From contig CAZDQD010000015.1 of the NCBI GenBank assembly GCA_964507425.1, forward strand, positions 1,071 to 65,070: a stretch of DNA of 64,000 bases, in the 5' to 3' direction. The position numbers were made by a program, and so were the translations under genes. Position 1 is the stretch's first letter. Each line of letters opens with the position of its first letter. The DNA comes from an uncultured Vicinamibacteraceae bacterium (GTDB taxonomy: Bacteria > Acidobacteriota > Vicinamibacteria > Vicinamibacterales > UBA8438). The notes below the pieces were generated by a model that ran no database searches, had not been told where the DNA came from, and saw nothing but the letters and a program-made list of their open reading frames with translations. Positions 1 to 64,000 of the stretch are shown here, piece by piece.

Positions 1-115
1 TAGATTGCCAAATGGTGTCGGGGGGGGAGTGGTGGTCGTGACCGACGTTAGTTCGTTGAACCATGGCTGTGGCGTGTGACACACTCTTCCCATTAACTTT
101 CCGATAGGGGATTTC

Positions 116-2146
116 ATGCGGCGACAATATCTGGTTTCGTTGGCGGTGATTACATTAGTGGGAGTCTTTAACCCGGTCGTGGGTGTCAACGCGCAGGACG
201 AAGACTGGAGTGGTTATCCAGCGACGGAATGGCCACTCGCGGGTGGGCACTTTGGTCAGACTCGTCACTCAACGTTGGATCAGATTACGCCAGACAACCT
301 AGAGCGGTTAGGCGGTGCGTGGGTGACTGAACTCGACGGTGGTGAAGTGACGCGGTCAACTGCTGTCGTGCAAGACGGTTTGTTATTCCTCAGCACCGGG
401 TTGGGACATCGAGCGTTCGATGCAACAACTGGGGAAGAGCGATGGCGCCACGATGCGCCGGTTGGTCGAATGAACAAGGGCGTTGCACTCGGTTCAGGTT
501 TAGTGTTTGCCGGATTGGGCGACGCCCGTTTGGTTGCGCTGGACCAGCAGACAGGCGAACGGGTTTGGGAACATTTGGTCGGTGTGGAAGGACAGGTCGG
601 GCAGTGGATCCCGGCGCCACCTACCTATGCTGATGGGTTGGTGATTACGGGCATGGCTAATGGTGACAGTTACCTGCGTGGTCGTGTTGTGGCTCTTGAT
701 GCGCTTACAGGTGAGCGCCGTTGGCTTTTTGAAGTCATTCCTCCGCCCGGCGCGTTTGGGTCGGAAACATGGCCCACCGATAGTGACGTTTGGAGGTGGG
801 GTGGAGGTGGAGTCTGGATGACTCCAACCGTAGACGTTGAGTTAGGCATGTTCTTTGTGGGAACGGGAAACGCGGTCCCCATGTGGGGCGGAGAACTGCG
901 CCCTGGCGATAACCTCTTTACAGCCTCGGTGGTGGCTCTTGACCTTTATACGGGTGAGTACAAGTGGCACCAGCAACTTGTGCATCACGAAATGTGGGAG
1001 CATGACCTCGCCACGCCATTGATTGTCTACGATGCGACAGTAGAGGGAGACACGCGGAAAGCTGTGGCCGCGATGCGGACGGACGGCTATCTTTTCATGC
1101 TTGATGCGGAAACAGGTGAACCTATTTATCCGATTGAGGAGCGTGAGGTTCCTCAAAATGATTTCTTGAATACGTCGCTGACGCAGCCGTTTCCCGTTGG
1201 GGCGGACAAGATTGGGCCTTACTGTGTGGATCCAGCAATGATTCCGGAAGGTTTTGAGGCCGGTTGTTACTACGACCCGATCGGACCGGATCAGCCGAAC
1301 GTGTTTATTCCGTACATGAATATGCGGTTTGCACCGATGTCCTATAGCCCGGTTACCGAATATTTTTATGGAACCTCCTGTGTATACCCACGATGGATTA
1401 AGCGCCCAGAAAATCCTTGGTTTTTTAGCAGTACGGCCGTTCGTGCGCCAGGATTGAGGCAATACGGCCTCCACGTGGCTATTGACAGCCGCACGAATCG
1501 AATTGCGTGGCAGCACCGTGTGCCTTATTCAGATTGCAATGGAAGCGGTGCTATGACGACGGCGAGTGGGTTGATGTTTCACACCGATGCGGATGGGAAC
1601 TTTGGCGCGTTCGATCAGCGAACTGGTGAGCGACTCTGGCAGTTTCAGACTGGCCAGATTGGCGTACCAGGGAGTAATGGATTGGGAGGCGGACCGGTGG
1701 TGACGTACGAGGTCGCGGGCGAACAATATTTGGCACTAACGATGAATCGTTTGGTGTGGGCATTCAAATTAGATGGGACGGTGCCGCCCCGGCCTGCACC
1801 GGAACGGCCGATCACGGTGTTACCGTTTCAAGGGCCGATTGTCGACACCGATACGATTGAGTTGAAGCGCGTAATCGTGCAGGACAATCAGAATATGCAA
1901 TGGCGCGACGAGTGGCACGACGAGTATGGTTTGACGCCGACACGAGCTTCCGTCACTTCAGGAACGCGGGTAACGTGGACGAATCCGACAGAACTTACCC
2001 ATACCATTGCTGCCCGGGATGGCTCCTGGGCAACTGGACCTATCGCTCCTGGTGATTCGGATTCTGTGGTAATCGATGTGGTGGGGGAACACGAGTATGT
2101 GTGTACTGACCATATGTGGACTATCGGGCAGCTCATCGTTGAATGA
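116..2146 (+). CDS. Secreted PQQ-type (quinoprotein) beta-propeller dehydrogenase with C-terminal cupredoxin domain
   Basis: Signal peptide; W-docking propeller repeats (DATTGEERW, DQQTGERVW, DALTGERRW); GGGVWMTPTVD, GTGN, RPGDNLFTASVVALD; C-terminal VTWTN...THT...YVCTDH cupredoxin pattern. Confidence 0.85.
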   Translation: MRRQYLVSLAVITLVGVFNPVVGVNAQDEDWSGYPATEWPLAGGHFGQTRHSTLDQITPDNLERLGGAWVTELDGGEVTRSTAVVQDGLLFLSTGLGHRAFDATTGEERWRHDAPVGRMNKGVALGSGLVFAGLGDARLVALDQQTGERVWEHLVGVEGQVGQWIPAPPTYADGLVITGMANGDSYLRGRVVALDALTGERRWLFEVIPPPGAFGSETWPTDSDVWRWGGGGVWMTPTVDVELGMFFVGTGNAVPMWGGELRPGDNLFTASVVALDLYTGEYKWHQQLVHHEMWEHDLATPLIVYDATVEGDTRKAVAAMRTDGYLFMLDAETGEPIYPIEEREVPQNDFLNTSLTQPFPVGADKIGPYCVDPAMIPEGFEAGCYYDPIGPDQPNVFIPYMNMRFAPMSYSPVTEYFYGTSCVYPRWIKRPENPWFFSSTAVRAPGLRQYGLHVAIDSRTNRIAWQHRVPYSDCNGSGAMTTASGLMFHTDADGNFGAFDQRTGERLWQFQTGQIGVPGSNGLGGGPVVTYEVAGEQYLALTMNRLVWAFKLDGTVPPRPAPERPITVLPFQGPIVDTDTIELKRVIVQDNQNMQWRDEWHDEYGLTPTRASVTSGTRVTWTNPTELTHTIAARDGSWATGPIAPGDSDSVVIDVVGEHEYVCTDHMWTIGQLIVE

Positions 2147-2172
2147 ATGATTGATGTGAGTCTCTCATCCTT

Positions 2173-2703
2173 ATGCGAATACGAGATATTTGGCCGGTCG
2201 TAGTGGTGTCATTGGTTCTGACACCGGTTGGGATGAGTGGTGATGAACTTCCCGCCGGTATTGTTGGTGTTTGGGATACGGGAGATGGTGCGCACGTAGA
2301 AATTTATCAACGAGATGGCAAATATCACGGCAAGTTTGTCCACTTTTATGATGAGCCACCGGCTGGCGGTGTCGATGCGAAGAATCCGAATCCCGCGTTA
2401 CGGGGACGGTCGCTGGTTGGTACTGACTTCATCCTCAACTTTGATTTTGTGGACAACAAGTGGAAGAACGGCCGTATCTATAATCCTGAAAATGGCAAAC
2501 AATATAAGGCTGATCTAGAACTAACGGATGGAGTCTTACATGTCAGAGGTTGGGTCCTGTTTCGTTTGCTAGGTCGGACCGTGAGGTGGGTACGGCTCGA
2601 TAAGGCGACGAGTCAACAATTTAAAGATGTTCCGCGTAGGTCGGTTTCCTTTAGTCAGCTTGTACGGCGTTTAGTAGCCACCCACACGGGCTGTAGTACT
2701 TAG
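2173..2703 (+). CDS. DUF2147-family exported protein
   Basis: Signal peptide; GVWDT...VEIY...DAKNPNPALRGRSLVG...WKNGRIYNPENGKQY...LHVRGW...GRTVRWVR matches the recalled DUF2147 pattern. Confidence 0.75.
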   Translation: MRIRDIWPVVVVSLVLTPVGMSGDELPAGIVGVWDTGDGAHVEIYQRDGKYHGKFVHFYDEPPAGGVDAKNPNPALRGRSLVGTDFILNFDFVDNKWKNGRIYNPENGKQYKADLELTDGVLHVRGWVLFRLLGRTVRWVRLDKATSQQFKDVPRRSVSFSQLVRRLVATHTGCST

Positions 2704-2726
2704 GAATCGTTTTATAGAGGTATTCC

Positions 2727-4676
2727 ATGCGACGAGTGTTACTTTCTGTGTTGGCAATAGCTTTCTTTTCGACTTTCAGTTCCGAAGCTCAGACTGTTCC
2801 GGTGGGTGAGTGGCACGCGTATGGTGCCGACGGTGCGAACAACAAATACTCACCACTTGATCAAATCACAGTGACTAATTTTACGGACCTCGAAATTGCC
2901 TGGCGGTGGTCGTCAATCACGACGGAGGTGACCGAGGAGCGTACAAACATCAATGCGGGTCTTTTTAAGGCAACACCTTTGATGGTTGGCGGGTTGGTTT
3001 ATGTGAGCACCGCGCTAGGGCAGGTGGCCGCATTATCCGCCGGTACAGGCGACCCAGTGTGGACATACGACCCGAGAAGTTACGATCGGCTTGAGAAGCC
3101 GGCAAACATTGGTTGGCAGCATCGGGGCGTGTCCTATTGGCGAGACAGTGAGGGAGATGACGCCAGGATTTTTATTGCGACTCACGATCAACGACTGATT
3201 GCCCTTGACGCAGACACCGGTGTTCCGAGTGCGGGGTTCGGTGCGAACGGAATTGTTGACTTGAGTGGCAGTCTTGGACGCCCGACGGATCGTGCACGTC
3301 TTACCCATTCATCGCCGGTCGCGATCGTGCGGAATACCGTGGTCGTTGGTAGTTCCCTTACCGACCAGACGACAACGCGAGAGGCTCCGCCTGGACATGT
3401 GCGGGCATTTGATGCCCGTACCGGTGCGATGAAGTGGATCTTTCACACGATTCCACAAGGTGATGAGTTCGGTGCTGATTCGTGGCAGAACGAGTCATGG
3501 CGTTACAGCGGTCATACCAATGTCTGGGGCAACATGGCAGTCGATGAAGAACTCGGGTATGTGTATCTTCCAATCAGTACGCCGACCAACGATTGGTATG
3601 GGGGAATGCGACCAGGCGACAATTTATTTGCTGAAAGTATCGTTTGTGTTGACGCTGAAACTGGTGAACGCGTGTGGCATTTTCAGGCTGTGCATCACGG
3701 CCTTTGGGATTATGACTTTCCGACAGCTGGGAACCTCCTCGACATCACGGTTGATGGTCGGACTATCAAAGCGATTGCTCAGCCAAGTAAACAGGCTTTC
3801 ACGTACGTATTTAATCGAGCGACTGGTGAGCCCGTGTGGCCGATCGAGGAGCGTCCGGTGCCTTCGGGAAACGTTCCTGGCGAGTGGTATGCGCCAACCC
3901 AGCCGTTTCCGACGAAGCCACCTCCATTCGATCTTCAGGGTATTGAGATCGACGACCTGGTTGATTTCACGCCGGAGCTTCGTGAGGAGGCGATAAGAAT
4001 TGCGAGCCGTGCGCAGTTGGTTCCAATGTTTTATCCGCCAGATGTGCGTGGGGAGGCTAAACCCATCATCCAGTCACCCGGTCCAGGTGGAGGTGTTAAT
4101 TGGCCTGGTGCAGCGGCTGACCCGGAAACAGGGTTGTTATTCGTCCCGTCGCAAACACGTCTGAGAGCGGTAGAACTTGTGAAATATGAAGCGCCAGCCA
4201 CGGTCGGTTATTTTACGGATCCGTGGGCTGTTCCAGTTCCGGGTCCGCAAGGCCTTCCGTTGGTCAAGCCGCCCTACAAACGGGTGACGGCTATTGACTT
4301 GAATACCGGTACGCATGCGTGGATGAGTCCGCACGGCGATGGACCGAGAAACCATCCTGCGTTGAGGCACCTCAATCTTCCAGCATTGGGCGGTCACAGT
4401 GGTATGCATGGTGGAGGTGCACTCGTAACCAAAACCCTTCTAATCGTGAATTCAGGTGGGCGCTACATGGTCGACGAGGCGGAGGGCGCGCGGACAATGT
4501 CTGCGTATCACAAAGCGAATGGCGAGTATCTGGGCTCCGTGATGTTACCGTCCGTCCCGAACGGCAATCCGATGACATATCTTCACGAGGGGCGTCAGTA
4601 CGTTGTGGTGGCCGTCGGTGGCGGAGGTGGTAGTGCTGCGCCGGAATTGATTGCGCTGGCGTTACCGGAACAATAG
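2727..4676 (+). CDS. Secreted PQQ-dependent dehydrogenase, glucose/quinate (mGDH-like) family without membrane anchor
   Basis: EWHAYG..KYSPLDQI, PPGHVRAFDARTG, GDNLFAESIVCVD, HHGLWDYD, WPIEERPVP, PTQPFPTKPPPF, GGVNWPG. Confidence 0.88.
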   Translation: MRRVLLSVLAIAFFSTFSSEAQTVPVGEWHAYGADGANNKYSPLDQITVTNFTDLEIAWRWSSITTEVTEERTNINAGLFKATPLMVGGLVYVSTALGQVAALSAGTGDPVWTYDPRSYDRLEKPANIGWQHRGVSYWRDSEGDDARIFIATHDQRLIALDADTGVPSAGFGANGIVDLSGSLGRPTDRARLTHSSPVAIVRNTVVVGSSLTDQTTTREAPPGHVRAFDARTGAMKWIFHTIPQGDEFGADSWQNESWRYSGHTNVWGNMAVDEELGYVYLPISTPTNDWYGGMRPGDNLFAESIVCVDAETGERVWHFQAVHHGLWDYDFPTAGNLLDITVDGRTIKAIAQPSKQAFTYVFNRATGEPVWPIEERPVPSGNVPGEWYAPTQPFPTKPPPFDLQGIEIDDLVDFTPELREEAIRIASRAQLVPMFYPPDVRGEAKPIIQSPGPGGGVNWPGAAADPETGLLFVPSQTRLRAVELVKYEAPATVGYFTDPWAVPVPGPQGLPLVKPPYKRVTAIDLNTGTHAWMSPHGDGPRNHPALRHLNLPALGGHSGMHGGGALVTKTLLIVNSGGRYMVDEAEGARTMSAYHKANGEYLGSVMLPSVPNGNPMTYLHEGRQYVVVAVGGGGGSAAPELIALALPEQ

Positions 4677-4724
4677 TACTTACAGTCTGATTTCTTTGGT
4701 CGTAAAGCTTGTAGGAGGCCGTGA

Positions 4725-6101
4725 ATGAAACGCCGTCGAGCACCCGCCAAACCCCAGACCGATGGTATTTCAGAGGGTTCCATTCAGTTGCCTTCTTCAG
4801 AGTTGTTGGCAGGGGGCGGCGACACAGCCGAACACGGGAAGGTTGACCGGCGTACGTTTCTGACGGCAGTGGGCGCCGGCATTGCGACAACAGCATCATC
4901 ATCAAGTCAGGCGTTCTCGGTGCAGACGCGTCGACCGGTGGATGTGGTCGTTGTGGGTGCCGGAACCTTTGGGATGTGGACCGCACTGCACCTCCAACGG
5001 TTAGGGGCACGGGTTACGGTTGTTGATGCGTATGGTGCTGCCAATTCACGCCAAACGTCCGGTGGTGAAACTCGTGGCGTGAGGACTTCCTATGGGGACC
5101 GTCCGCATGGGCGTCAATGGACTGGCTGGGCCGTTCGGGCGATTGACCGTTGGAAGTTGTGGGATGAGGAAGCTCGTGAACGTCTACTGCCACAGCTATT
5201 TTTTCAAACGGGCGATTTGATTCTTCGAGAAGAGGTGAGCTCATACATTACAGACACGCGCGCCAACTGGGGCGAATTGCAAATTCCCTATGAGACGCTG
5301 TCACCGGCCGAGGTGGCGTCGCGCTGGCCGTGGATTCGGTATGACAACTTGGGGGTCGCGTTGTACGAACCTGGTGCGGGGGTTGTTCGCGCGCGTCGCG
5401 CGATCGAGTCCGTGGCAAGAGTGTTTCGAGATGAAGGTGGTCAGATTCTCGTTGACCGTGCAACATTGGGACGACGTCGGGGGGCAACACTCGAAAATAT
5501 TCTGTTGAGTTCCCGTGATGCGCTGGAGGCAGGTATGTTTGTGTTCGCCTGCGGGCCATGGTTTCCAAAAGTCTTTCCTGCGTTGATGGGAAGACGGCTA
5601 CGGATTTCAATGGGTCATGTGTTTTACTTTGCAGTTCCAGCTGGTGACTCCCGGTTTGCCTATCCCAACATGCCGAGCTTCGGCGTTCCAGGTTGTACCG
5701 GATGGCCGGCGCTGCCATTGGACCATCGTGGCTTTCGGGTGCGTACCGGAGGGCGACCGCCAGATGACCCCGACACCTCAGACCGGTGGGTTGCGCAGGA
5801 GTATCATGAGCGTCCGCGCGAGGTTCTTCAGCAACATTTTCCAGATCTTGTGGGCGCCCCGATCAACGAAACTCGTGCGTGTCACTACGAGAGCAGCGTT
5901 GACAGCAATTTTTTTATCGACACTCATCCGGAGTTGAGTAATGTCTGGTTGGCTGGTGGTGGATCGGCTGAAGGGTTTAAGTTTGGCCCAGTTTTGGGTG
6001 AATACATTGCGAATCGACTCGTTGGTGGTGATCAGGAACCAGAATTGGCCGAGGCCTTTCGTCTGAAGCCTGAGCAGTTTGGCGATGGTGGTACGAGATA
6101 G
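4725..6101 (+). CDS. Tat-exported FAD-dependent oxidoreductase, sarcosine oxidase/D-amino-acid oxidase family
   Basis: AGGAGG at 4713-4718; DRRTFL twin-arginine motif; VVVVGAGTFG dinucleotide fold; TSGGETRG; ACHYE; GGSAEGFKFGPVLG. Confidence 0.82.
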   Translation: MKRRRAPAKPQTDGISEGSIQLPSSELLAGGGDTAEHGKVDRRTFLTAVGAGIATTASSSSQAFSVQTRRPVDVVVVGAGTFGMWTALHLQRLGARVTVVDAYGAANSRQTSGGETRGVRTSYGDRPHGRQWTGWAVRAIDRWKLWDEEARERLLPQLFFQTGDLILREEVSSYITDTRANWGELQIPYETLSPAEVASRWPWIRYDNLGVALYEPGAGVVRARRAIESVARVFRDEGGQILVDRATLGRRRGATLENILLSSRDALEAGMFVFACGPWFPKVFPALMGRRLRISMGHVFYFAVPAGDSRFAYPNMPSFGVPGCTGWPALPLDHRGFRVRTGGRPPDDPDTSDRWVAQEYHERPREVLQQHFPDLVGAPINETRACHYESSVDSNFFIDTHPELSNVWLAGGGSAEGFKFGPVLGEYIANRLVGGDQEPELAEAFRLKPEQFGDGGTR

Positions 6102-6165
6102 GCAGCGCTGTTGTTGCAGTTGACTGCTTTCGGATGTTCGGTTGGTAGTTCTTAGTGGTTGCTCG

Positions 6166-7749
6166 ATGAGAAACAAAGCTATTCCAATTCTGTTGGCTGT
6201 TCTCGTGTTTCCCGTGGCGGCACAAGATGACCGTTCCTACGATGTGATTGTGTCTGGTGGACGGGTCGTTGATGGGACTGGAAACCCCTGGATGTTTGCT
6301 GACCTGGGTATCCGAGAAGACCGCATTGCCTTTATTGGTGATCTTTCTGATGCTGTAGCGCGCAGAGTGATTCGCGCAGACGGGCTAGTCGTCGCACCGG
6401 GGTTTATCGATCCACATACGCATGCGGTCCGCGGTATTTTTGATGTGCCGACGGCGGATAATTATTTACTTCAAGGCGTCACCACGATCACGGAAGGAAA
6501 CGACGGTAGCTCTCCGTATCCAATTGGGAAACATTTGGAAGAGATAGAGCGACTGCGAATCAGCCCGAACTGGGCAGTCTTTGTGGGGCAGGGAACGATC
6601 CGTCGGGAGGTCCTCGATCTGGATGACCGAGTGCCGACGAATGGCGAACTAGACCAAATGCGAAAACTTGTTGCTGAGGCTATGGAGCAAGGAGCCCTGG
6701 GTGTTTCAACAGGCTTGTTCTATGTGCCAGGAAGCTTTACGTCGACTGAAGAAATAATAGCGCTGTCTGTAGTCGCAGCGGATTATCAGGGGATCTACAT
6801 CTCGCACATGCGCGATGAGGCGCAACGGTTACTCGAGTCCGTCCGTGAGACCATTCAAATTGGTGAGGAGGCAGGTCTGCCCGTTCAGATGACGCACCAC
6901 AAGGCCATTAGTCGGGATATGTGGGGAGCGAGTATTGATAGCCTTCGCCTGGTCGACATGGCACGTGCTCGTGGTGTCGACGTCACGATTGACCAATATC
7001 CCTATACAGCCTCACAAACATCACTGGCTGCATTAATTCCCCAATGGGCACAAGCTGGGGGAGATAGCGAACTGTTTGCTCGCCTAACGGATCCTGAAAC
7101 GCGACGGCGCATCAAGAGTGAAATCGTTTACCGCATCGAACATGATCGAGGTGGCGGACATCCACAGAATGTCGTGATTAGCCTGTGTGATTGGGACCGA
7201 GGTTTAGAGGGAAAGAGCTTGGCGGACATTCTTGAAGATCGGTCTGTTGACGTAACATTTTCAAATGCTGCCGAGTTAGTGATGACGATTGTTGAGTCAG
7301 GAGGCGCGCGGGCGATTTACCATGCCATGGACGAAGCGGATGTGGCGCGTATTATGCAGCATCCCGTCACAGTCATTGGTTCGGATGGTGGTGTGTCAGT
7401 GTTCGGCCAAGGCGTGCCGCATCCGCGTGAGTATGGGACATTTCCCCGTGTGCTTGGTCGGTATGTGCGGGAACAAGGCTTGCTGACGATCGAAGAAGCG
7501 GTACGGAAGATGAGCGGAGCGACGGCGGCGAGACTCGGCATCAAAGACCGCGGTTTGTTGAGGGAAGGATTTGTTGCTGATATTACTGTCTTTGATCCAG
7601 TACGTATCGAAGACCGTGCGACATTTTTAGAGCCGCACCAATATTCTGAGGGCGTCGAATTTGTGTTTGTGAATGGAGTGCTTGTTGTGGACGGTGGAAG
7701 CCACACTGGAGCCCGCCCAGGGCATGTTTTGTACGGGCCAGGGCGCTAG
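6166..7749 (+). CDS. N-acyl-D-amino-acid deacylase (D-aminoacylase) family amidohydrolase, exported
   Basis: Signal peptide from ATG 6166; PGFIDPHTH, SHMRDE, THHK, DQYPY, GSDG, HPREYGTFPRVLG. Confidence 0.85.
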   Translation: MRNKAIPILLAVLVFPVAAQDDRSYDVIVSGGRVVDGTGNPWMFADLGIREDRIAFIGDLSDAVARRVIRADGLVVAPGFIDPHTHAVRGIFDVPTADNYLLQGVTTITEGNDGSSPYPIGKHLEEIERLRISPNWAVFVGQGTIRREVLDLDDRVPTNGELDQMRKLVAEAMEQGALGVSTGLFYVPGSFTSTEEIIALSVVAADYQGIYISHMRDEAQRLLESVRETIQIGEEAGLPVQMTHHKAISRDMWGASIDSLRLVDMARARGVDVTIDQYPYTASQTSLAALIPQWAQAGGDSELFARLTDPETRRRIKSEIVYRIEHDRGGGHPQNVVISLCDWDRGLEGKSLADILEDRSVDVTFSNAAELVMTIVESGGARAIYHAMDEADVARIMQHPVTVIGSDGGVSVFGQGVPHPREYGTFPRVLGRYVREQGLLTIEEAVRKMSGATAARLGIKDRGLLREGFVADITVFDPVRIEDRATFLEPHQYSEGVEFVFVNGVLVVDGGSHTGARPGHVLYGPGR

Positions 7750-7829
7750 CTGTGGCTGGCTGTTGCACTACCGTGGACATTGGAAATTTGCACGTGCTTA
7801 TTTAGTGATCTGCGGTACAGCCAACGATT

Positions 7830-9692
7830 GTGGCGTCAGTGTGTAAAACTAGACAGGTGAAATATTTGACCGGAAAGGGAACTGTCGAAGTATTAGTCAC
7901 GTTTCTGGCGATGACTATGTGGGTGCCAGCTGTGGGTGCACAGAGTCTTGCGCCACTCGAATATACGGTTCGCTTTCCTAGTCCTTCAAATCATTACGCC
8001 GAAATTGAGATGGTGGTGCCTACCGACGGGCAGTCGACCGTGGAACTCATGATGGCGGTCTGGACACCGGGTTCGTATCTTGTCCGGGAGTATGCTCAGC
8101 ACGTTGAAGCGGTTACAGCCGTCACACCTGATGGGCGTACGCTGGCTGTCGAGAAATCTCGGAAGAATCGTTGGCGGGTTGAGTCGCCTGGACTCGATCG
8201 GTTTACGGTCAACTATCGGGTGTACTGCCGAGACATGAGCGTACGGACGAACTGGGTAGAGTCTGATTTTGCGATGCTCAACGGTGCTCCAACGTTTTTA
8301 ACGATAGCCGACTCTCAACCACGGCCTCACGATATTCGGTTAGAACTCGCTCCCGGTTGGACGGAGAGCGTGACCGGCCTTCCTCGCGGTGAGCGCGGGC
8401 TAAGTCACACGTATCGTGCCTCGGATTTTGATACGTTGGTCGACTCGCCCATAGTTTTGGGAAATCCGGCGACTTATGAGTTTGCGGTCGAAGGTGTCCA
8501 GCACCAACTGGTCAACATAGGGGAGGGTGGCATTTGGGATGGGTCGATGTCAGCTGCCCATATTGAGGATATTGTGCGTGAGGGTTACGAGACCTGGAGG
8601 TTTTTTCCTTACGAGCGGTTTCTATTCATCAACATGCTGACCGAAGCTGGCGGGGGTCTTGAACACAAGAATTCCACGTTGCTGATGGGCAGCCGTTGGA
8701 CGACCCGAGACCGTCGGCGTTATCTCCGCTGGTTAGAGACGGCAAGTCATGAGTTGTTTCACGCCTGGAACGTTAAACAGTTACGACCGATCGCCTTAGG
8801 TCCGTTTGACTATGAACAAGAGGCGTTAACCCCGAGTTTGTGGATGGTGGAAGGACTCACCTCGTATTACGGTATGTTGATGGTTCACCGAGCTGGTATA
8901 TCGACACGAGAGGAATTTTTTGACTCGCTTTCGGGAAATATTGAAGAACTGCAGACGACGCCAGGACGACTCTCGCAGTCAGCAGCCGAATCATCCTTCG
9001 ATGCGTGGATTAAATACTACCGGCGCAACGAAAACAGCTTGAACAGCTCGATTAGTTACTACACAAAAGGTGCGGTCATTGGGTTCTTACTTGATGCGCG
9101 GATTCGACAAGCAACACAGGGACGTCGGAGTCTCGACGACGCGATGAGAAACGCCTACGAGCAATATTCAGACGACCAAGGTTTTCGACCTGAAGAATTT
9201 GAAGCCGTTGCAGCTGAGGTGGCTGGGATAGAGCTTCTTAATTGGTTTGATCGCGCGGTGCGGTCAACAGACGAGTTGGACTATGAGGACGCGCTCGGCT
9301 GGTATGGACTTGCGTTTCAAGTAGATGAACGGGAGGACGTTCCTGCTTGGGTCGGGTTGAACACACGGATAGATCGTACGGGACGTCTTATCGTGACACG
9401 TGTACCTCGTGAGACTCCAGGATATGACGCGGGGTTTAACGTCGATGATGAAATCGTTGGAATTGACGAGTATCGCGTGAATTCAGAGGACTGGTCGCAG
9501 CGACTCGGCTTGTATAAACCCGGTGACACGGTCCGCGTGCTTATTGCTCGTCGCGAACAGCTCATGGAGCTCGATGTTCAGTTGGGCGAAGAGCCAGCAG
9601 ATGAGTGGAAGTTGGTTCCAGTGGAAGAGGCGTCTGCAGAACAGAACCGAAACCTGGATGCGTGGCTTGGAAGCGGCCCTGATGTGCCGTAG
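7830..9692 (+). CDS. M61 family (glycyl aminopeptidase-like) metallopeptidase with C-terminal PDZ domain
   Basis: MAVWTPGSYLVREY, DFDTLVDSP, GGGLEH, HELFHAWNVK zinc motif, EGLTSYY, YYTKGA; PDZ-like end (AGFNVDDEIVGID). Confidence 0.88.
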   Translation: MASVCKTRQVKYLTGKGTVEVLVTFLAMTMWVPAVGAQSLAPLEYTVRFPSPSNHYAEIEMVVPTDGQSTVELMMAVWTPGSYLVREYAQHVEAVTAVTPDGRTLAVEKSRKNRWRVESPGLDRFTVNYRVYCRDMSVRTNWVESDFAMLNGAPTFLTIADSQPRPHDIRLELAPGWTESVTGLPRGERGLSHTYRASDFDTLVDSPIVLGNPATYEFAVEGVQHQLVNIGEGGIWDGSMSAAHIEDIVREGYETWRFFPYERFLFINMLTEAGGGLEHKNSTLLMGSRWTTRDRRRYLRWLETASHELFHAWNVKQLRPIALGPFDYEQEALTPSLWMVEGLTSYYGMLMVHRAGISTREEFFDSLSGNIEELQTTPGRLSQSAAESSFDAWIKYYRRNENSLNSSISYYTKGAVIGFLLDARIRQATQGRRSLDDAMRNAYEQYSDDQGFRPEEFEAVAAEVAGIELLNWFDRAVRSTDELDYEDALGWYGLAFQVDEREDVPAWVGLNTRIDRTGRLIVTRVPRETPGYDAGFNVDDEIVGIDEYRVNSEDWSQRLGLYKPGDTVRVLIARREQLMELDVQLGEEPADEWKLVPVEEASAEQNRNLDAWLGSGPDVP

Positions 9693-9723
9693 ACGGCAAT
9701 TTGTGGTTGGGATCTAACGAGCA

Positions 9724-10491
9724 GTGAACTGGGCAGGGCGAAACCGTGTGTCGGCTGTGGCAGTCGTGTTGTGGATGCTGACAGTGTGTGGTGGGATATC
9801 CTGGCATCTTAGTGAGTCGATGCCGGTCGTTGCAAATGTTCAACTCCAAGGCGACCGCGGAGAAGAACGGCAGCAGATGGTAGAGCAACAATTACGTGCT
9901 CGTGGTATTGCTGACCAAGCTGTACTGACTGCAATCGGGTCGGTACTGCGCCATCGATTTGTTCCAGAGGAGCTATCGAGTAACGCGTATGACGATCGAC
10001 CACTGCCCATCGGTTTCGATCAAACCATTTCGCAGCCTTATATTGTCGCCTACATGACCGAGGCTCTCGGTTTGTCCTCAGAGGCGAGGGTGCTCGAAAT
10101 TGGTTCTGGGTCGGGCTATCAGACTGCTGTTCTTGCCGAGCTGGTTAGGGAAGTTTATTCGATCGAGATCGTGCCCGAGCTTGCGGCGAGATCGCGGGAC
10201 TTGCTGTCGGAACTTGGTTACGAGAACGTGGATATACGAGAAGGTGACGGTTACGCGGGCTGGCCAGAAAAAGCCCCCTTCGATGCGATTATTGTGACGG
10301 CGTCTCCGGATCACGTTCCGCAGCCCCTAATTGATCAAATCGCGGTCGGTGGACGTCTCGTCATCCCTGTGGGACGGGTCATCCAGAACATGATGATCCT
10401 GACCAGAACCCCTAATCAGTTGGTTGAAGAAATCACTTTGCCAGTGCGGTTTGTGCCGATGACTGGGGAAGCGCTGAATCGAAATCGATAG
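9724..10491 (+). CDS. pcm: Protein-L-isoaspartate(D-aspartate) O-methyltransferase with N-terminal hydrophobic extension
   Basis: [74 protein letters not shown]. Confidence 0.92.
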
Positions 10492-10493
10492 CA

Positions 10494-12590
10494 ATGCGTT
10501 CGTTGGTAGTTAAAGTTCAAACGAAGCAATTGATGAGCAACGTCTTGTGTCGTCGCGTTCTCTGGAGGGAAGCGTTTGTTTTCGGCCTCTTGGCGATTGT
10601 GACTGGTGTAGAAGTGTACGGACAGCCGCCAAGAGTTCAAGCGTTTGTGCCGACAGTAAATTCTACGGGCCAGCATGGGCCATCGACTAGCTCATTTACC
10701 GCAATTGATAATTATTCGATCCGTTACTGGGATAGTCTCGTAGACTCGTTATCGCGTCGTGGCAACCTCGTTGTCGACGATGTGATGCCGGATACAGTGA
10801 TACCCGACCGCACGCATGAAAGATTAACCCAATACCACGAGGGTGTGCGTGTATACGGCAGTGAAATTACGCGAGAACTCAAGGGTGGCGTCACGTTGTC
10901 TGTGGGTGGTGTGCTGCGCAATGACATTGATATTTCTACGAGGCCAACGTTATCTCAAGCTGAGATAACGAACCATTTCACACTAATCAGCTTACGCATG
11001 TTCTCTCAGCCCGAGCTGGTTGTTTACCCTGTAGATGATGGGACCTACCATTTGGCTTATGTGGCAGATGTTGCAGACGGCGAGGGGATGTTTAGATACG
11101 TCGTCGACGCACATTCAGGAGATCAGATCGCTAAATGGACTCTACTTTTCCAGCAAGGTGGAGGTGTGTCGGCGGTCGGGACGGGTATTTTAGGTGATAC
11201 AAAGAAAGTAAGTGTGACCAACAAACCTGCGTGGGGTGTGCACTTGGCACGGGATACCCAACGTCCGGCCGAGTTACAAACAATTGACCTTGGTTTTGAC
11301 CTTCAACGCGGCTATGAAAACTTATTTCTTGGTGTAGACACGGGGGAATTAGACATTGCATCAGACAGTGACAATGTTTGGACGGACCCCATTGTCGTAG
11401 ACATGCAGGCCTACTTGGGTTGGACATACGACTATCTTTATGAGCGGTTCGGCCGAAACGGGATCGACGACCAGAACTCGACAATCCGTGCTTTTGTGCA
11501 TTGGTTTCGGCCAGAGGACTACGATTCCGTTCCAGATGTGTTTCGAAAATTTATGTGTAACGCGTTTTACGCGCCGCAATTGGATGTGATTTTTGTGGGA
11601 GATGGACTGCCTGCTCATGTAGATGACTGTAAATCTTTAGCGGCTAGCCTTGATGTTGTGGCGCACGAGTTAGCGCACGGCGTGACTAGTTGGACATCAA
11701 ATTTGGTCTACGAAAATGAATCGGGTGCATTGAATGAGGCCTTTTCAGACATTTTAGGTGTCAGCGCAGATTTTTTTCATGCTGAATACAACAATGGGCT
11801 GCCGTACGAGGCCAACTATCGCGTTGGGGAAACGTCTATCGCTGGTGGTATTCGGGATTTGTCAGATCCAGGATTGTTTGTCGACCCTGACCACTACGGG
11901 GCGCGTCAGATGCCCGTTTATAGCGACTCACGTGACGACTATGGGTTTGTGCATACGAACTCCATGATTGCTGGTCATGCATTTTATCTAGCAGTGGAGG
12001 GCGGCAGAAACCGTACGTCGAACCAGGTTGTAAATGGTGTCGGCTCGGCCAAGCGAGCGGATATCGAAAAATCTTTCTACCGCGCGTTTGCTTACAAACT
12101 AACGCCTTATGCGACCATGCGCGACGCGAGAATGTGGACAATTGATCAGGCGGTGACACCAGCAGCCCGTCAGGCGATTCGGGAGGCGTGGGATGCGGTT
12201 GGTGTGTTCGAAAATCAAGAGGTTCGGATCGTGATTAAGGACTTGAAACGCTCTTCGAGTTGCGCATCTGGTTATGACATGCAGTGGAATGAAGAAATTA
12301 CAACTGGTCCCTCTTCATTCAATGTCACTAATTGGGAGGCGCGTATTTATACGCGCCAGCAAGCATTAAACAAAAATGTAAATGGCACGGATCAGATATC
12401 AAAGTCGAACGCCGAGGAGTTCGAAAACTTTTTCGGTTTGTCAGATATTCCGCCGAGAACTACCGTTACGGCGAGTGTCTGTTGGTCATCGTGGGGAGGC
12501 TCACGAATCTGGCTGCACTCAGAGATAACCGGTGCCCATGACGATGGTGTCCAGGCTACGCATTACGCCGGACGTTACTATCTTCGCTGA
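10494..12590 (+). CDS. M4 (thermolysin-like) metallopeptidase with propeptide and unassigned C-terminal domain
   Basis: NAFY, LDVVAHELAHGVT (HExxH), GALNEAFSDI, VHTNS; FTP/PepSY-like propeptide (RLTQYHEGVRVYG). Confidence 0.88.
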   Translation: MRSLVVKVQTKQLMSNVLCRRVLWREAFVFGLLAIVTGVEVYGQPPRVQAFVPTVNSTGQHGPSTSSFTAIDNYSIRYWDSLVDSLSRRGNLVVDDVMPDTVIPDRTHERLTQYHEGVRVYGSEITRELKGGVTLSVGGVLRNDIDISTRPTLSQAEITNHFTLISLRMFSQPELVVYPVDDGTYHLAYVADVADGEGMFRYVVDAHSGDQIAKWTLLFQQGGGVSAVGTGILGDTKKVSVTNKPAWGVHLARDTQRPAELQTIDLGFDLQRGYENLFLGVDTGELDIASDSDNVWTDPIVVDMQAYLGWTYDYLYERFGRNGIDDQNSTIRAFVHWFRPEDYDSVPDVFRKFMCNAFYAPQLDVIFVGDGLPAHVDDCKSLAASLDVVAHELAHGVTSWTSNLVYENESGALNEAFSDILGVSADFFHAEYNNGLPYEANYRVGETSIAGGIRDLSDPGLFVDPDHYGARQMPVYSDSRDDYGFVHTNSMIAGHAFYLAVEGGRNRTSNQVVNGVGSAKRADIEKSFYRAFAYKLTPYATMRDARMWTIDQAVTPAARQAIREAWDAVGVFENQEVRIVIKDLKRSSSCASGYDMQWNEEITTGPSSFNVTNWEARIYTRQQALNKNVNGTDQISKSNAEEFENFFGLSDIPPRTTVTASVCWSSWGGSRIWLHSEITGAHDDGVQATHYAGRYYLR

Positions 12591-12781
12591 TGCTGCGCTC
12601 GAGTTGGTGGTCCCTATGGTCATGACTGTGTCCCGGCAGATTATCGAAGGGTGTTATTTTGTTGTTCGTAGTGCTATGGTGGGATCGGTCTTTCTATCGC
12701 TCGGGCCAGCCGTTGTTCTTGTGGGACAGTAAAACAGTTAAGATGAATATGGACCGTATGTTGATTGGTTAACAGAACGAT

Positions 12782-13990
12782 ATGACGACTTTCTTTTTGA
12801 ACTTGTGGGAGCTCATGCTGGAACTCGCCCCTTGGCTGTTTGCCGGCACCGCACTGGCGAGTCTTCTCCACGTATGGTTACCGAAGGATTTTGTGAGCCG
12901 CCGATTGGGTGGTGGTGGAATGGGGGAGGTTACACGTGCAGTAGCGCTGGGTGTACCACTACCACTCTGTTCTTGTGGCGTTATTCCTGCAGCGATGTCT
13001 CTCAAAAAAGAGGGCGCTAGCGACGGGGCATCCACCGGCTTTTTGATTTCCACACCGCAGACGGGTGTGGATTCTATTTTTGTGACTTCTTCGATGCTTG
13101 GGTTTCCGTTTGCGCTGTTCAAGGTGTTTGCAGCTCTTGTGACGGGAGTAATCGGTGGATATTTTGTGGAGCGTCTCAAATCCAAGGCTGTGCAGCAAAG
13201 AGACGACAGAGTGGATTTTCATGGTCATCAGGTCAATAGTAATGCTTGGCGCGAAGCGTTTCGGTACGGCCTTGACGAGTTGATTTATCCCATCTGGGGT
13301 TGGTTAGTTGTGGGAATGTTGGTTTCAGCTGTGGTGACAACGTGGATACCGCAAGATCAATTTTCTGCGCTTGCGACAGGTGGAGTTTTGACGCTTCTGT
13401 TAACGGTCGCAATTTCTGTGCCCCTGTATGTTTGTGCGACGGCTTCTGTTCCGGTTGCCGCATCGTTAGTTGCGTCAGGCTTTCCGGAAGGTGCTGCCCT
13501 TGTTTTTCTGATGGCAGGGCCCGCAACCAATGTTGCGACTATCGGCGCGGTAACCCGCGTTTTTGGCAAGCGAGTGATGGCTGTGTATTTGTCGACGGTG
13601 ATTGTCGGGAGCATAGGATTTGGTTTGGCTTTTGATACCTTTTTTGGACTTGAATCGAACCAGGTGGCGATGCCTCATGCGCACGAATCACTACTTACTC
13701 AGGGTAGCGCTGTTGCGTTGATAGGTTTGCTGTTTTGGTTTGCTGTACAAGACCTAAATCAGAGGTTCGGAATAAAGGGGGCACGCGAAGGGGAAGAAAC
13801 CGTAGAGTTGACGGTATCCGGCCTTAGTTGCGGAGGGTGCGTAAAGACGCTTACGTCCGGTTTAGAGTCGGTCTCCGGAGTGGACAGGGTTGAAGTCATT
13901 TTAGATACGGGCCATACGTCTATTCACGGCATGGACCTGGATCGTGAAGTTCTGGAAAGCGCTGTTCGGAAAGTTGGATTTTCCGTGTGA
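12782..13990 (+). CDS. DUF318/ArsP-like (SO_0444-type) metal permease with C-terminal heavy-metal-associated domain
   Basis: LPLCSCGVIP, STPQTGVDS, LYVCATASVP, AGPATN; multiple TM segments; C-terminal GLSCGGC HMA motif. Confidence 0.85.
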   Translation: MTTFFLNLWELMLELAPWLFAGTALASLLHVWLPKDFVSRRLGGGGMGEVTRAVALGVPLPLCSCGVIPAAMSLKKEGASDGASTGFLISTPQTGVDSIFVTSSMLGFPFALFKVFAALVTGVIGGYFVERLKSKAVQQRDDRVDFHGHQVNSNAWREAFRYGLDELIYPIWGWLVVGMLVSAVVTTWIPQDQFSALATGGVLTLLLTVAISVPLYVCATASVPVAASLVASGFPEGAALVFLMAGPATNVATIGAVTRVFGKRVMAVYLSTVIVGSIGFGLAFDTFFGLESNQVAMPHAHESLLTQGSAVALIGLLFWFAVQDLNQRFGIKGAREGEETVELTVSGLSCGGCVKTLTSGLESVSGVDRVEVILDTGHTSIHGMDLDREVLESAVRKVGFSV

Positions 13991-14186
13991 GCGGTTTTAT
14001 TCCCAATCGGTTGGTTTATTCTCACCTCGAGTTCTGAGTTGGTAACGTGCTCCCATCTGGCACGTGCTAGCTTGGTGAGTTGGATGTTGACTCTCCCGCA
14101 CAGTTGTTTCTTCCTGCGAGACGATCTCTGTGTCCTACGATAGGGTGACGTCGTGCCGGGCGTTCACGCCCGAACACATCGAAAAA

Positions 14187-14570
14187 CTATTTTGGTTGGT
14201 TGAGCTGACCTGAAGCTTGAGGGGGTTCAGTCGGTTTGGGCGTAGAGCGCCACCACGACTTCAGACGACGCACTGCCGCAGGACCCGCAAGTGCCGCACC
14301 ACACCAAAAAAGAACCTCAGCCAGGATAATAAGGCCGCCAGCAAAAGTTGCGCGCTCTTCGACGCTTAGCGGTAGGAACGGGATTATTGGCAACACCACC
14401 CAGAGTGGCAAAGACACTACCATCAATACGATTCCTGAGGAGGTCATCCACTGCTTTCGGCGGACGGTTGTCTTTGGTGACTCTTCTATGTTGCGCATTA
14501 CTGTTAATGTCCGGCTAACTAGACGGAGTTCTCGTAAACGGCGACTAATTTTAGTCAATATAGAGTTCAC
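14187..14570 (-). CDS. Small membrane protein, transporter-suffix-domain type (start uncertain)
   Basis: Two hydrophobic segments LWVVLPIIPFLPL...GGLIILAEVLFWCGAALAG followed by basic RRLKSWW. Confidence 0.6.
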   Translation of the reverse strand: MNSILTKISRRLRELRLVSRTLTVMRNIEESPKTTVRRKQWMTSSGIVLMVVSLPLWVVLPIIPFLPLSVEERATFAGGLIILAEVLFWCGAALAGPAAVRRLKSWWRSTPKPTEPPQASGQLNQPK

Positions 14571-14645
14571 GAGTTCAATGAAGTGGAGGTCTAGAGATTT
14601 TCTTCGAGATGGTAAATTAAATCGAATTTGTGATTGAGGGAGAGT

Positions 14646-15566
14646 ATGGACAGTAAAAAAGTAGGTTTTATAGGACTTGGGCGTATGGGTCTCGGTATGG
14701 CGAATAATTTGTTAAGGGCAAGGGTGCCGCTAGTCGTCTATGACGTGAGTGAGCAACCGCTCCAGCAATTAGTTGCGGATGGTGTGTCCGTTGCATCCGA
14801 TCCCGCAGACCTTGCCAGTCGTGTCGACTTGCTGTTTGTATGTGTCCCATCGGATACGGAATCGGCCAGCGTGTTGTTTGGAAACCGTGGTGTCGCCACT
14901 ACAAAAGAGGGACTTCCGGTCGTCGACACGACGACGATGAATCATGGTGCCGCGCTGCACCTCGCTGAGCGCTCCCGTGGTGCGGGACTGAACTATGCGG
15001 ATTGTCCGATATCGGGGATGCCGTTTCGGGCAGAAGACGGAACACTCACCATGATGTTTGGTGGCACGGATGAACAGTTTTTAGAGGCGAAGCCGTTTCT
15101 CAACATCATGGGAGAATTTATTGTTCATTGCGGAGATGTTGGAATGGGACAATTGATGAAGGCGGTGAACAACATTATTTACGACGTCAATATTGCAGCT
15201 CTGTCTGAAGTGATGCCGATTGCCGTAAGAGCGGGTCTTAGTGTCGAGACACTCGCGGAGGTCTTAACGACTGCAAGTTCTCGTAGTTTCGCAAGCGAAT
15301 ACTTTGTTCCCAAGATGTTACGGGGAGAATTTGAGGGCGATTTTTCGTTATCTGCTGCCTATAAGGATATCGTCAACATGAAAGAGGTTGCATCGAAGAT
15401 GCAGGTGTCGCTTCCGGTGGTTGACGCGATGGTTTCCAGTTACGACGCAGCTATTGAAATGGGTAATGGACACCAGTCCAAAAGCGCTATGCTCAAGGTG
15501 TACGAAGAACGTTTTCAACAAAAGGTCCGCCTTGCGAAAGAGTCGAGTTCAGCGTCGATGGAGTAA
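14646..15566 (+). CDS. NAD(P)-dependent beta-hydroxyacid dehydrogenase (3-hydroxyisobutyrate/tartronate semialdehyde reductase family)
   Basis: GFIGLGRMGLGMA Rossmann motif, DCPISG, GQLMKAVNN catalytic Lys motif, YKD. Confidence 0.85.
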   Translation: MDSKKVGFIGLGRMGLGMANNLLRARVPLVVYDVSEQPLQQLVADGVSVASDPADLASRVDLLFVCVPSDTESASVLFGNRGVATTKEGLPVVDTTTMNHGAALHLAERSRGAGLNYADCPISGMPFRAEDGTLTMMFGGTDEQFLEAKPFLNIMGEFIVHCGDVGMGQLMKAVNNIIYDVNIAALSEVMPIAVRAGLSVETLAEVLTTASSRSFASEYFVPKMLRGEFEGDFSLSAAYKDIVNMKEVASKMQVSLPVVDAMVSSYDAAIEMGNGHQSKSAMLKVYEERFQQKVRLAKESSSASME

Positions 15567-15615
15567 CTGTTGTCGGCACGAGGGCGCCAGAAGAGCGTGG
15601 GTTTGAAGGAGGGGT

Positions 15616-17589
15616 ATGATGCGAAACGACCGATTGCAGCGGTGCGTAGGCGTTTGTGTGACTGCGTTCCTCACATTAACTGTCTCAGCTGTAAATGCTC
15701 CAGCTCAATCGTCGGTCCCTGACGGTGAATGGCACGCGTTTGGCCGTGATGGTGCGAACACTAAGTATTCTCCGCTGGGGCAAATTACGGCTGAGAACTT
15801 TGTAGACCTTGAGATTGCGTGGCGTTGGACATCATTATCCAAGTCGGTTGTTGATAGCGACGAACGCATCCGCCCACGTGGCTTTGTTGCAACACCACTG
15901 ATGGTTGATGGCGTGGTCTATACGGTAACGGCGTTGGGTCAGGTGGCTGCACTCGACGCAGGTACTGGAGAACAGGTCTGGGAATACGATCCTCGTATTT
16001 ACGATTATCTCGATCGACCACCGAACATGGGTTGGCATCACCGAGGTGTGTCGTATTGGAACGACAACGACAGCGATGATGCGCGGATTTTCATTGCGAG
16101 TCACGATCTTCGTCTCGTCGCCTTGAACGCGAACACTGGTCGGATGTATCCGGATTTTGGCTTGGATGGGTACGTCGACCTGGGTACCGGCTTTGAACGG
16201 GAAATCGATCGTTCTCGGATGACGTACTCCTCGCCAGTGGCAATCGTCGGAGACACCGTCATCGTAGGCAGCATCATCCAAGACACACGATTAACATTGC
16301 GGGAAGCGAACCCTGGACACGTGCGCGCTTATGATGCCAGAACCGGTGAAATGAAGTGGATTTTTAGAACGATTCCGCAGGGTGATGACTTTGGTGTCGA
16401 TAGCTGGGGTAATGAGTCGTGGCGATACAGTGGGCATTCGAATGTATGGTCCTACATGGCAGTCGACGAGGAATTGGGACATGTCTATTTGCCGACTGGC
16501 ACCCCCTCAAATGACTGGTATGGCGGCATGCGGCCTGGTAACAATCTCTTTGCAGAGAGCATTGTCGCGGTTGACGTTGAAACTGGTCAGCGCGTTTGGC
16601 ATTTTCAAGCGATACACCACGGTCTTTGGGATTGGGATTTTCCGACCGGTCCCAATTTGCTTGATATCACGGTAGATGGCCGAGAGATTAAGGCTTTGGC
16701 TCAGGTGAGTAAGCAGGGGTTTACTTACGTGTTTGATCGTGTGACCGGTGAGCCGGTGTGGCCGATCGAGGAGCGACCAGTACCGCAAGGCAATGTGCCC
16801 GGTGAGTGGTATTCTGCAACACAACCGTTTCCGACCAAACCACCACCCTTTACTCGGCAGGGTAGCCAGCTCGATGATCTAATCGATTTCACACCGGAGT
16901 TACGGGCTGAGGCAATTGAAATTGCGAGTCGTGCACAGTTTGGGCCGATATTTTCACCGCCGGTGCTGCGTGGAACCCAAAAACCTTACATACAAGTGCC
17001 AGGGGCAGGGGGTGGTGCCAACTGGCAGGGTGCTGCAGTCGATCCAGAGACGGGTCAGTTGTTTATTTCGTCGTCGAACACGCTTATTGTTGTTGAGGTG
17101 GTGAAGTACGATCCGCCGGCGACGGTCGGTTATTTTACCGATCCGTGGGGTGTTGGTCTGCAGGGACCGGAGGGGCTGCCCTTGTTTAAACCTCCATACA
17201 AGACAATCACGTCGTTTGATTTAAACACGGGAGACAAAGTATGGGTTCAGCCGCACGGTGACGGACCGAGAAATCATCCAGCTATTACACATCTTAATCT
17301 TCCACCGCTGGGCGGTGGTGGAGGCATCAGTTCGGGGCCCTTGGTTACGCCTACTTTGTTGATCATGAATCACGGTGGTCGCGATTACGAAGAACTAACG
17401 GCGGGGGCACAAACTCTTAGTGCTTACGACAAAACAACCGGAGAGCATCTCGGCTCAGTTGACTTGCCAGCGGTACCTGGTGGTAATCCGATCAGCTATA
17501 TGCATCACGGTAACCAGTACATAGCGTTGGCGGTGGGCAGTGCGAGTGGTGACAATAGACCCGAATTGGTTGCGCTTCGATTGCCGTAA
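15616..17589 (+). CDS. Secreted PQQ-dependent dehydrogenase, mGDH-like; close paralog of 2727..4676
   Basis: Same motif set (HHGLWDWD, WPIEERPVP, GGANWQG); shares GYFTDPW and PHGDGPRNHPA with 2727..4676. Confidence 0.88.
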   Translation: MMRNDRLQRCVGVCVTAFLTLTVSAVNAPAQSSVPDGEWHAFGRDGANTKYSPLGQITAENFVDLEIAWRWTSLSKSVVDSDERIRPRGFVATPLMVDGVVYTVTALGQVAALDAGTGEQVWEYDPRIYDYLDRPPNMGWHHRGVSYWNDNDSDDARIFIASHDLRLVALNANTGRMYPDFGLDGYVDLGTGFEREIDRSRMTYSSPVAIVGDTVIVGSIIQDTRLTLREANPGHVRAYDARTGEMKWIFRTIPQGDDFGVDSWGNESWRYSGHSNVWSYMAVDEELGHVYLPTGTPSNDWYGGMRPGNNLFAESIVAVDVETGQRVWHFQAIHHGLWDWDFPTGPNLLDITVDGREIKALAQVSKQGFTYVFDRVTGEPVWPIEERPVPQGNVPGEWYSATQPFPTKPPPFTRQGSQLDDLIDFTPELRAEAIEIASRAQFGPIFSPPVLRGTQKPYIQVPGAGGGANWQGAAVDPETGQLFISSSNTLIVVEVVKYDPPATVGYFTDPWGVGLQGPEGLPLFKPPYKTITSFDLNTGDKVWVQPHGDGPRNHPAITHLNLPPLGGGGGISSGPLVTPTLLIMNHGGRDYEELTAGAQTLSAYDKTTGEHLGSVDLPAVPGGNPISYMHHGNQYIALAVGSASGDNRPELVALRLP

Positions 17590-17599
17590 CTTGCTTACC

Positions 17600-17654
17600 A
17601 GTCAACGGTTACAGTCTGATATGTGTTGACTTGCACGGCTATTGGGAATAGGCT
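17600..17654 (+). promoter_or_regulatory. Putative sigma70-like promoter with an overlapping inverted repeat, upstream of the DUF1592 operon
   Basis: TTGACT (17626-31)-N17-TAGGCT (17649-54); AGTCAAC-N18-GTTGACT (17600-17631). Confidence 0.35.
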
Positions 17655-17699
17655 CATACTGGCCGATGGGTCTATCTTTCCGGTAGTTGGCGTATAAGG

Positions 17700-20087
17700 A
17701 TGAGCCTAGTAAATTTTGTTGCTACCACGTGTCGTCGCCGTCTGATTCTTACTAGTGTTCTGTCTGCCTGTTTTCTGTTTCTTGCTGCTGACGTACTGGC
17801 GGAACAGTCTCCCACGGCGGCGCAGGAACATCGTCAGTTACTCGACCGTTACTGCGTAACCTGCCATAACGATCGACTCGAAACTGCTGGGTTAAGTCTG
17901 GAGGCTGTAGACCTCGACCAGGTGGGAGTACACGCTGAACTCCTTGAAAAGGTGGTTCGGAAATTGCGGACCGGTACGATGCCACCGTCAAATCGACCCC
18001 AGCCTGAGAAGATGCAACGCCAGGGGATGGTGGACTGGTTAGAAGGCAGTCTCGATGCGGTTGCTGAAACCCGACCAAATCCGGGGCGTACGGACACGCT
18101 TCGTCGTCTCAATCGGACGGAGTATGCAAACGCGGTAAGGGATCTTCTAGATCTAGAGATAGATGCGACCGAACTTCTTCCACCTGATGAGAGTGGTTAC
18201 GGGTTCGACAATGTAACGGTCGGCGATCTGTCGCCGATGTTGCTCGACAGATACATTTCAGCAGCGCAACGCATTAGCCGACTAGCAATTGGGACAACGC
18301 AGACGTCACTGCAGAGTGAAGTGGTTCGAATTGCTCAGGATGTCACTCAGGAGAAACATGTAGTCGGGTTGCCGATTGGGACGCGTGGCGGTGCGTCCAT
18401 CCCGTTTAATTTTGTGCAGGACGGTCAGTATGACATCGAGATTCGACTTGCTCGGAATCGGGAAGGATTAGTTGGGGGCTTACGTCAAGCGGGCAGTCAC
18501 ACCTTGGAGCTGCTTCTTGATCGGGAACACTTGACCTCCTTTGTTATTGAACAACCGCCCGATGGGGACGATCATTCCCGTCTAGATGAGCACCTAAAGG
18601 CGCGTGTGGCTGTGACAGCTGGTCCCCATGACATTGGAGTAACTTTTATCGAAAGTTGGTCCTCGTTGCTTGAAACGGAGCGCCAACCTGGGCAATCGCA
18701 GTTTAACGAAACGAGGCATCCTCGGATTACACCGGCCGTATATGAGGTGTCGATTACTGGCCCGTACGAGGCATTCGGCGCATCGGCTACTCCGGCGCGG
18801 GAACGTCTTTTCGTTTGTGAACCAGGTATGACGGATGAAGAGGAAACGTGTGCCCAGTCGATATTGTCGACGGTGATGCAACGAGCCTACCGTCGACCGG
18901 TTACACAGGACGACATAGCTGGAGCGATGGCGTTTTACCGCGAGGGGCGAGCGGAGGGTGGTTTTGATGCGGGTATAGGCAATGCGTTAAGTTCGGTTTT
19001 GGTTAATCCTTCGTTCCTGTTTCGTGTTGAATTTGATCCGACGGATGTTGACCCAGATGCGGTCTATGAAATTACAGACCTTGAACTAGCTTCCCGACTG
19101 TCCTTCTTTTTGTGGAGCAGTATTCCGGATGATGAACTGCTTGCGACGGCGATAAGTGGTGAGCTGAGTGACCCGGAAGAACTCGAGCGTCAAACGCTTC
19201 GACTTTTGCGTGATCCGCGTTCTTACAACCTTGCAAGCAACTTTGCTGGCCAGTGGTTACGCCTACGCAATTTAGAGGCTGTGAGTCCAAACCCAAGGAT
19301 GTTTCCTGATTTTGATGACAACTTACGACAGGCCTTTCGACAGGAAACAGAGTTGTTTATCGACAGTGTGCTTAAAGAAGACCGGAGTGTGTTGGATCTC
19401 CTTGATGCCAAATACACTTTCCTGAACGAACGGCTGGCCAAGCATTATGGGATAGCCGGCATTTATGGCAGTCGGTTCCGGCGAGTGGAACTTGGTCTGG
19501 ACAGTAAACGCGGAGGGCTGTTACGGCACGGCAGTGTCCTCTCCGTGACGTCATATGCGACGAGGACGTCACCGGTGATTCGTGGCGTATGGGTGCTTGA
19601 TAATATTTATGGTGCCCCGCCTCCGCCGCCTTTACCGAATGTTCCGGCGTTGGAAGAGAATTCGGTGGCGGCTAACCTGACGATGCGAGATCGACTTGCT
19701 CAGCATAGGAATAATGCTGTTTGCGCAAGCTGCCATCGAACGATTGATCCCGTTGGATTTTCGATGGAGAACTTTGATGCTATCGGGCGGTGGCGTGAAA
19801 GCGACGGCGACAACGGTCCTATTGATGCTTCTGGAGGGCTGCCTGGTGTTGGGGATTTTTCTGGTGTCGCTGGTCTTGAGACTGGCTTATTAAGCCGACC
19901 AGAGATGTTTGCGAACGCTTTAACTGAAAAATTGATGGTTTTTGGACTCGGTCGAGGTTTAGATTATTACGACGCACCGGCGGTGCGGAAAATATTGCGC
20001 GAAGCAGAGGTAGAGGGTTATCGTTTCTCGTCACTCATACTGGGTATTGTTAAGAGCATTCCGTTTCAGATGAGGAAATCGACATGA
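17700..20087 (+). CDS. DUF1592/1587/1588/1585/1595 (PSCyt-type) protein with c-type heme motifs
   Basis: Signal peptide; CVTCH then GTMPP; LRRLNRTEYANAVRDLL; LASRLSFFLWSSIPDDEL; TSPVIRGVWVL; CASCH. Confidence 0.88.
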   Translation: MSLVNFVATTCRRRLILTSVLSACFLFLAADVLAEQSPTAAQEHRQLLDRYCVTCHNDRLETAGLSLEAVDLDQVGVHAELLEKVVRKLRTGTMPPSNRPQPEKMQRQGMVDWLEGSLDAVAETRPNPGRTDTLRRLNRTEYANAVRDLLDLEIDATELLPPDESGYGFDNVTVGDLSPMLLDRYISAAQRISRLAIGTTQTSLQSEVVRIAQDVTQEKHVVGLPIGTRGGASIPFNFVQDGQYDIEIRLARNREGLVGGLRQAGSHTLELLLDREHLTSFVIEQPPDGDDHSRLDEHLKARVAVTAGPHDIGVTFIESWSSLLETERQPGQSQFNETRHPRITPAVYEVSITGPYEAFGASATPARERLFVCEPGMTDEEETCAQSILSTVMQRAYRRPVTQDDIAGAMAFYREGRAEGGFDAGIGNALSSVLVNPSFLFRVEFDPTDVDPDAVYEITDLELASRLSFFLWSSIPDDELLATAISGELSDPEELERQTLRLLRDPRSYNLASNFAGQWLRLRNLEAVSPNPRMFPDFDDNLRQAFRQETELFIDSVLKEDRSVLDLLDAKYTFLNERLAKHYGIAGIYGSRFRRVELGLDSKRGGLLRHGSVLSVTSYATRTSPVIRGVWVLDNIYGAPPPPPLPNVPALEENSVAANLTMRDRLAQHRNNAVCASCHRTIDPVGFSMENFDAIGRWRESDGDNGPIDASGGLPGVGDFSGVAGLETGLLSRPEMFANALTEKLMVFGLGRGLDYYDAPAVRKILREAEVEGYRFSSLILGIVKSIPFQMRKST

Positions 20088-21427
20088 TTATTACAAAGAG
20101 AGCGCTTCCAAGACGAACCTTCCTTAGAGGTCTTCAAGCCACGTTGGCGTTGCCACTACTGGATGCGATGATACCAGCGGCTACGGCTCTGGCGAATACA
20201 GCGGCGAAACCCGTGTCTAGGTTGGGTTTTGTGTTTGTCCCGATGGGTTGTAACCATGCGAAATGGACACCGGAAGGCGAGGGCAGACTGGAAAGTCTTT
20301 CTCCTATTCTTAGTCCACTTGCTCCGGTGAAGGATCAGCTTACGGTAGTGACTAATCTGGAACTTGAAAATTCCTATCCGGGCACACACGACACATCAAA
20401 TTCGGGGTTTCTGAGTGCGGCTTTTGCAAAGCACACGGAGAGTTCAGATTACCACTTGGGAACGACTGTTGATCAGCTTGCCGTCAAACAGATTGGCCAA
20501 GAAACCCAGTTGCCGTCGTTAGAGTTGTCGATGGATCTCGATCCTCTAGCTGGTGTCTGTAATAACGGTTATGCGTGTGTCTATCAGAACTGTTTGTCGT
20601 GGTCGTCTCCGACCACGCCACTGCCATCGGAGGCGCATCCCCGTATTGTTTTTGAACGGCTCTTCGGAGAGGGAGGGAGTCCGGAGGAACGGGAGGCTAA
20701 CCTTCAGAGTCGGGCGAGCTTACTCGACGCTTTCAGTGACGACATTTCACGTTTGAAGGGTATGTTGGGTACAAGTGACCGTGCGAGGATTGATCAATAT
20801 TTGAATAGCATTCGTGAGGTGGAGCGCCAAATACAGCGTGCTGAGGCGGCTGTTAGAAATAATCCTGATCCGGATATAGATCGGCCGTTAGGAGTGCCGG
20901 TTGCATTCGAGGACCACGCGCGTTTGATGTTTGACTTGCAAGCATTGGCCTTTCAGGGAGACATCACCAGAATCGCAACGTTCCAACTGACACGGGAGCT
21001 CAACAACCGTACGTATCCAGAGATAGGCGTTCCGGACCCGCATCATCCCACGAGCCATCACGGAAATGACCCCGAAAAACTGGAGAAGATAGCCAAGATC
21101 AACACGTATCACGTCTCGTTGTTCTCGGAGTTTTTACAGAAATTGCACGATACGCCAGATGGCGATGGTTCGCTATTGGATCACACGGTGTACATGTATG
21201 GCAGTGGCATTGGTAATCCAAGTCTGCACGACCATCAGAACCTTCCGATTCTGGTTGCTGGTGGCGCCGCGTCCGGTATGAATGGTGGCCAGCATATTCG
21301 CTACAAGGAAGAAACGCCGCTGGCGAATTTGCATTTAACATTGCTTGATCGTGTGGGCGTGCATCTTGATTCTTTCGAGGATAGCTCCGGAAAAATCGAG
21401 AACTTGTTTGATGAGGTTGGCGTTTAG
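20084..21427 (+). CDS. DUF1552 (HXXSHH) domain protein with Tat-like N-terminus
   Basis: LPRRTFLRG; LPLLDAM; LPSLELS; HHPTSHH; DGDGSLLDHT; overlaps the DUF1592 stop (ATGA). Confidence 0.88.
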   Translation: MIITKRALPRRTFLRGLQATLALPLLDAMIPAATALANTAAKPVSRLGFVFVPMGCNHAKWTPEGEGRLESLSPILSPLAPVKDQLTVVTNLELENSYPGTHDTSNSGFLSAAFAKHTESSDYHLGTTVDQLAVKQIGQETQLPSLELSMDLDPLAGVCNNGYACVYQNCLSWSSPTTPLPSEAHPRIVFERLFGEGGSPEEREANLQSRASLLDAFSDDISRLKGMLGTSDRARIDQYLNSIREVERQIQRAEAAVRNNPDPDIDRPLGVPVAFEDHARLMFDLQALAFQGDITRIATFQLTRELNNRTYPEIGVPDPHHPTSHHGNDPEKLEKIAKINTYHVSLFSEFLQKLHDTPDGDGSLLDHTVYMYGSGIGNPSLHDHQNLPILVAGGAASGMNGGQHIRYKEETPLANLHLTLLDRVGVHLDSFEDSSGKIENLFDEVGV

Positions 21428-21473
21428 TTCGCGTTTGTGTATCTGGCAGAACACAGAGCGGGAGAAGCAGATT

Positions 21474-23018
21474 ATGGCAATGAGGAAAGTGTGTGGGCTG
21501 GTTCTTATGGTGCTTGTTGCAACAGGTGCTGTAGGGTTGGCGGAAGAAGCTGAGCTTGCCGACGCGGGCGAGGCTCAGCAAGATCACCTCATCCGTTCGC
21601 TGCTTGCCGAAGGGCAGGATCTAAACGTAACGCAGGTGGATGGTATGGCAGCAATTCATTGGGCTGCCTATCATGATGACGTCGAAACGACGAGACTATT
21701 GATTGATGCCGGTGCGCAGGTTGATGTAGTAAATCGTTACGGCGTGACACCACTATCCCTGGCTGCAGAAAACGGGAACGGCACGCTTATTGAGGCGTTA
21801 CTCGAAGCGGGAGCGGACCCGAACGCAATACTTAGAGGGGGCGAAACTGTGTTGATGACGGCCTCTCGAACTGGAGGTCTTGAAGGGGTCAAGGCCCTTT
21901 TGGCCAAGGGAGCGAATCCTAATGTCGTAGAGGCCCGTAATCAGACTGCGCTTATGTGGGCAGCTGCTGAAGGTCACGCTGACGTTGTGCAGGAGTTAGT
22001 GGCTGCTGGTGCGGATGTTGAGGCGAAACTGGGATCGGGGTATACCCCAGTTTTCTTTGCCGCTCGCGAGGGTCACATGGCAGTGATCCAAGTTTTACTT
22101 GCAGCAGGTGTGGATATTAATGGTGGTCTCGAGCGGCCCAAAGAGGGTTCGGCGACGTTTGTCGAAAATCCCCGCGATAAGCCGATTGACGATGGGATGA
22201 GTCCCCTTCTGCTCGCTGTGAGAAATGGTCATTTTGAGGTTGCACTTGAGTTAGTTGAGGCCGGTGCAGACCCGAATGACATGAGGACTGGGTTTACGCC
22301 GTTGCATACGGTGAGTTGGGTCAGAAAGCCAGATGCGAGCGATACGGGCGATCCCGCCCCTGTTGGGTCCGGCAATGTCACAAGCCTAGAGTTTGTGAGT
22401 GAAATGGTGTCGTTAGGTGCGGACGTTAATGCGGTGCTGGCTTCAGAGACGGGACGTCCTCCCCATACGGCCTCGCGTTTAGCGCGAGAAGGTTCGACGC
22501 CGTTTTTAATGGCAGCGGATCGGGCAGATGCCGCGCTGATGCAGACGTTTGTCGACCTTGGTGCTGATCCGTTTTTAGCAAATGCAGAATTATCGACCCC
22601 GCTCATGGCGGCGGCTGGCCTTGGGACGACTGCCCCTCTTGAGGAGGCCGGCACCGAACTCGACGCCCAACAGGCGGTTACATTGCTGCTCGATTTGGGA
22701 GCCGATATTGACGCGGTTGATTCGAACGGGGATACACCAATGCACGGTGCGACATACGCGCACTTTCCATCCATTGTGAATTTGCTCTCCGATCACGGCG
22801 CCGATATTGAGGTCTGGACTAGGCAGAACGAGCGCGGGCTGAGTCCTCTCTTCATTGCCGAGGGACATCGAGGCGGTGGGTTTAAACCCTCGCGGCCAAC
22901 GATTGACGCGGTAATGGCGCTTATGCTTGGTGCGGGTGTGTCGACTGACGGACCTCGACCAAGAATTCGTGATATCTACGAAAAAAAACCGGAACCGCCG
23001 GCTGGTGGTGTCAGGTAG
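21474..23018 (+). CDS. Exported ankyrin-repeat protein
   Basis: Signal peptide; repeated GxTPL/ALxxAA ankyrin units (GVTPLSLAA, NQTALMWAA, GYTPVFFAA, GMSPLLLAV). Confidence 0.88.
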   Translation: MAMRKVCGLVLMVLVATGAVGLAEEAELADAGEAQQDHLIRSLLAEGQDLNVTQVDGMAAIHWAAYHDDVETTRLLIDAGAQVDVVNRYGVTPLSLAAENGNGTLIEALLEAGADPNAILRGGETVLMTASRTGGLEGVKALLAKGANPNVVEARNQTALMWAAAEGHADVVQELVAAGADVEAKLGSGYTPVFFAAREGHMAVIQVLLAAGVDINGGLERPKEGSATFVENPRDKPIDDGMSPLLLAVRNGHFEVALELVEAGADPNDMRTGFTPLHTVSWVRKPDASDTGDPAPVGSGNVTSLEFVSEMVSLGADVNAVLASETGRPPHTASRLAREGSTPFLMAADRADAALMQTFVDLGADPFLANAELSTPLMAAAGLGTTAPLEEAGTELDAQQAVTLLLDLGADIDAVDSNGDTPMHGATYAHFPSIVNLLSDHGADIEVWTRQNERGLSPLFIAEGHRGGGFKPSRPTIDAVMALMLGAGVSTDGPRPRIRDIYEKKPEPPAGGVR

Positions 23019-23201
23019 CGGCACACTGTGCTGCAAACAAATTGTCTGTATGTTGAGGTCTGACGGATAGCTGACTACTTACGGGTGAATCCTTAATCCT
23101 GACAAGACACGGGCTGTTCATGGCTACGTCGTGTGGTCAAGTGCCAGTAATATTCGATCTTAACGTGAGTGGTAATAGCTTTTGTTACTCGCTGATTGAG
23201 G

Positions 23202-23873
23202 ATGATGACTAGTGTTGTGTCGCCAGACACATTGGTCCTAGTACCGACAGAGTTGGAGCGCGGTCTTTTAGATAAGATACCTGGCTTTGATTGGAAAGGC
23301 CGTTCGGAACTGTGTGGCTTTGGTCCCATCGGTGCCGGTGTAAGGACGGCCACTCTAATCGCCCAGCTTCGGCCAAAAAGAATTCTACTGGTTGGCTTGG
23401 CTGGCACGTACGACCCGGTGAGTGTGCCCATCGGAACAGCGGTTCTCTTTAACCGCGTCGCTATGTATGGCGTTGGAAGCGGCAACGGGCCGGGGTTTGT
23501 GTCTGCTGCATCCATGGGGTTTACAGAATTCGTGGGTTGTCGCAACATGGAAAGAGGTCGTGAACTGCAGTTGCAAACATTGGGCACAGTGGCACGCGGC
23601 ACACTTCTCACATGTACAACTGCGTCGGCAACGTCAGAGGATGTTGCACAGCGGCAGTCTATCGTGCCGGATGCCGTAGCAGAGGATATGGAAGGTTTCG
23701 CCGTGGCGTTGGCGTGCCAATATGCCGGTGTAGAAGTGGCAATTGTGCGGGGAATTTGCAATCAGGCTGGTGATAGAGATCGGTCACATTGGAAGACTAC
23801 GCAGGCAATGCGTCTGGCGTGGGACCTTGCGGATGGCATTCTAAATTGTGCATCTTGGAATCCGGACAAATGA
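23202..23873 (+). CDS. mqnB: Futalosine hydrolase
   Basis: PNP/UDP fold: GFGPIGA, LVGLAG, EDMEGFAVALAC, RGICNQAGDRDRSHW; ATGA-coupled to mqnD. Confidence 0.8.
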   Translation: MMTSVVSPDTLVLVPTELERGLLDKIPGFDWKGRSELCGFGPIGAGVRTATLIAQLRPKRILLVGLAGTYDPVSVPIGTAVLFNRVAMYGVGSGNGPGFVSAASMGFTEFVGCRNMERGRELQLQTLGTVARGTLLTCTTASATSEDVAQRQSIVPDAVAEDMEGFAVALACQYAGVEVAIVRGICNQAGDRDRSHWKTTQAMRLAWDLADGILNCASWNPDK

Positions 23874-24727
23874 TGCGCATTCACTTGGGAATCTCAACCT
23901 GTCCGAATGACACATTTGCGTTTCACGGCATTCTTAAGAAGTGTGTGAACCTTCGAGGACTTGAGTTTGCGATTGAACTACTTGACGTAGAAGAACTAAA
24001 TCGGCGGCTGTTGGCGGGAGAGTTTGATGTTGCCAAGGCGAGTTTTCATGCTGCCCTTTATATGACTGAGCAACTCGGCGTGTTGCCAGTTGGCTCGGCT
24101 TTAGGATTTGGGGTTGGGCCGATACTTCTTGGCGCTAGCCCTAATACTCGGCCCGGGGACCGATTGAGGGCTTCAGCCGGTGGAGACCTCCCGCATGTAC
24201 TTTGTCCGGGGGAGCACACGACGGCGACGCTGCTGTATCGACTGTTTCATGCTGATGAAGGACTTGAGAAACAAGTTGTCTTTTCCAACATTATGCCGGC
24301 TCTACAGGAGAAGAAAGCAGATTTTGGTGTGTGTATTCACGAGGGACGATTTACTTGGAAGAACTACGGTCTTTCGTTTGTAGAGGACTTGGGTTCTACG
24401 TGGGAAGCCGATACCTCTTCGCCGCTTCCATTAGGGGGCATTTTAGCCCGTCACCGGTTGGGTGAAGAGTGTATGGCAACTTTGACGGCTGTTATCAGAG
24501 ATTCGCTCAGCTATGCTGAGGCCCACAGAGAAGAGGTCGTGTCGACGATGCGTCAGTACGCGCAAGAATTATCTGAAGGAGTGATGTTTCAACACGTCGA
24601 TTTGTATGTAAATGAGTGGACATACGACCTCGGAGATGTAGGTAGATCGGCATTGTTTACATTGCATGAGAGGGCGACAGACATCGGATTGTTGCCCCCC
24701 ACCGTACCTCGATTAACCGTTTACTGA
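23870..24727 (+). CDS. mqnD: 1,4-dihydroxy-6-naphthoate synthase
   Basis: GISTCPNDTF, DVEELN, TTATLL, IHEGRFT, PLPLGGI, HVDLYVNE. Confidence 0.88.
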   Translation: MMRIHLGISTCPNDTFAFHGILKKCVNLRGLEFAIELLDVEELNRRLLAGEFDVAKASFHAALYMTEQLGVLPVGSALGFGVGPILLGASPNTRPGDRLRASAGGDLPHVLCPGEHTTATLLYRLFHADEGLEKQVVFSNIMPALQEKKADFGVCIHEGRFTWKNYGLSFVEDLGSTWEADTSSPLPLGGILARHRLGEECMATLTAVIRDSLSYAEAHREEVVSTMRQYAQELSEGVMFQHVDLYVNEWTYDLGDVGRSALFTLHERATDIGLLPPTVPRLTVY

Positions 24728-24919
24728 TGTTACCGGGTACGGTTGTGCGTCGTCCTGCGACCGCCATCCAGCGAGCATGTCCGGCAGGCCGTAGTTGCAT
24801 TCATGGAATGCGCATTCATACACGGGACCATGACGCTGTGTCACCGGAAGTGACTCCCTCTAGGACGCAGTCTAAGCATTCACGGGTAAGTAACCGTTGC
24901 GCAAGAACGAGGGACGTGA

Positions 24920-26974
24920 TTAATCTGCTAGTGCGAATGACCAGAACCCAAGGCCTGAGGCGATTGCTACATATTGGCGACCACCGACCATATATGTCAT
25001 GGGTGAGGCTTTCCAGTCTTGGTTTAAGTGGAGATGCCAGAGCGGTTCGCCTGTCGTGGCATCAAGGGCAGCAAAGGCTCCACTATCATCGCCAAAGAAG
25101 ACAAGGCCTCCACTGGTGGATAAGACGCCCGAATACGTTTGCGCCTTTCCAGTTTGTGCGTAACTCCACGCGACATCGCCGGTTTGAATATCAATGGCTC
25201 GGATAAATTTTTGGTTCGGTGAATTTTCGGCGAGTCTGGCTGTGCCGCCTAACCAGCTACGACCACGCTGCCAGTCTCTATCGTTTTTCGTATAAGTCAT
25301 ACATGATTCATGGGCCAATAGATAGAACAGTTGTGTCCCTGGGTTATAGCTCGTAGCCCACCAGTTAGTGGCGCCTCGAATGGCGGGACATACGTCGTTT
25401 CCGTCCTCGGTGGGTTCTGTATTTGGTCGGACAATGGGGCGGCCTGAATCATCGAGTCCATCAGCCCACGTTTGATGGACGAACGGTTCACCAAGGAGAA
25501 ATTGGCCGTTTGTTCGGTCTAGTACGTAAAAGAATCCATTTCTGTTTCCCTGCAGAAGGAGCTTTCGGGGTTGTCCTCGATACACTTCGTCTACAAGTAA
25601 GAGCGGTTCTTGTGCGTCCCAATCGTGTGTGTCGTGCGGTGTGAACTGAAAATACCACTCGAGTGTGCCAGTCTGGGGCCGTAACGCGAGAACAGAATTT
25701 GTATAGAGGTTGTCCCCTGGACGACGGTCTCCGTTGAGATCTGGACAGGGATTCCCAGTGGCCCAGTAAAGAAGGTTGAGCTCCTCATCGTAACTTCCCG
25801 TTAACCACGTTGCACCGCATCCACGCTTGAGTACTTCTGGGTCTCCCCATGTTTCTGAGCCGGCTTCACCTGGAGCCGGGATAGTCCAGAAACGCCAGAC
25901 ACGTTCGCCGGTTTCAGCAGAATAGGCATCCAGGAATCCTCGGAGGCCAGTATCACCTGCGCTGATCCCCGCGATTACAAGTCCATCGACAACGAAAGGG
26001 GCCGCGACGGCGCCGTAATGATCGCGATAATCGGCCATTTCGGCGTCCCAGACGAGTTCGCCGTTATACCGGTTGATCGCGATTACGTGCGCGTGGTCGG
26101 TTACGGTAAATAACAGGTCTTCGCGTATCGCAACGCCCCGGTTGAGTCCGATGGCTGGGTCACCAACGAGGCCCATGGTGCGTGGTTGGGAGTAGCGCCA
26201 CAGTTCTCGTCCAGTCGTGCTATCAAGTGCATACACCTGATTCGGCCCCGTAACATACATAACACCTTCGATCACTACAGGTGTGCCTTCAATCATGGGA
26301 AGGTCAGGAATCGGAAAGAACCACTGGAGGGCCAGTTCGTCAATGGTATCGCGGTTGATTTGGTTCATCGTGCTGTAACGATTGGCGGTGTCACTCCCGT
26401 CGTACGAAGGCCAATCAACAAACGGTTCCGCCTGTTGTTCTCGAAGTTCTCCGTCATTACGACTCAAAAGGTGGAAGGCTCCGTCGGGCGTGCGGAGTTG
26501 CGCGTCAAAGCCACTTTCGTTCACGATCGTCCCGGTAAGAGTTCTTCTGTCACTGAGGTCAAGCGTGTCGTTGTACGGTTCGGGTGCGCGGGGATCCCTT
26601 GCCGCCGGAGCAACCATGGTGGCTAGCTCCTTGAGATAAATGATTAGAGCATCAAGTTCGTCGACTTCAATGTTAAATGAGGGCATTCCCTTCGAGAGCA
26701 CGCCCTGGGTGATGATGCGTGTGAGGCTTTCGGTATTCAGCTGGTACAACTGCGGCAATATTGAACGGGCTCTGTCGGTACCAGCGGCGTCGCCACCATG
26801 GCAGAGTGCACACCGACTTTGGTAGGAATCCGCACCCTGTCCGGTAGCATGTGTTGGGAGTAGCGCGAACAAACCGGCTGTTAAGACGATTGTTAGTAGG
26901 GATTTTCCGCGCACTACGTTAATCTTTGTCTGTGGTTGTACGCACTGGACTTTACAACGGTTCCATTGTGACAT
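24920..26974 (-). CDS. Quinoprotein-type dehydrogenase with N-terminal cytochrome c domain (start uncertain, ~26915-26974)
   Basis: CALCH then KGMPSF; linker beta-domain; DWPSYDG, LNRGVA, GATWLTGSYD, GNPCPD, FTPHDTHDWDAQE. Confidence 0.85.
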   Translation of the reverse strand: MSQWNRCKVQCVQPQTKINVVRGKSLLTIVLTAGLFALLPTHATGQGADSYQSRCALCHGGDAAGTDRARSILPQLYQLNTESLTRIITQGVLSKGMPSFNIEVDELDALIIYLKELATMVAPAARDPRAPEPYNDTLDLSDRRTLTGTIVNESGFDAQLRTPDGAFHLLSRNDGELREQQAEPFVDWPSYDGSDTANRYSTMNQINRDTIDELALQWFFPIPDLPMIEGTPVVIEGVMYVTGPNQVYALDSTTGRELWRYSQPRTMGLVGDPAIGLNRGVAIREDLLFTVTDHAHVIAINRYNGELVWDAEMADYRDHYGAVAAPFVVDGLVIAGISAGDTGLRGFLDAYSAETGERVWRFWTIPAPGEAGSETWGDPEVLKRGCGATWLTGSYDEELNLLYWATGNPCPDLNGDRRPGDNLYTNSVLALRPQTGTLEWYFQFTPHDTHDWDAQEPLLLVDEVYRGQPRKLLLQGNRNGFFYVLDRTNGQFLLGEPFVHQTWADGLDDSGRPIVRPNTEPTEDGNDVCPAIRGATNWWATSYNPGTQLFYLLAHESCMTYTKNDRDWQRGRSWLGGTARLAENSPNQKFIRAIDIQTGDVAWSYAQTGKAQTYSGVLSTSGGLVFFGDDSGAFAALDATTGEPLWHLHLNQDWKASPMTYMVGGRQYVAIASGLGFWSFALAD

Positions 26975-27054
26975 GGCCACTATTTTACGTTGTACGGAGA
27001 GTATTGAGGGTGCTGAAAACAGCATGGTCATGCTTGGATGTGGAGGGGATAGTA

Positions 27055-28044
27055 ATGCCGAGGTTTTTACTGGTGGTGTGGGTGTTAATGGCTGTCGTGG
27101 TGACAGGAGTTGCACCCGTCGATGCTCAAACGGACATTCCTAAGACCCCATGGGGGCAGCCCGACTTGCAGGGTGTTTGGGACTTTCGGACGATTACACC
27201 CATGCAACGTCCTGAGCAATACGGGGACAGAGAGTTTTTGACTGAAGAGGAGGCCGCAGATCTCGATCAAGCGGCAATTGATAGAGAAGAACGGTTATGG
27301 AACCAAGCTGCCGAGCGCACTGAGGCGGGAGGCAACGTTGATAGGCGCGGCGCCGGTCAGGCACCGGGCTCATATAATCAGTTTTGGATCGATGTCGGTA
27401 CGAATACGGTCGACACAAGGAGAACTTCGTTGATTGTCGACCCACTCAATGGTCGCTATCCGTCGTTAACCCCCGCGGGCCAGCGTCGTGCGGCGGAGGG
27501 AAGCGCGAGACGCGATCGGGCAGATTCGTTTACAGACTTTAGTGCCGGTGTGCGCTGTATTTTAGGCTTCAATGCGGGTCCTCCTTTTACTCCGAGCGCA
27601 TATAACAACAACATGCAATTGTTTCAGACCCCAGACACCGTCGCGATTATGACGGAAATGGTGAATACATCTCGAGTTATCCCCCTTGACGGAAGACCTC
27701 ATTTAGACGCGGATGTATTGCAGTGGTCGGGTGATTCGAGAGGTTATTGGGAGGGCGATACGCTAGTTGTCGAAACGAGAAACTTTGATGCTAAGCGTCG
27801 GTGGAGGAATTCAAGTCAACAAATGAGGTTGGTAGAAAAATTCACTCGTGTTGACGCTGATACCTTAGAGTATGAATTCACGATTGCCGACCCTGATACT
27901 TGGGTTTCAGCGTGGACTGCCAATGTGCCTTTACGATTGAATCCCGATCCCGTTTTTGAATTTGCCTGCCATGAAGGAAATTATTCGATGCCGGTCATGT
28001 TGGGAGGGGCTCGGCTGGAGGAGCAAGAGGCCGCCGGGAGATAG
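27055..28044 (+). CDS. Exported conserved hypothetical protein (TPWGxPDxQG...EFACHEGN family)
   Basis: GGAGG upstream of ATG 27055; signal peptide; homologous to the C-terminal half of 31607..33376. Confidence 0.75.
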   Translation: MPRFLLVVWVLMAVVVTGVAPVDAQTDIPKTPWGQPDLQGVWDFRTITPMQRPEQYGDREFLTEEEAADLDQAAIDREERLWNQAAERTEAGGNVDRRGAGQAPGSYNQFWIDVGTNTVDTRRTSLIVDPLNGRYPSLTPAGQRRAAEGSARRDRADSFTDFSAGVRCILGFNAGPPFTPSAYNNNMQLFQTPDTVAIMTEMVNTSRVIPLDGRPHLDADVLQWSGDSRGYWEGDTLVVETRNFDAKRRWRNSSQQMRLVEKFTRVDADTLEYEFTIADPDTWVSAWTANVPLRLNPDPVFEFACHEGNYSMPVMLGGARLEEQEAAGR

Positions 28045-28050
28045 CATCTG

Positions 28051-29883
28051 ATGAAAGTGAGGAGAATGGCGATGATGGACACGCGAAACGAACTATCTCG
28101 TGCCGCCCGGTTGCTGATTGTTCTTTTGGTGGTTGTGGTTGGCGTATTGGGGCGTGTCGACGTTGATGCCCAAACTACGCAGTTTGTACCGGTTACGGAT
28201 GCGATGCTGCAAGATCCAGAGCCAGAGAACTGGCTGATGTGGCGGCGAACGCTTGACAGTTGGGGGTACTCACCGCTCAACCAGATTACGACGGACAATG
28301 TGGACACGATACGAATGGTCTGGTCGCGGGCGCTGGCCCCGGGTATGCAGCAGGGGACACCGCTGGTCTACAACGGTGTCATGTACATGCCAAATCCCCG
28401 CGATGTTATCCAGGCGATTGATGCCGTCACGGGAGATCTGATCTGGGAGTATCGACGAGATCGGCCAGATGATCTCGGCGAGTACATGATTACCGGTCTC
28501 ATCGACACGAATCGAAATCTGGCTATCTTCGACGGTCTGATTATCGATACAAGTGGTGATGACTACGTGTTTGCACTTGATGCCGTGACAGGTGAGTTAG
28601 TGTGGGAAACGGAGATCTTGGATTACAAAGTGAATCCTGCCAATCAAACCTCTGGCCCGATCATCGCCAATGGGAAAGTGGTTTCTGGGCGGAGTTGTAC
28701 GCCGCCACGAAGGCGCGGTGGCAGTTCGCCGGCACGAGGATTGGCCGGAGGACCGGCAGCTTGTGTAATTGTTGCGCACGACGGACTGACGGGTGAGGAG
28801 CTTTGGCGGCGTCGACTGATTCCGGCACCGGGAGAGCCCGGAAATGAGACATGGGGAGATGTGCCGTTTGAGGAGCGTGGCCACGTCGGGTCTTGGATGG
28901 TTCCAAGTTTTGACCCCGAGTTAAACCTCCTGTATATCGGAACTTCAGTGACCTCGCCAGCTCCCAAATTCTTTTTGGGTGGCGTCGACAACACGCATCT
29001 CTACCACAACTCAACGCTAGCGTTAGACGCTGATACGGGTGAAATTGTTTGGCATTACCAGCATCTGAATGATCACTGGGATCTTGATCATCCGTTTGAA
29101 CGTCTCTTGATCGACACGGCTGTGCGCCCTGATCCATCTCTCGTAAGTTGGATTAACCCGAGGCTTCAGCCTGGTCAAGAGCGACGTGTGGTGACAGGTA
29201 TTCCTGGAAAAACCGGCATCGTGTACACACTAGACCGCGAGACGGGCGAGTTTCTTTGGGCGACTGAAACTACAACACAAAATGTGGTCAGCGGTATCGA
29301 CGGGGCAACGGGAGCTGTGACGGAGAACGCAGAGCTCGTGTTTACGCGAGAAGGACAAGAAAATCTCATCTGTCCGTCCTATGTGACGGGTGGAAAAGAT
29401 TGGGAGGCTGGAGCATATAGTCCGTTGACTGGGTTGATGTATTTTCCGCTTCGCAATACGTGCTCTCGTATGATGGCGCTTGATGATGGTTCTCTGTACA
29501 ACTTACCGAAACGAGACCAGATTGCCCCGGGGACAGACCAGGTCGGAACGGTCCAGGCTATTTCTGTTGAAACCGGTGAAATCGTGTGGGTTTATGAGCA
29601 ACGCGCGGGCACCACTTCTCTAGTCGCCACTGGCGGGGGACTGGTGTTTGGAGGCGACGGAAACGGTCGGTTCCGTGCGCTCGATCAAGGGACCGGTGAT
29701 GTGTTGTGGGAAATCAATCTGGGTTCTATGGTCACGGGTTTCCCAATCACATATTCCGTTGATGGGAAGCAGTATGTAGCTACGAGTACCGGTTCTTCGT
29801 TGAGTTCTCGGGACAATATGCGGTTGACGACCGAACTACAGCCGAGTCGTGGGAACAACCTGTTTATTTTTGCACTGCCATGA
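28051..29883 (+). CDS. Secreted PQQ-type beta-propeller dehydrogenase
   Basis: NWLMWRRTLDSWGYSPLNQI, DAVTGDLIWEY, GSWMVPSFD, HLNDHWDLDH, ICPSYVTGGKDW. Confidence 0.85.
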   Translation: MKVRRMAMMDTRNELSRAARLLIVLLVVVVGVLGRVDVDAQTTQFVPVTDAMLQDPEPENWLMWRRTLDSWGYSPLNQITTDNVDTIRMVWSRALAPGMQQGTPLVYNGVMYMPNPRDVIQAIDAVTGDLIWEYRRDRPDDLGEYMITGLIDTNRNLAIFDGLIIDTSGDDYVFALDAVTGELVWETEILDYKVNPANQTSGPIIANGKVVSGRSCTPPRRRGGSSPARGLAGGPAACVIVAHDGLTGEELWRRRLIPAPGEPGNETWGDVPFEERGHVGSWMVPSFDPELNLLYIGTSVTSPAPKFFLGGVDNTHLYHNSTLALDADTGEIVWHYQHLNDHWDLDHPFERLLIDTAVRPDPSLVSWINPRLQPGQERRVVTGIPGKTGIVYTLDRETGEFLWATETTTQNVVSGIDGATGAVTENAELVFTREGQENLICPSYVTGGKDWEAGAYSPLTGLMYFPLRNTCSRMMALDDGSLYNLPKRDQIAPGTDQVGTVQAISVETGEIVWVYEQRAGTTSLVATGGGLVFGGDGNGRFRALDQGTGDVLWEINLGSMVTGFPITYSVDGKQYVATSTGSSLSSRDNMRLTTELQPSRGNNLFIFALP

Positions 29884-29997
29884 TCGAGATATGGTGCTTG
29901 CACAGTTGGTTTGTCTATTTACTGCATCGTGGTAATCGGACGTACGGCCCGTTATAGTTGGTAGGAATTCGGTTTAAGTGCTCGGGAGGAAAGTAGA

Positions 29998-31590
29998 ATG
30001 AGGAAGTTGTTCACGGCGGTGTGCGTAAGTGTTCTGGCGTCTGCTGCGGCCCAGTGTGGCGGTGGTGCTTCAAGTAGTGATACCAGTGCAGATGTTGATG
30101 CAAGTTTTGCAGAAGCCTGTGAGCGTCTCGTGTCCTTCGCGCTTCCCAATGTGCAAATCACATCGGCAACGGCGATTGTCTCAGGGACGTTCAGTCCACC
30201 GATGGCGCCGGGTGCTCGGCCGCTGTCTGATGCGGCAGTTTCTCAATATGCCGCGCTACCATCGTTCTGTCGGGTAACAGCGACCCTGACGCCATCAGAT
30301 GACTCTGATATTAAGGCGGAGGTGTGGCTCCCGGAACCAGAAAGTTGGAATGGAAAATTACAGGCTGTGGGGAACGGGGCCTTTACGGGTAGTCACCGCT
30401 ATGGAAGCGGCCGTTCGCTATCGTCGGGACTGTCATTGGGTTATGCGACGGCGTCAAGTGATACCGGGCATGTTGGCGGGAGTGCAAGTTTTGGGCTTGG
30501 ACACCCCGAAAAGGTAATTGATTTTGGATGGCGGTCAACCCATGAGATGACCGTTACGGCGAAAGCGGTTATTGAAGAATATTATGGGAATCCTCCAGAT
30601 TATTCCTATTGGTTTGGGTGTTCGGCTGGTGGCCGGCAAGCTTTGAAGCAGGCTCAGCGTTTTCCTGGAGATTACGATGGCATTATTGCTGGCGCACCGG
30701 GGAACGACTGGATCGGTCGAGCGGTGGGAGCCCTGAAAGTTGCAAAGGTGCTTGAGGGTAACGAGTCTGCGCAGTTGCTGGAAGATGACCGGTTGCTCGT
30801 GCATGAGGCGGTACTTGCGGCCTGTGATGCGAGCGATGGCGTTACCGACCGTGTTGTCGGGGACCCCGAACGTTGCGACTTCGACCCTGGTTCGCTTCTG
30901 TGTGAGGGTGAAAACACAACGACGTGCTTGACGGCAGCTCAGGTTGAGACCGCGAGGATGCTCTATTCGTCGCCCAAAAATCCGAAGAGTGGTCGTGAGA
31001 TAACCGGATTGCTTCCAGGTAGTGAGACGAATTGGACGGATCTTGGCTGGACACGGTCTGCTCGAAATACGGGTGTTGAGCAATTCAAGTATTTGATCGA
31101 CGAGGATCCTGAGTGGACAATCGACCGGTTTGATTTTGATAGAGATATTGTGAGGGCGGAAGAGATCGATGACGACACGCTGAACGCGTTGGACCCTGAT
31201 CTGACGCCGTTTTTTAGCCGTGGCGGAAAAATACTGGCTTACCACGGTTGGAGTGATGCGCAGATTTCTCCCAAGAATGCGACGCAGTACTACGAACGGA
31301 TGAAGGATGCGGTGGGTGACGACCAGTTGGTGCATGATAGCTACCGGCTTTTTATGGCGCCGGGAATGGGGCATTGTGCTGGCGGTGAGGGCCCGAACAG
31401 TTTCGATGCACTTACGGTGATGGAAGAATGGGTGGAAGGCGGTCAAGTGCCAGACAGCATAGTGGCTTCTCGCACTCGAGATGGGGTTGTCGACCGCACC
31501 CGTCCGCTCTGTCCGTATCCTCAGTTGGCTGTTTATAACGGGAATGGAAGCACGGACGATGCCGCGAACTTTACCTGTCAGATGCCGTAA
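29998..31590 (+). CDS. Tannase/feruloyl esterase (MHETase-like fold) alpha/beta hydrolase, exported
   Basis: WNGKLQAVGNG, DTGH, GCSAGGRQ nucleophile motif, YHGWSDAQI, PGMGHCAGG, TRPLCPYP. Confidence 0.9.
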   Translation: MRKLFTAVCVSVLASAAAQCGGGASSSDTSADVDASFAEACERLVSFALPNVQITSATAIVSGTFSPPMAPGARPLSDAAVSQYAALPSFCRVTATLTPSDDSDIKAEVWLPEPESWNGKLQAVGNGAFTGSHRYGSGRSLSSGLSLGYATASSDTGHVGGSASFGLGHPEKVIDFGWRSTHEMTVTAKAVIEEYYGNPPDYSYWFGCSAGGRQALKQAQRFPGDYDGIIAGAPGNDWIGRAVGALKVAKVLEGNESAQLLEDDRLLVHEAVLAACDASDGVTDRVVGDPERCDFDPGSLLCEGENTTTCLTAAQVETARMLYSSPKNPKSGREITGLLPGSETNWTDLGWTRSARNTGVEQFKYLIDEDPEWTIDRFDFDRDIVRAEEIDDDTLNALDPDLTPFFSRGGKILAYHGWSDAQISPKNATQYYERMKDAVGDDQLVHDSYRLFMAPGMGHCAGGEGPNSFDALTVMEEWVEGGQVPDSIVASRTRDGVVDRTRPLCPYPQLAVYNGNGSTDDAANFTCQMP

Positions 31591-31606
31591 GCGGGAGAGC
31601 AGCTGT

Positions 31607-33376
31607 ATGCATAAGAGAGTGTTGAAACTTACGTACACGACATCGGTGATCTTATTTGCGTTGACGGCTACGCCGGCAACGGTTGCAGCTGAAAGTATTC
31701 ACCATGTGCATGTGACATCTTCTAATGCCACTGAGGCGGTCCGTTGGTACGCTCGACACCTGCCTTGCGAGCCTCTGGTGGACAGGACCGATGGTGTTGA
31801 CTGTGGTGGCACGGAAGTAATCTTTGACGCGCGGCCAAGTCGGGGGACGAGTCAGCGAACTGGCATCGACCACCTCTCGTTTTCATTTACGAATGTAACG
31901 GAAAAAATGGCCGAACTTGAATCGGTTGGTGTTGGCGGTGCTGGGGTTCGACTGCAACGGTTTGAGGGAGGAGACACAGTTCGCGAAACCGAAACTTTTA
32001 GCAAACAAGCCTTTATTTTTGATCCGTGGGGAACACGGATCGAGTTGGTTGAAGATGCACAGCAGTTAGGGTTTCATCATGTGCATCTAAGCGCAACGGA
32101 CCCAAAGGCAACGTTGGAGTGGTATGCCGACCGCTTTGGTGGAGAAGCCGGCGCGTATGATGATGTGTTGGAGGGTGTCAAATTTGATGACCTCTGGTTG
32201 TTAGTAGATCTCCACACGGAAGGTGTGCCGGCATCCACAGCCGGACGATCTATAGACCATATTGCTTTTCAGGCTGATGAAATCGACGAACGATTAGATC
32301 GGCTTCGAAGTGATGGCATTGAGATCCTTGAGGAACTCATAGTTCCTGAGGGTGCTCGCACTTCTGCCCGGAGGGCTTTTGTTGGTGGACCCAATAATGT
32401 ACGCCTTGCAGTTGTCGAACCTGGTTTCGCGGGTGTTGATGTGGTGACGTTTGTCGCTGCTGCAGATACGGGAGGGGAGTCTTATGCCGTGGTTCGGACT
32501 CCATGGGGCGATCCTGATTTTCAGGGTGTGTGGACCGGTGATGCAGCACATGGTATTCCGCTGGAGCGACCAGCAGACGCTGTAGCGACGGAAGAGCTAA
32601 CTCCGGAAGAAGCTCTTGCGCGTCGTGAACGGGGAACGCTTGGCAGTATCTGGGGCTATGAGTCTGAGTGGCGGGATACGACACTTGGGTATACGAGAGC
32701 CGGAGTTTCACAACAGGTTGCGATGGTAGTCGACCCTCCGAGTGGCAAACTGCCTGCGTTAACGACGTCGGCAGAACGACGTATGGCTGAGGCTCCTGGA
32801 GGTCGGCGAATTCCTGCCGGCCCTGAGGACAATAGTCCGTGGGTGAGGTGCATCACCCGTGGTCCGATCCCAATGCCACAGGTCTACAACAATGGTCTTC
32901 AAATCGTACAGGGGCCAGGTTTCGTCTCAGTGCAACGAGAGATGGTGCACGAAACACGGCTTATACCGACAGATGGACGTCCACACTCAGATTCGCGTTT
33001 AACCTCGTATCTTGGCGATGCGGTCGGTCAGTGGGAGGGCGACACGCTGGTTGTGGAGATTACGAACTTTAACGGGAAAGCGCCCTTTCCGTCCGAGCGA
33101 TTTGCGGGATTGCTGGGCTCTGGTTATGGGGCCAGTAAAGAGCTCACGCTCACCGAACGCTATACACGCACGGGCCCTGAGACGTTGCTCTACGAATTCA
33201 CTTTTGATGACCCATCCACGTGGGATCGTCCTTGGACGGGTAGATATACGTTTGTTCGCGACGACAGCCAGTATGAGCTTGTTGAATACGCATGTCACGA
33301 AGGTAACTACGGAATGTTTAACATTTTGAGTGGTGCTCGTTCTCGTGATCGTGAATCCACAGAGACGGGTCGTTGA
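31607..33376 (+). CDS. Exported fusion: tandem VOC (glyoxalase-like) domains plus TPWG...ACHEGN domain
   Basis: IHHVHV, GIDHLSF, DPWGTRIELVE, FHHVHL, IDHIAF, GPNNVRLAVVE; then RTPWGDPDFQGVW...VEYACHEGNY. Confidence 0.75.
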   Translation: MHKRVLKLTYTTSVILFALTATPATVAAESIHHVHVTSSNATEAVRWYARHLPCEPLVDRTDGVDCGGTEVIFDARPSRGTSQRTGIDHLSFSFTNVTEKMAELESVGVGGAGVRLQRFEGGDTVRETETFSKQAFIFDPWGTRIELVEDAQQLGFHHVHLSATDPKATLEWYADRFGGEAGAYDDVLEGVKFDDLWLLVDLHTEGVPASTAGRSIDHIAFQADEIDERLDRLRSDGIEILEELIVPEGARTSARRAFVGGPNNVRLAVVEPGFAGVDVVTFVAAADTGGESYAVVRTPWGDPDFQGVWTGDAAHGIPLERPADAVATEELTPEEALARRERGTLGSIWGYESEWRDTTLGYTRAGVSQQVAMVVDPPSGKLPALTTSAERRMAEAPGGRRIPAGPEDNSPWVRCITRGPIPMPQVYNNGLQIVQGPGFVSVQREMVHETRLIPTDGRPHSDSRLTSYLGDAVGQWEGDTLVVEITNFNGKAPFPSERFAGLLGSGYGASKELTLTERYTRTGPETLLYEFTFDDPSTWDRPWTGRYTFVRDDSQYELVEYACHEGNYGMFNILSGARSRDRESTETGR

Positions 33377-33421
33377 ATTAGCGAAACCTGTTCTTCTTTC
33401 GACGAAATCCAGGAGAAATCT

Positions 33422-35380
33422 GTGCGGCGATCAGTAGCTGTCGTAGTTTTACTTTGCGGAGCCCCGCTCACTTTTGCGCAGGAGACTGCCACCGATATGG
33501 TCGAGTGGCGTTACGTTGGTTCAGATCAAGGCGCATCGAAGTACTCCCCCCTTACGGACATTAATCGTTCGAATATTGATCGCTTGGAGGTGGCGTGGAC
33601 CTGGGAACCTAACGAATTGCCGAACATGGAATATCAAACGCGGCCGGGAAGTTTTGAAGCCATGCCGTTAATGATCGAAAACGTGCTCTATTTGTCCACG
33701 ATGTACACAAAGGTGGTCGCGCTCGACGCGGATACAGGGGAACAATTGTGGATGTTTGACCCGGAGGCTTATCGTACGGGTCCGTTGGGGGCTGGTGTTG
33801 GCGGGTATAAACATCGTGGGGTTGCTACTTGGTCTGACGGGAACTCGATGAAAGTGTTTCTTAATAGCCGAGACTCGTTGTACGCGCTCGATGCGACAAG
33901 CGGTGCGCTGATTCCCACGTTTGGTGTTCAGGGAAAGGTCAAATTGACTGATGGTTTTGACCGTGAGGTGACCTACGACGAATTTGATCAAACATCTCCT
34001 CCGGTCGTGTACGAGGATTTAGTGATTGTTGGGAGCCGAGTGCCAGATCAGCTCCAACATCGGTTTGACACTCCTGGTTCGGTGCAGGCGTTTGATGTGC
34101 ATACCGGAGAACGGCGATGGGTGTTTTATACGATTCCTCAAACCAATGATGAATATGGCGCCGATACGTGGGAGGATGGCTCGTGGCGGTATACGGGACA
34201 CGCTAATGTCTGGGGGCTAATGTCGTTGGATGAAGAGCGGGGCTTGTTGTATTTACCGACGAGCACTCCGAGTAGCGACTACTATGGCGGTCGTCGACTC
34301 GGTGCGAATTTGTTCGCCGAGTCGATTGTATGTCTAGATGCGAGCACTGGGGAGCGTCTGTGGCATTTTCAGGGCGTTCATCATGGGCTTTGGGATTATG
34401 ACTTTACCGCTGCTCCGAACCTGATGACGTTGGCGGTTGATGGTCGTCAAATCGATGCTGTTGCAGAGGTGTCGAAGCAAGGGTTTACCTATGTGTTTGA
34501 TCGCGTGACAGGTGAACCAGTGTGGCCAATTGAAGAACGCCCGGTCGATACAGAGACAGACGTTCCAGGAGAGATTCCCTACCCGACCCAACCTTTTCCG
34601 ACAAAACCACCACCGTTTGCTGTTCAGGGAATATCGCTAGATGATGCGAATGACTTAACACCGGAGATCCATCGGTTGGCTCTTGAGGAAATGCAGACAT
34701 ACAGGCTCGGCCCATTGTTTACGCCTCCGAGTCTCCGTGGCACGTTACAGCGACCATCGGCGGGTGGAGGGGCAAATTGGGGTGGAGCAGCTCTCGATCC
34801 GGAGACCAACTATCTGTACGTAAGGTCTTCAGAACGTTTGACGCCGAACCAAATTTGTAAGACGCCTGAAGGGACAACGGGGGTTGACCTGGAGTACACG
34901 AACAACTGTCCACGTGGAGGTTCGCAAGGGATATTTACAATGTTGCCTGGTTATGTGGCCGCTGAACGTAGACAATTGGGCCCCATTCCCCTAATAAAGC
35001 CGCCGTATGCGTTTCTAGTGGCAATTGACCTGAACGTGGGGGAAATTGCGTGGAAGGTTCCTTTTGGTGAAGGGAGCCGCCTCGTAAGAAACCATCCGCT
35101 CTTACGTGGCACAACCGGCTTGCCTGAACGCTTAGGCACCGTTGGTAACAATGGACCGATGGTCACGGGGGGTGGATTAGTGTTTATGGGAGGCGGCGAC
35201 CCTTATCTTTATGCGTTTGATGCCGAAACAGGTCAAGAGCTTGGTCGGCATGCGACGGAGTTTAGGACCACGGGAAATCCGATGACCTATAGGTCACGTG
35301 GCGGACGACAGTTTATTGTGATTGCGACAGGAGCTGGACCTGATGCTTCACTTGTTGCGTTTGCCTTGCCCAACGAGTGA
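33422..35380 (+). CDS. Secreted PQQ-dependent dehydrogenase, mGDH-like
   Basis: SKYSPLTDINRSN, FEAMPL, HHGLWDYD, WPIEERPV, GGANWGG. Confidence 0.88.
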   Translation: MRRSVAVVVLLCGAPLTFAQETATDMVEWRYVGSDQGASKYSPLTDINRSNIDRLEVAWTWEPNELPNMEYQTRPGSFEAMPLMIENVLYLSTMYTKVVALDADTGEQLWMFDPEAYRTGPLGAGVGGYKHRGVATWSDGNSMKVFLNSRDSLYALDATSGALIPTFGVQGKVKLTDGFDREVTYDEFDQTSPPVVYEDLVIVGSRVPDQLQHRFDTPGSVQAFDVHTGERRWVFYTIPQTNDEYGADTWEDGSWRYTGHANVWGLMSLDEERGLLYLPTSTPSSDYYGGRRLGANLFAESIVCLDASTGERLWHFQGVHHGLWDYDFTAAPNLMTLAVDGRQIDAVAEVSKQGFTYVFDRVTGEPVWPIEERPVDTETDVPGEIPYPTQPFPTKPPPFAVQGISLDDANDLTPEIHRLALEEMQTYRLGPLFTPPSLRGTLQRPSAGGGANWGGAALDPETNYLYVRSSERLTPNQICKTPEGTTGVDLEYTNNCPRGGSQGIFTMLPGYVAAERRQLGPIPLIKPPYAFLVAIDLNVGEIAWKVPFGEGSRLVRNHPLLRGTTGLPERLGTVGNNGPMVTGGGLVFMGGGDPYLYAFDAETGQELGRHATEFRTTGNPMTYRSRGGRQFIVIATGAGPDASLVAFALPNE

Positions 35381-35419
35381 TTCGCGTTGTTTTTGGAAAA
35401 GAATGATTTAAAACGCTAG

Positions 35420-35983
35420 GTGTATAGTAGTCGTATGACAAGCGCGCGGTTCGGAAGGTCGTTGGGCTTTGTTTTGATCTTGGTGTTCTGCCTCGGCGGT
35501 ATTGAGTTGTCACTTGGTGGAGAAGGGTTTTCCGGGACTGTTGTGGGCAGGGCGCAGACAGACACCGTTGCTGCTGGCGGCCGACTTTACCGCCAAAAGG
35601 CGGACTGTCAGGCGTGTCACGGATGGGCTGGTGATGGTCGAAAGATGGACAGCCAGATGCCGGACGGTGCGAACCTCCGTGAAAGCACACTAGAGCGCGA
35701 GCAACTCGTTTTCGTCATCAAGTGTGGTTTACCGGGACGTGGCATGCCTGCTTTTGATCGGCGTGCCTATGCCGATGAACGATGCCTTGGACGAACACAT
35801 GATGACCTTGAGCGGATGGGGTTAGAGTTATTCGATCCAGCGGCGACGTTACAGAATAGGGAAGTTGAACGTCTAGCCGATTTTTTGTACGAGAAAGTTA
35901 TCGGTCAAGGTCCGATGGACAACCAGAAGTGTATTGAGTTCTGGGGTGAAGAGGTGGACGCTTGCCGAGAATTTCCAAACTAG
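35420..35983 (+). CDS. Monoheme cytochrome c with four additional cysteines
   Basis: Signal/TM segment; CQACH; GRGMPAF axial Met; extra Cys in IKCG, ERCLG, QKCIE, DACRE. Confidence 0.8.
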   Translation: MYSSRMTSARFGRSLGFVLILVFCLGGIELSLGGEGFSGTVVGRAQTDTVAAGGRLYRQKADCQACHGWAGDGRKMDSQMPDGANLRESTLEREQLVFVIKCGLPGRGMPAFDRRAYADERCLGRTHDDLERMGLELFDPAATLQNREVERLADFLYEKVIGQGPMDNQKCIEFWGEEVDACREFPN

Positions 35984-36032
35984 TCGAGTCGTCTACTTTT
36001 CTGCTGTCGTAAGCGTCTTCGGAAGTCCACGA

Positions 36033-37802
36033 CTATTCATCGAGTGCGAAGACGAATAGGTAGCTTGAGTTTTCGAGTTGATCCCAGTTCACGGGGTGCA
36101 GGTGTCTGCCGCTCGTCTGGACCGCTATGTACTGCTTAGGTCCGATTGCGTACGTGACGGGGGCTCCCTTGAGAGGTGTTCCGACATTGAACCGCCAGAG
36201 TTCCTGCAGTGTCTCGTCGTTGTAGGCGACCACCCAGCCATCCTGAAGCGCGCTGAAGACTAGTCCCCCCGCCGTTACTGTCGCGCCGGAACGAACCTCA
36301 ATGTCAGTGACGACCTTTGCAAGTACCTCATGGTCGACTGCGTCGACTGCTGTGATGGAGCCGTAGTACAGCTCACTTGTGTACTCACGCCGTTCACTCG
36401 CCTGATTGTCGACGTTGCCCTCTGGTCCAACCGACGCAACAGCCGCTCCATTTTGCGAGAAACACCCTTCTGTGCCAACGCCATAAGCAATTCCCTTGTC
36501 AGGGTTAAAAGCTGTCGGTTGGTGAGCCACGCCTCCGTGCCAGGTCGGACACGCGCGCTTCATGGTGTCTCGGTCAGCCCGCAACGCACGCGCTTCTTCG
36601 TTGTAAATCTGTACATCAAGATTTGCGTCGTACTCGAGTGGCATACCTGTTTGTGGGTTGATGCCAGCGGTCCAATTGAGTTCGTTGACGTACTGACCAG
36701 CTCTGATGAACGAACCGTCGTTTCGATCGACGGTATAAAAAAAGCCGTTACGAGCATAATGCGACACCACGTTTCGCAATTGACCCTCGATGGTGAGGTC
36801 ATAAAGCAGATGGATCCCAACTTCGTCGTAGTCCCATGAATCATTTGGCGTGTATTGGAAATGCCATCTACGCTCACCAGTTTCGATGTCTAGTGCGACT
36901 GCGGAGTTTGTGTATAGGTTGTCGCCGGGACGAAATTCTGGGTCATAGATTGGGTACGGATTTCCCGTACCGAAAATGTACAGCTTATTAACTGGGTCGT
37001 ACGAGCCGGTTTGCCAGACGCCGCCACCGCCGGTTTTCCACGCGTTGTGGTCGTCTCTCCAGGTCTCGCTTCCTGGCTGGCCGGGCTCTGGAACGGTATA
37101 CCAGCGCCAGAGTTCATTTCCATTTTCGATGTCGAGTGCTGCGACCCATCCACGTGTGCCACCGTCACCAGCACCGTTCTGGACAAGAACTTTTCCATCG
37201 GCGACCAGTGGTGCAGTTAGAAAACGCTCTCGACGTCCGAACTCAGTTACGCCTGCCACCTCGACATCCCAAATGATTTCGCCGTCGTCTCGATCAATGG
37301 CAACCACGCGACCGTCTGGAAGATTCGAGATTACCTTGTCTTCCCAAAGTGCAATTCCTCTTGACCTGGACGTATTACCTTCATGGTCAACACCGGGATC
37401 GGCTATCCACACAAATTTCGCGTGGTCTGGGGCACGAGCGTCAATCTTGTAGACAGTTCCCCAGCCGTCAGCCGTGTACATGAAACCATTGTCGATTAAC
37501 GGATTGAGTTCAGCTTCAGGACCGTTCTGACCGGTGTCTTGCATGCCGCCAATAGCAAGTGCCCACACCATTCGAAGGTTGCTGACGTTGTCTCGATTGA
37601 TCTGGGTTAACCGCGAATATCTGTTTGAGCCGTAGTCACCGTTCATGAGGAGCCAGTTTTGAGGCTCGTTCGCGGCGTTTTCTAGGCGTTCTTTATTTAC
37701 GGTTAGCGAGTACTGACCAGTAAGAACTATTGTCGATGCAGCCAGAATGGCAGCAATGAGAAATGTGCTGATTTCGCCGTGAGAACGGTAATGCTGACGC
37801 AT
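36033..37802 (-). CDS. Secreted PQQ-type dehydrogenase, alcohol-dehydrogenase-like scaffold
   Basis: GGAGG RBS; NWLLMNGDYGSNRYSRLTQIN, GGGVWQTGSYD, GTGNP, YTPNDSWDYDE. Confidence 0.85.
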   Translation of the reverse strand: MRQHYRSHGEISTFLIAAILAASTIVLTGQYSLTVNKERLENAANEPQNWLLMNGDYGSNRYSRLTQINRDNVSNLRMVWALAIGGMQDTGQNGPEAELNPLIDNGFMYTADGWGTVYKIDARAPDHAKFVWIADPGVDHEGNTSRSRGIALWEDKVISNLPDGRVVAIDRDDGEIIWDVEVAGVTEFGRRERFLTAPLVADGKVLVQNGAGDGGTRGWVAALDIENGNELWRWYTVPEPGQPGSETWRDDHNAWKTGGGGVWQTGSYDPVNKLYIFGTGNPYPIYDPEFRPGDNLYTNSAVALDIETGERRWHFQYTPNDSWDYDEVGIHLLYDLTIEGQLRNVVSHYARNGFFYTVDRNDGSFIRAGQYVNELNWTAGINPQTGMPLEYDANLDVQIYNEEARALRADRDTMKRACPTWHGGVAHQPTAFNPDKGIAYGVGTEGCFSQNGAAVASVGPEGNVDNQASERREYTSELYYGSITAVDAVDHEVLAKVVTDIEVRSGATVTAGGLVFSALQDGWVVAYNDETLQELWRFNVGTPLKGAPVTYAIGPKQYIAVQTSGRHLHPVNWDQLENSSYLFVFALDE

Positions 37803-37904
37803 GCCTGTTTCCTCCGTAGAACTGTTGGTCGGTATAGCTTATAACGGTTTAAGGCTTGACCTCGGTATACTAATTCTCGTGCTCGAGATGGAGGTCGAGA
37901 AAGT

Positions 37905-39788
37905 ATGCGTTTAACTTGGATTTCTGCAGTTATCTGCTTGTTCATGTCTGTGTTGTTGGTCCAGTGCGGTGGTGGATCGGAAATAATGGAGAGTGAGACC
38001 CCTAGCACGGTCGTGGAGCATACCGACTGGCCTATGTATCGAGGTAATTATTCGGGTACGGGATATTCAGAGCTTTCTGATGTCTCAATTTTGAACGTCG
38101 GCACGCTATCACGTGCGTGGGTTTACGATTTGAATCGAAGGAATCCTGGTTCCGAGGATCGCGGACCAAACTCCCAGGTAACACCCATAGTTGTGGACGG
38201 TGTCATGTATTTGCCTGCAGCTGATCGAGTTGTCGCAATTGATCCTGATTCTGGGCAGGAGATCTGGGCGCACCTGTTAGATGACGCAATGGGGGCGCCG
38301 TCGCGTCGTGGTGTTGCCTACTGGCCAGGGGATGGTGATTTCGATGCGCGCATCATATTTGTAACGGGATCACATCTTCGTGCATTGGACGCAAGTACGG
38401 GGGACCCTGTCGTTGAATTTGGCGACGACGGAGCGATTGCACTCGGCGTGCCATATAACTCTGTTCCACTCGTTTATCGTCATGTTGCAGTGGTTGGAGC
38501 GAACACTCCACGCGGTGAGATTGGCGGTATTGGTAATGCGCGTGCCTACGACGTTCGGACAGGTGAAATGCTCTGGGAATTCGACTCGGTCGCTCAGCCA
38601 GGTGACGTGGGACACGACACGTGGGACGGAGACAGTTGGCGGGATCGGCTGGGGGCGAATGCCTGGCCATTTTATTTTACGTTGGATGAAGCGCGAGGTG
38701 TTCTGTACCTCCCGTTGGCCTCACCAATTCCTGGTTATTACGGTGGTGACCGTGCTGGGGCGAACCTTTATGGAAATTCTGTGGTGGCAGTGACTGCGGA
38801 GACGGGTGAGTACCTGTGGCATTTCCAGACGATCCACCATGATTTATGGGATGCGGACCCACCGGCTCCGCCGGTTCTGTTTGATATGGAACGTGACGGG
38901 GCGACGGTTCCAGCGCTCGGTGTGACGACGAAATCTGGATACCTCTATATCCTGAATCGAGAAACAGGTGCGGTGCTCTATGACGTAGAAGAACGGCCGG
39001 TCAGCGCGAGTGATGTTCCGGGTGAAGTCACATACCCAACCCAACCGATTCCGGCTGTTACACCGTCGATGGGTCGCGTCTCCTATAGTGCAGAGGACTT
39101 GGTTACAGCAAATGAGACTACGGACGAGCACGCTGCGGCCTGTTCCGCACTGGTAGAGAGTTTAGGTGAGGTCGTTAATGCAGGTCCCTTTACACCGTGG
39201 GCATATCGCCGTGAGAATGGTAATCCCCGGACAACATTGAACTTTCCTGGAGGCGTTGGTGGCCCAAACTGGGGTGGGGCAGCGTTCGACCCGACGTCTG
39301 GGTATATTTTCGTGATGTCTATGGATGTCGGTGCATTGGGTTGGATGGTTGATGCGGATGACGAGACCGCCGGCCCATATCGCAAGGAAACACCGAGACC
39401 GGCTAGCTTTGAAGTAGACATTGCTGGTACTCGCATGCCGTGCCAAAAACCACCATGGGGCCAATTAACGGCGGGTGACAGTGCAACGGGAGGTATTGCC
39501 TGGCGTGTTCCATTGGGTATCACTGACTGGCTGCCTGATGGCAAACAAGGCACGGGTCGCCCGGGCCGGGCGGCTGCGGTCGTTACAGGCGGCGACTTAC
39601 TTTTTATTGCTTCGACAGACGATAATCGTTTCCGTGCTGTCCAGGCGACTACTGGGCAGGAACTGTGGGTTGATCAGCTGGACGGCCGGGGCAATGCAAA
39701 TCCGATGACGTATCGAGGAAACGACGGCCGTCAATACATTGTCATCACTGCGACGGATACGGTTGTTGCGTATGCGCTACCCGATTAG
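37905..39788 (+). CDS. Secreted PQQ-dependent dehydrogenase, mGDH-like, possible lipoprotein
   Basis: DWPMYRG, SQVTPIVVDG, HHDLWDAD, PTQPIP, GGPNWGG, CQKPPWG. Confidence 0.85.
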   Translation: MRLTWISAVICLFMSVLLVQCGGGSEIMESETPSTVVEHTDWPMYRGNYSGTGYSELSDVSILNVGTLSRAWVYDLNRRNPGSEDRGPNSQVTPIVVDGVMYLPAADRVVAIDPDSGQEIWAHLLDDAMGAPSRRGVAYWPGDGDFDARIIFVTGSHLRALDASTGDPVVEFGDDGAIALGVPYNSVPLVYRHVAVVGANTPRGEIGGIGNARAYDVRTGEMLWEFDSVAQPGDVGHDTWDGDSWRDRLGANAWPFYFTLDEARGVLYLPLASPIPGYYGGDRAGANLYGNSVVAVTAETGEYLWHFQTIHHDLWDADPPAPPVLFDMERDGATVPALGVTTKSGYLYILNRETGAVLYDVEERPVSASDVPGEVTYPTQPIPAVTPSMGRVSYSAEDLVTANETTDEHAAACSALVESLGEVVNAGPFTPWAYRRENGNPRTTLNFPGGVGGPNWGGAAFDPTSGYIFVMSMDVGALGWMVDADDETAGPYRKETPRPASFEVDIAGTRMPCQKPPWGQLTAGDSATGGIAWRVPLGITDWLPDGKQGTGRPGRAAAVVTGGDLLFIASTDDNRFRAVQATTGQELWVDQLDGRGNANPMTYRGNDGRQYIVITATDTVVAYALPD

Positions 39789-39803
39789 CGGGTTTGGGGA
39801 CGT

Positions 39804-40895
39804 TTATCCGAGCGCGCCTGTTACGAGGGCAAGCAATACGCCTCCTGCTATCACGGAACCGAGCTGGCCTGCGGTGTTGGCCCCCATCGCATGCATAAGT
39901 ACGTGATTCGTAAAATCTTCTTCTTGAGCGACTCTTTGTACAAGTCGACCACTCATCGGAAATGCACTAATGCCTGCCGCTCCGACGAGTGGATTGACTT
40001 TGCCGCGCGTTGCGAGACATAAGAGCTTGCCAAAAAAGATTCCGGCGACAGTATCAAGGGCGAACGCCGCAAGTCCAAGTAACAGAATGTAGAGCGTTTG
40101 GACCTGAAGAAATATTTCTGCTTGCATAAGACTTCCAATAGTTAAGCCAAGGAACAGTGTAGAGATGTTGGCGAGTTCGTTCTGGGCAGAATTTGCGAGT
40201 TGTTGAACGACACCAGATTCCTTGAGAAGACTTCCAAGCATCAATGTCGCAACCAATGGCGCGGATTCAGGGACCAAAAGTCCGACGACAACGGTGACGA
40301 CAATCGGGAACACAATCACAGCTACTCGCGGCACAGGTCTTGGCGCGTAAGGCATCCGTATGCGACGTTCTTCACGTGTGGTTAGCAACCGCATAATGGG
40401 GGGCTGGATAATTGGAACCAAACTCATATACGAGTATGCCGTTATGGCAATTGGTGCGAGTAGTTCTGGTGCCAGAAGGGATGAGACGTAAATGCTCGTT
40501 GGGCCGTCGATGGCACCAATCACAGCGATCGACGCTGCTTGGTTCAAAGGGAAGCCGAGAAGTGTTGCCAAAATGAGGGTAGCAAAAATACCAAGCTGGC
40601 CGGCCGCACCAAGGAGAGCGAACAGCGGTTGAGACAACAGTGGGCGAAAGTCCATCATCGCCCCTATTCCGATGAAGACGAATAACGGAAAAAGTTCTGT
40701 TTGTATACCGAACTCGTTCAGGATGTAGAGCATGCCTCCTTCGTGATTGAGGGGTGAGTTTGGGAGGTTTCCCAAAAGCACACCGAAGCCAATCGGCAAT
40801 AGTAGGGTCGGCTCGCACTTCTTAGCGATTGCGAGATAGATCAGCACTCCTCCAACGGCAAACATGAGCAGGACAGCTGGTGTTAGGGATAGCAT
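39804..40895 (-). CDS. mmdB: Na+-translocating decarboxylase beta subunit (OadB/MmdB family)
   Basis: EPTLLLPIGFG, GAMMDFRPL, IGAIDGPT, AYSYMSLVP, NPLVGAAGISAFPM, HAMGAN. Confidence 0.9.
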   Translation of the reverse strand: MLSLTPAVLLMFAVGGVLIYLAIAKKCEPTLLLPIGFGVLLGNLPNSPLNHEGGMLYILNEFGIQTELFPLFVFIGIGAMMDFRPLLSQPLFALLGAAGQLGIFATLILATLLGFPLNQAASIAVIGAIDGPTSIYVSSLLAPELLAPIAITAYSYMSLVPIIQPPIMRLLTTREERRIRMPYAPRPVPRVAVIVFPIVVTVVVGLLVPESAPLVATLMLGSLLKESGVVQQLANSAQNELANISTLFLGLTIGSLMQAEIFLQVQTLYILLLGLAAFALDTVAGIFFGKLLCLATRGKVNPLVGAAGISAFPMSGRLVQRVAQEEDFTNHVLMHAMGANTAGQLGSVIAGGVLLALVTGALG

Positions 40896-40922
40896 GCTTT
40901 AGGGAAACTTATACGTTACTCG

Positions 40923-41393
40923 TTAGGGCGCGAAACTAACGAGGGGTTGTCCTTGAACAATATTGTCACCGTCTTTAACGTGAACGGTAGCAACGGTTCC
41001 AGTCGACGGCGAGCGCATGACATTGAACATTTTCATAGCCTCGATTGTTAATAGCTCGTCTCCATGTTCCACGGCTTGGCCAGCAAGAACCGTTACTTTT
41101 GAAACGACTCCCGGGATTGGTGCGGTCATCGTGGTTGGACCCGCATTAGTTGCTGTAGACGCCGGAGATGCTACAGGGGCTGAGGCGGCTTGCGATATAC
41201 CCGTACTAGGTGGTTCCTTAGAGGCTGGTGCTTCTGGAAGAGGATCTTGCCGATTCGGATGAGGAAGGTTTGTTGATTCAATGTCGACCGAATAGGCCGT
41301 GCCCGAAAGCCTGGCGGTAACTGGCCTCGCTCGCGGATCGTCGATCTCGACATCGTAGACTCGGCCGTCAATGGTGACACGATATAACTTCAT
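40923..41393 (-). CDS. mmdC: Biotin carboxyl carrier subunit of the decarboxylase
   Basis: MKLYRVTIDGRVYDVEI, Ala/Pro-rich linker, APIPG, EAMKM biotinylation motif. Confidence 0.85.
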   Translation of the reverse strand: MKLYRVTIDGRVYDVEIDDPRARPVTARLSGTAYSVDIESTNLPHPNRQDPLPEAPASKEPPSTGISQAASAPVASPASTATNAGPTTMTAPIPGVVSKVTVLAGQAVEHGDELLTIEAMKMFNVMRSPSTGTVATVHVKDGDNIVQGQPLVSFAP

Positions 41394-41773
41394 GCGCGGC
41401 CTCCTTGACGCCGGACCGCTTGTGCGAAACGTCGAGTTCGGTGAAGTTGTCTCCACTCAGAGGGGTTTTCGGTTATGTGGCTTGCGGACTGTCCCACTAT
41501 TTCGCAGGCGGTGGCGACTGCCAGTGCGACAGCACGCCGTTGACGATCTGCTTCGGCTTCGGCTTCGTGTTTTGCCTCTGAGGCAGCACGGTCTGCACGA
41601 GAGGCCATGTCTGCCTCAGCATTCGCGTCCTCATCGTCGTTTAAATTCAGTTTGTCTGAAAGACGGGGTGACGTGACCGCGTACATCAGACCGACAAGCC
41701 CTGCAAGCGCGAGAAACAGTAGAACTGTGCCGATGCCGGCGATTTCAAGGACGGTCTGGAGGCCAGTAGACAT
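41390..41773 (-). CDS. mmdD: OadG/MmdD-like single-TM anchor subunit
   Basis: One N-terminal TM helix, acidic Ala-rich linker, VALAVA segment, C-terminal W..R motif; lies between the carboxyltransferase and biotin carrier genes. Confidence 0.7.
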   Translation of the reverse strand: MSTGLQTVLEIAGIGTVLLFLALAGLVGLMYAVTSPRLSDKLNLNDDEDANAEADMASRADRAASEAKHEAEAEADRQRRAVALAVATACEIVGQSASHITENPSEWRQLHRTRRFAQAVRRQGGRA

Positions 41774-41776
41774 GAA

Positions 41777-43627
41777 TCAGAGGGGGATATTCCCATGCTT
41801 TTTCGGTAGCGTACTGGGTTGTTTATCTTTCAGGAATTCGAGCGTTGCTATGAGCCGGTCTCTGGTTTCGCGCGGATGGATGATGTCGTCAATATGACCA
41901 GAAGCAGCTGCAACGAAGGGAGAGTTGAACTCCTCTTGAAATTGCTCTTCCAACTCTGTCCGTTTCGCATCTCGGCTGGCTGGGTCTGCGGCTTTCAGTT
42001 GACGAGCGTAAAGGATGCTGACGGCTCCTTTTGCGCCCATCACCGCGATTTCGGCGCTAGGCCATGCGAGGCAGACATCTGTGCGAATCATTTTACTGCT
42101 CATAACGATGTACGCACCGCCATAGGCTTTACGAAGCACAATTGATATTTTCGGTACCGTGGCTTCCGAGTAGGCGTAAACGATTTTTGCCCCGTGTCGA
42201 ATAATTCCCTGATGTTCTTGCCCGGCGCCTGGTAAAAACCCAGGACAGTCGATCAAGGTGATGAGTGGCACATTGAACGCGTCGGAAAAACGGATAAAGC
42301 GCGCGATTTTATCAGAGGCGTTGATGTCTAAAACACCGGCAAGGTGTGAGGGCTGGTTAGCCACGAATCCGACGACATTACCATTTAGACGTGCAAATCC
42401 GACGATCGCATTTGGCGCAAAATCCTTATGAACTTCTAAAAATGTGTTGGTGTCAGCAATTAGAGCAATGACCTCGCGAACGTCGTAGGCTTCTTCAGAC
42501 GTTTCTGGCATCAACGTGTCAAGAGCTGCTGTATTTGGAGCGACATCTTCATCATTGGCGATGTCTAATCTCGGCGGATCTTCGGCGTTGTTTGACGGCA
42601 AGTAGCCCACGAGGCGTCGAGTTAAGTCGAGCGCCTCGTCCTCTGCCTCCGCTACAAAGTGCGCCACGCCGGACGTGGCGGCATGAGTCTCAGCACCGCC
42701 GAGGGTGTCAACGTCAACCTCTTCTCCGGTAACCGTTCGTATAACGTCTGGCCCCGTGATAAACATGTAGCTTGAGCTTCGTGACATGATGACAAAGTCG
42801 GTCAGTCCGGGTGAATAGACTGCGCCACCGGCGCATGGTCCAAGCATCACGCTGATTTGTGGCACAACACCACTTGCCTGAGTATTACGCCAGAATAAGT
42901 CGCCGAATCCGGCAAGACTCCAGACGCCTTCTTGGATTCTGGCGCCAACAGAGTCTAGCAGTGCGATTATGGGTAGGCCTCCAGAAGTAGCGGCTTCGAG
43001 CAGGCGACCAACCTTTATGGCTTGCGTTTCGGAAAAGGAGCCTCCCAGAATTGTAAAATCCTGCGCGAAAATAGCCACACGGCGGCCGTCGATGCGCCCA
43101 AAACCGGTTACCACGCCATCGCCAGGATGCCGTTGACGATCAAGCCCGAATGTGCTGTGCCGGTGCTCGATGTACGGGCCAAGCTCTTCGAACGAATTTG
43201 CGTCAAGAGTTCGTGTGATTCGTTCTCTGGCCGTAAATTTTCCGCGCGCATGTTGCGCATCGACGCGAGCCTGCCCACCGCCAAGTAACAGAGCTTCGCG
43301 CCGGTCGGCGAGTGAAGCGCTTTGTTTCACCGGCGTTGCGCTTTCTGTTTGTGCGGTTGGTTCTGACACCGGTTGAACCTCGTCACGTTTGTTTGGCGAC
43401 GATTTCTTTCCGCGGCGAGTCAATGCACGTACCGCGGCAAACATGGCAGCGCCAGCCACAGTTGTTGTGACTGCCCTGGCTTCAGAGGACAACTTAAAGG
43501 AGCCACCCAGCCACTTTGCGAAAGTGTCCAATGGCGCAGAGTTAGACGAGTCTGCCGAGGGTTTGTCCTCAGGGGTACGGGACGTTTCAGGCTTGTCCGG
43601 TTGCTCGTTCTTCGCATCATTTGCCAT
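41777..43627 (-). CDS. mmdA: Acyl-CoA carboxyltransferase subunit, probable methylmalonyl-CoA decarboxylase alpha, with ~100-aa N-terminal extension
   Basis: GKFTARERI, GDGVVTGFG, QDFTILGGS, DSVGARIQEG, GPCAGGAVYSP, RKAYGGAY, KKHGNIPL; operon with OadB-family gene. Confidence 0.8.
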   Translation of the reverse strand: MANDAKNEQPDKPETSRTPEDKPSADSSNSAPLDTFAKWLGGSFKLSSEARAVTTTVAGAAMFAAVRALTRRGKKSSPNKRDEVQPVSEPTAQTESATPVKQSASLADRREALLLGGGQARVDAQHARGKFTARERITRTLDANSFEELGPYIEHRHSTFGLDRQRHPGDGVVTGFGRIDGRRVAIFAQDFTILGGSFSETQAIKVGRLLEAATSGGLPIIALLDSVGARIQEGVWSLAGFGDLFWRNTQASGVVPQISVMLGPCAGGAVYSPGLTDFVIMSRSSSYMFITGPDVIRTVTGEEVDVDTLGGAETHAATSGVAHFVAEAEDEALDLTRRLVGYLPSNNAEDPPRLDIANDEDVAPNTAALDTLMPETSEEAYDVREVIALIADTNTFLEVHKDFAPNAIVGFARLNGNVVGFVANQPSHLAGVLDINASDKIARFIRFSDAFNVPLITLIDCPGFLPGAGQEHQGIIRHGAKIVYAYSEATVPKISIVLRKAYGGAYIVMSSKMIRTDVCLAWPSAEIAVMGAKGAVSILYARQLKAADPASRDAKRTELEEQFQEEFNSPFVAAASGHIDDIIHPRETRDRLIATLEFLKDKQPSTLPKKHGNIPL

Positions 43628-43740
43628 TGAACTGGTCGGTGTGAGGTTAACAATGTTAGCAGATTGCTCTCATGAGAAACCGCTCGCTGCTGGTTCGGTT
43701 GTTACAGTTGAGTAGGCTTGAATCTGTCAGCGACACTACC

Positions 43741-44109
43741 TTAGTTGTTCGTTGGTGGATGTTTGATTTTCCAAAGGCGAGCGAGCCGGTTTGCCTCTGC
43801 AATTTGATGGCGAAACATTTCCCCATCCAGTAGCTGCTGCATGCGTTGTGCTTGGAAACGTTTTTCGGAGTTAAGAAATTCGGCCGCGAGACCGAACCAC
43901 TTATAGGCGAGAACGTTATCGCGAGATACACCGTCACCATTCGCGTATCTAGTGCCGAGTTCAAACAGCATGTTAAGGTCGCCGCTATTGACGCGTGTGA
44001 GTAATTCTTCAACGGTCGGAGTTGAATCGTTAGAATCAGTGGTCGCCTGACACCCAAGTGCCATAGTGAGAGATAAAACCAGTGGGGCGATTAATGTCTT
44101 ATGTCCCAT
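43741..44109 (-). CDS. Small Sel1-repeat lipoprotein
   Basis: Lipobox ALGC; LGTRYANGDGVSRDNVLAYKWF; start overlaps the upstream stop (TAATG). Confidence 0.75.
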   Translation of the reverse strand: MGHKTLIAPLVLSLTMALGCQATTDSNDSTPTVEELLTRVNSGDLNMLFELGTRYANGDGVSRDNVLAYKWFGLAAEFLNSEKRFQAQRMQQLLDGEMFRHQIAEANRLARLWKIKHPPTNN

Positions 44110-44912
44110 TAACGAGTAGGGCCTTTCTTGTTGAACTGTAATAACCACCACGTGTCAGCGCCGAACGATACAGTTAGTAGGAAAAGAGCAGTTGCTGCGG
44201 CCCCTGTACTTACGACTACTGGTATAACCGGACCAAGACAAACCAGCAGCACCACGCCTTGGACAACACAGACACCCTTTCGACGTTTGCTGTCGGGGAG
44301 TTCCCGAGTCAATGCTGGCCATAGCCATCCAGCGCCCACAAAAATGTATCTCGCGATTCCAATTAGCAGAATCCATGCTCCAATGTTCCCATTACGCCAA
44401 ATTAAAACTGACAATACAAACATTAGAAATGCATCGACCTCCATGTCGAATCTGGCTCCATAAGATGTGGCTGTGTTACTACGACGAGCAACCTGGCCAT
44501 CGACTCCATCGAGGATGAGCGCGATGGTGGATATTCCGATGATCCACCAGAGGGTTGTTTCCGGCAGCACACTGGAGAGCATTACGAGCGTAGTAACCGA
44601 AATAACAAGTATGCCGCGAAAAAGCGTGATTCGATTGGGAACCCCCAATCCGGGGGTTGGTAAATTATTTGGTAATGTGATGATGAGTACAGCGCACAGA
44701 AGTAGATAGAGCGCGAGGTTTCCACTGCTGTATAGAAGTAGATAGAGCGTGAGGTTTTCAATGCTGTCTGACGTTTGCGGTAAGCCTAAGAAAAACTGGG
44801 TCGACACGGTCACAGCCGCTAGAGGCAGGCAGCCGACAAGGAGATCTTTTATTGCCCGGTGCCGTACATTTTTACGTGTGACTATTTCGCCGGGTTGCAT
44901 CGTTTGCGACAT
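44109..44912 (-). CDS. CDP-alcohol phosphatidyltransferase family protein
   Basis: PNRITLFR; complete DG-x2-AR-x8-G-x3-D-x3-D motif (DGQVARRSNTATSYGARFDMEVD); multiple TM segments. Confidence 0.9.
   Translation of the reverse strand: MSQTMQPGEIVTRKNVRHRAIKDLLVGCLPLAAVTVSTQFFLGLPQTSDSIENLTLYLLLYSSGNLALYLLLCAVLIITLPNNLPTPGLGVPNRITLFRGILVISVTTLVMLSSVLPETTLWWIIGISTIALILDGVDGQVARRSNTATSYGARFDMEVDAFLMFVLSVLIWRNGNIGAWILLIGIARYIFVGAGWLWPALTRELPDSKRRKGVCVVQGVVLLVCLGPVIPVVVSTGAAATALFLLTVSFGADTWWLLQFNKKGPTR
44698..44769. repeat. In-frame 36-bp tandem duplication inside the CDP-alcohol phosphotransferase gene
   Basis: agaagtagatagagcgcgaggtttccactgctgtat / agaagtagatagagcgtgaggttttcaatgctgtct, 32/36 identical; encodes DSIENLTLYLLL/YSSGNLALYLLL. 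Confidence 0.85.
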
Positions 44913-44920
44913 ATCACTAG

Positions 44921-44955
44921 TGTCGTAGGAGTTTTATCAATTTAATCCTACGTCA
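44921..44955. promoter_or_regulatory. Inverted repeat in the 57-bp divergent intergenic region
   Basis: TGTCGTAGGA-N15(AT-rich)-TCCTACGTCA, 9/10 complementary. Confidence 0.3.
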
Positions 44956-44969
44956 TCATCGGGGACTGT

Positions 44970-45944
44970 ATGCGCATTGCTAAACAGTTTTGGATTGTTG
45001 AACCAGGCCGGGCGGAGATATTAAGCAAGGATCTTGTTCCTAGGTTAGACACTGAGGTGCTCGTCGCTGCTGCGTTTGGTGCTGTAAGTCGAGGAACAGA
45101 ATCGCTCGTATTTCGAGGCGAGGTGCCGGTTTCTCAGTACGAAATTATGAAGGCGCCATTCCAAGACGGACAATTTCCTGGCCCTGTCAAATATGGCTAT
45201 TCCAGTGTTGGTGAGGTGGTAGAGGGGCCAGCAGAACTCGTTGGACGTATGGTCTTTTGTCTTTACCCGCATCAGGATGTTTATTGTGTCCCGTCCGGAT
45301 CCGTGACACTGCTGCCCACTGGTGTTCCTCCGGAACGGGCAATCTTGGCGGCCAATATGGAAACAGCGGTCAATGTTGTGTGGGATGCCGGTTTGAGCGT
45401 AGGCGACACGGTTGTTGTTATAGGAGCCGGTGTTATCGGCTTGCTAGCAGCGACACTGTGCCGAAATATTCCTGGTGTGACAGTCGAGGTGGTTGATCCG
45501 AACGAATCCAGAAAAGATGTATGTACCACCCTTGGTATGAATTATCACCGCGAAGTCCCGAAGGGGTTAGTGGCAGACGCTGTGTTGCACGTCAGCGGAT
45601 CTCCGGAAGGGTTACGTGCCGCGCTCGCGGTGGCTGGGCTAGAGGCCACAATTGTTGAGGCAAGTTGGTATGGAACTCGGAACGTGTCGTTGCCACTTGG
45701 AGAATTTTTCCATGCTCGTCGTTTGACACTGCGAAGTAGTCAAGTTGGCCGTCTTCCGATGAATCGATTGCCTCGATGGACGCACCGTAAACGTTTAGAA
45801 CTCGCCTTAGAACTCTTGCGGGATAGTTGTTTTGATGTTTTGATCAATTCTGAAAGCTCGTTTGACGACTTACCGGATGTTCTTCCTCAATTAAGCCACG
45901 ATCCAGGAAGCGTCCTATGTCATCGTGTTCGATATGGTTCGTGA
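44970..45944 (+). CDS. MDR-superfamily (zinc-binding alcohol dehydrogenase-like) oxidoreductase
   Basis: SRGTE, FPGPVKYGYSSVG, PHQD, ANMETA, VIGAGVIG, EASWYG, SSQVG. Confidence 0.85.
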   Translation: MRIAKQFWIVEPGRAEILSKDLVPRLDTEVLVAAAFGAVSRGTESLVFRGEVPVSQYEIMKAPFQDGQFPGPVKYGYSSVGEVVEGPAELVGRMVFCLYPHQDVYCVPSGSVTLLPTGVPPERAILAANMETAVNVVWDAGLSVGDTVVVIGAGVIGLLAATLCRNIPGVTVEVVDPNESRKDVCTTLGMNYHREVPKGLVADAVLHVSGSPEGLRAALAVAGLEATIVEASWYGTRNVSLPLGEFFHARRLTLRSSQVGRLPMNRLPRWTHRKRLELALELLRDSCFDVLINSESSFDDLPDVLPQLSHDPGSVLCHRVRYGS

Positions 45945-45966
45945 AGAAGACGGAGTAGCGTGAATT

Positions 45967-46365
45967 ATGTACAGCGTGAACGTTCGAGATCATTTCATGG
46001 TCGCCCATAGTTTCGTTGGTGACGTGTTTGGACCTGCACAACGGTTACACGGAGCGACTTATGTGGTTGATGCGACATTTAGCCGCCCAGAGTTAGACGG
46101 TGATCAGGTGGTTGTAGATATTGGACGTGCGGCAGACTGCCTCAAAACTGTGTTGTCTGACTTTAACTATAAGAATCTCGATGAGCTGGAAACGTTTAGT
46201 GGTGTCAACACGACAACGGAATATCTTGCGCGTGAAATATTCAATCGGCTTGTTTCGGCAATACAAGCTGGCGAGATTGGCGAAGGCGCGCGCGGTGTAA
46301 CTACCCTTGAGGTCACACTCAACGAATCTCATGCCGCTTGGGGGAGGTATCAAGGGGATTTGTGA
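45967..46365 (+). CDS. 6-pyruvoyl-tetrahydropterin synthase/QueD (T-fold) homolog, atypical subfamily
   Basis: RDHFMVAHSF, FGPAQRLHGATY, VVDIG, NTTTEYLA, ESH; lacks the canonical C-x3-HGH motif. Confidence 0.85.
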   Translation: MYSVNVRDHFMVAHSFVGDVFGPAQRLHGATYVVDATFSRPELDGDQVVVDIGRAADCLKTVLSDFNYKNLDELETFSGVNTTTEYLAREIFNRLVSAIQAGEIGEGARGVTTLEVTLNESHAAWGRYQGDL

Positions 46366-47459
46366 TGAGGCGTGCACTGCATGTCGTAGTCCCTGGTCCG
46401 TTAGAACAGCGGACAGGTGGTTATCTTTACGATGCCCGGATGGTGGAGGGGTTGCGCGCAGCGGGATGGCAAGTTGTTGTGCACAATCTTGATGGTTTGT
46501 TTCCACGGGGCGACGAAGTCGCCTCTCGGAGTGCTGAATGTGTTTTCACCTCGATTTTAGATGGTAGTGTTGTTCTTATTGACGGACTCGCACTTGTCGC
46601 CTCTGCAAAAGCAGTAGAGCGTCATGCGCAGCGACTGATGTTGTTGGCATTAGTTCATCATCCACTGAGTGATGAAAGGGGGCTGACAACTGACGAATCG
46701 TCTCTGTTTCTCACAAAAGAGACACGGGTGTTACGTTTAATGCGTGGTGTAATTGTCACGAGCCAGTTTACGTCTCGCCGACTGCAGCGCATTGGTCTCG
46801 AACGAAACCGCATTCGAGTCGTCCTCCCCGGAACCGACCCGGTTGTCCAGCGTGCAAACCAGTTGTCCACGGAGCTTCCCAGGTTGCTGGTAGTCGGCTC
46901 GCTTATTCCGAGAAACGGACACGATGTACTGATACGGGCGTTAGGTACGCTCGGGATGGAGTCTTGGCACTGTGTTTGTGCGGGAAGCCTTGATCGTGAC
47001 CGACGCTTTGCCGAGGAGGTAATGACTCAGGCGGGAGAGGCGGGTATAGGTGAACGGGTCGAGTTTGTTGGCGAATGCAACCGTTCTACATTGGAGCAAC
47101 TCTATGCAGGAGCATCAATTTTTGTGCTCCCGTCATACTACGAAGGATATGGCATGGTGCTTGCGGAGGCCTTAGCGTACGGGCTGCCGATTGTGTCAAC
47201 GACGGGGGGCGCGATTCCAGAGACGGTGCCTGCGGGAGCTGGCATTTTAGTGGCACCCGGTGATCACCTGGCACTAGCGAATGCGTTGGGCAGGCTTCTT
47301 GATGGAGAAACAGGCTCAGCGCTTCGAGGGCGCTATGCAAGGACTGCACACGAATACGGGAACAAGCTTCCATCTTGGAATGTGGCTGTTGGGAATTTTG
47401 AGAAATCACTGTTTGAGTTCAAATCGCTAAATGCGAGCATGTCCGGAGATGATCAATGA
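46365..47459 (+). CDS. Glycosyltransferase family 4
   Basis: TGGYLYD, HHPL, FVLPSYYEGYGMVLAEALAYGLPIV (E-x7-E). Confidence 0.88.
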   Translation: MRRALHVVVPGPLEQRTGGYLYDARMVEGLRAAGWQVVVHNLDGLFPRGDEVASRSAECVFTSILDGSVVLIDGLALVASAKAVERHAQRLMLLALVHHPLSDERGLTTDESSLFLTKETRVLRLMRGVIVTSQFTSRRLQRIGLERNRIRVVLPGTDPVVQRANQLSTELPRLLVVGSLIPRNGHDVLIRALGTLGMESWHCVCAGSLDRDRRFAEEVMTQAGEAGIGERVEFVGECNRSTLEQLYAGASIFVLPSYYEGYGMVLAEALAYGLPIVSTTGGAIPETVPAGAGILVAPGDHLALANALGRLLDGETGSALRGRYARTAHEYGNKLPSWNVAVGNFEKSLFEFKSLNASMSGDDQ

Positions 47460-48223
47460 CGTGGATAAGATTTATTCAGGAAAATGTTGAAAAATTTGGT
47501 TCGTTAGAGAGCGGAATTATTACGACGTACTCTGGAGACATGTTTGATTCACCAACTTCTACTGGCGAGACTATTGCAGTCGATGCCGTCCAACTTATTG
47601 CGCCGGTACAACCGGGCAAAATTATTGGTATGGCCAATAACTACCATGCATTAATTCAGAAAGTTGAGGGAACGGTCCCAGAGGAACCACTGTACTTCAT
47701 AAAAGCGAACACCTCGCTACACTCTCATGGGAGACCTATTAGGCGTCCCAGGGCCTATGCCGGAAAAATCATCTTTGAGGGGGAACTTGGACTTGTAATT
47801 GGGCGACGGTGTCACGACGTGGCTGAGTCAGCCGCTTTGGACTATCTGTTTGGTTGCACCTGTGTTAATGATGTCACAGCAATAGGCCTCTTAAAGAAAG
47901 ATCCCAGCTTTCCGCAGTGGACCCGTTCAAAGGCGGCAGATACGTTCGGTGTTATTGGACCTAGTATTGTTACTGGGCTCGATCCGTCGAAACTTCGCGT
48001 GACGACGACACTCAACGATCAGGAGCGACAGAACTACCCGGTCGGCGATATGGTGTTTACACCCGCTGAGCTTATCAGTCGTTTGTCGCATGACATGACT
48101 TTAGAAGCCGGTGACGTTATTGCCTGTGGCACTTCGGTAGGTGTCGGGTCGATGCGCCATGGTGATGTCGTCACTGTACGCATTCAAGGGGTTGGAGCGA
48201 TATCTAATACGTTTGAGGATTAG
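47456..48223 (+). CDS. Fumarylacetoacetate hydrolase family protein
   Basis: KIIGMANNY, FEGELGLVIG, NDVT, RSKAADTF, GDVIACGT. Confidence 0.88.
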   Translation: MTWIRFIQENVEKFGSLESGIITTYSGDMFDSPTSTGETIAVDAVQLIAPVQPGKIIGMANNYHALIQKVEGTVPEEPLYFIKANTSLHSHGRPIRRPRAYAGKIIFEGELGLVIGRRCHDVAESAALDYLFGCTCVNDVTAIGLLKKDPSFPQWTRSKAADTFGVIGPSIVTGLDPSKLRVTTTLNDQERQNYPVGDMVFTPAELISRLSHDMTLEAGDVIACGTSVGVGSMRHGDVVTVRIQGVGAISNTFED

Positions 48224-48233
48224 TGAAGGCGTG

Positions 48234-49067
48234 ATGGTTGAAACCTTTGAGTCCGGCTGGTTGAACTGTCGGGAATCCGTGGATCATCGGTCTCGCTCGA
48301 CGATGTCGGTTGCGATGGTTGTTCGCGCCTGGAGTGAGAGCCACTGGACGCGAGTGCTAGACATCGGTGCTGGTACGGGTTCAAACATGCGGTACTTAGC
48401 TCCTCGCTTACCGAAACCGCAGCGTTGGACACTCGTGGACTCTGACAAAGGTCTGTTAAACGAGGCGGCCGCTGCACCAGCGGGGGATGTGGGCGTCACA
48501 ACGTTAGTTGCTGACGTGTCAGTTTCGGTGCCAGCGCTCATTGAAGAAACTAATCCCGATTTAGTGACGGCATCAGCATTTTTGGATTTGGTCTCTGAAA
48601 AATGGTTGAGGTCTATGGTGAATGCGTGTCGTGCAGGTCGACGAGGAGCGCTGTTCTCTCTGACCTACGATGGTTCGATACAGTGGCATAGCAGTGTAAC
48701 CGACCCAACACCGGCCGAAGATACTGATGATGCGCTGGTTCGCCGTGCAGTCAATAATCATCAACGGAGAAATAAAGGGTTCGGTCCGGCAACGGGCCCG
48801 ATGTCGAGTCTTAAGACAGAGACGGCTTTTCGTGAGGTGGGCTATTCGGTATGGCTTTTTCAGAGTCGGTGGCTTCTCGGTGCGAACGATGGACCGGTTG
48901 TGAGTTACTTGATTGACGGGTGGGCAGCAGCTGCCGTGGAAGAGTGTCCTGGGGAAACTGCTCGGATAACGGCGTGGGCGGACCGTCGTCGAGAGACACT
49001 TGCAAGTGGCGAGTTTGCTGTAAGTGTCGGACATCTTGATCTCGTTGCGCTTCCAGGACCAGTATGA
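48234..49067 (+). CDS. Class I SAM-dependent methyltransferase-like protein
   Basis: VLDIGAGTGSNMRYL, DLVTASAFLDLVS, LTYDG, HQRRNKGFG. Confidence 0.8.
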   Translation: MVETFESGWLNCRESVDHRSRSTMSVAMVVRAWSESHWTRVLDIGAGTGSNMRYLAPRLPKPQRWTLVDSDKGLLNEAAAAPAGDVGVTTLVADVSVSVPALIEETNPDLVTASAFLDLVSEKWLRSMVNACRAGRRGALFSLTYDGSIQWHSSVTDPTPAEDTDDALVRRAVNNHQRRNKGFGPATGPMSSLKTETAFREVGYSVWLFQSRWLLGANDGPVVSYLIDGWAAAAVEECPGETARITAWADRRRETLASGEFAVSVGHLDLVALPGPV

Positions 49068-49975
49068 AATTAGGTCCGATATCTTGGTGGCGCGTTGCTG
49101 TGAGTGTGGCTCTGTTGGGCGGACTCGGATATTGGCTTGATGGACGCACTATCCTAGGACGACTGGCCCAGCTGAAGCTTGGTTGGGTCGCCGCGGCTAT
49201 CGTGTTATCAGTTTTCCAAGTCACTTTGTCCGCGTGGCGATGGCGTTTTACCGCAGCACGGCTTGGTCTAGTGCTGCCGCTGCGTAGGGCGATCCGAGAG
49301 TACTACCTTGGTATATTCATTAACCAATTGTTACCAGGCGGTGTCGTCGGTGATGTTTCTCGTGCGTGGCGTCACAGCAAGACCGACCGCATGGGGCCCG
49401 CGATCAAAGGCGTAATTTTAGAACGGGCCTCCGGGCAGATTGTGATGACGGTCGTTGCATTGTGTTCGTGTCTCGCACTTCCGGATGAGGTCCGTCGAAC
49501 GCTACTATCTGCGTTGGGCTCAGTCGCAGCATTGGTTGTTGCTCTGGCTGTTGCCGTAGTTGTCTTTTTTCAACGGATTCGTCCTTCGCGTCCTGTAATC
49601 AAGGCGTGGTTTGACGATATTGCTTCAACTCTGTTGTTGAAGAAGGCCTTGGTTGTTCAGCTCAGTGTGTCATTACTGATTGTGAGCAGTTACCTCGCAG
49701 TGTTTGTTATGGCAGCGCGCGGGCTAGGCGTAATCACACCAGCGACCGTTTTGCTTCCACTTATCGGACCGGTATTAGTGACGATGTTGATTCCAGTAAC
49801 GATTGCCGGATGGGGAGTGCGTGAAGGAGCGGCGGCGCTTCTGTGGGCCGCGGTTGGTCTTTCTGCTGCCGATGGTGTGGCGATTTCTGCAGCCTATGGG
49901 TTGATTGTGTTGGTGTCGAGCTTGCCTGGTGCGGTTGTGCTGGTTTCGTTGCTCCAGTCGGAACGGCGCCTTTAG
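49064..49975 (+). CDS. Lysylphosphatidylglycerol-synthase TM domain (flippase-like, UPF0104) protein
   Basis: AWRWR, INQLLPGGVVGDVSR, LERASG, PVTIAGWGVREG; multiple TM segments. Confidence 0.85.
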   Translation: MKLGPISWWRVAVSVALLGGLGYWLDGRTILGRLAQLKLGWVAAAIVLSVFQVTLSAWRWRFTAARLGLVLPLRRAIREYYLGIFINQLLPGGVVGDVSRAWRHSKTDRMGPAIKGVILERASGQIVMTVVALCSCLALPDEVRRTLLSALGSVAALVVALAVAVVVFFQRIRPSRPVIKAWFDDIASTLLLKKALVVQLSVSLLIVSSYLAVFVMAARGLGVITPATVLLPLIGPVLVTMLIPVTIAGWGVREGAAALLWAAVGLSAADGVAISAAYGLIVLVSSLPGAVVLVSLLQSERRL

Positions 49976-50847
49976 TCTTTATTCGTGGGCGTTAGGGATA
50001 GGTCAAATAAGACGTCTTTATCGAGGTGGAATATTCTACATGGTGGCTGGAGAGCTTGAGTAAGTGAGGTGATGGGAGTCAGATTGAATGCGGACGTTCC
50101 CGAACCGATCAACATCGGGGCCACAGATACGTGAAGTCGGTCGAGAGCACCGCTATCGATAAAATGAGAAATTGTCGTGCCGCCTCCCTCGATGAGTACC
50201 CGCCTGAGACCACGTTTACGGAGGGCGCGTAAGATATCTCCAGGCGCGAGTCGGCCGGATGAATTGGGTTTGCAGACGATCGTGTTGCTGTTGGCGGGTT
50301 CGTTCTCGGATTCTAATGTGCCTCCTACAACGAGCAAGGTTGCAGCGGCTCCGTCTGTGAATATCCGTCGGTCTCGCTTAAGTCGCGTGTTTGGGTCGAT
50401 AACTACACGGGTTGGGTTCTGTCCTTCGACTTCTCGAACGGTGAGTTGCGGGTCATCAAGCTCCACAGTTCGCGCGCCCACGATCACGGCGTCTACGAGT
50501 GTACGAAGCCTGTGTACCCGTCTTATATCGCTGGGGCCTGTAATATAGTGAGAGTGGCCGTTAGGCGTAGCAATGCGACCATCGAGGCTTTGTCCAAGTT
50601 GCGCGATGGTGAGGGACGCCCCGGTCGTAAGAGGTGCGTACAGGTTCAAGAGTTCCCGAGCGGAATGTGTCGGTTGAGAGGAGCTTTTCCAATCGCCTGA
50701 GGGGAAAACTTGCAACCAGGTATCGGGATTGCGATCATGGTGTACGACCGGTGCAGTGTTTTGCGCAAGAGTGGGCGCTTTAAGAACTTGTCGTAGAAGT
50801 GCCCAAGCTACTGCGTCGGTGATGAGAGCATTGTTGGTAAGGGCCAT
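49972..50847 (-). CDS. RibD C-terminal (pyrimidine reductase) domain protein, no deaminase domain
   Basis: QLGQSLDGRIAT, HRLR, DAVIVGARTV, DDPQLTVR, LIEGGG. Confidence 0.85.
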   Translation of the reverse strand: MALTNNALITDAVAWALLRQVLKAPTLAQNTAPVVHHDRNPDTWLQVFPSGDWKSSSQPTHSARELLNLYAPLTTGASLTIAQLGQSLDGRIATPNGHSHYITGPSDIRRVHRLRTLVDAVIVGARTVELDDPQLTVREVEGQNPTRVVIDPNTRLKRDRRIFTDGAAATLLVVGGTLESENEPANSNTIVCKPNSSGRLAPGDILRALRKRGLRRVLIEGGGTTISHFIDSGALDRLHVSVAPMLIGSGTSAFNLTPITSLTQALQPPCRIFHLDKDVLFDLSLTPTNKD

Positions 50848-50893
50848 TGTTGCCTATAACAGTAGCAACGTTGGCAGTAAGACGGAACAAGAT

Positions 50894-52006
50894 ATGTACA
50901 ACGTTGAACGTAGCCTTTTTGATCTTCGACAGGGGAGACCTGTGTATATCGTTGGCCCAGATCGTTCTGGAGCACTAGTAGCGAGTGTCGATGGGTTAGA
51001 GGGCACGGCTTTAAAGACGTTACGTGGAGTTGGCGCGCTCCGGCTTACCGTGACCAGCCACAGAGCGAAATCGATGGGGTTATCGATTTTAGTTAACGAT
51101 AAGACCAAGGGTTTGAGCTTGTGTCTTAATGGAGAGGGGCCAGAACAGATATTTAAACTCGCGAGTGCGAGTGGCGTAGATGGAACGAAACATGATGCGC
51201 ATCCGGCGTCCGATGCTGAATTTGCTGGGCTCAGACTTGCGAGACTGGGTCGACTGCTACCTGCCGTTGTCGGGGCTTCAGTTAATTACGTTCATTCGGA
51301 GTCCATCGTGGACACTCTCAATCGAGCGGGCACGTTGTCCGTAACCACTGCGCAAGTAGATGAAATGGTAGCGGACACAGGTGTTCGTATAACCCATATC
51401 AGCGAGGGCGTGGTTCCCCTGGCGCACGCGGAGGAAGCACGGTTTATCGCGTTTCGTGAGACGAGTGGTTTGTTGGAACATGTCGCAGTCTTGATTGGAA
51501 GTGAGTCTACATGGCCGGACCCAGTTCCCGTACGAATACATTCTGCGTGTCTGACAGGTGATTTATTCGGCAGCCTTCGTTGTGACTGTGGTGAACAACT
51601 ACGAGGTAGTCTGCGGCTCTTTCAGGAACGTGGAGGCGGTGTGTTGCTTTACATGTCGCAAGAAGGACGTGACATTGGTCTAGGCAATAAGTTGCGAGCG
51701 TACGCTTTGCAGGAGGAAGGGTTCGATACAGTAGACGCTGATGGAACGCTCGGGTTTGGTGCTGATGAACGCAGCTATGGTGCCGCAGTTGAGATGTTGA
51801 AGAATCTTGGGATCAAACGCGTCGAGCTGGTTACCAACAATCCGGAAAAAGTTCGTGCTGTAAAAGAGGCTGGAATTGATGTTGTGGAGCGACGCCCGAT
51901 GTACGGCACCCTTAATCGTCACAACCTACCGTACGTTAGAGCAAAGGTTCGACGAGCTGGGCATTGGTTGGAAGACATGCTCGCGGGAAAAACAGAGGAA
52001 CGATAG
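50894..52006 (+). CDS. ribA: GTP cyclohydrolase II with degenerate RibB-like N-terminal region
   Basis: RIHSACLTGDLFGSLRCDCG (three Zn Cys), QEGRDIGLGNKLRAY, DERSY, TNNPEK. Confidence 0.88.
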   Translation: MYNVERSLFDLRQGRPVYIVGPDRSGALVASVDGLEGTALKTLRGVGALRLTVTSHRAKSMGLSILVNDKTKGLSLCLNGEGPEQIFKLASASGVDGTKHDAHPASDAEFAGLRLARLGRLLPAVVGASVNYVHSESIVDTLNRAGTLSVTTAQVDEMVADTGVRITHISEGVVPLAHAEEARFIAFRETSGLLEHVAVLIGSESTWPDPVPVRIHSACLTGDLFGSLRCDCGEQLRGSLRLFQERGGGVLLYMSQEGRDIGLGNKLRAYALQEEGFDTVDADGTLGFGADERSYGAAVEMLKNLGIKRVELVTNNPEKVRAVKEAGIDVVERRPMYGTLNRHNLPYVRAKVRRAGHWLEDMLAGKTEER

Positions 52007-52008
52007 TT

Positions 52009-52794
52009 CTACGATTTGAGCAGTTGGCCAATGGGAAACCTATGGGCGTCGCGAATTACGGTTGCTAAGAAGCGACCGTAATAGGATGTTAGCTGTCTCC
52101 CCAGCTCGACATCGGCAAGTGTTGCGTCGCCGATGGCTCCGCTTCTGTTGAGGTCCCCGGATAACCATGCGAAGGCCGCTGGGCCAGTCGGACTAATAAG
52201 AAACCCTGCTTCTTCAAGTTGTTCCCCAAATGATGTGAAATTCTGAAGGCGTTTAAGTTGCACCGCGTTTGGGCAAAGGTGCAACATCAGTGCAGTTTCT
52301 ACTGCGCCACCGTGTATGCCGTGAAGCCACTCGTGTGCTGGAAGTGTGATGTCCTGTGGTACAGGGAACTCGTAGTAGTGTGCTTTAACGACAAGTAGAT
52401 TCTGTTCTAGGCGTAATTTGAGCGCTGCCGTATCGACCGCTGCGTGATTCCCGCCATGACTGTTGCTGATCACCAGTCGCCTTACGCCTGTTTGGGCGAC
52501 TTTGGATCCGAGTTGGTAAATGGTTTCAACCATTTCGTCTGCACTCACAGTCTTGGTGCCATCGAATCGTGAGTGTTCGAGGCTTACACCGACTGATTGC
52601 ATCGGTAGAGACCAAACTGGAAAGTCTGGTTGGAGCACTTTAAATGCCTCGTTGAGTAAGCCATGTCCAATCTCAACATCCGTTGTAAACGGTAGGTGGG
52701 GGCCGTGTTGTTCGGTCGCAGCAACTGGAAGGATGACGACAGGGTCGCCGGTAAGGTCAGCAAAGTTCCAATATCGGATTGCGTCGTGTGACAT
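52009..52794 (-). CDS. Creatininase/ArfB-family amidohydrolase
   Basis: EQHGPHLPFTTD, NSHGGN, HGGAVET metal ligands. Confidence 0.88.
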   Translation of the reverse strand: MSHDAIRYWNFADLTGDPVVILPVAATEQHGPHLPFTTDVEIGHGLLNEAFKVLQPDFPVWSLPMQSVGVSLEHSRFDGTKTVSADEMVETIYQLGSKVAQTGVRRLVISNSHGGNHAAVDTAALKLRLEQNLLVVKAHYYEFPVPQDITLPAHEWLHGIHGGAVETALMLHLCPNAVQLKRLQNFTSFGEQLEEAGFLISPTGPAAFAWLSGDLNRSGAIGDATLADVELGRQLTSYYGRFLATVIRDAHRFPIGQLLKS

Positions 52795-52801
52795 GCGTCA
52801 C

Positions 52802-53647
52802 TCATTTCGTTCGACGAAAGAAGGTGAGATCGTAACCGATCCAGCCATTCTGTAGGCACGTGTGTAGCGCACTTCCGCCCAGCAAATGACCGATTGTATT
52901 ATCGAGCGGAAGCCAGCTCACCAATGCTGTAAGAACAGCTAGAAGTCTGTCTCGTGGGCGGCCGAGTCTAAGGTAAGGGGTCAGGTCGTAAGTTGAGTCA
53001 TGTTGGAATCCAGTGGATTTCGCAAGTGCGATCAGTTCGGTTTGAGTTAATAGCGTGTGTACCCGCCAGCCGCGGCTGAATTGCCTGATCCTCTTTTTCG
53101 CGCGTGGCGACACATCATTCCTGAGCATGTCGTCGCATATTGCAAGAATTCCGCCTGGTCGAATACGTGTTGCACAATGGGAAAAGAATTTCGAAGGGTC
53201 GTCAGTGTGGGCGAAGGATTCGATGGCGTATGCCATATCGATAGGAGGAATCTGAAGATTTGAGTCGAGGTAGTCGCCTTGAATGCAAGTAACTTGATTT
53301 TGAAGCTGGGAGTCATAAATATGTTTCTTCGCTAGCTGGACTTGAACTGGACTGAGCGTTATCCCAACGCCCTGTACAGGTAGTCGCTGTGTCAGATAAC
53401 AGAGACTTCCAGCAATTCCGCAACCAAGATCTAAAATGGTTTGGTTAGGGGTGGTTTGTACGAGAGTTCGAAATGCTTCAGCTAGACGGTCCTCGACAAA
53501 GAAAAAAGCTTGCTTGCGTGTATTGACCCCTGGTCCCCACACGGCGCGGTGAATGGTGCCAGACCCGCGGCCTTCACCGTAAGCCATGAACTGTTTAGTG
53601 TGTCTGTCGTAGTAACTCTGAACGTCGTGTTCGTTCGACTTCAACAT
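52802..53647 (-). CDS. Class I SAM-dependent methyltransferase (sterol/tocopherol-MT-like)
   Basis: SYYD, IHRAVW, ILDLGCGIAG, GITLSPVQ, AIESFAH. Confidence 0.8.
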   Translation of the reverse strand: MLKSNEHDVQSYYDRHTKQFMAYGEGRGSGTIHRAVWGPGVNTRKQAFFFVEDRLAEAFRTLVQTTPNQTILDLGCGIAGSLCYLTQRLPVQGVGITLSPVQVQLAKKHIYDSQLQNQVTCIQGDYLDSNLQIPPIDMAYAIESFAHTDDPSKFFSHCATRIRPGGILAICDDMLRNDVSPRAKKRIRQFSRGWRVHTLLTQTELIALAKSTGFQHDSTYDLTPYLRLGRPRDRLLAVLTALVSWLPLDNTIGHLLGGSALHTCLQNGWIGYDLTFFRRTK

Positions 53648-53655
53648 GTTTCTCG

Positions 53656-54432
53656 CTACTTTATTAGTTGGGCGTATACATCGCCGGAACGGCTTTTCGC
53701 TTCCGATGAATTAAGGGCTGCTAATAGTTGTGAATCCGTGAGCCATGTTTTTTCGGCCAACGTAAATGTTTCAGCTTTTGACCAGTTGAATTGATACGGA
53801 CCGAGGGTATTAAGACGAGTGATGCACTTCTTGGTCTCATCTACACAGCTTGGTAGATATTCAATTGATACTGTTTGGATTGGGTGACTTAAACCTGAGA
53901 GTATCGTTAGTTCTGAACCTTCAACATCGATCTTGACGAAGGATGGAGTGCCGTACTGTTCAATGAGTCGGTCAAGAGTCGTGGCTCTTACGGAAATCGA
54001 AGAATCCCATCGGATGCCCTTGAATAATGGGTCGCGTTCCCTGTCTTCTCGCCATCCACGTTTCGTTGTCGTTAAAGTTGGATGTCTTTCGCTGATGGCT
54101 AGTTGTACTTGTTCGCTAGTGTCTGATACTGCCGCCTCAACCACATCGACCTGTCTGTTCTTTCTGTAGAGCAGGCGGAGTGTGTCTGCGCAAGCCGGCT
54201 GTGGGTCTATCGCTACGACGTGGCAGCCAAGTGATACAAGTGCTCGCGTATGGTTCCCGACGTGGGCGCCAAGGTCAAAGACGAGGTCACCAGAGTTGAC
54301 AAATTTCCGATAGAGGCGGCGTAATCGTATTTGTCGACCTGGAACTGTGTGGTAAATGAGTAACGATCGGATGAGGCCCAGAGTTCGCTGAAAATGACTC
54401 ATAACGCTGTAGTCTATTTTGCTGTGGAACAC
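53656..54432 (-). CDS. FkbM family methyltransferase
   Basis: VFDLGAHVGN, TTLDRLIEQYGTPSFVKIDVEGSE. Confidence 0.85.
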   Translation of the reverse strand: MFHSKIDYSVMSHFQRTLGLIRSLLIYHTVPGRQIRLRRLYRKFVNSGDLVFDLGAHVGNHTRALVSLGCHVVAIDPQPACADTLRLLYRKNRQVDVVEAAVSDTSEQVQLAISERHPTLTTTKRGWREDRERDPLFKGIRWDSSISVRATTLDRLIEQYGTPSFVKIDVEGSELTILSGLSHPIQTVSIEYLPSCVDETKKCITRLNTLGPYQFNWSKAETFTLAEKTWLTDSQLLAALNSSEAKSRSGDVYAQLIK

Positions 54433-54476
54433 TGATCGTTAACAATGGGGGAACCTATATTGACGAGGAAAAACCG

Positions 54477-54920
54477 ATGATGACGGGAACTCCGGCTGCG
54501 GCCGTCGTGGGATTACGGGTGCTCACCTTATTTATGGGAATATTCTTGTTACTCATGGGGATGAATAAACTCTCATGGCTTAACGACAGTAGTGAACTGG
54601 TGTGGCAGTTAGAGCAATGGCAGGAACTTACTAGTGGGTTGAGCCGGCGTTACATTGATGCTGTAGCGCTTCCGGGTGCTTTTGTGTTTGCACGTCTTGT
54701 TCCACTTGGTGAGTTGGCAGCGGGTGTGGCTCTAATGATTGGTTTTCGCGTTCGACTTGTGGCGTTCGTGACAATGCTCATGGTCTGCAATTTTCACTTC
54801 GCTAGCGGCATTGTTTTTACGACTGGCTATCTCACTAATGGCTATGGCCCTCCCGTTATTGGAGCTCTTCTAGCGCTCGCGTTCGGTGGACGCCACCTGC
54901 CGTGGAGTCTACGAGGATAA
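54477..54920 (+). CDS. DoxX-family membrane protein
   Basis: Four hydrophobic segments; LRVL...G..K, GELAAGVALMIG. Confidence 0.7.
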   Translation: MMTGTPAAAVVGLRVLTLFMGIFLLLMGMNKLSWLNDSSELVWQLEQWQELTSGLSRRYIDAVALPGAFVFARLVPLGELAAGVALMIGFRVRLVAFVTMLMVCNFHFASGIVFTTGYLTNGYGPPVIGALLALAFGGRHLPWSLRG

Positions 54921-54930
54921 GTCTTCGGCG

Positions 54931-56580
54931 ATGAATAAAGAACGAGACTGGAGTGTGCTGGCTTCGCGTGTATACGAGTGGCTGGGGTTTGCGGTTGCCT
55001 TGTCGGCACTTCACCTTTCACTAACTTTTATGAATGTCTGGCCGACGCTCAAAGTGCGTGCTGGAGACGAATTTTCTGTTGAGGTAGCCGTTGCGGTGTT
55101 GTCGCTTGTGTGTGTGGCCTCGTGGCGCCGAAAGACCGCCGAGTTTCGATTTCATTGGTTGTCTGGTATCTGGGTCCTGTTGGTTTTGGGGCGGTACATC
55201 GATGTTACAACGCGGTCTCTCTATGGTCGAGATGTCAACCTTTATTGGGACCTCCGTCATGTTCCTAAAGTAGGTGCGATGTTTACGACCGTTGCTTCAG
55301 TCTGGGAGACGCTGCTCGTGGTATTCGCGGCGATTATGGTGCCTGTAGTGATCTACCTTTCGGCTTATTGGTGCTTTACGAGAATATTTAGTGTGTTGAG
55401 GAATGTTCACATTAGAAGATCTCTTGGCGTCGCTGCTTCCGCTATTTGCTTGCTATACGTTTTAGACCGCGTTGGTGTCGGTTCTCCGCTCGAAGCAGAG
55501 TTTTCAGATCCAGTTTCAATAGCCGGTGTCGAGGAGGTGTATGAATATATCTATGAAATGACAGGTGCTGGTGTGGCAGCTTTGGGTCCGCCTCAGCTAC
55601 TTTCATCAGATTTTGAACATGTACAAGGTGCAGACGTGGTTCTTGTTTTCATGGAATCCTACGGCGCTGTTAGCTGGGAAGCCGAACATTTGGCTGCTGA
55701 TCTAGCACCAAGTCGGTCGAAGTTTGAAGAAGACGTTGTCGAAACAGGTCGTAACGTTGTATCGGCGTTAGTGGAATCAACTACGTTTGGTGGAGAATCA
55801 TGGCTGGCGCACATCAGTTTGCTTTCTGGGATCGAAATACGAGATGACCGCGCGAACGCTCGGTTGATGGCGCAAGACAGGGACACGTTGGTGAAACTGT
55901 TTGGTCGACAGGGGTACCGGACGGTGGCAATTATGCCTGGGCACCTCCAAGCGTGGCCTGAAGGAGCGTTTTACGGTTTCGATGAAATTTATGATCACGG
56001 CAAGCTCGATTATGAAGGCCCGCCTTTCGGTTGGTGGAGTGTAACGGACCAGTATGCCCTCGCCCGTGTGGACAGCGAGGAGATGGAACCGAAGGGAGTC
56101 GACCCTCGTTTTGTTGTATTTACGACGCTTAGTACTCACGCGCCGTTTACGCCGGCACCCCCGTACCAGCCGGATTGGTCCCGTGTCCTGACGGACCAGC
56201 CGTACGATTCAGAGTCATTAGACCGTGCGTGGTCTGATTGGCCTGATTGGTTTAACCTGGGACCAAGTTACGTTAAGGCGCTTGGCTATGCCTATCAAAC
56301 GTTTGGTGGGTATCTCAGATTTCGTGCCGAGCGAGACCTCGTAATGATCTTGATTGGTGACCATCAGCCCCCGGCTTTGGTCAGCGGTGAAGAGGCCTCT
56401 TGGAATGTGCCAATTCACGTGGTGACAAATCGGCAACGGCTACTCGAAAAGCTCCAAGACCGACACTTTGTGGAGGGTTTAGATCCGAGAGGTCCTGTTG
56501 TCGCTAGGATGGATACGCTACTGCCCATTTTACTTGAGGCGTTTGGTAACAATGCGGGCATTTCCAGAGCGTCTAACTAG
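54931..56580 (+). CDS. Membrane-anchored alkaline-phosphatase-superfamily (sulfatase/LTA-synthase-like) protein
   Basis: Several N-terminal TM helices; FMESYG, STTFGGESWLAH, STHAPF, IGDHQP. Confidence 0.75.
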   Translation: MNKERDWSVLASRVYEWLGFAVALSALHLSLTFMNVWPTLKVRAGDEFSVEVAVAVLSLVCVASWRRKTAEFRFHWLSGIWVLLVLGRYIDVTTRSLYGRDVNLYWDLRHVPKVGAMFTTVASVWETLLVVFAAIMVPVVIYLSAYWCFTRIFSVLRNVHIRRSLGVAASAICLLYVLDRVGVGSPLEAEFSDPVSIAGVEEVYEYIYEMTGAGVAALGPPQLLSSDFEHVQGADVVLVFMESYGAVSWEAEHLAADLAPSRSKFEEDVVETGRNVVSALVESTTFGGESWLAHISLLSGIEIRDDRANARLMAQDRDTLVKLFGRQGYRTVAIMPGHLQAWPEGAFYGFDEIYDHGKLDYEGPPFGWWSVTDQYALARVDSEEMEPKGVDPRFVVFTTLSTHAPFTPAPPYQPDWSRVLTDQPYDSESLDRAWSDWPDWFNLGPSYVKALGYAYQTFGGYLRFRAERDLVMILIGDHQPPALVSGEEASWNVPIHVVTNRQRLLEKLQDRHFVEGLDPRGPVVARMDTLLPILLEAFGNNAGISRASN

Positions 56581-56614
56581 ATCGGTATGTCGTCAATAAA
56601 GTTGAGTCCGGACG

Positions 56615-57850
56615 TTAGCAATAATTTCTAGGCACATCGATTAACACACATTGCCACAATAGTTGTTTCAAGTGTTCTCCGACCGAAGCCGGGTTGATTC
56701 GTCCGCGGAGGTCACCGTCTACGATTATTCGATCTGGAAGATAGTGTTTGGATTCGGAATATTCCAACTCGTAATGCTCGTTTGGAAATTGTCTAGTGAG
56801 GGAAGAGCGTCCGTCTTGGTAGTCGACATGGTAGAGCGGGTTGATGACGAGTTCACTGTCTAAGCTGCTGGCGAACGGCACTCCGATGTGTTCAAAATGT
56901 ATGCGTTGTTGGCTGGCAATTAAGGTTAGTGAAGAGGTTGTCCCGATTTCCGACGGTGATAGATGTTTTGTAAGGTCAACATGTCGGTGCGCCAAGAGAT
57001 CGTTAAACAAATGTGTATCATCGAAAAGTTTTGGATATTTTGACTTAAAAAGTCCGGAGTAGGCCTCTGCTGTAAGGGTGTCGCCGGCTGAAATGTTCTC
57101 GCCACGAGCGTTATGAAGATGAGGCATGACGATGATTCCGTCGGCACTGGCAATCCGTATCATTTCACCGGCGCACAGTCGTTTGTTCCAGATATAAGGA
57201 AAGGCGTCGGAAAGTAGGACTGTTGAAAAAAGACCGTCGATAAACGGGAGAGGGTTATTCGCATCGCAGCATACCGGCACAGCGCGACGGGCGACTATGC
57301 GAGAGGCGAGCCACAGCTTCCAAAAATGAAGATCAACGAGTACAGTTTGGTGCGATGGACGGCACTTCATCAGCGTATGCGTGAGATGCCCAGAGCCTCC
57401 ACAGAGGTCAAGAATACGCGCGTTATCTTCATGCTGTGCTAGAACTGCCTGCACGGTTGCCGCAGAGACTCTGTACGTTGGATCTGAAAAACGGTATAGG
57501 AAATATTCTGTTTCCGCGTCTTGGTTTAAAAGGGGCAGTAGTTCTCGGAACGTTGTCGGACTATTTGATAACTGTTTAGAGAGTTCAGTGGCACCGTTCT
57601 CGTCCAAGTTGAGCAAAATATTTCTGGCTGCATCGCGGGTGCCGGTCTCAAGCGCGCGTATTGCTTCACGTGAAGCGTCATTGGCAATGAGTACAGGAAT
57701 ACCATCTACAATTGGAAAGGCGCAACACTCACAGCCGAGGACACCGAAGTTGACTTCCGTTTCAGTTGCTTCCAGCGCATTGTTGTTAACAATCGATAGG
57801 TTGGTACCACAAAACGGGCACCGTAGCCATGCGAGAGTATCTCGAAGCAT
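56615..57850 (-). CDS. Trm112-like zinc-ribbon fused to a class I SAM-dependent methyltransferase
   Basis: LRCPFCG...GCECCAFPIVDGIPVL; ILDLCGGSGHL; VCCDANNPLPF. Confidence 0.7.
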   Translation of the reverse strand: MLRDTLAWLRCPFCGTNLSIVNNNALEATETEVNFGVLGCECCAFPIVDGIPVLIANDASREAIRALETGTRDAARNILLNLDENGATELSKQLSNSPTTFRELLPLLNQDAETEYFLYRFSDPTYRVSAATVQAVLAQHEDNARILDLCGGSGHLTHTLMKCRPSHQTVLVDLHFWKLWLASRIVARRAVPVCCDANNPLPFIDGLFSTVLLSDAFPYIWNKRLCAGEMIRIASADGIIVMPHLHNARGENISAGDTLTAEAYSGLFKSKYPKLFDDTHLFNDLLAHRHVDLTKHLSPSEIGTTSSLTLIASQQRIHFEHIGVPFASSLDSELVINPLYHVDYQDGRSSLTRQFPNEHYELEYSESKHYLPDRIIVDGDLRGRINPASVGEHLKQLLWQCVLIDVPRNYC

Positions 57851-58641
57851 TAATCCTCCGGTTGAACGAGGTCTTCGATAAAGGCGACTGCTTGGTTGCC
57901 GACCTGCGCTCGCCGATAATGTTCTTTGTTGAGGAGCTTTGGTGCGTCTTTCAGGGCGACATATGCTAGCGCACTGTGTTGAAATTGGGAACGGTGGCAG
58001 GCGAGTGCCTCAAGTTTGGTGATGCCATAAGCCTTTGCGTCTACAACAAATGTTGGAGGTAAGTTCTCGCAGCCCCAGGCATCTGGATCGTCAATTCCAA
58101 GTATTGATTGCGGAGGTTTATGAAGGCCTTTATGTGTTTGCCACGCATCCCTGACATGCTCGACGAGCGTCCGCATTGTTCCAGACGGGATACTCGCATA
58201 ATAAAGTGCCGGGGGGTTGTCTTGTATTTGATTCACGACGGTAGTGGTTCTCTCATGCACGGCAATATGGTCAGGGTGTCCATAGACACCATCGCTATCA
58301 AAGGTAATAACAACATCTGGTTTAGCTTGTTTAATTATTGTCGCGATATCGTTTTCAAGACGTTCTGGATCGATCCATGGCAACATCCCGTCTTCGTGAG
58401 CGAGTATTGTTGTAGCGTGGATGCCGAGTAATTTTGCTGCGGCGTTAAGTTCTAGCTCCCTACCGGTAACGACGGATGGTTTGCCCTGACCGTGTTCGCC
58501 TTTCGTTAGGCAGAGTAGGCTGACTCTCGCACCTAAGTCTGCGCACCATGCTAGTAATCCTCCACATAGGATAGCTTCGTCGTCTGGATGAGCGGTGACG
58601 GCGAGCAGGGAGTGTCCCGTGAATTGTTTGGTTTGCCTCAT
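57850..58641 (-). CDS. PIG-L/MshB family de-N-acetylase
   Basis: AHPDDE, LTKGE, GVYGHPDHIAVH, ALACHRSQ. Confidence 0.88.
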   Translation of the reverse strand: MRQTKQFTGHSLLAVTAHPDDEAILCGGLLAWCADLGARVSLLCLTKGEHGQGKPSVVTGRELELNAAAKLLGIHATTILAHEDGMLPWIDPERLENDIATIIKQAKPDVVITFDSDGVYGHPDHIAVHERTTTVVNQIQDNPPALYYASIPSGTMRTLVEHVRDAWQTHKGLHKPPQSILGIDDPDAWGCENLPPTFVVDAKAYGITKLEALACHRSQFQHSALAYVALKDAPKLLNKEHYRRAQVGNQAVAFIEDLVQPED

Positions 58642-59723
58642 GATGGTTCTATTTCTGAGGCAACGGTGGGAGTCAACTCTCTTGCCAGCTTACGGTAGAT
58701 GGAAAGGTACTCATCTACCATCTTGTCTGGAGAAAAGCGGGAAACAGCGTGGGTCCGAACAGCTACTCTGTCTAATGTCGTGACTCGATGTAGCCCATTG
58801 ACTAAATCCTCCATCGTATCGAAGATGCCGCCAGAGTATCCGTCTTGAATGAGTTCAGAGACGGCACCGCGGTTTAGCGCGGCAACGGGGGTTCCACATG
58901 ACATCGACTCGGCCATGACGAGACCGAACGGTTCGTCAGCTTGTACGGGGTAGAGGAGAGCTCGTGCTTTTCCCAGAAGCTCTATTTTTCTTTCGAGATC
59001 AAGTTCTCCTTCGTAGATGATGTTTTTTCCATCAACGAGTGGTGCTACTTCATGGAGGTAGTAGCTATTTTTCGCAGCAGCAAGTACGAGTCGAAGTTTG
59101 AGCTTCTTCGCAGCCTGAATGGCCTCAATTACTCCTTTTTCTTTTGTGAAACGTCCCAGAAAGAGCAAATAATCATCTGGGTGTGGGTTGAACCGAAATT
59201 GTGTAATGTCAACGGCGTGGTGCACCGTTCCGACGACACGAAGTTCAGCAAGCTTTTGAGCTTGGCTGTTTGATATCGCAATGAAAGGTGCTTCTGGATA
59301 GCGTCGCCATAGTAATACTTCTGGTGGCGTTGGACTGTGATGTACGGTGTGCACCAAAGGTGTTTGCGACATTCTCTGAAATGCGAGTGAGAAAGGTGCA
59401 TATTCAGCATGGCAGTGGATGACGTCGAAAAAGGACGAACGTTCAACTGCGTTGGACACGTTTAAGACTTCACAGAATTCCCAAGGCCAAAGCGAGTCAT
59501 CTTCGTTGTAACCGGACATGAATGTTGATTCCAGTTTGCCAGTCGTCTGCGATGAGGCTGTGGCAAACAACGTGACTTGATGCCCTTTTCTGACAAGACC
59601 GTCTACGAGCAGGCTGGTCATGGTTTCTATGGAACCAGATTTTGAAGGAGGCAAAGACTGCGCAACGGGTACGACTTGGGCAATGCGCAGTGGAGGCAGG
59701 GTGCTCCGTCTGTGGTTGCTCAT
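58638..59723 (-). CDS. Glycosyltransferase family 4
   Basis: GHQVTLFA, HTVH, LGRFTKEKG, EPFGLVMAESMSCGTPV. Confidence 0.88.
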   Translation of the reverse strand: MSNHRRSTLPPLRIAQVVPVAQSLPPSKSGSIETMTSLLVDGLVRKGHQVTLFATASSQTTGKLESTFMSGYNEDDSLWPWEFCEVLNVSNAVERSSFFDVIHCHAEYAPFSLAFQRMSQTPLVHTVHHSPTPPEVLLWRRYPEAPFIAISNSQAQKLAELRVVGTVHHAVDITQFRFNPHPDDYLLFLGRFTKEKGVIEAIQAAKKLKLRLVLAAAKNSYYLHEVAPLVDGKNIIYEGELDLERKIELLGKARALLYPVQADEPFGLVMAESMSCGTPVAALNRGAVSELIQDGYSGGIFDTMEDLVNGLHRVTTLDRVAVRTHAVSRFSPDKMVDEYLSIYRKLARELTPTVASEIEPS

Positions 59724-60841
59724 GGCGAGGCTCTTTCCAGTAGCGACAGTAGAACCCGCGATGCATCAAAATATTCATGGGCGATGGCCACTGCCTCAGC
59801 GGAATGCTTGTCGTAGTTGTTATCCACTTCAGCGACAGATTCAACTGCTTCGTTAATCGTCCGGAAAGCAAGTAGACCAGTACCGTTAGGTAGGTGAGCG
59901 CTCCATCCGGTGTCCTGCACAACAGCTGGTCGGCCGGCAGCCAAATAGCATTCCGTCCGATCGCTGAACCAGCCTGAACGATAGGCAACGTAGGCATGCT
60001 TAGCTATGCCAAATTCAGCACGAGAGCGATGAATGAAATCGCGGTAATCGTCAATCGTTCTTGAAATGGTCATGGCCGGGACCGGGGCCCAGCCATGTGT
60101 CCTGAGTAGGTCGGTCGGACCGTTTACGGCCAGGGAGAAGCACGCGCTTGTTTGTGCTGGCAATTCGAGAAAACGTATAAATTCTCGATCCTTGTCTCCT
60201 TTGATGTCCGTAAAGCTTTCTGTTTGCCAGGTCATCACGGTTGTAAAACAGCTGTGAGTTGGTGGCGCCTGACACCGCCACAAATCAAGAACGACCGGTT
60301 GCCAAGTTTTGAGCCATGTGAACTCGCCTGTAGGGACGTTAGACAACGAAGTGCCTATGTTCGCACCAAAGGTGAAAAGATGGCTGAAACCTCGAAAGAA
60401 TTCGACGTACCACGGGTCTGCTTTAGCGATGGAGAGTTGCGTGAAAACAGGGTCTGAATCAATAAAAATGCGTCTCGGGATATTGCGGTATTCCTCTCGC
60501 CAGAACCAGGCTCCCCCCGAGAGGTTGATGAAGAGGTCCGCGTCCTGGCAAAAAATACGAACTTCCTCGTGAGACATGCCGTGATAGGAGCCGTCATAGT
60601 TAACAAAAGACCACTTGTCACCTAGGCCAAAGGTCTCAAGGGTTTGCTGGATGTAGTTCGTACCGTACTGAGGGTTTTCCGATCGTGTATTTAGCTCGGG
60701 ATCGTAAATACATTCACCGGTGTCCTCAAGATAACAGACCTCATGCCCAAGGTTTCGGAGCCCGACCAAGTACATCAGCGAACACCAAGTAACGCCACCG
60801 AAGGGATAGCGCGCGATGATGCCAGCGACTACGATCTTCAT
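59720..60841 (-). CDS. Putative GT-B fold glycosyltransferase (CgeB-like), uncharacterised
   Basis: GGVTW..LMYLVGLRNLGHEVCYLE; GWFSDRTECYLAAGRPAVVQDTG resembles a GT-B C-terminal donor-binding motif. Confidence 0.55.
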   Translation of the reverse strand: MKIVVAGIIARYPFGGVTWCSLMYLVGLRNLGHEVCYLEDTGECIYDPELNTRSENPQYGTNYIQQTLETFGLGDKWSFVNYDGSYHGMSHEEVRIFCQDADLFINLSGGAWFWREEYRNIPRRIFIDSDPVFTQLSIAKADPWYVEFFRGFSHLFTFGANIGTSLSNVPTGEFTWLKTWQPVVLDLWRCQAPPTHSCFTTVMTWQTESFTDIKGDKDREFIRFLELPAQTSACFSLAVNGPTDLLRTHGWAPVPAMTISRTIDDYRDFIHRSRAEFGIAKHAYVAYRSGWFSDRTECYLAAGRPAVVQDTGWSAHLPNGTGLLAFRTINEAVESVAEVDNNYDKHSAEAVAIAHEYFDASRVLLSLLERASP

Positions 60842-62679
60842 GATGGTGTTTTACTTATTGTCCCGGCCAGATTCGGCTCAGCCATAGTGTCGGAATCGAT
60901 CATTTCAACACGAGACAGCTTTAGCCAGAGCTGGCGGTAGAGTTCACAGTTTGCCAGTAGCCGGTCATGTTGTCCAACCGCGGCTATTCGTCCTTGGTTA
61001 AGGACAATGATGCACGTCGCATCTTTGATTGTTGTCAGTCGGTGAGCGATGACGAGGGTCGTACGTTTTGGTCGGAGATGGCGGATGGCCTCAAAGACAG
61101 CAGATTCAGAAATTGAATCGATGGCCGATGTGGGTTCGTCCAAAATTAAAATCGGTGCATCCTTCAACATTGCTCGAGCCACCCCAAGCCTTTGGCGCTC
61201 TCCGCCCGAGAGTGTCGAACCGTCTTCTCCGATCACGGTCTCGTAACCGTTGGGGAGTTCTTGAATGAACGAATGGATGTGTGCCAGCTGTGCGGCTTGT
61301 TCAACCTCGTTGTCCGATGCTTCGAGGTCGCCAAATTTAATGTTGTCACGAATAGTTCCCGCAAAAAGTATTGGGTTCTGTGGTACGAGTGCGATTTGTT
61401 TCCTCAAGGCGTGTAGCCCGTAACGGGTAATGTCTACCCCGTCTATGAGAACCTGACCAGATGTTGCATCGAACAATCTCGGAATTAGGTTAGCGAGGGT
61501 TGTTTTACCCGCGCCGGTAGGTCCGACGATGGCGACCAAGTTCCCCTTACCTGCAGTGAAACTGATCGCATCTAGCACCTGACGTGTGTCGTCATAAGAA
61601 AAAGAGACGTTCTTGAACTGAAGGTGTCCTTGAATTGCCGTGGTTAGCGCGCCGGGTTCTTCAGGCACTTCGGGCTTGACTGAAAAAATGTCTTGTACGC
61701 GCTTAGTGCTCACGAGTGCTTGTTGGAGGGAACCAATGGTATGAGCAATGGAAGAAACTGGATCGTAGACGGCCGCCATATACGCAATGACGACAAGTAA
61801 CGTTCCTAGTGCGAGTTCTCCGCTCAGTACGTGAAGGCCACCCACGATAAGTACGAGCGTTGTTCCCAGGAGCGTAATCGCTGTGATGGCTCCCGAGAAA
61901 AGCGATTCCTGCCACGTTAAGTTCAGTCGGGCTGAAATTGTCTCAGTGCTAGCCTCGTTGAACCGGTCTCGCTCGTGAGTTTCTCGAGTAAAGCTTTTTA
62001 TGGCAGAGATTGAACGTAGCGTTTCGTATGCCCGTTCGATCAGCCACGACTCTTTTGTTTTTACTGCCTCTGCCTGATTGGTGAGTGTGGTTGTGTGGTA
62101 TCGGAGGCAGAGATATAGAAAAGGTGTGATGCTTAGCGCCATTATTGCCAGTAATGAATCTATTTGAAGCAGGATCGTAAACATCACGGCGAGATTGAGT
62201 CCCGCCAGAACAAGCGGAAACACACCACCGGTAACGAGGTCGTTAACACAATAAGTGTCTGCATCAAGTCGATACACAGAATCCGAAGTGCGGTGCGTAA
62301 CGTGATGTTTTAACGGGAGCGCTTGAAGGTGATTAAGTAGCTTACTTCGTAGGTCGTGGACTATATGTTGCCCCATATCGACCTGCCATTGTGTGTGGAC
62401 CATGCGAGCCGCCTCACTGCCCATTTGTAGTAATAGGCCGCTAACAGCAAATATTAAGAGCAGCGTAATTGGTTGCAAGTTGTCGAGGATGGGTAGAACT
62501 GCGGTGAGAGTTGCCGGGAACTCGACGGAGCCGAGAACTTGATCGACTATCAACTTCAAGGTCCAGGGAGCAGCCGCTAGGAGTGCAATTTCCGTTACGG
62601 AGAGAAGGAGGATACCAACTACTCGAATGCGGTACGGCCAAAGAAACGATGCGATCCAGTGAATTAACGGCGTAGCCAC
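60838..62679 (-). CDS. ABC exporter, fused TMD-NBD (MsbA-like)
   Basis: N-terminal TM helices; Walker A GPTGAGKT; LSGGERQR; ILILDE; IAHR. Confidence 0.92.
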   Translation of the reverse strand: MATPLIHWIASFLWPYRIRVVGILLLSVTEIALLAAAPWTLKLIVDQVLGSVEFPATLTAVLPILDNLQPITLLLIFAVSGLLLQMGSEAARMVHTQWQVDMGQHIVHDLRSKLLNHLQALPLKHHVTHRTSDSVYRLDADTYCVNDLVTGGVFPLVLAGLNLAVMFTILLQIDSLLAIMALSITPFLYLCLRYHTTTLTNQAEAVKTKESWLIERAYETLRSISAIKSFTRETHERDRFNEASTETISARLNLTWQESLFSGAITAITLLGTTLVLIVGGLHVLSGELALGTLLVVIAYMAAVYDPVSSIAHTIGSLQQALVSTKRVQDIFSVKPEVPEEPGALTTAIQGHLQFKNVSFSYDDTRQVLDAISFTAGKGNLVAIVGPTGAGKTTLANLIPRLFDATSGQVLIDGVDITRYGLHALRKQIALVPQNPILFAGTIRDNIKFGDLEASDNEVEQAAQLAHIHSFIQELPNGYETVIGEDGSTLSGGERQRLGVARAMLKDAPILILDEPTSAIDSISESAVFEAIRHLRPKRTTLVIAHRLTTIKDATCIIVLNQGRIAAVGQHDRLLANCELYRQLWLKLSRVEMIDSDTMAEPNLAGTISKTPS

Positions 62680-62850
62680 AGTGGTTGAACGGTGTTTGCC
62701 ATGCTATCACTCTTCTGAGTCAGGGAGGCTTTTCCCTGTGGTTATAGGACAGATGGGAGAAAAACGATAGACTATTCCATGGGTTAGGCAGGCCCACCCG
62801 CGGGTGTGGCGTAACTGGTTGAAGAGAAACGCGAACTAGAGGAGGCCGTA

Positions 62851-64000
62851 GTGAACTTGGCACGCGCAATTGGAGTGGTAGTGTTCGTTTATGGCGTCGT
62901 GACGGTAGGTCATGCTCAGACGAATTGGCCACAGTTTCGAGGGGACGTAGCTGGAGTTATAACGGACGGTTCAACGCTTCCAGAGAGTTGGGGGCCTGAC
63001 GAGAATGTTGCGTGGCGAGTAGATATTCCTGGTCGATCGTGGAGTTCTCCGATTGTCTGGGGCGAACACGTCTTTTTATTGACCGTGATGCCGGCAAGCG
63101 GCGGGAGCGGAGAATTGCAGCCCGTTCAACCGACCGAGAACTATCGTGCACGCTCTTTGGGCGGGTCAATGACCGGTGGCGATATTGTTCAGCCAGGTGA
63201 CACGCTTGAGTGGGTACTGTACGACGTGGACTTCGAGACTGGAGAAACCCGGTGGAGTCAGACTCTGCACTCGTCTGTTCCGTCGATGCCTACTCATCAA
63301 AAGAGTACATTTGCATCTGAGACGCCAGTAACGGATGGAGAACGAGTCTACGTGTATTTGGCCGACATCGGTCTGTTTGCGTTTGATTTTCAAGGTAACG
63401 AAGAATGGTCAGTGCCGTTGGATTGGGTGCCACGGCGTGATTGGGGTGCAGCGTCGTCCCCGATCCTTCATGACGGTCGAATTTACATCGTAAACGACAG
63501 TGAGTCTCAGTCTTACGTTGCAGCGTATGAAGCATCTACGGGCAATGAAATCTGGCGTACCGACCGTGATGAAGCGACGAACTGGTCAACGCCTTTCGTA
63601 TGGGAAAACGACGTCAGAACGGAACTGGTGACAACCGGACGTGACGGTGTTCGGTCATACAGCATGGAGGGAGACGTTTTGTGGGAGCTTCACGGAATGT
63701 CTAGTCTTGTGATCCCGACTCCATTCGCAGCGCATGACTTGCTGTTTATTAATTCTGGCTACATCGCCGATTCACATCGTCCAGTTTATGCTGTCCGCGC
63801 TGGTGCGGCCGGAGACATATCACTAGGAGAGGGCAGCACGAGTAATGATTACGTCGTATGGTCACATCCTCAACTCGGTTCATATAACCCATCGTCGCTG
63901 GTATATGGGGATTATCACTACACGTTGCTCGACAGAGGAATCCTGATGGTTTACGACGCCCGAACGGGTGTGGAGGTTTACCCAAGAAAGCGTGTTACCG
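62851..64000 (+). CDS. PQQ-binding-like beta-propeller repeat protein, exported, truncated by the window edge
   Basis: Absent from the ORF track. GGAGG at 62841-45, GTG at 62851; translated by hand: signal peptide, NWPQFRG, WRVDIPGRSWSSPIVWG, ASETPVTDG, SSPIL. Confidence 0.75.
   Translation, partial: MNLARAIGVVVFVYGVVTVGHAQTNWPQFRGDVAGVITDGSTLPESWGPDENVAWRVDIPGRSWSSPIVWGEHVFLLTVMPASGGSGELQPVQPTENYRARSLGGSMTGGDIVQPGDTLEWVLYDVDFETGETRWSQTLHSSVPSMPTHQKSTFASETPVTDGERVYVYLADIGLFAFDFQGNEEWSVPLDWVPRRDWGAASSPILHDGRIYIVNDSESQSYVAAYEASTGNEIWRTDRDEATNWSTPFVWENDVRTELVTTGRDGVRSYSMEGDVLWELHGMSSLVIPTPFAAHDLLFINSGYIADSHRPVYAVRAGAAGDISLGEGSTSNDYVVWSHPQLGSYNPSSLVYGDYHYTLLDRGILMVYDARTGVEVYPRKRVT

What the first reader, a model, noticed from the sequence alone, without database searches (positions are those of the whole stretch)
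116..39788. Eight exported quinoprotein dehydrogenases in 40 kb, wired to different electron carriers
Seen: full-length propeller dehydrogenases at 116, 2727, 15616, 24920(-), 28051, 33422, 36033(-) and 37905, all with signal peptides. One has a fused cupredoxin, one a fused cytochrome c, one an adjacent cytochrome c, and one is followed by the heme-motif DUF1592 operon; mqnB/mqnD sit in the middle. No pqqA-E gene is in the window. Known: quinoproteins oxidise substrates in the periplasm and hand electrons to cytochromes, azurin or quinones. Inference: a modular periplasmic oxidation platform for diverse dissolved organics, possibly using scavenged PQQ or another cofactor.
Basis: partly seen in the sequence, partly recalled or inferred. 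Interest (0 to 1): 0.72.

Follow-up and report, generated by a model that had tools for sequence, protein, structure and literature searches.

The report
Quinoprotein gene swarm, PQQ scavenged
The eight exported PQQ-type dehydrogenase genes are real, but they are only the densest patch of a 64-plus-copy family expansion in a marine acidobacterium that cannot make PQQ and apparently imports it, a pattern whose two halves have each been published.

Summary
All eight ORFs are eight-bladed PQQ-propeller dehydrogenases with N-terminal export signals. One carries a C-terminal cupredoxin-like domain and one an N-terminal cytochrome c. The window has no pqq gene.

The genome is a 3.0 Mb marine Vicinamibacterales MAG with 64 full-length PQQ dehydrogenase genes plus fragments. 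A complete genome of the same genus has at least 84, and nearly the whole family is expanded. The eight belong to different clades, and only four keep their place in that genome. The "adjacent cytochrome c" travels with Q7, not Q6, across the order. The DUF1592 operon and mqnB/mqnD are unrelated neighbours.

pqqB, pqqC and pqqE are absent here and in the complete same-genus genome, which keeps a truncated pqqE relic. That relic lies beside a PqqU-like TonB-dependent transporter found in 18 of 19 family genomes. So PQQ is most likely scavenged, not replaced.

Both halves are already published: marine Acidobacteria with up to 70 PQQ dehydrogenases (ISME J 2025), and PqqU in aquatic Vicinamibacteria that lack PQQ synthesis (Sci Adv 2025).

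New here are the link between the two, the pqqE relic, the conserved Q7–cytochrome pair, and a co-expanded uncharacterised exported family of about 65 copies.

The parts
116..2146 (+). Q1: divergent ADH-like PQQ propeller (about residues 36-554) with a C-terminal cupredoxin-like domain (about residues 575-676, nt 1838-2146). The active-site motif is W-E-H-D, not D-x-D.
   Evidence: PF01011 E 2e-76. Weak Copper-bind/Cupredoxin_1 hits. Homologues carry PF13473/PF00127. H629, C663 and H666 are nearly invariant. AF2 pLDDT 87.7 with an all-beta C-terminal domain. Metatranscriptome contig at 1533-2153.
2173..2703 (+). DUF2147 small exported protein between Q1 and Q2. Its role is unknown.
   Evidence: PF09917 E 1e-26. 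Not found near the Q genes in relatives.
2727..4676 (+). Q2: soluble GDH/quinate-like PQQ dehydrogenase without the membrane anchor. Sister of Q3 and of C19:37174-39171.
   Evidence: PF01011 E 2e-183. TIGR03074 388 bits, below the 832 cut-off, matching only from model position 148. Counterparts of Gcd D354, W404, T424, D466 and K493 are present. Tree.
15616..17589 (+). Q3: soluble GDH-like PQQ dehydrogenase, a lineage-specific insertion upstream of the DUF1592 operon.
   Evidence: PF01011 E 5e-182. Absent between HIBADH and DUF1592 in the same-genus genome G124.
17700..21427 (+). DUF1592 (with an N-terminal cytochrome c domain, 2 CxxCH) and DUF1552 gene pair. A neighbour of Q3, not a conserved partner.
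   Evidence: Pfam hits. Heme motifs. Conserved in G124 at 74-84% identity without Q3.
23196..24727 (+). MqnB-like and MqnD (futalosine-route menaquinone synthesis). Housekeeping neighbours.
   Evidence: PF01048 and PF02621. The pair is conserved in G110, G126 and G129 without any orthologue of the eight within about 40 kb.
24920..26974 (-). Q4: PedH-like PQQ-ADH with an N-terminal cytochrome c domain and D-W-D. The ORF extends to 27115 but the true start is probably later.
   Evidence: PF01011 and PF13442. CxxCH at residue 102. Best solved relatives are PedH 6ZCV/6ZCW, E 5e-90. TIGR04528 532 of 650 bits and TIGR03075 468 of 480. 78% orthologue in place in G124.
27055..28044 (+). TPWG_A: exported ~330-aa protein of an uncharacterised family (conserved TPWG..PDLQG and ACHEGN motifs), 7 bp upstream of Q5.
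   Evidence: No Pfam hit. About 65 paralogues in the genome. The TPWG_A-Q5 pair is kept in G124. AF2 pLDDT 78 with a weak FABP/lipocalin-like barrel match.
28051..29883 (+). Q5: sorbose-dehydrogenase-like PQQ dehydrogenase (D-L-D), member of a clade with about 10 close paralogues.
   Evidence: PF01011. 4MH1 E 3e-119 and 4CVB E 2e-118. Tree. Transcript contigs in all four RNA runs.
29998..31590 (+). Tannase/feruloyl-esterase family hydrolase between Q5 and the second TPWG gene.
   Evidence: PF07519 E 3e-114. 77% orthologue in place in G124. Transcript contigs.
31481..33376 (+). Glyoxalase/VOC domain fused to a TPWG-family domain (TPWG_B), 46 bp upstream of Q6.
   Evidence: PF00903. 35% identity to TPWG_A over 350 residues, E 9e-55. 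Absent at this site in G124.
33422..35380 (+). Q6: soluble GDH-like PQQ dehydrogenase, a lineage-specific insertion upstream of the cytochrome c.
   Evidence: PF01011 E 1.5e-189. 77% paralogue on C103. Orthologue next to Q7 in only 3 of 58 related loci.
35420..35983 (+). Monoheme cytochrome c (187 aa), convergent with Q7 and its conserved neighbour.
   Evidence: PF13442. One CxxCH. Orthologue of at least 55% identity, convergent and just past Q7, in 48 of 80 Vicinamibacterales loci. Transcript contigs.
36033..37802 (-). Q7: ADH-like PQQ dehydrogenase with D-Y-D, conserved across the order.
   Evidence: PF01011. 351 related loci, the best 80 at 73-87% identity. Alignment to 1YIQ and PedH shows the PQQ/metal residues. 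Transcript contigs in all four RNA runs.
37905..39788 (+). Q8: divergent GDH-like PQQ dehydrogenase with a lipoprotein-like signal, divergent from Q7.
   Evidence: PF01011 E 2e-159. 72% orthologue in place in G124. Orthologue beside Q7 in 21 of 80 loci.

Best explanation
The window is the densest patch of a lineage-wide expansion of periplasmic PQQ-type quinoprotein dehydrogenases in a marine Vicinamibacterales (Acidobacteriota) bacterium. It is not a purpose-built island.

The eight genes come from different branches of the family. Four are soluble, anchor-less glucose-dehydrogenase-like enzymes (Q2, Q3, Q6, Q8). One is sorbose-dehydrogenase-like (Q5). One is PedH-like with an N-terminal haem domain (Q4). 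One is an order-wide conserved alcohol-dehydrogenase-like enzyme (Q7) with a conserved convergent cytochrome c neighbour. One is fused to a cupredoxin-like domain (Q1).

Inferred mechanism: each apo-enzyme is exported and loaded in the periplasm with PQQ. The cell cannot make PQQ and takes it up through a PqqU-like TonB-dependent outer-membrane transporter. Each enzyme also takes a metal, Ca2+ or a lanthanide, and oxidises some alcohol, sugar or aldehyde of dissolved organic matter. It then passes electrons to a fused or free c-type cytochrome or cupredoxin, and from there to the respiratory chain.

Shown here: family membership, export signals, conserved PQQ-site residues, genome-wide and family-wide copy number, absence of pqq genes, presence and conservation of the PqqU-like gene, synteny, and presence of transcripts.

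Inferred: PQQ loading, choice of metal, substrates and electron routes.
For: Family and active site: (PF01011 for all eight). Searches show conservation of the stacking Trp, the Arg109 and Arg/Lys331 equivalents, and the catalytic Asp.

Expansion: 64 full-length copies plus about 6 fragments in 3.0 Mb. At least 84 in the complete same-genus genome G124 (capped). 17 of 19 family genomes give 70-301 first-look candidates, against 3-104 in other families of the order. The eight are scattered over the paralogue tree.

Synteny: only Q4, Q5, Q7 and Q8 are in place in G124, and only cyt c-Q7-OadB in G126.

No PQQ synthesis: pqqC, pqqB and pqqE are absent from the genome. The positive control is a pqqABCDE operon in family genome G044. 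pqqC is absent from G124 and from 14 of 19 family genomes. No intact pqqE was found in any of the nine pqqC-negative genomes tested, which include G124. G124 keeps a pqqE relic that lacks the radical-SAM CxxxCxxC region, about 200 bp from the PqqU-like gene.

Importer: C126:26203-28521(-) matches E. coli PqqU at 29% identity over 689 residues, E 6e-78. The next best transporters reach only about E 2e-10. It has Phe at Y99 and Arg at R365. A single-copy orthologue is present in 18 of 19 family genomes.

Transcription: marine metatranscriptome contigs, mostly at 99% identity or more, lie on Q1, Q2, Q5, Q6, the cytochrome c and Q7.

Literature: PMC11996626 reports marine Acidobacteria MAGs with up to 70 PQQ dehydrogenases. 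PMC12124388 reports PqqU in aquatic Vicinamibacteria without PQQ synthesis.
Against: The local density is above random expectation, and half of the cluster is syntenic within the genus, so some local co-regulation cannot be excluded.

The MAG is 94% complete in 166 contigs, so absence of pqq genes in this genome alone is not proof.

Arg304 of the PqqU signature is ambiguous in the alignment. A 2026 preprint (10.64898/2026.07.10.737718) warns that lanthanide transporters are often mis-annotated as PqqU.

No enzyme here has been shown to bind PQQ.

The RNA evidence consists of low-depth contigs, which may contain DNA.
Confidence: 0.8

Rival explanations
1. One reading: the 40 kb is a dedicated, modular periplasmic oxidation platform. 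Its eight enzymes would be deliberately wired to different electron carriers (cupredoxin, fused haem, adjacent cytochrome, DUF1592 haem protein, menaquinone) and act as a functional unit.
For: Eight copies in 40 kb exceed random placement of 64 copies. Q4, TPWG_A, Q5, tannase, cyt c, Q7 and Q8 are syntenic in the same-genus genome. Short same-strand gaps (7-46 bp) suggest co-transcription of TPWG_A-Q5 and of TPWG_B-Q6-cyt c. Two different fused redox domains are real.
Against: Similar clusters occur on C19 and C28, and in G124 about 16 copies lie within 140 kb. The eight are not each other's closest relatives, apart from Q2 and Q3. Q3 and Q6 are absent from these sites in G124, and the Q1-Q2 half is elsewhere. 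DUF1592/DUF1552 and mqnB/mqnD are conserved without quinoproteins. The cytochrome c belongs with Q7. Only 4 of 64 copies have a fused haem, 3 have the cupredoxin-like tail, and about 12 have any neighbouring CxxCH ORF.
Confidence: 0.12
2. 'Empty' quinoproteins: in this PQQ-non-producing lineage the propellers no longer use PQQ. They would bind a different cofactor or act non-catalytically, for example as binding proteins.
For: No pqq genes. NCBIfam has a family named acido-empty-quinoprotein (short name acido_non_PQQ), which Q4 resembles at 532 bits. None of the eight has the vicinal Cys-Cys. The Glu177-equivalent metal ligand varies among the paralogues.
Against: The stacking Trp, the Arg109 and Arg/Lys331 equivalents, and the catalytic Asp are conserved in nearly all 64 copies. 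The four GDH-like enzymes also match E. coli Gcd at W404, D466 and K493. A PqqU-like importer is conserved family-wide, and in G124 it sits beside a pqqE relic. Family members that do have pqqABCDE carry the same expansion. No score reaches the TIGR04528 cut-off.
Confidence: 0.05
3. Assembly gap: the organism does make PQQ, and the pqq operon simply lies in the unassembled ~6% of the MAG.
For: The MAG has 166 contigs at 94% completeness. Five of 19 family genomes have pqqC.
Against: The complete single-contig genome of the same genus lacks pqqC and has only a truncated pqqE relic. Other complete family genomes (G126, G132, G133, G134, G073) lack pqqC, and all of them also lack pqqE. Four genes of about 3 kb would all have to be missing.
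Confidence: 0.05

Closest known systems
Marine Acidobacteria MAGs with up to 70 putative lanthanide-PQQ dehydrogenases (Tara Oceans; ISME J 2025, PMC11996626)
   Same: Same habitat and phylum, and the same scale of expansion (64 or more here). The same dominant classes appear, GDH-like and sorbose-DH-like, mostly with D-x-D.
   Different: I found no mention of PQQ supply, gene clustering, redox partners or synteny in that paper. It reads D-x-D as lanthanide binding in GDH-like enzymes too, whereas E. coli Gcd, which I know as a Ca/Mg enzyme, also has D466-M-D468.
E. coli apo-glucose dehydrogenase Gcd with the PqqU importer (Sci Adv 2025, PMC12124388)
   Same: A PQQ non-producer with PQQ enzymes and a PqqU-type TonB-dependent transporter. 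That paper lists aquatic Vicinamibacteria among PqqU carriers without PQQ synthesis. Q2, Q3, Q6 and Q8 share about 30% identity with Gcd and its D466 and K493 residues.
   Different: E. coli has one 8-bladed PQQ dehydrogenase by my recollection (not counted here), against 64 or more here. The GDH-like enzymes here lack the N-terminal membrane/quinone domain, so they need a soluble acceptor. Arg304 of the PqqU signature is uncertain in the alignment.
PedH/ExaF lanthanide-dependent alcohol dehydrogenases and type II quinohaemoprotein ADHs (PDB 6ZCW, 1KV9, 1YIQ)
   Same: These are the best solved relatives of Q4 and Q7. Both have D-x-D, an Asn261 equivalent, the stacking Trp and an Arg331 equivalent.
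   Different: Neither has the vicinal Cys-Cys. Asp replaces the Glu177-type metal ligand. The haem domain of Q4 is N-terminal rather than C-terminal. Scores fall below the TIGR03075 cut-off.
Sorbose/sorbosone-type PQQ dehydrogenases and DepA (PDB 4MH1, 4CVB, 7WMD)
   Same: Q5 matches over its full length at E 3e-119 to 1e-114.
   Different: Q5 has D-L-D. I did not check the motif in those structures. The ISME J 2025 paper treats 4CVB as Ca-dependent. Q5 belongs to a clade of about 10 close paralogues in one genome.
XoxF-XoxG type pairing of a PQQ dehydrogenase with its own cytochrome c
   Same: Q7 and a monoheme cytochrome c are conserved neighbours across the order.
   Different: The two genes are convergent, not co-transcribed. 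The cytochrome has no close solved relative. No XoxJ-like gene was seen, and electron transfer is untested.

Membership tests
Eight-bladed PQQ quinoprotein dehydrogenase superfamily (Pfam PF01011) | Profile match above the gathering score over the propeller | tested here: met
   All eight score 203-632 bits against a cut-off of 26.7.
Eight-bladed PQQ quinoprotein dehydrogenase superfamily (Pfam PF01011) | PQQ-contacting and catalytic residues: stacking Trp, Arg109 equivalent, Arg/Lys331 equivalent, catalytic Asp303 equivalent | tested here: met
   Seven of eight have all of them. Q1 has Lys at the Arg109 position, Thr at the Arg/Lys331 position, and E-H-D at the catalytic site. The GDH-like four match Gcd W404, D466 and K493.
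Eight-bladed PQQ quinoprotein dehydrogenase superfamily (Pfam PF01011) | PQQ actually bound and dye-linked dehydrogenase activity | not testable with these tools
   Needs expression and reconstitution.
PQQ-dependent dehydrogenase, methanol/ethanol family (NCBIfam TIGR03075) | Score at or above the curated cut-off of 480 bits | tested here: not met
   Q4 468, Q7 408, Q5 317, Q1 266 bits.
PQQ-dependent dehydrogenase, methanol/ethanol family (NCBIfam TIGR03075) | Vicinal Cys-Cys disulphide next to PQQ | tested here: not met
   No CC dipeptide in any of the eight. Only 3 of the 64 paralogues have it in the aligned loop.
Membrane-bound PQQ dehydrogenase, glucose/quinate/shikimate family (NCBIfam TIGR03074) | Score at or above 832 bits, including the N-terminal transmembrane/quinone domain | tested here: not met
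   Q2, Q3, Q6 and Q8 score 347-404 bits, and the matches start at model positions 141-149. They have a signal peptide instead of the Gcd membrane domain.
Acido-empty-quinoprotein group A (NCBIfam TIGR04528) | Score at or above 650 bits | tested here: not met
   The best is Q4 at 532 bits.
Lanthanide-dependent PQQ-ADH (XoxF/PedH/ExaF type) | Extra Asp two residues after the catalytic Asp (D-x-D) | tested here: met
   Q4 D-W-D, Q5 D-L-D, Q7 D-Y-D. The GDH-like four also have it, but so does E. coli Gcd (D-M-D), so the motif is not diagnostic in that clade. Q1 has E-H-D.
Lanthanide-dependent PQQ-ADH (XoxF/PedH/ExaF type) | Activity dependent on a lanthanide ion | not testable with these tools
   Needs metal reconstitution assays.
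Type II quinohaemoprotein alcohol dehydrogenase | C-terminal cytochrome c domain after the propeller | tested here: not met
   The haem domain of Q4 is at residues ~92-161, before the propeller.
PqqU (TonB-dependent PQQ importer), for C126:26203-28521(-) | Signature residues: aromatic at Y99, R304 and R365 (PMC12124388) | tested here: inconclusive
   Phe at position 99 and Arg at 365 are conserved in the five orthologues read correctly. A conserved Arg (QMFR[A/V]T) lies 3-4 columns from R304, at a gap edge. Overall E 6e-78 to E. coli PqqU.
PQQ biosynthesis (pqqABCDE) | PqqB, PqqC and PqqE encoded in the genome | tested here: not met
   No hit for TIGR02111. The best TIGR02109 hit is 52.6 bits against a cut-off of 381. 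tblastn with the family's own PqqB/C/E finds nothing significant.

The most novel reading that the evidence does not exclude
The uncharacterised exported TPWG...ACHEGN family has about 65 copies here and at least 73 per genome in most of the family, against 0-6 in other families of the order. It could be a dedicated partner class of the quinoproteins, for example a lipocalin/FABP-like carrier. Such a carrier might deliver hydrophobic substrates, or PQQ or metal, to the dehydrogenases. Together the two families would form a two-part module behind this lineage's oxidation of marine dissolved organic matter, all of it dependent on PQQ made by other microbes.
Probability: 0.15. Interest if true: 0.65.

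Novelty: new member of a known kind. Interest (0 to 1): 0.4.

Why it matters
These bacteria are widespread in seawater: the region is held near-identically in 20 metagenome runs, the 16 with a study label spanning 8 studies. About 4% of the genome is devoted to periplasmic PQQ dehydrogenases. Yet this genus cannot make the cofactor.

If that holds, a sizeable route of oceanic dissolved-organic-carbon oxidation depends on PQQ released by other microbes, and possibly on trace lanthanides. That is a testable cross-feeding dependency.

The genes also offer untested enzyme architectures: a cupredoxin-fused quinoprotein, one with an N-terminal haem domain, and soluble GDH-like enzymes.

The caveat on D-x-D in the GDH clade matters for published estimates of lanthanide use in the ocean.

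As a genomic phenomenon, however, the expansion and the scavenging strategy have each already been reported.

Tried and rejected
1. DUF1592/DUF1552 as an electron-accepting partner of Q3. Rejected: the operon is conserved in G124 directly after HIBADH, without Q3.

2. mqnB/mqnD as a functional link to quinone reduction. Rejected: the pair is conserved in G110, G126 and G129 with no orthologue of the eight within about 40 kb.

3. The cytochrome c at 35420-35983 as the partner of Q6. Comparative data tie it to Q7 instead. Use by Q6 through co-transcription is not excluded.

4. The pqqE-like hit at the end of contig C132. Rejected as PqqE: 52.6 bits against 381, 31% identity, and no pqqBCD upstream.

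5. D-x-D as proof of lanthanide use in Q2, Q3, Q6 and Q8. Rejected as diagnostic because E. coli Gcd has D-M-D.

6. Fold search of the whole Q1 model. It returned only propeller matches, so it gave no separate test of the cupredoxin domain.

7. Fold search of the TPWG model. It gave only weak FABP/lipocalin-like matches (best E 1e-3, TM about 0.48 on the target), so no function can be assigned.

8. Solved-structure search for the cytochrome c found no informative relative.

9. My first permutation test of TPWG-PQQ adjacency let random placements overlap PQQ genes and was uninformative. The corrected version is.

10. Literature searches for 'acido-empty-quinoprotein' and for a fused cupredoxin-PQQ enzyme found nothing relevant.

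Full report
**Observation.** The window encodes eight proteins that match Pfam PF01011, the eight-bladed PQQ dehydrogenase propeller, at E 9e-60 to 1.5e-189. Each begins with a positively charged stretch followed by a hydrophobic segment, and most have an AxA-like cleavage site. Q8 has a lipoprotein-like LLVQC|GGG. This is a reading of the sequence, not a SignalP result.

Q4 carries one CxxCH and a PF13442 cytochrome c domain, at its N-terminus. The last 130 residues of Q1 give only weak cupredoxin hits, below cut-off (Copper-bind E 0.004). However, many ~675-aa homologues carry precomputed Cupredoxin_1/Copper-bind hits. His629, Cys663 and His666 are nearly invariant. The AlphaFold2 model (pLDDT 87.7) has a confident all-beta C-terminal domain.

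A monoheme cytochrome c follows Q6, DUF1592/DUF1552 follow Q3, and MqnB-like/MqnD lie in the middle. No pqq gene is in the window.

**Genome context.** The window is C15:1071-65070 of a 3.0 Mb assembly in 166 contigs, 94% complete. Titles of related loci place it in marine Vicinamibacterales, Acidobacteriota. The stretch 33422-39788 is held near-identically by 20 seawater or marine metagenome runs, the 16 with a study label spanning 8 studies.

A profile built from the eight finds 64 full-length paralogues plus about six fragments at contig ends. By my arithmetic that is about 4% of the genome. Eight in 40 kb is still more than random placement of 64 copies gives: the null mean of the densest 40 kb was 3.6 and the maximum 7 in 2000 trials. 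But the family is clumped everywhere. C19 has 6-7 copies in 39 kb and C28 has 4 in 13 kb.

The expansion is family-wide. Seventeen of 19 genomes of the same family give 70-301 first-look candidates, against 3-104 in other families of the order. A complete single-contig genome of the same genus (G124, 5.2 Mb) has at least 84 copies, and scoring there was capped.

**What the eight are.** NCBIfam places Q2, Q3, Q6 and Q8 nearest the membrane glucose/quinate dehydrogenase family. The matches start only at model position ~145, so the membrane/quinone domain is missing, and scores are 347-404 against a cut-off of 832. Q1, Q4, Q5 and Q7 are nearest the methanol/ethanol family or the 'acido-empty-quinoprotein' model. 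All are below their cut-offs.
- Q5 matches sorbose dehydrogenase 4MH1 at E 3e-119.
- Q4 matches PedH at E 5e-90.
- Q7 aligns to 1YIQ and PedH with the PQQ/metal residues in place.

In an alignment of all 64 paralogues, the stacking Trp, the Arg109 and Arg/Lys331 equivalents and the catalytic Asp are nearly universal. None of the eight has the vicinal Cys-Cys. Seven of the eight show D-x-D, and Q1 has E-H-D. E. coli Gcd, which I know as a Ca/Mg enzyme, also reads D466-M-D468. So the motif cannot be used as a lanthanide marker in the GDH-like clade. It remains the accepted marker for the ADH-like Q4, Q5 and Q7.

On the paralogue tree the eight are dispersed. Only Q2 and Q3 are close, and they group with a copy on C19. 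The nearest relatives of Q5, Q6 and Q8 are on other contigs.

**Is it a unit?** I compared 80 kb around the MqnD orthologue in four complete family genomes. G124 (same genus) has this order: HIBADH, DUF1592, DUF1552, Ank, MqnB, MqnD, Q4, TPWG_A, Q5, tannase, cyt c, Q7, Q8, OadB. Q3 is missing before DUF1592. The glyoxalase-TPWG_B gene and Q6 are missing before the cytochrome. The Q1-to-ArsP half is elsewhere. G126 keeps only cyt c-Q7-OadB, and G110 and G129 keep only MqnB/MqnD.

Q7 has 351 related loci in Vicinamibacterales, the best 80 at 73-87% identity. The cytochrome c orthologue lies convergently just past Q7 in 48 of those 80 loci. Q8 lies beside it in 21, OadB in 33 and Q6 in 3.

So the cytochrome is Q7's conserved neighbour. 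DUF1592 and the mqn genes are bystanders, and Q3 and Q6 are recent arrivals. Genome-wide, only 4 of 64 copies have a fused haem domain, 3 have the cupredoxin-like tail, and about 12 have any CxxCH ORF nearby. Most copies must therefore use a shared acceptor pool.

**Cofactor supply.** TIGR02111 (PqqC) finds nothing in the genome. The best TIGR02109 (PqqE) hit is an unrelated radical-SAM gene at 52.6 bits against a cut-off of 381. As a positive control, the same PqqC model finds 7 of 121 Acidobacteriota genomes, including two of this family. One of them, G044, has a full pqqABCDE operon. tblastn with those proteins finds nothing significant in the genome.

Within the family, pqqC is present in 5 of 19 genomes. 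It is absent from the complete genomes G124, G126, G132, G133, G134 and G073. No intact pqqE was found in any of the nine pqqC-negative genomes tested, which include G124.

G124 retains a pqqE relic. It covers residues 56-361 in two reading frames, no frame contains the CxxxCxxC radical-SAM motif, and no pqqA-D lies nearby. The frameshift could be a long-read sequencing error. The N-terminal truncation is not.

The relic lies about 200 bp downstream of a TonB-dependent transporter gene. Its orthologue in this genome is C126:26203-28521(-). That protein matches E. coli PqqU at 29% identity over 689 residues, E 6e-78, far above any other transporter in the genome. It has Phe at Y99 and Arg at R365. 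A conserved Arg lies at a gap edge near R304. It is single-copy in 18 of 19 family genomes.

A 2026 preprint warns that lanthanide transporters are mis-annotated as PqqU when the binding residues are missing. Here two of three signature residues are clearly present, and the pqqE relic adds an independent link to PQQ. I conclude that PQQ is scavenged.

**Expression.** Four marine metatranscriptomes hold contigs, most at 99% identity or more, on Q7 and Q5 (all four runs). They also cover Q1 (including the cupredoxin-like part), Q2, Q6, the cytochrome c, both TPWG genes and the tannase. No contigs lie on Q4 or MqnB/MqnD, and almost none on Q3. Depth is low and contigs show presence only.

[quoted passage not shown] PMC12124388 (Sci Adv 2025) reports PqqU in aquatic Vicinamibacteria, which lack PQQ synthesis. 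In the passages I searched, neither paper connects the two facts, and neither describes clustering, partners or synteny.

The finding is therefore a new instance of a known phenomenon, with some added detail:
- PQQ auxotrophy of the most quinoprotein-rich lineage, with a pqqE relic in the genus.
- The conserved Q7-cytochrome pair.
- The caveat on D-x-D in the GDH clade.

**A second expanded family.** The ORFs directly upstream of Q5 and Q6 share a ~330-aa exported domain (35% identity, E 9e-55) with no Pfam hit. The genome has about 65 copies. More than 8000 database relatives exist, and the few that are named are called hypothetical or uncharacterized.

The family is expanded only in this bacterial family. 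There are at least 73 copies per genome in 12 of 18 family genomes searched, and 0-6 in other families of the order. It is low in the two family genomes that also have few quinoproteins. Its genes lie next to quinoprotein genes more often than chance: 5 within 150 bp against 0.75 expected, P about 0.001. The model (pLDDT 78) has a C-terminal barrel with weak FABP/lipocalin-like matches. Its function is open.

**Verdict.** Novelty: a new member of a known kind. Interest is moderate.

Noticed in passing
window 27055-28044 and 32405-33376; a third copy runs off the window start on the minus strand (C15:3-1259); about 62 more across the genome: An uncharacterised exported ~330-aa family with conserved TPWG..PDLQG and ACHEGN motifs and an invariant Cys305-His306. 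It has no Pfam hit and about 65 copies here. It is co-expanded with the quinoproteins only in this bacterial family and is enriched next to them (5 within 150 bp against 0.75 expected). The model shows a weak FABP/lipocalin-like barrel.
   Followed up: partly
L112 (G124:C1:2783000-2799000) 8517-9438 minus strand, beside the PqqU-like gene at 9639-11921: The complete same-genus genome keeps a pqqE relic. The N-terminal ~55 residues with the radical-SAM Cys motif are gone, there is one frameshift, and no pqqA-D is nearby. The relic lies about 200 bp downstream of the PqqU-like transporter gene. It looks like a fossil of lost PQQ synthesis.
   Followed up: yes
own genome C126:26203-28521 (minus strand), outside the window: A PqqU-like TonB-dependent transporter with an extra N-terminal CarboxypepD_reg domain. 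In a multiple alignment the position of E. coli K274 reads Glu. The Sci Adv 2025 paper suggests that variant could allow co-transport of a metal with PQQ. In the pairwise alignment the same position reads Lys, so this is unsettled.
   Followed up: partly
window 1838-2146 (Q1 C-terminal domain): Across 39 homologues His629, Cys663, His666, Trp668 and Gln672 are at least 90% conserved, while the canonical axial Met position is not. Gln672 could be a stellacyanin-like axial ligand. The PQQ-propeller-cupredoxin fusion is common in metagenomes, and a few relatives add a cytochrome c domain.
   Followed up: partly
E. coli K-12 gcd (L105), compared with window Q2, Q3, Q6 and Q8: E. coli Gcd, which I know as a Ca/Mg enzyme, has D466-M-D468. 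The D-x-D motif used in ocean surveys to call lanthanide dependence is therefore not diagnostic in the glucose-dehydrogenase-like clade.
   Followed up: yes
own genome, contig ends (C4:1, C25:7891, C43:1, C58:1, C117:2, C144:1, C19:2, C149:13912): Many quinoprotein genes are cut by contig ends. The assembly apparently breaks at paralogues, so the count of 64 is a lower bound and real clusters may be larger.
   Followed up: no
own genome, about 25 ORFs of 400-490 aa (for example C29:21101-22546, C47:17517-18914, C15:68073-69473): A further set of smaller beta-propeller ORFs gives weak matches (24-100 bits) to the quinoprotein profile. They may be BamB/PQQ_2-like repeat proteins and were not examined.
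   Followed up: no
window 39804-43627 (minus strand): OadB, a biotin carrier and a carboxyltransferase, which look like a Na+-translocating decarboxylase set, are conserved next to Q7 and Q8. OadB is present in 33 of 80 related loci.
   Followed up: partly
window 29998-33376: A tannase/feruloyl-esterase gene and a glyoxalase/VOC domain fused to the TPWG domain sit between Q5 and Q6, and both have transcript contigs. This hints at aromatic ester substrates, but nothing was tested.
   Followed up: no

What the first reader, a model, noticed from the sequence alone, without database searches (positions are those of the whole stretch)
24920..26974. N-terminal cytochrome c quinoprotein resembling the 'acido-empty-quinoprotein' type, with a D-x-D motif
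Seen: heme domain at the N-terminus (the reverse of classical type II ADH), a small linker beta-domain, PHDTHDWDAQE, metal-ligand position Asp (SAGDTGLRG), and no vicinal disulfide. Known: an extra Asp two residues after the catalytic Asp marks lanthanide-dependent XoxF/PedH; as I recall, a TIGRFAM family of this name covers such proteins in Acidobacteria lacking PQQ synthesis. Inference: a lanthanide-using or non-PQQ-cofactor quinohemoprotein.
Basis: partly seen in the sequence, partly recalled or inferred. Interest (0 to 1): 0.62.

Follow-up and report, generated by a model that had tools for sequence, protein, structure and literature searches.

The report
Heme-first lanthanide-type PQQ dehydrogenase
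This gene of a marine acidobacterium encodes an exported alcohol-type dehydrogenase with its own heme domain at the front and a lanthanide-type metal site; it most likely runs on PQQ taken up from seawater, so it is an untested variant of a known enzyme class and not a carrier of a new cofactor.

Summary
Window 24920..26974 (-) is one intact ORF. It encodes a signal peptide, a class I cytochrome c domain (CALCH, conserved Met), a small five-stranded beta barrel, and an eight-bladed PQQ-type propeller. When aligned to solved PedH, the motifs are D451-W-D453 (the lanthanide-type D-x-D), Asp341 where PedH has the metal-binding Glu, and Pro-Ala where PedH has the vicinal Cys-Cys.

TIGR04528 is the best NCBIfam hit, but at 533 bits it falls below the 650-bit cut-off. 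A tree also places the protein outside the one true TIGR04528 member in this genome, next to canonical Cys-Cys/Glu paralogues.

The genome is a 3.0 Mb marine Vicinamibacterales MAG. It lacks PqqC and PqqE but encodes a PqqU-like TonB-dependent PQQ importer. Orthologues at 64-79% identity occur in more than 50 acidobacterial genomes, and at least 7 of the 19 checked do encode PqqC. All the PQQ- and metal-contacting residues I checked are invariant in those orthologues, except one Trp that is Tyr/Phe. Scavenged PQQ plus a lanthanide is therefore the likely cofactor set, and a non-PQQ cofactor is unlikely.

About 65 paralogues sit in this genome, and 60 of 66 carry D-x-D. That expansion was published in 2025. 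I found no characterised lanthanide-type quinohemoprotein with an N-terminal heme domain.

The parts
24920..26974 (-). The more likely start is the GTG at 26914 (664 aa).
   Evidence: orthologues are 659-664 aa and their consensus begins MR... at this point
26840..26914 (-). Predicted Sec signal peptide (V/M-RGKSLLTIVLTAGLFALLPTHATG)
   Evidence: Read directly from the sequence: a basic N-region, a hydrophobic core, and small residues before Gln46. Orthologues have the same layout. No signal-peptide program was run.
26615..26839 (-). Class I cytochrome c domain, with heme attachment at CALCH (26798-26812) and a presumed axial Met97 (26684-26686)
   Evidence: Pfam PF13442 matches residues 45-114, E 3.8e-9. 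C55, C58, H59 and M97 are invariant in 59 relatives. Foldseek gives weak matches (E 0.03-0.2, none below 0.001) to cytochromes c6/c553 over the domain, TM 0.58-0.66.
26438..26575 (-). Small five-stranded SH3/Sm-like beta barrel between heme domain and propeller, with the conserved motif G-T-I-(V/L)-N-E-S-G-F-D-A-Q
   Evidence: AlphaFold2 strands at model residues 114-159, pLDDT 92-97 in the fragment model. Motif conservation is shown. There is no significant PDB match; the best are Hfq-like barrels at E ~0.2. Di-heme relatives share the domain, but the other N-terminal-heme paralogues of this genome do not.
24923..26416 (-). Eight-bladed PQQ-type beta-propeller catalytic domain
   Evidence: PF01011 257 bits; TIGR04528 532.6 bits; TIGR03075 468.3 bits. 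Best solved relatives are PedH 6ZCV/6ZCW, by sequence at E 5e-90 and by fold at E 9e-45, TM 0.82.
25616..25624 (-). D451-W-D453: the catalytic Asp plus the extra Asp two residues on (lanthanide-type motif)
   Evidence: Aligned to D-F-D of PedH; invariant in 59 relatives
25952..25954 (-). Asp341 at the position of the metal-binding Glu of PedH and methanol dehydrogenase
   Evidence: SAGDTG aligns with AGGEFG of PedH. The residue is Asp in 54 of 54 close orthologues; two deeper relatives keep Glu.
25751..25753 (-). Asn408, at the position of the metal-binding Asn in the GNP motif
   Evidence: Aligned to GNPAP of PedH; invariant
26153..26158 (-). Pro273-Ala274 in place of the vicinal Cys-Cys of classical PQQ alcohol dehydrogenases
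   Evidence: alignment; the position is P/A followed by A/G in all 59 relatives
25745..25819 (-). Clade-specific invariant Cys386 (25817-25819) and Cys410 (25745-25747), which flank Trp390 and Asn408. They may form a disulfide.
   Evidence: Both are invariant in alignment A1. Position 386 is Gly, Ala or His in paralogues and sister clades.

Best explanation
The gene encodes a periplasmic quinohemoprotein dehydrogenase of the PQQ alcohol-dehydrogenase superfamily.

Shown:
- The domain order is signal peptide, mono-heme class I cytochrome c, small SH3-like barrel, eight-bladed propeller.
- The propeller keeps an invariant PQQ pocket and a metal site made of Asp341, Asn408, Asp451 and Asp453.
- The protein belongs to a conserved orthologue group of Vicinamibacterales and Bryobacterales.

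Inferred:
- The propeller binds PQQ with a trivalent lanthanide as Lewis acid, because it has the PedH/XoxF-type D-x-D.
- An alcohol, aldehyde or sugar-type substrate is oxidised at Asp451.
- The two electrons pass from PQQH2 to the enzyme's own N-terminal heme c, and then to a soluble cytochrome or oxidase.
- This genome has no PqqC or PqqE, so the PQQ is imported through the PqqU-like TonB-dependent transporter on contig C126.

The substrate is unknown.
For: - Domains.
- Closest solved proteins by sequence and by fold are lanthanide-dependent PedH (6ZCV/6ZCW), followed by type II quinohemoprotein alcohol dehydrogenases.
- In 54 orthologues at 64% identity or more, these are 100% conserved: CxxCH, Met97, Glu229, Arg279, Asp341, Trp390, Asn408, Asp451-Trp-Asp453, Arg478, Asn537, Trp538 and Trp678.
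- More than 120 clusters at 73% identity or more exist in public data, annotated only generically.
- PqqC is absent from G000 by HMM and by tblastn with an acidobacterial PqqC. PqqE-like hits reach only 52 bits or less against a 381-bit cut-off.
- The PqqC search works, and the enzyme also occurs in PQQ producers: 7 of 19 orthologue-bearing genomes pass the PqqC cut-off.
- The PqqU-like transporter is 29% identical to E. coli PqqU over its full length (E 6e-75), whereas other TonB receptors reach only ~1e-10. Its best NCBIfam hit is TonB_rec_PqqU at 309 bits, against 154 bits for the next model. Phe aligns at Tyr99 and Arg at Arg365 of the published Y99/R304/R365 signature.
- A PqqU-like gene is present in all six PqqC-less Vicinamibacterales genomes tested.
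- Literature: aquatic Vicinamibacteria carry PqqU without PQQ synthesis (PMC12124388). Marine Acidobacteria MAGs hold up to 70 lanthanide-motif PQQ dehydrogenases (PMC11996626).
Against: - No activity, metal or cofactor data exist for any member of the family.
- The metal-binding Glu is Asp, a combination not found in any solved lanthanide enzyme that I compared. The motif-based call could therefore be wrong about the metal.
- D-x-D occurs in 60 of 66 paralogues here, so it discriminates little.
- The vicinal disulfide that lies next to PQQ in classical enzymes is missing, and the Trp476-equivalent is Tyr or Phe.
- The PqqU candidate is far below NCBIfam's narrow cut-off (309 against 1200 bits), and its Arg304-equivalent falls in an alignment gap.
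- Five complete Bryobacterales genomes carry the orthologue but have neither PqqC nor a PqqU-like gene at E <= 1e-60.
- The heme-to-PQQ distance in the model could not be measured.
Confidence: 0.68

Rival explanations
1. The enzyme is a PQQ quinohemoprotein of the same kind, but its metal is Ca2+ or another non-lanthanide ion. In this reading the Asp-for-Glu change reshapes the site, and D-x-D is simply the ancestral state of these acidobacterial clades.
For: D-x-D is present in 60 of 66 paralogues whatever their clade, so it may carry little information here. Asp341 replaces the Glu ligand found in every solved lanthanide enzyme that I compared. Ca2+ is about nine orders of magnitude more abundant than lanthanides in seawater (figures quoted in PMC11996626).
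Against: In the characterised enzymes named in the papers read (XoxF, PedH, ExaF), the extra Asp goes with lanthanide use, and the field treats it as diagnostic (PMC11996626; bioRxiv 10.64898/2026.07.10.737718). The closest solved protein is lanthanide-dependent PedH. Asp453 is invariant.
Confidence: 0.15
2. The propeller holds no PQQ. It carries another cofactor, possibly protein-derived, or none at all, as the name 'empty quinoprotein' suggests.
For: G000 has no PqqC or PqqE. Five complete Bryobacterales genomes have the orthologue but neither PqqC nor a PqqU-like importer. The vicinal disulfide is lost, the Trp476-equivalent is Tyr or Phe, and there is a new invariant Cys386/Cys410 pair near the pocket.
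Against: Glu229, Arg279, Trp390, Asn408, Arg478, Asn537 and Trp678, which contact PQQ in methanol and ethanol dehydrogenases (their roles are recalled from memory), are invariant. The orthologue coexists with PqqC in at least 7 genomes. A PqqU-like importer is present here. PQQ scavenging by PQQ-less bacteria is well documented (PMC12124388).
Confidence: 0.06
3. The protein is a non-catalytic heme-propeller protein, for example a binding or assembly factor like BamB, that merely descends from dehydrogenases.
For: BamB-type models give weak matches. The family is hugely expanded, and some copies may have lost their function.
Against: The catalytic Asp, all metal ligands and the heme ligands are invariant across orthologues of 64-79% identity. 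The BamB matches are about 400 bits weaker than the dehydrogenase matches.
Confidence: 0.03

Closest known systems
PedH of Pseudomonas putida KT2440 (PDB 6ZCV/6ZCW), a lanthanide-dependent PQQ alcohol dehydrogenase
   Same: It has the same eight-bladed propeller (33-34% identity; fold TM 0.82 on the target). It shares the D-x-D motif, the Asn ligand and the Arg, Trp and Asn residues of the PQQ pocket.
   Different: PedH has no heme domain, has the vicinal Cys-Cys, and uses Glu where this protein has Asp341. It lacks the Cys386/Cys410 pair.
Type II quinohemoprotein alcohol dehydrogenases (ADH IIB 1KV9, qhEDH 1KB0, ADH IIG 1YIQ)
   Same: These are single polypeptides that combine a PQQ propeller with a mono-heme cytochrome c for internal electron transfer. 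The propeller matches at E 1e-79 to 1e-88.
   Different: Their cytochrome domain is C-terminal and joined by a plain linker. Here it is N-terminal and followed by an SH3-like barrel. They also keep the vicinal disulfide.
NCBIfam TIGR04528 'acido-empty-quinoprotein group A'
   Same: It is the best-scoring curated model (532.6 bits). The one true member in this genome (contig C78) also lacks Cys-Cys, has Asp at the Glu position and has D-W-D.
   Different: The score is below the 650-bit cut-off. The query is only 35% identical to the true member, against 43-45% to canonical Cys-Cys/Glu paralogues, and it branches apart in the tree. The true member has no heme domain.
Polyvinyl-alcohol dehydrogenase PvaA (EC 1.1.2.6) of Pseudomonas sp. 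VM15C and Sphingopyxis
   Same: It is a PQQ dehydrogenase with a heme c site in the same polypeptide (PMC11644497, PMC6472588). That the heme site is N-terminal is my recollection, not a test.
   Different: PvaA is described with a Ca2+ site. I did not compare the sequences because no PvaA sequence was at hand, so the relationship is untested.
Cytochrome cd1 nitrite reductase NirS and NirN (e.g. PDB 1NIR, 6RTD)
   Same: The layout is analogous: an N-terminal class I cytochrome c ahead of an eight-bladed propeller. These were the top, weak, fold hits of the N-terminal fragment (E 3e-3).
   Different: The propeller family and the cofactor (heme d1) are unrelated. This is an analogy of architecture only.

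Membership tests
TIGR04528 acido-empty-quinoprotein group A | HMM score at or above the curated cut-off (650 bits) | tested here: not met
   The score is 532.6 bits and 533.7 bits in the genome scan. Contig C78 of the same genome passes with 714 bits.
TIGR04528 acido-empty-quinoprotein group A | Host lacks PQQ biosynthesis (the reason for the family's name, as I recall it) | tested here: inconclusive
   This holds for G000: no PqqC and no PqqE above cut-off, although the genome is 94% complete. It does not hold for the orthologue group as a whole, because 7 of 19 genomes encode PqqC.
TIGR03075 PQQ-dependent dehydrogenase, methanol/ethanol family | HMM score at or above the curated cut-off (480.05 bits) | tested here: not met
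   The score is 468.3 bits, just below the cut-off.
Pfam PF01011 PQQ beta-propeller dehydrogenases | Domain match above the gathering score | tested here: met
   The score is 257.4 bits against 26.7. All top 30 fold matches are PQQ dehydrogenases.
Lanthanide-dependent PQQ dehydrogenases (XoxF/PedH/ExaF type) | Extra Asp two residues after the catalytic Asp (D-x-D) | tested here: met
   D451-W-D453 aligns to D-F-D of PedH and is invariant in 59 relatives.
Lanthanide-dependent PQQ dehydrogenases (XoxF/PedH/ExaF type) | Glu and Asn as the remaining protein ligands of the metal | tested here: not met
   Asn408 is kept, but the Glu is Asp341 in all 54 close orthologues.
Lanthanide-dependent PQQ dehydrogenases (XoxF/PedH/ExaF type) | Activity that requires a lanthanide and PQQ | not testable with these tools
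   This needs purified protein.
Type II quinohemoprotein alcohol dehydrogenases | Covalent heme c site (CxxCH plus axial Met) in the same chain as the propeller | tested here: met
   CALCH at residues 55-59 and Met97 are present; PF13442 matches at E 3.8e-9.
Type II quinohemoprotein alcohol dehydrogenases | Cytochrome domain C-terminal to the propeller, and a vicinal Cys-Cys next to PQQ | tested here: not met
   The heme domain is N-terminal, and the chain ends 6 residues after the last propeller Trp. The Cys-Cys position holds Pro-Ala.
PqqU (TonB-dependent PQQ importer), for the contig C126 gene invoked in the mechanism | Published signature Y99 (or F/W), R304, R365 (PMC12124388), and the NCBIfam NF041535 cut-off | tested here: inconclusive
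   Phe aligns at Y99 and Arg at R365, while R304 falls in an alignment gap with an Arg nearby. NF041535 is the best model at 309 bits, but its cut-off is 1200.

The most novel reading that the evidence does not exclude
This orthologue group may be the first lanthanide-dependent quinohemoprotein. It would have a distinct metal site (Asp-Asn-Asp-Asp) and a Cys386-Cys410 bridge in place of the vicinal disulfide, and it would pass electrons to a built-in N-terminal heme held in place by an SH3-like barrel. In the Bryobacterales that have the enzyme but neither PqqC nor a PqqU-like importer, it may acquire PQQ by an unknown route or use a different cofactor.
Probability: 0.3. Interest if true: 0.6.

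Novelty: new variant of a known kind. Interest (0 to 1): 0.42.

Why it matters
Lanthanide-type PQQ dehydrogenases appear to dominate this enzyme class in the ocean, yet only a few clades have been characterised (XoxF, ExaF, PedH). None of those named in the papers I read carries its own heme.

This family is abundant in marine and soil Acidobacteria. More than 120 clusters (grouped at 90% identity) lie at 73% identity or more to this protein, and orthologues occur in more than 50 species-level genomes. It combines three departures from the textbook active site: Asp for Glu, no vicinal disulfide, and a new Cys pair. It also has a reversed domain order.

Characterising one member would do three things. 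It would test how far the D-x-D rule predicts metal choice. It would show whether the disulfide is needed for PQQ-to-heme electron transfer. It would give a self-contained lanthanide enzyme suitable for bioelectrochemistry.

The result also removes most of the 'empty quinoprotein' puzzle for Vicinamibacterales, which scavenge PQQ. The puzzle stays open for Bryobacterales.

Tried and rejected
- Strict TIGR04528 membership: rejected on score and on the tree.
- An operon partner that might hint at the substrate: none found. The gene sits alone on the minus strand between convergent mqnD and a divergent secreted barrel-protein gene. The neighbours are conserved only as general synteny among the closest marine relatives.
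- Promoter and terminator scan: nothing above the shuffled expectation.
- Fold identity of the linker barrel: no significant PDB match, only Hfq/Sm-like barrels at E ~0.2.
- Measuring the heme-to-PQQ-pocket and Cys386-Cys410 distances: not possible, because the model coordinates are not exposed.
- Comparison with polyvinyl-alcohol dehydrogenase through the plasmid collection: no PVA dehydrogenase appeared among the top hits. Only 3 of 586 plasmid records cover the heme domain as well; one of them is a Deinococcus plasmid at 29% identity.
- Literature search for 'acido-empty-quinoprotein', and for a lanthanide quinohemoprotein with an N-terminal cytochrome: no papers.
- Tying the three other N-terminal-heme paralogues of this genome (contigs C136, C28, C19) to the same fusion: rejected. 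They lack the SH3-like barrel and have Lys and Gln at two pocket positions.
Full report
**What is there.** Window 24920..27115 on the minus strand is one open frame. Orthologues are 659-664 residues long and their consensus begins 'MR...'. The GTG at 26914 is therefore the more likely start. The protein then opens with a typical Sec signal peptide, MRGKSLLTIVLTAGLFALLPTHATG. The gene lies alone on its strand. Downstream is convergent mqnD (Pfam VitK2_biosynth). Upstream is a divergent gene for a secreted protein with no Pfam family.

**Domains.**
- Pfam finds Cytochrome_CBB3 at residues 45-114 and the PQQ propeller PF01011 (257 bits).
- NCBIfam ranks TIGR04528 'acido-empty-quinoprotein group A' first at 532.6 bits, below its 650-bit cut-off. 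TIGR03075, the PQQ methanol/ethanol dehydrogenase family, is second at 468.3 bits, just below its cut-off of 480.
- An AlphaFold2 model built on 60 relatives has mean pLDDT 83.6 and pTM 0.80. It shows helices for the cytochrome, five short strands at P0001 residues ~134-179, and then the propeller.
- A separate model of the first 175 residues gives the small barrel pLDDT 92-97.
- Foldseek places the whole model next to lanthanide-dependent PedH (6ZCV, E 9e-45, TM 0.82 on the target). Type II quinohemoprotein and XoxF structures follow.
- The N-terminal fragment gave no PDB match below E 0.001. Its weak hits fall into three groups. The cytochrome part resembles c6/c553-type cytochromes. The barrel part resembles Hfq-like barrels at E ~0.2. 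The top hits, at E 3e-3 to 2e-2, are cd1 nitrite reductases, which share the 'cytochrome c then eight-bladed propeller' layout by analogy only.

**Active site.** In the HMMER alignment to PedH:
- HDWDA lines up with WDFDG, so Asp451 is the catalytic Asp and Asp453 is the extra, lanthanide-type Asp.
- GNPCP lines up with GNPAP, giving the Asn408 ligand.
- SAGDTG lines up with AGGEFG, so the metal-binding Glu is Asp341.
- DPAIG lines up with PCCDV, so the vicinal Cys-Cys is Pro-Ala.

**Conservation in relatives.** I collected 59 relatives from species-representative genomes, 54 of them at 64% identity or more. They are mostly Vicinamibacterales and Bryobacterales. The following are invariant in the 54 close orthologues: CxxCH, Met97, Glu229, Arg279, Asp341, Trp390, Asn408, Asp451-Trp-Asp453, Arg478, Asn537, Trp538 and Trp678. 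The position equivalent to Trp476 of methanol dehydrogenase is Tyr or Phe. The roles of these residues in PQQ binding come from my memory of the methanol and ethanol dehydrogenase structures. Four further Cys are invariant. Cys529 and Cys558 are shared with many paralogues. At Cys386, every paralogue and sister-clade sequence has Gly, Ala or His; Cys386 and Cys410 bracket Trp390 and Asn408. They may form a disulfide that stiffens the floor of the pocket, but I could not measure distances.

**Family placement.** The genome is 3.0 Mb in 166 contigs and 94% complete. It holds about 65 PQQ-propeller paralogues.
- In an alignment of all of them, 60 of 66 have D-x-D, only 4 have the vicinal Cys-Cys, and 5 have an N-terminal CxxCH. 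D-x-D is the rule in this organism, not a mark of this gene.
- The four closest paralogues (43-45% identity) are canonical: Cys-Cys, Glu, D-W/Y-D.
- The only paralogue that passes TIGR04528 (contig C78, 714 bits) is 35% identical. Like the query, it lacks Cys-Cys and has Asp at the Glu position.
- A FastTree of the propeller domains puts the query, its orthologues and a set of deeper soil relatives in one clade that is sister to the canonical group. All members of this clade lack Cys-Cys, nearly all have Asp, and all but one (L074, whose open frame has no heme motif) carry one or two N-terminal heme domains. The TIGR04528 member branches outside both groups. No branch supports were examined.
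- The di-heme relatives share the SH3-like barrel and its E-S-x-F-D motif. The three other N-terminal-heme paralogues of this genome do not, so those fusions are separate.

The protein is thus not a TIGR04528 member. It belongs to a distinct, unnamed clade.

**Cofactor supply.**
- PqqC is absent from the genome by HMM and by tblastn with an acidobacterial PqqC. PqqE-like hits are only generic radical-SAM matches of 52 bits or less.
- The PqqC search is valid. In 19 orthologue-bearing genomes, most of them closed chromosomes, 7 pass the PqqC cut-off and one has a split copy. The enzyme therefore also occurs in PQQ producers, which argues that it uses PQQ.
- Contig C126 encodes a TonB-dependent receptor that is 29% identical to E. 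coli PqqU over its whole length (E 6e-75; other receptors reach ~1e-10). Its best NCBIfam model is TonB_rec_PqqU at 309 bits, against 154 bits for the next. This is far below the narrow 1200-bit cut-off.
- Of the published Y99/R304/R365 signature (PMC12124388), Phe aligns at 99 and Arg at 365, while 304 falls in a gap.
- A gene of this kind is present in all six PqqC-less Vicinamibacterales genomes tested and in six of seven PqqC-positive ones. It is absent from five complete Bryobacterales genomes that also lack PqqC.
- Munder et al. reported PqqU in aquatic Vicinamibacteria that lack PQQ synthesis, and concluded that these bacteria scavenge PQQ (PMC12124388).

For this organism, then, the 'empty quinoprotein' paradox has an ordinary answer. 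For Bryobacterales it remains open.

**Literature.**
- The expansion itself is published. [quoted passage not shown] That paper mentions neither heme nor PQQ biosynthesis.
- A 2026 preprint extends lanthanide motifs to six-bladed enzymes and discusses separate cytochromes.
- I found no paper that holds 'acido-empty-quinoprotein', and none that combines quinohemoprotein, an N-terminal cytochrome c domain and lanthanide.
- Polyvinyl-alcohol dehydrogenase is a known PQQ enzyme with a heme c site in the same chain. That its heme site is N-terminal is my recollection. No sequence comparison was possible.

**Mechanism proposed.**
- Shown: export signal, heme c site, PQQ-type pocket, and a four-carboxylate/amide metal site with D-x-D.
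- Inferred: PQQ and a light lanthanide bind in the propeller. Asp451 abstracts the proton from an alcohol-type substrate. PQQH2 passes electrons one at a time to the N-terminal heme, which the SH3-like barrel holds over the propeller face. The heme then reduces a soluble periplasmic cytochrome or an oxidase.
- Unknown: the substrate, the effect of Asp341 on metal choice, and how the enzyme copes without the vicinal disulfide.

**Verdict.** This is a new, widespread but uncharacterised variant of a known enzyme class, within an already published genomic phenomenon.

Noticed in passing
whole genome G000 (window = C15:1071-65070); in the window e.g. 15616-17589, 28051-29883, 33422-35380, 36033-37802, 37905-39788: There are about 65 PQQ-propeller paralogues in a 3.0 Mb genome. 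Of 66 aligned sequences, 60 have D-x-D, only 4 keep the vicinal Cys-Cys, and about 30 have Asp at the metal-Glu position. This matches the published report of marine Acidobacteria MAGs with up to 70 lanthanide-motif PQQ dehydrogenases (PMC11996626).
   Followed up: partly
L068:5983-8289, L070, L071, L072:5926-8220, L073:5965-8274, L075 (second copy, ORF from 8344): Deeper relatives at 43-52% identity, from soil Acidobacteriota, carry two N-terminal CxxCH cytochrome domains, then the same SH3-like barrel and an extra helix ahead of the propeller. The clade therefore has mono-heme and di-heme forms.
   Followed up: partly
genomes of L033, L047, L050, L073, L026 (handles G005, G012, G013, G016, G018): Five Bryobacterales genomes (four closed chromosomes and one multi-contig assembly) encode the orthologue but have no PqqC and no PqqU-like receptor at E <= 1e-60. 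Their PQQ source is unexplained.
   Followed up: partly
G017:C3:1879187-1879866 (genome of L021): PqqC matches in two adjacent frames (model positions 2-107 and 103-228). This is either a frameshifted gene or an assembly error. The genome is 11.3 Mb and may be a mixed bin.
   Followed up: no
G000 contigs C136 (o2802, 708 aa), C28 (o597, 720 aa), C19 (o427, 763 aa): Three further paralogues have an N-terminal CxxCH domain but no SH3-like barrel. They have Lys at the Arg478 position, Gln at the Asn408 position and D-L-D. This looks like a separate heme-propeller fusion.
   Followed up: partly
window 26926-28044 (+), likely start near 27058: The divergent neighbour has no Pfam match and a signal peptide. 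It recurs 1-3.5 kb upstream of the orthologue in about nine related loci, but it is not directly adjacent there.
   Followed up: partly
G000:C126:26215-28125 (-): This is a PqqU-like TonB-dependent receptor. Its open frame of 779 aa is longer than the 700 aa of E. coli PqqU, which suggests an N-terminal extension or an upstream open stretch.
   Followed up: partly
G001:C1:7794-9749 and G001:C1:6321160-6323115 (genome of L016): Two PqqU-like hits with identical scores lie near the two ends of a 6.4 Mb chromosome record. This may be an overlap of the ends of a circular assembly and not a real duplication.
   Followed up: no
plasmid NZ_CP092187.1 (Deinococcus sp. KNUC1210) 15505-17319: This is one of only 3 plasmid records (of 586 with a match) that cover 80% or more of the query (residues 46-674, 29% identity). 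An N-terminal-heme quinoprotein therefore exists outside Acidobacteria.
   Followed up: no
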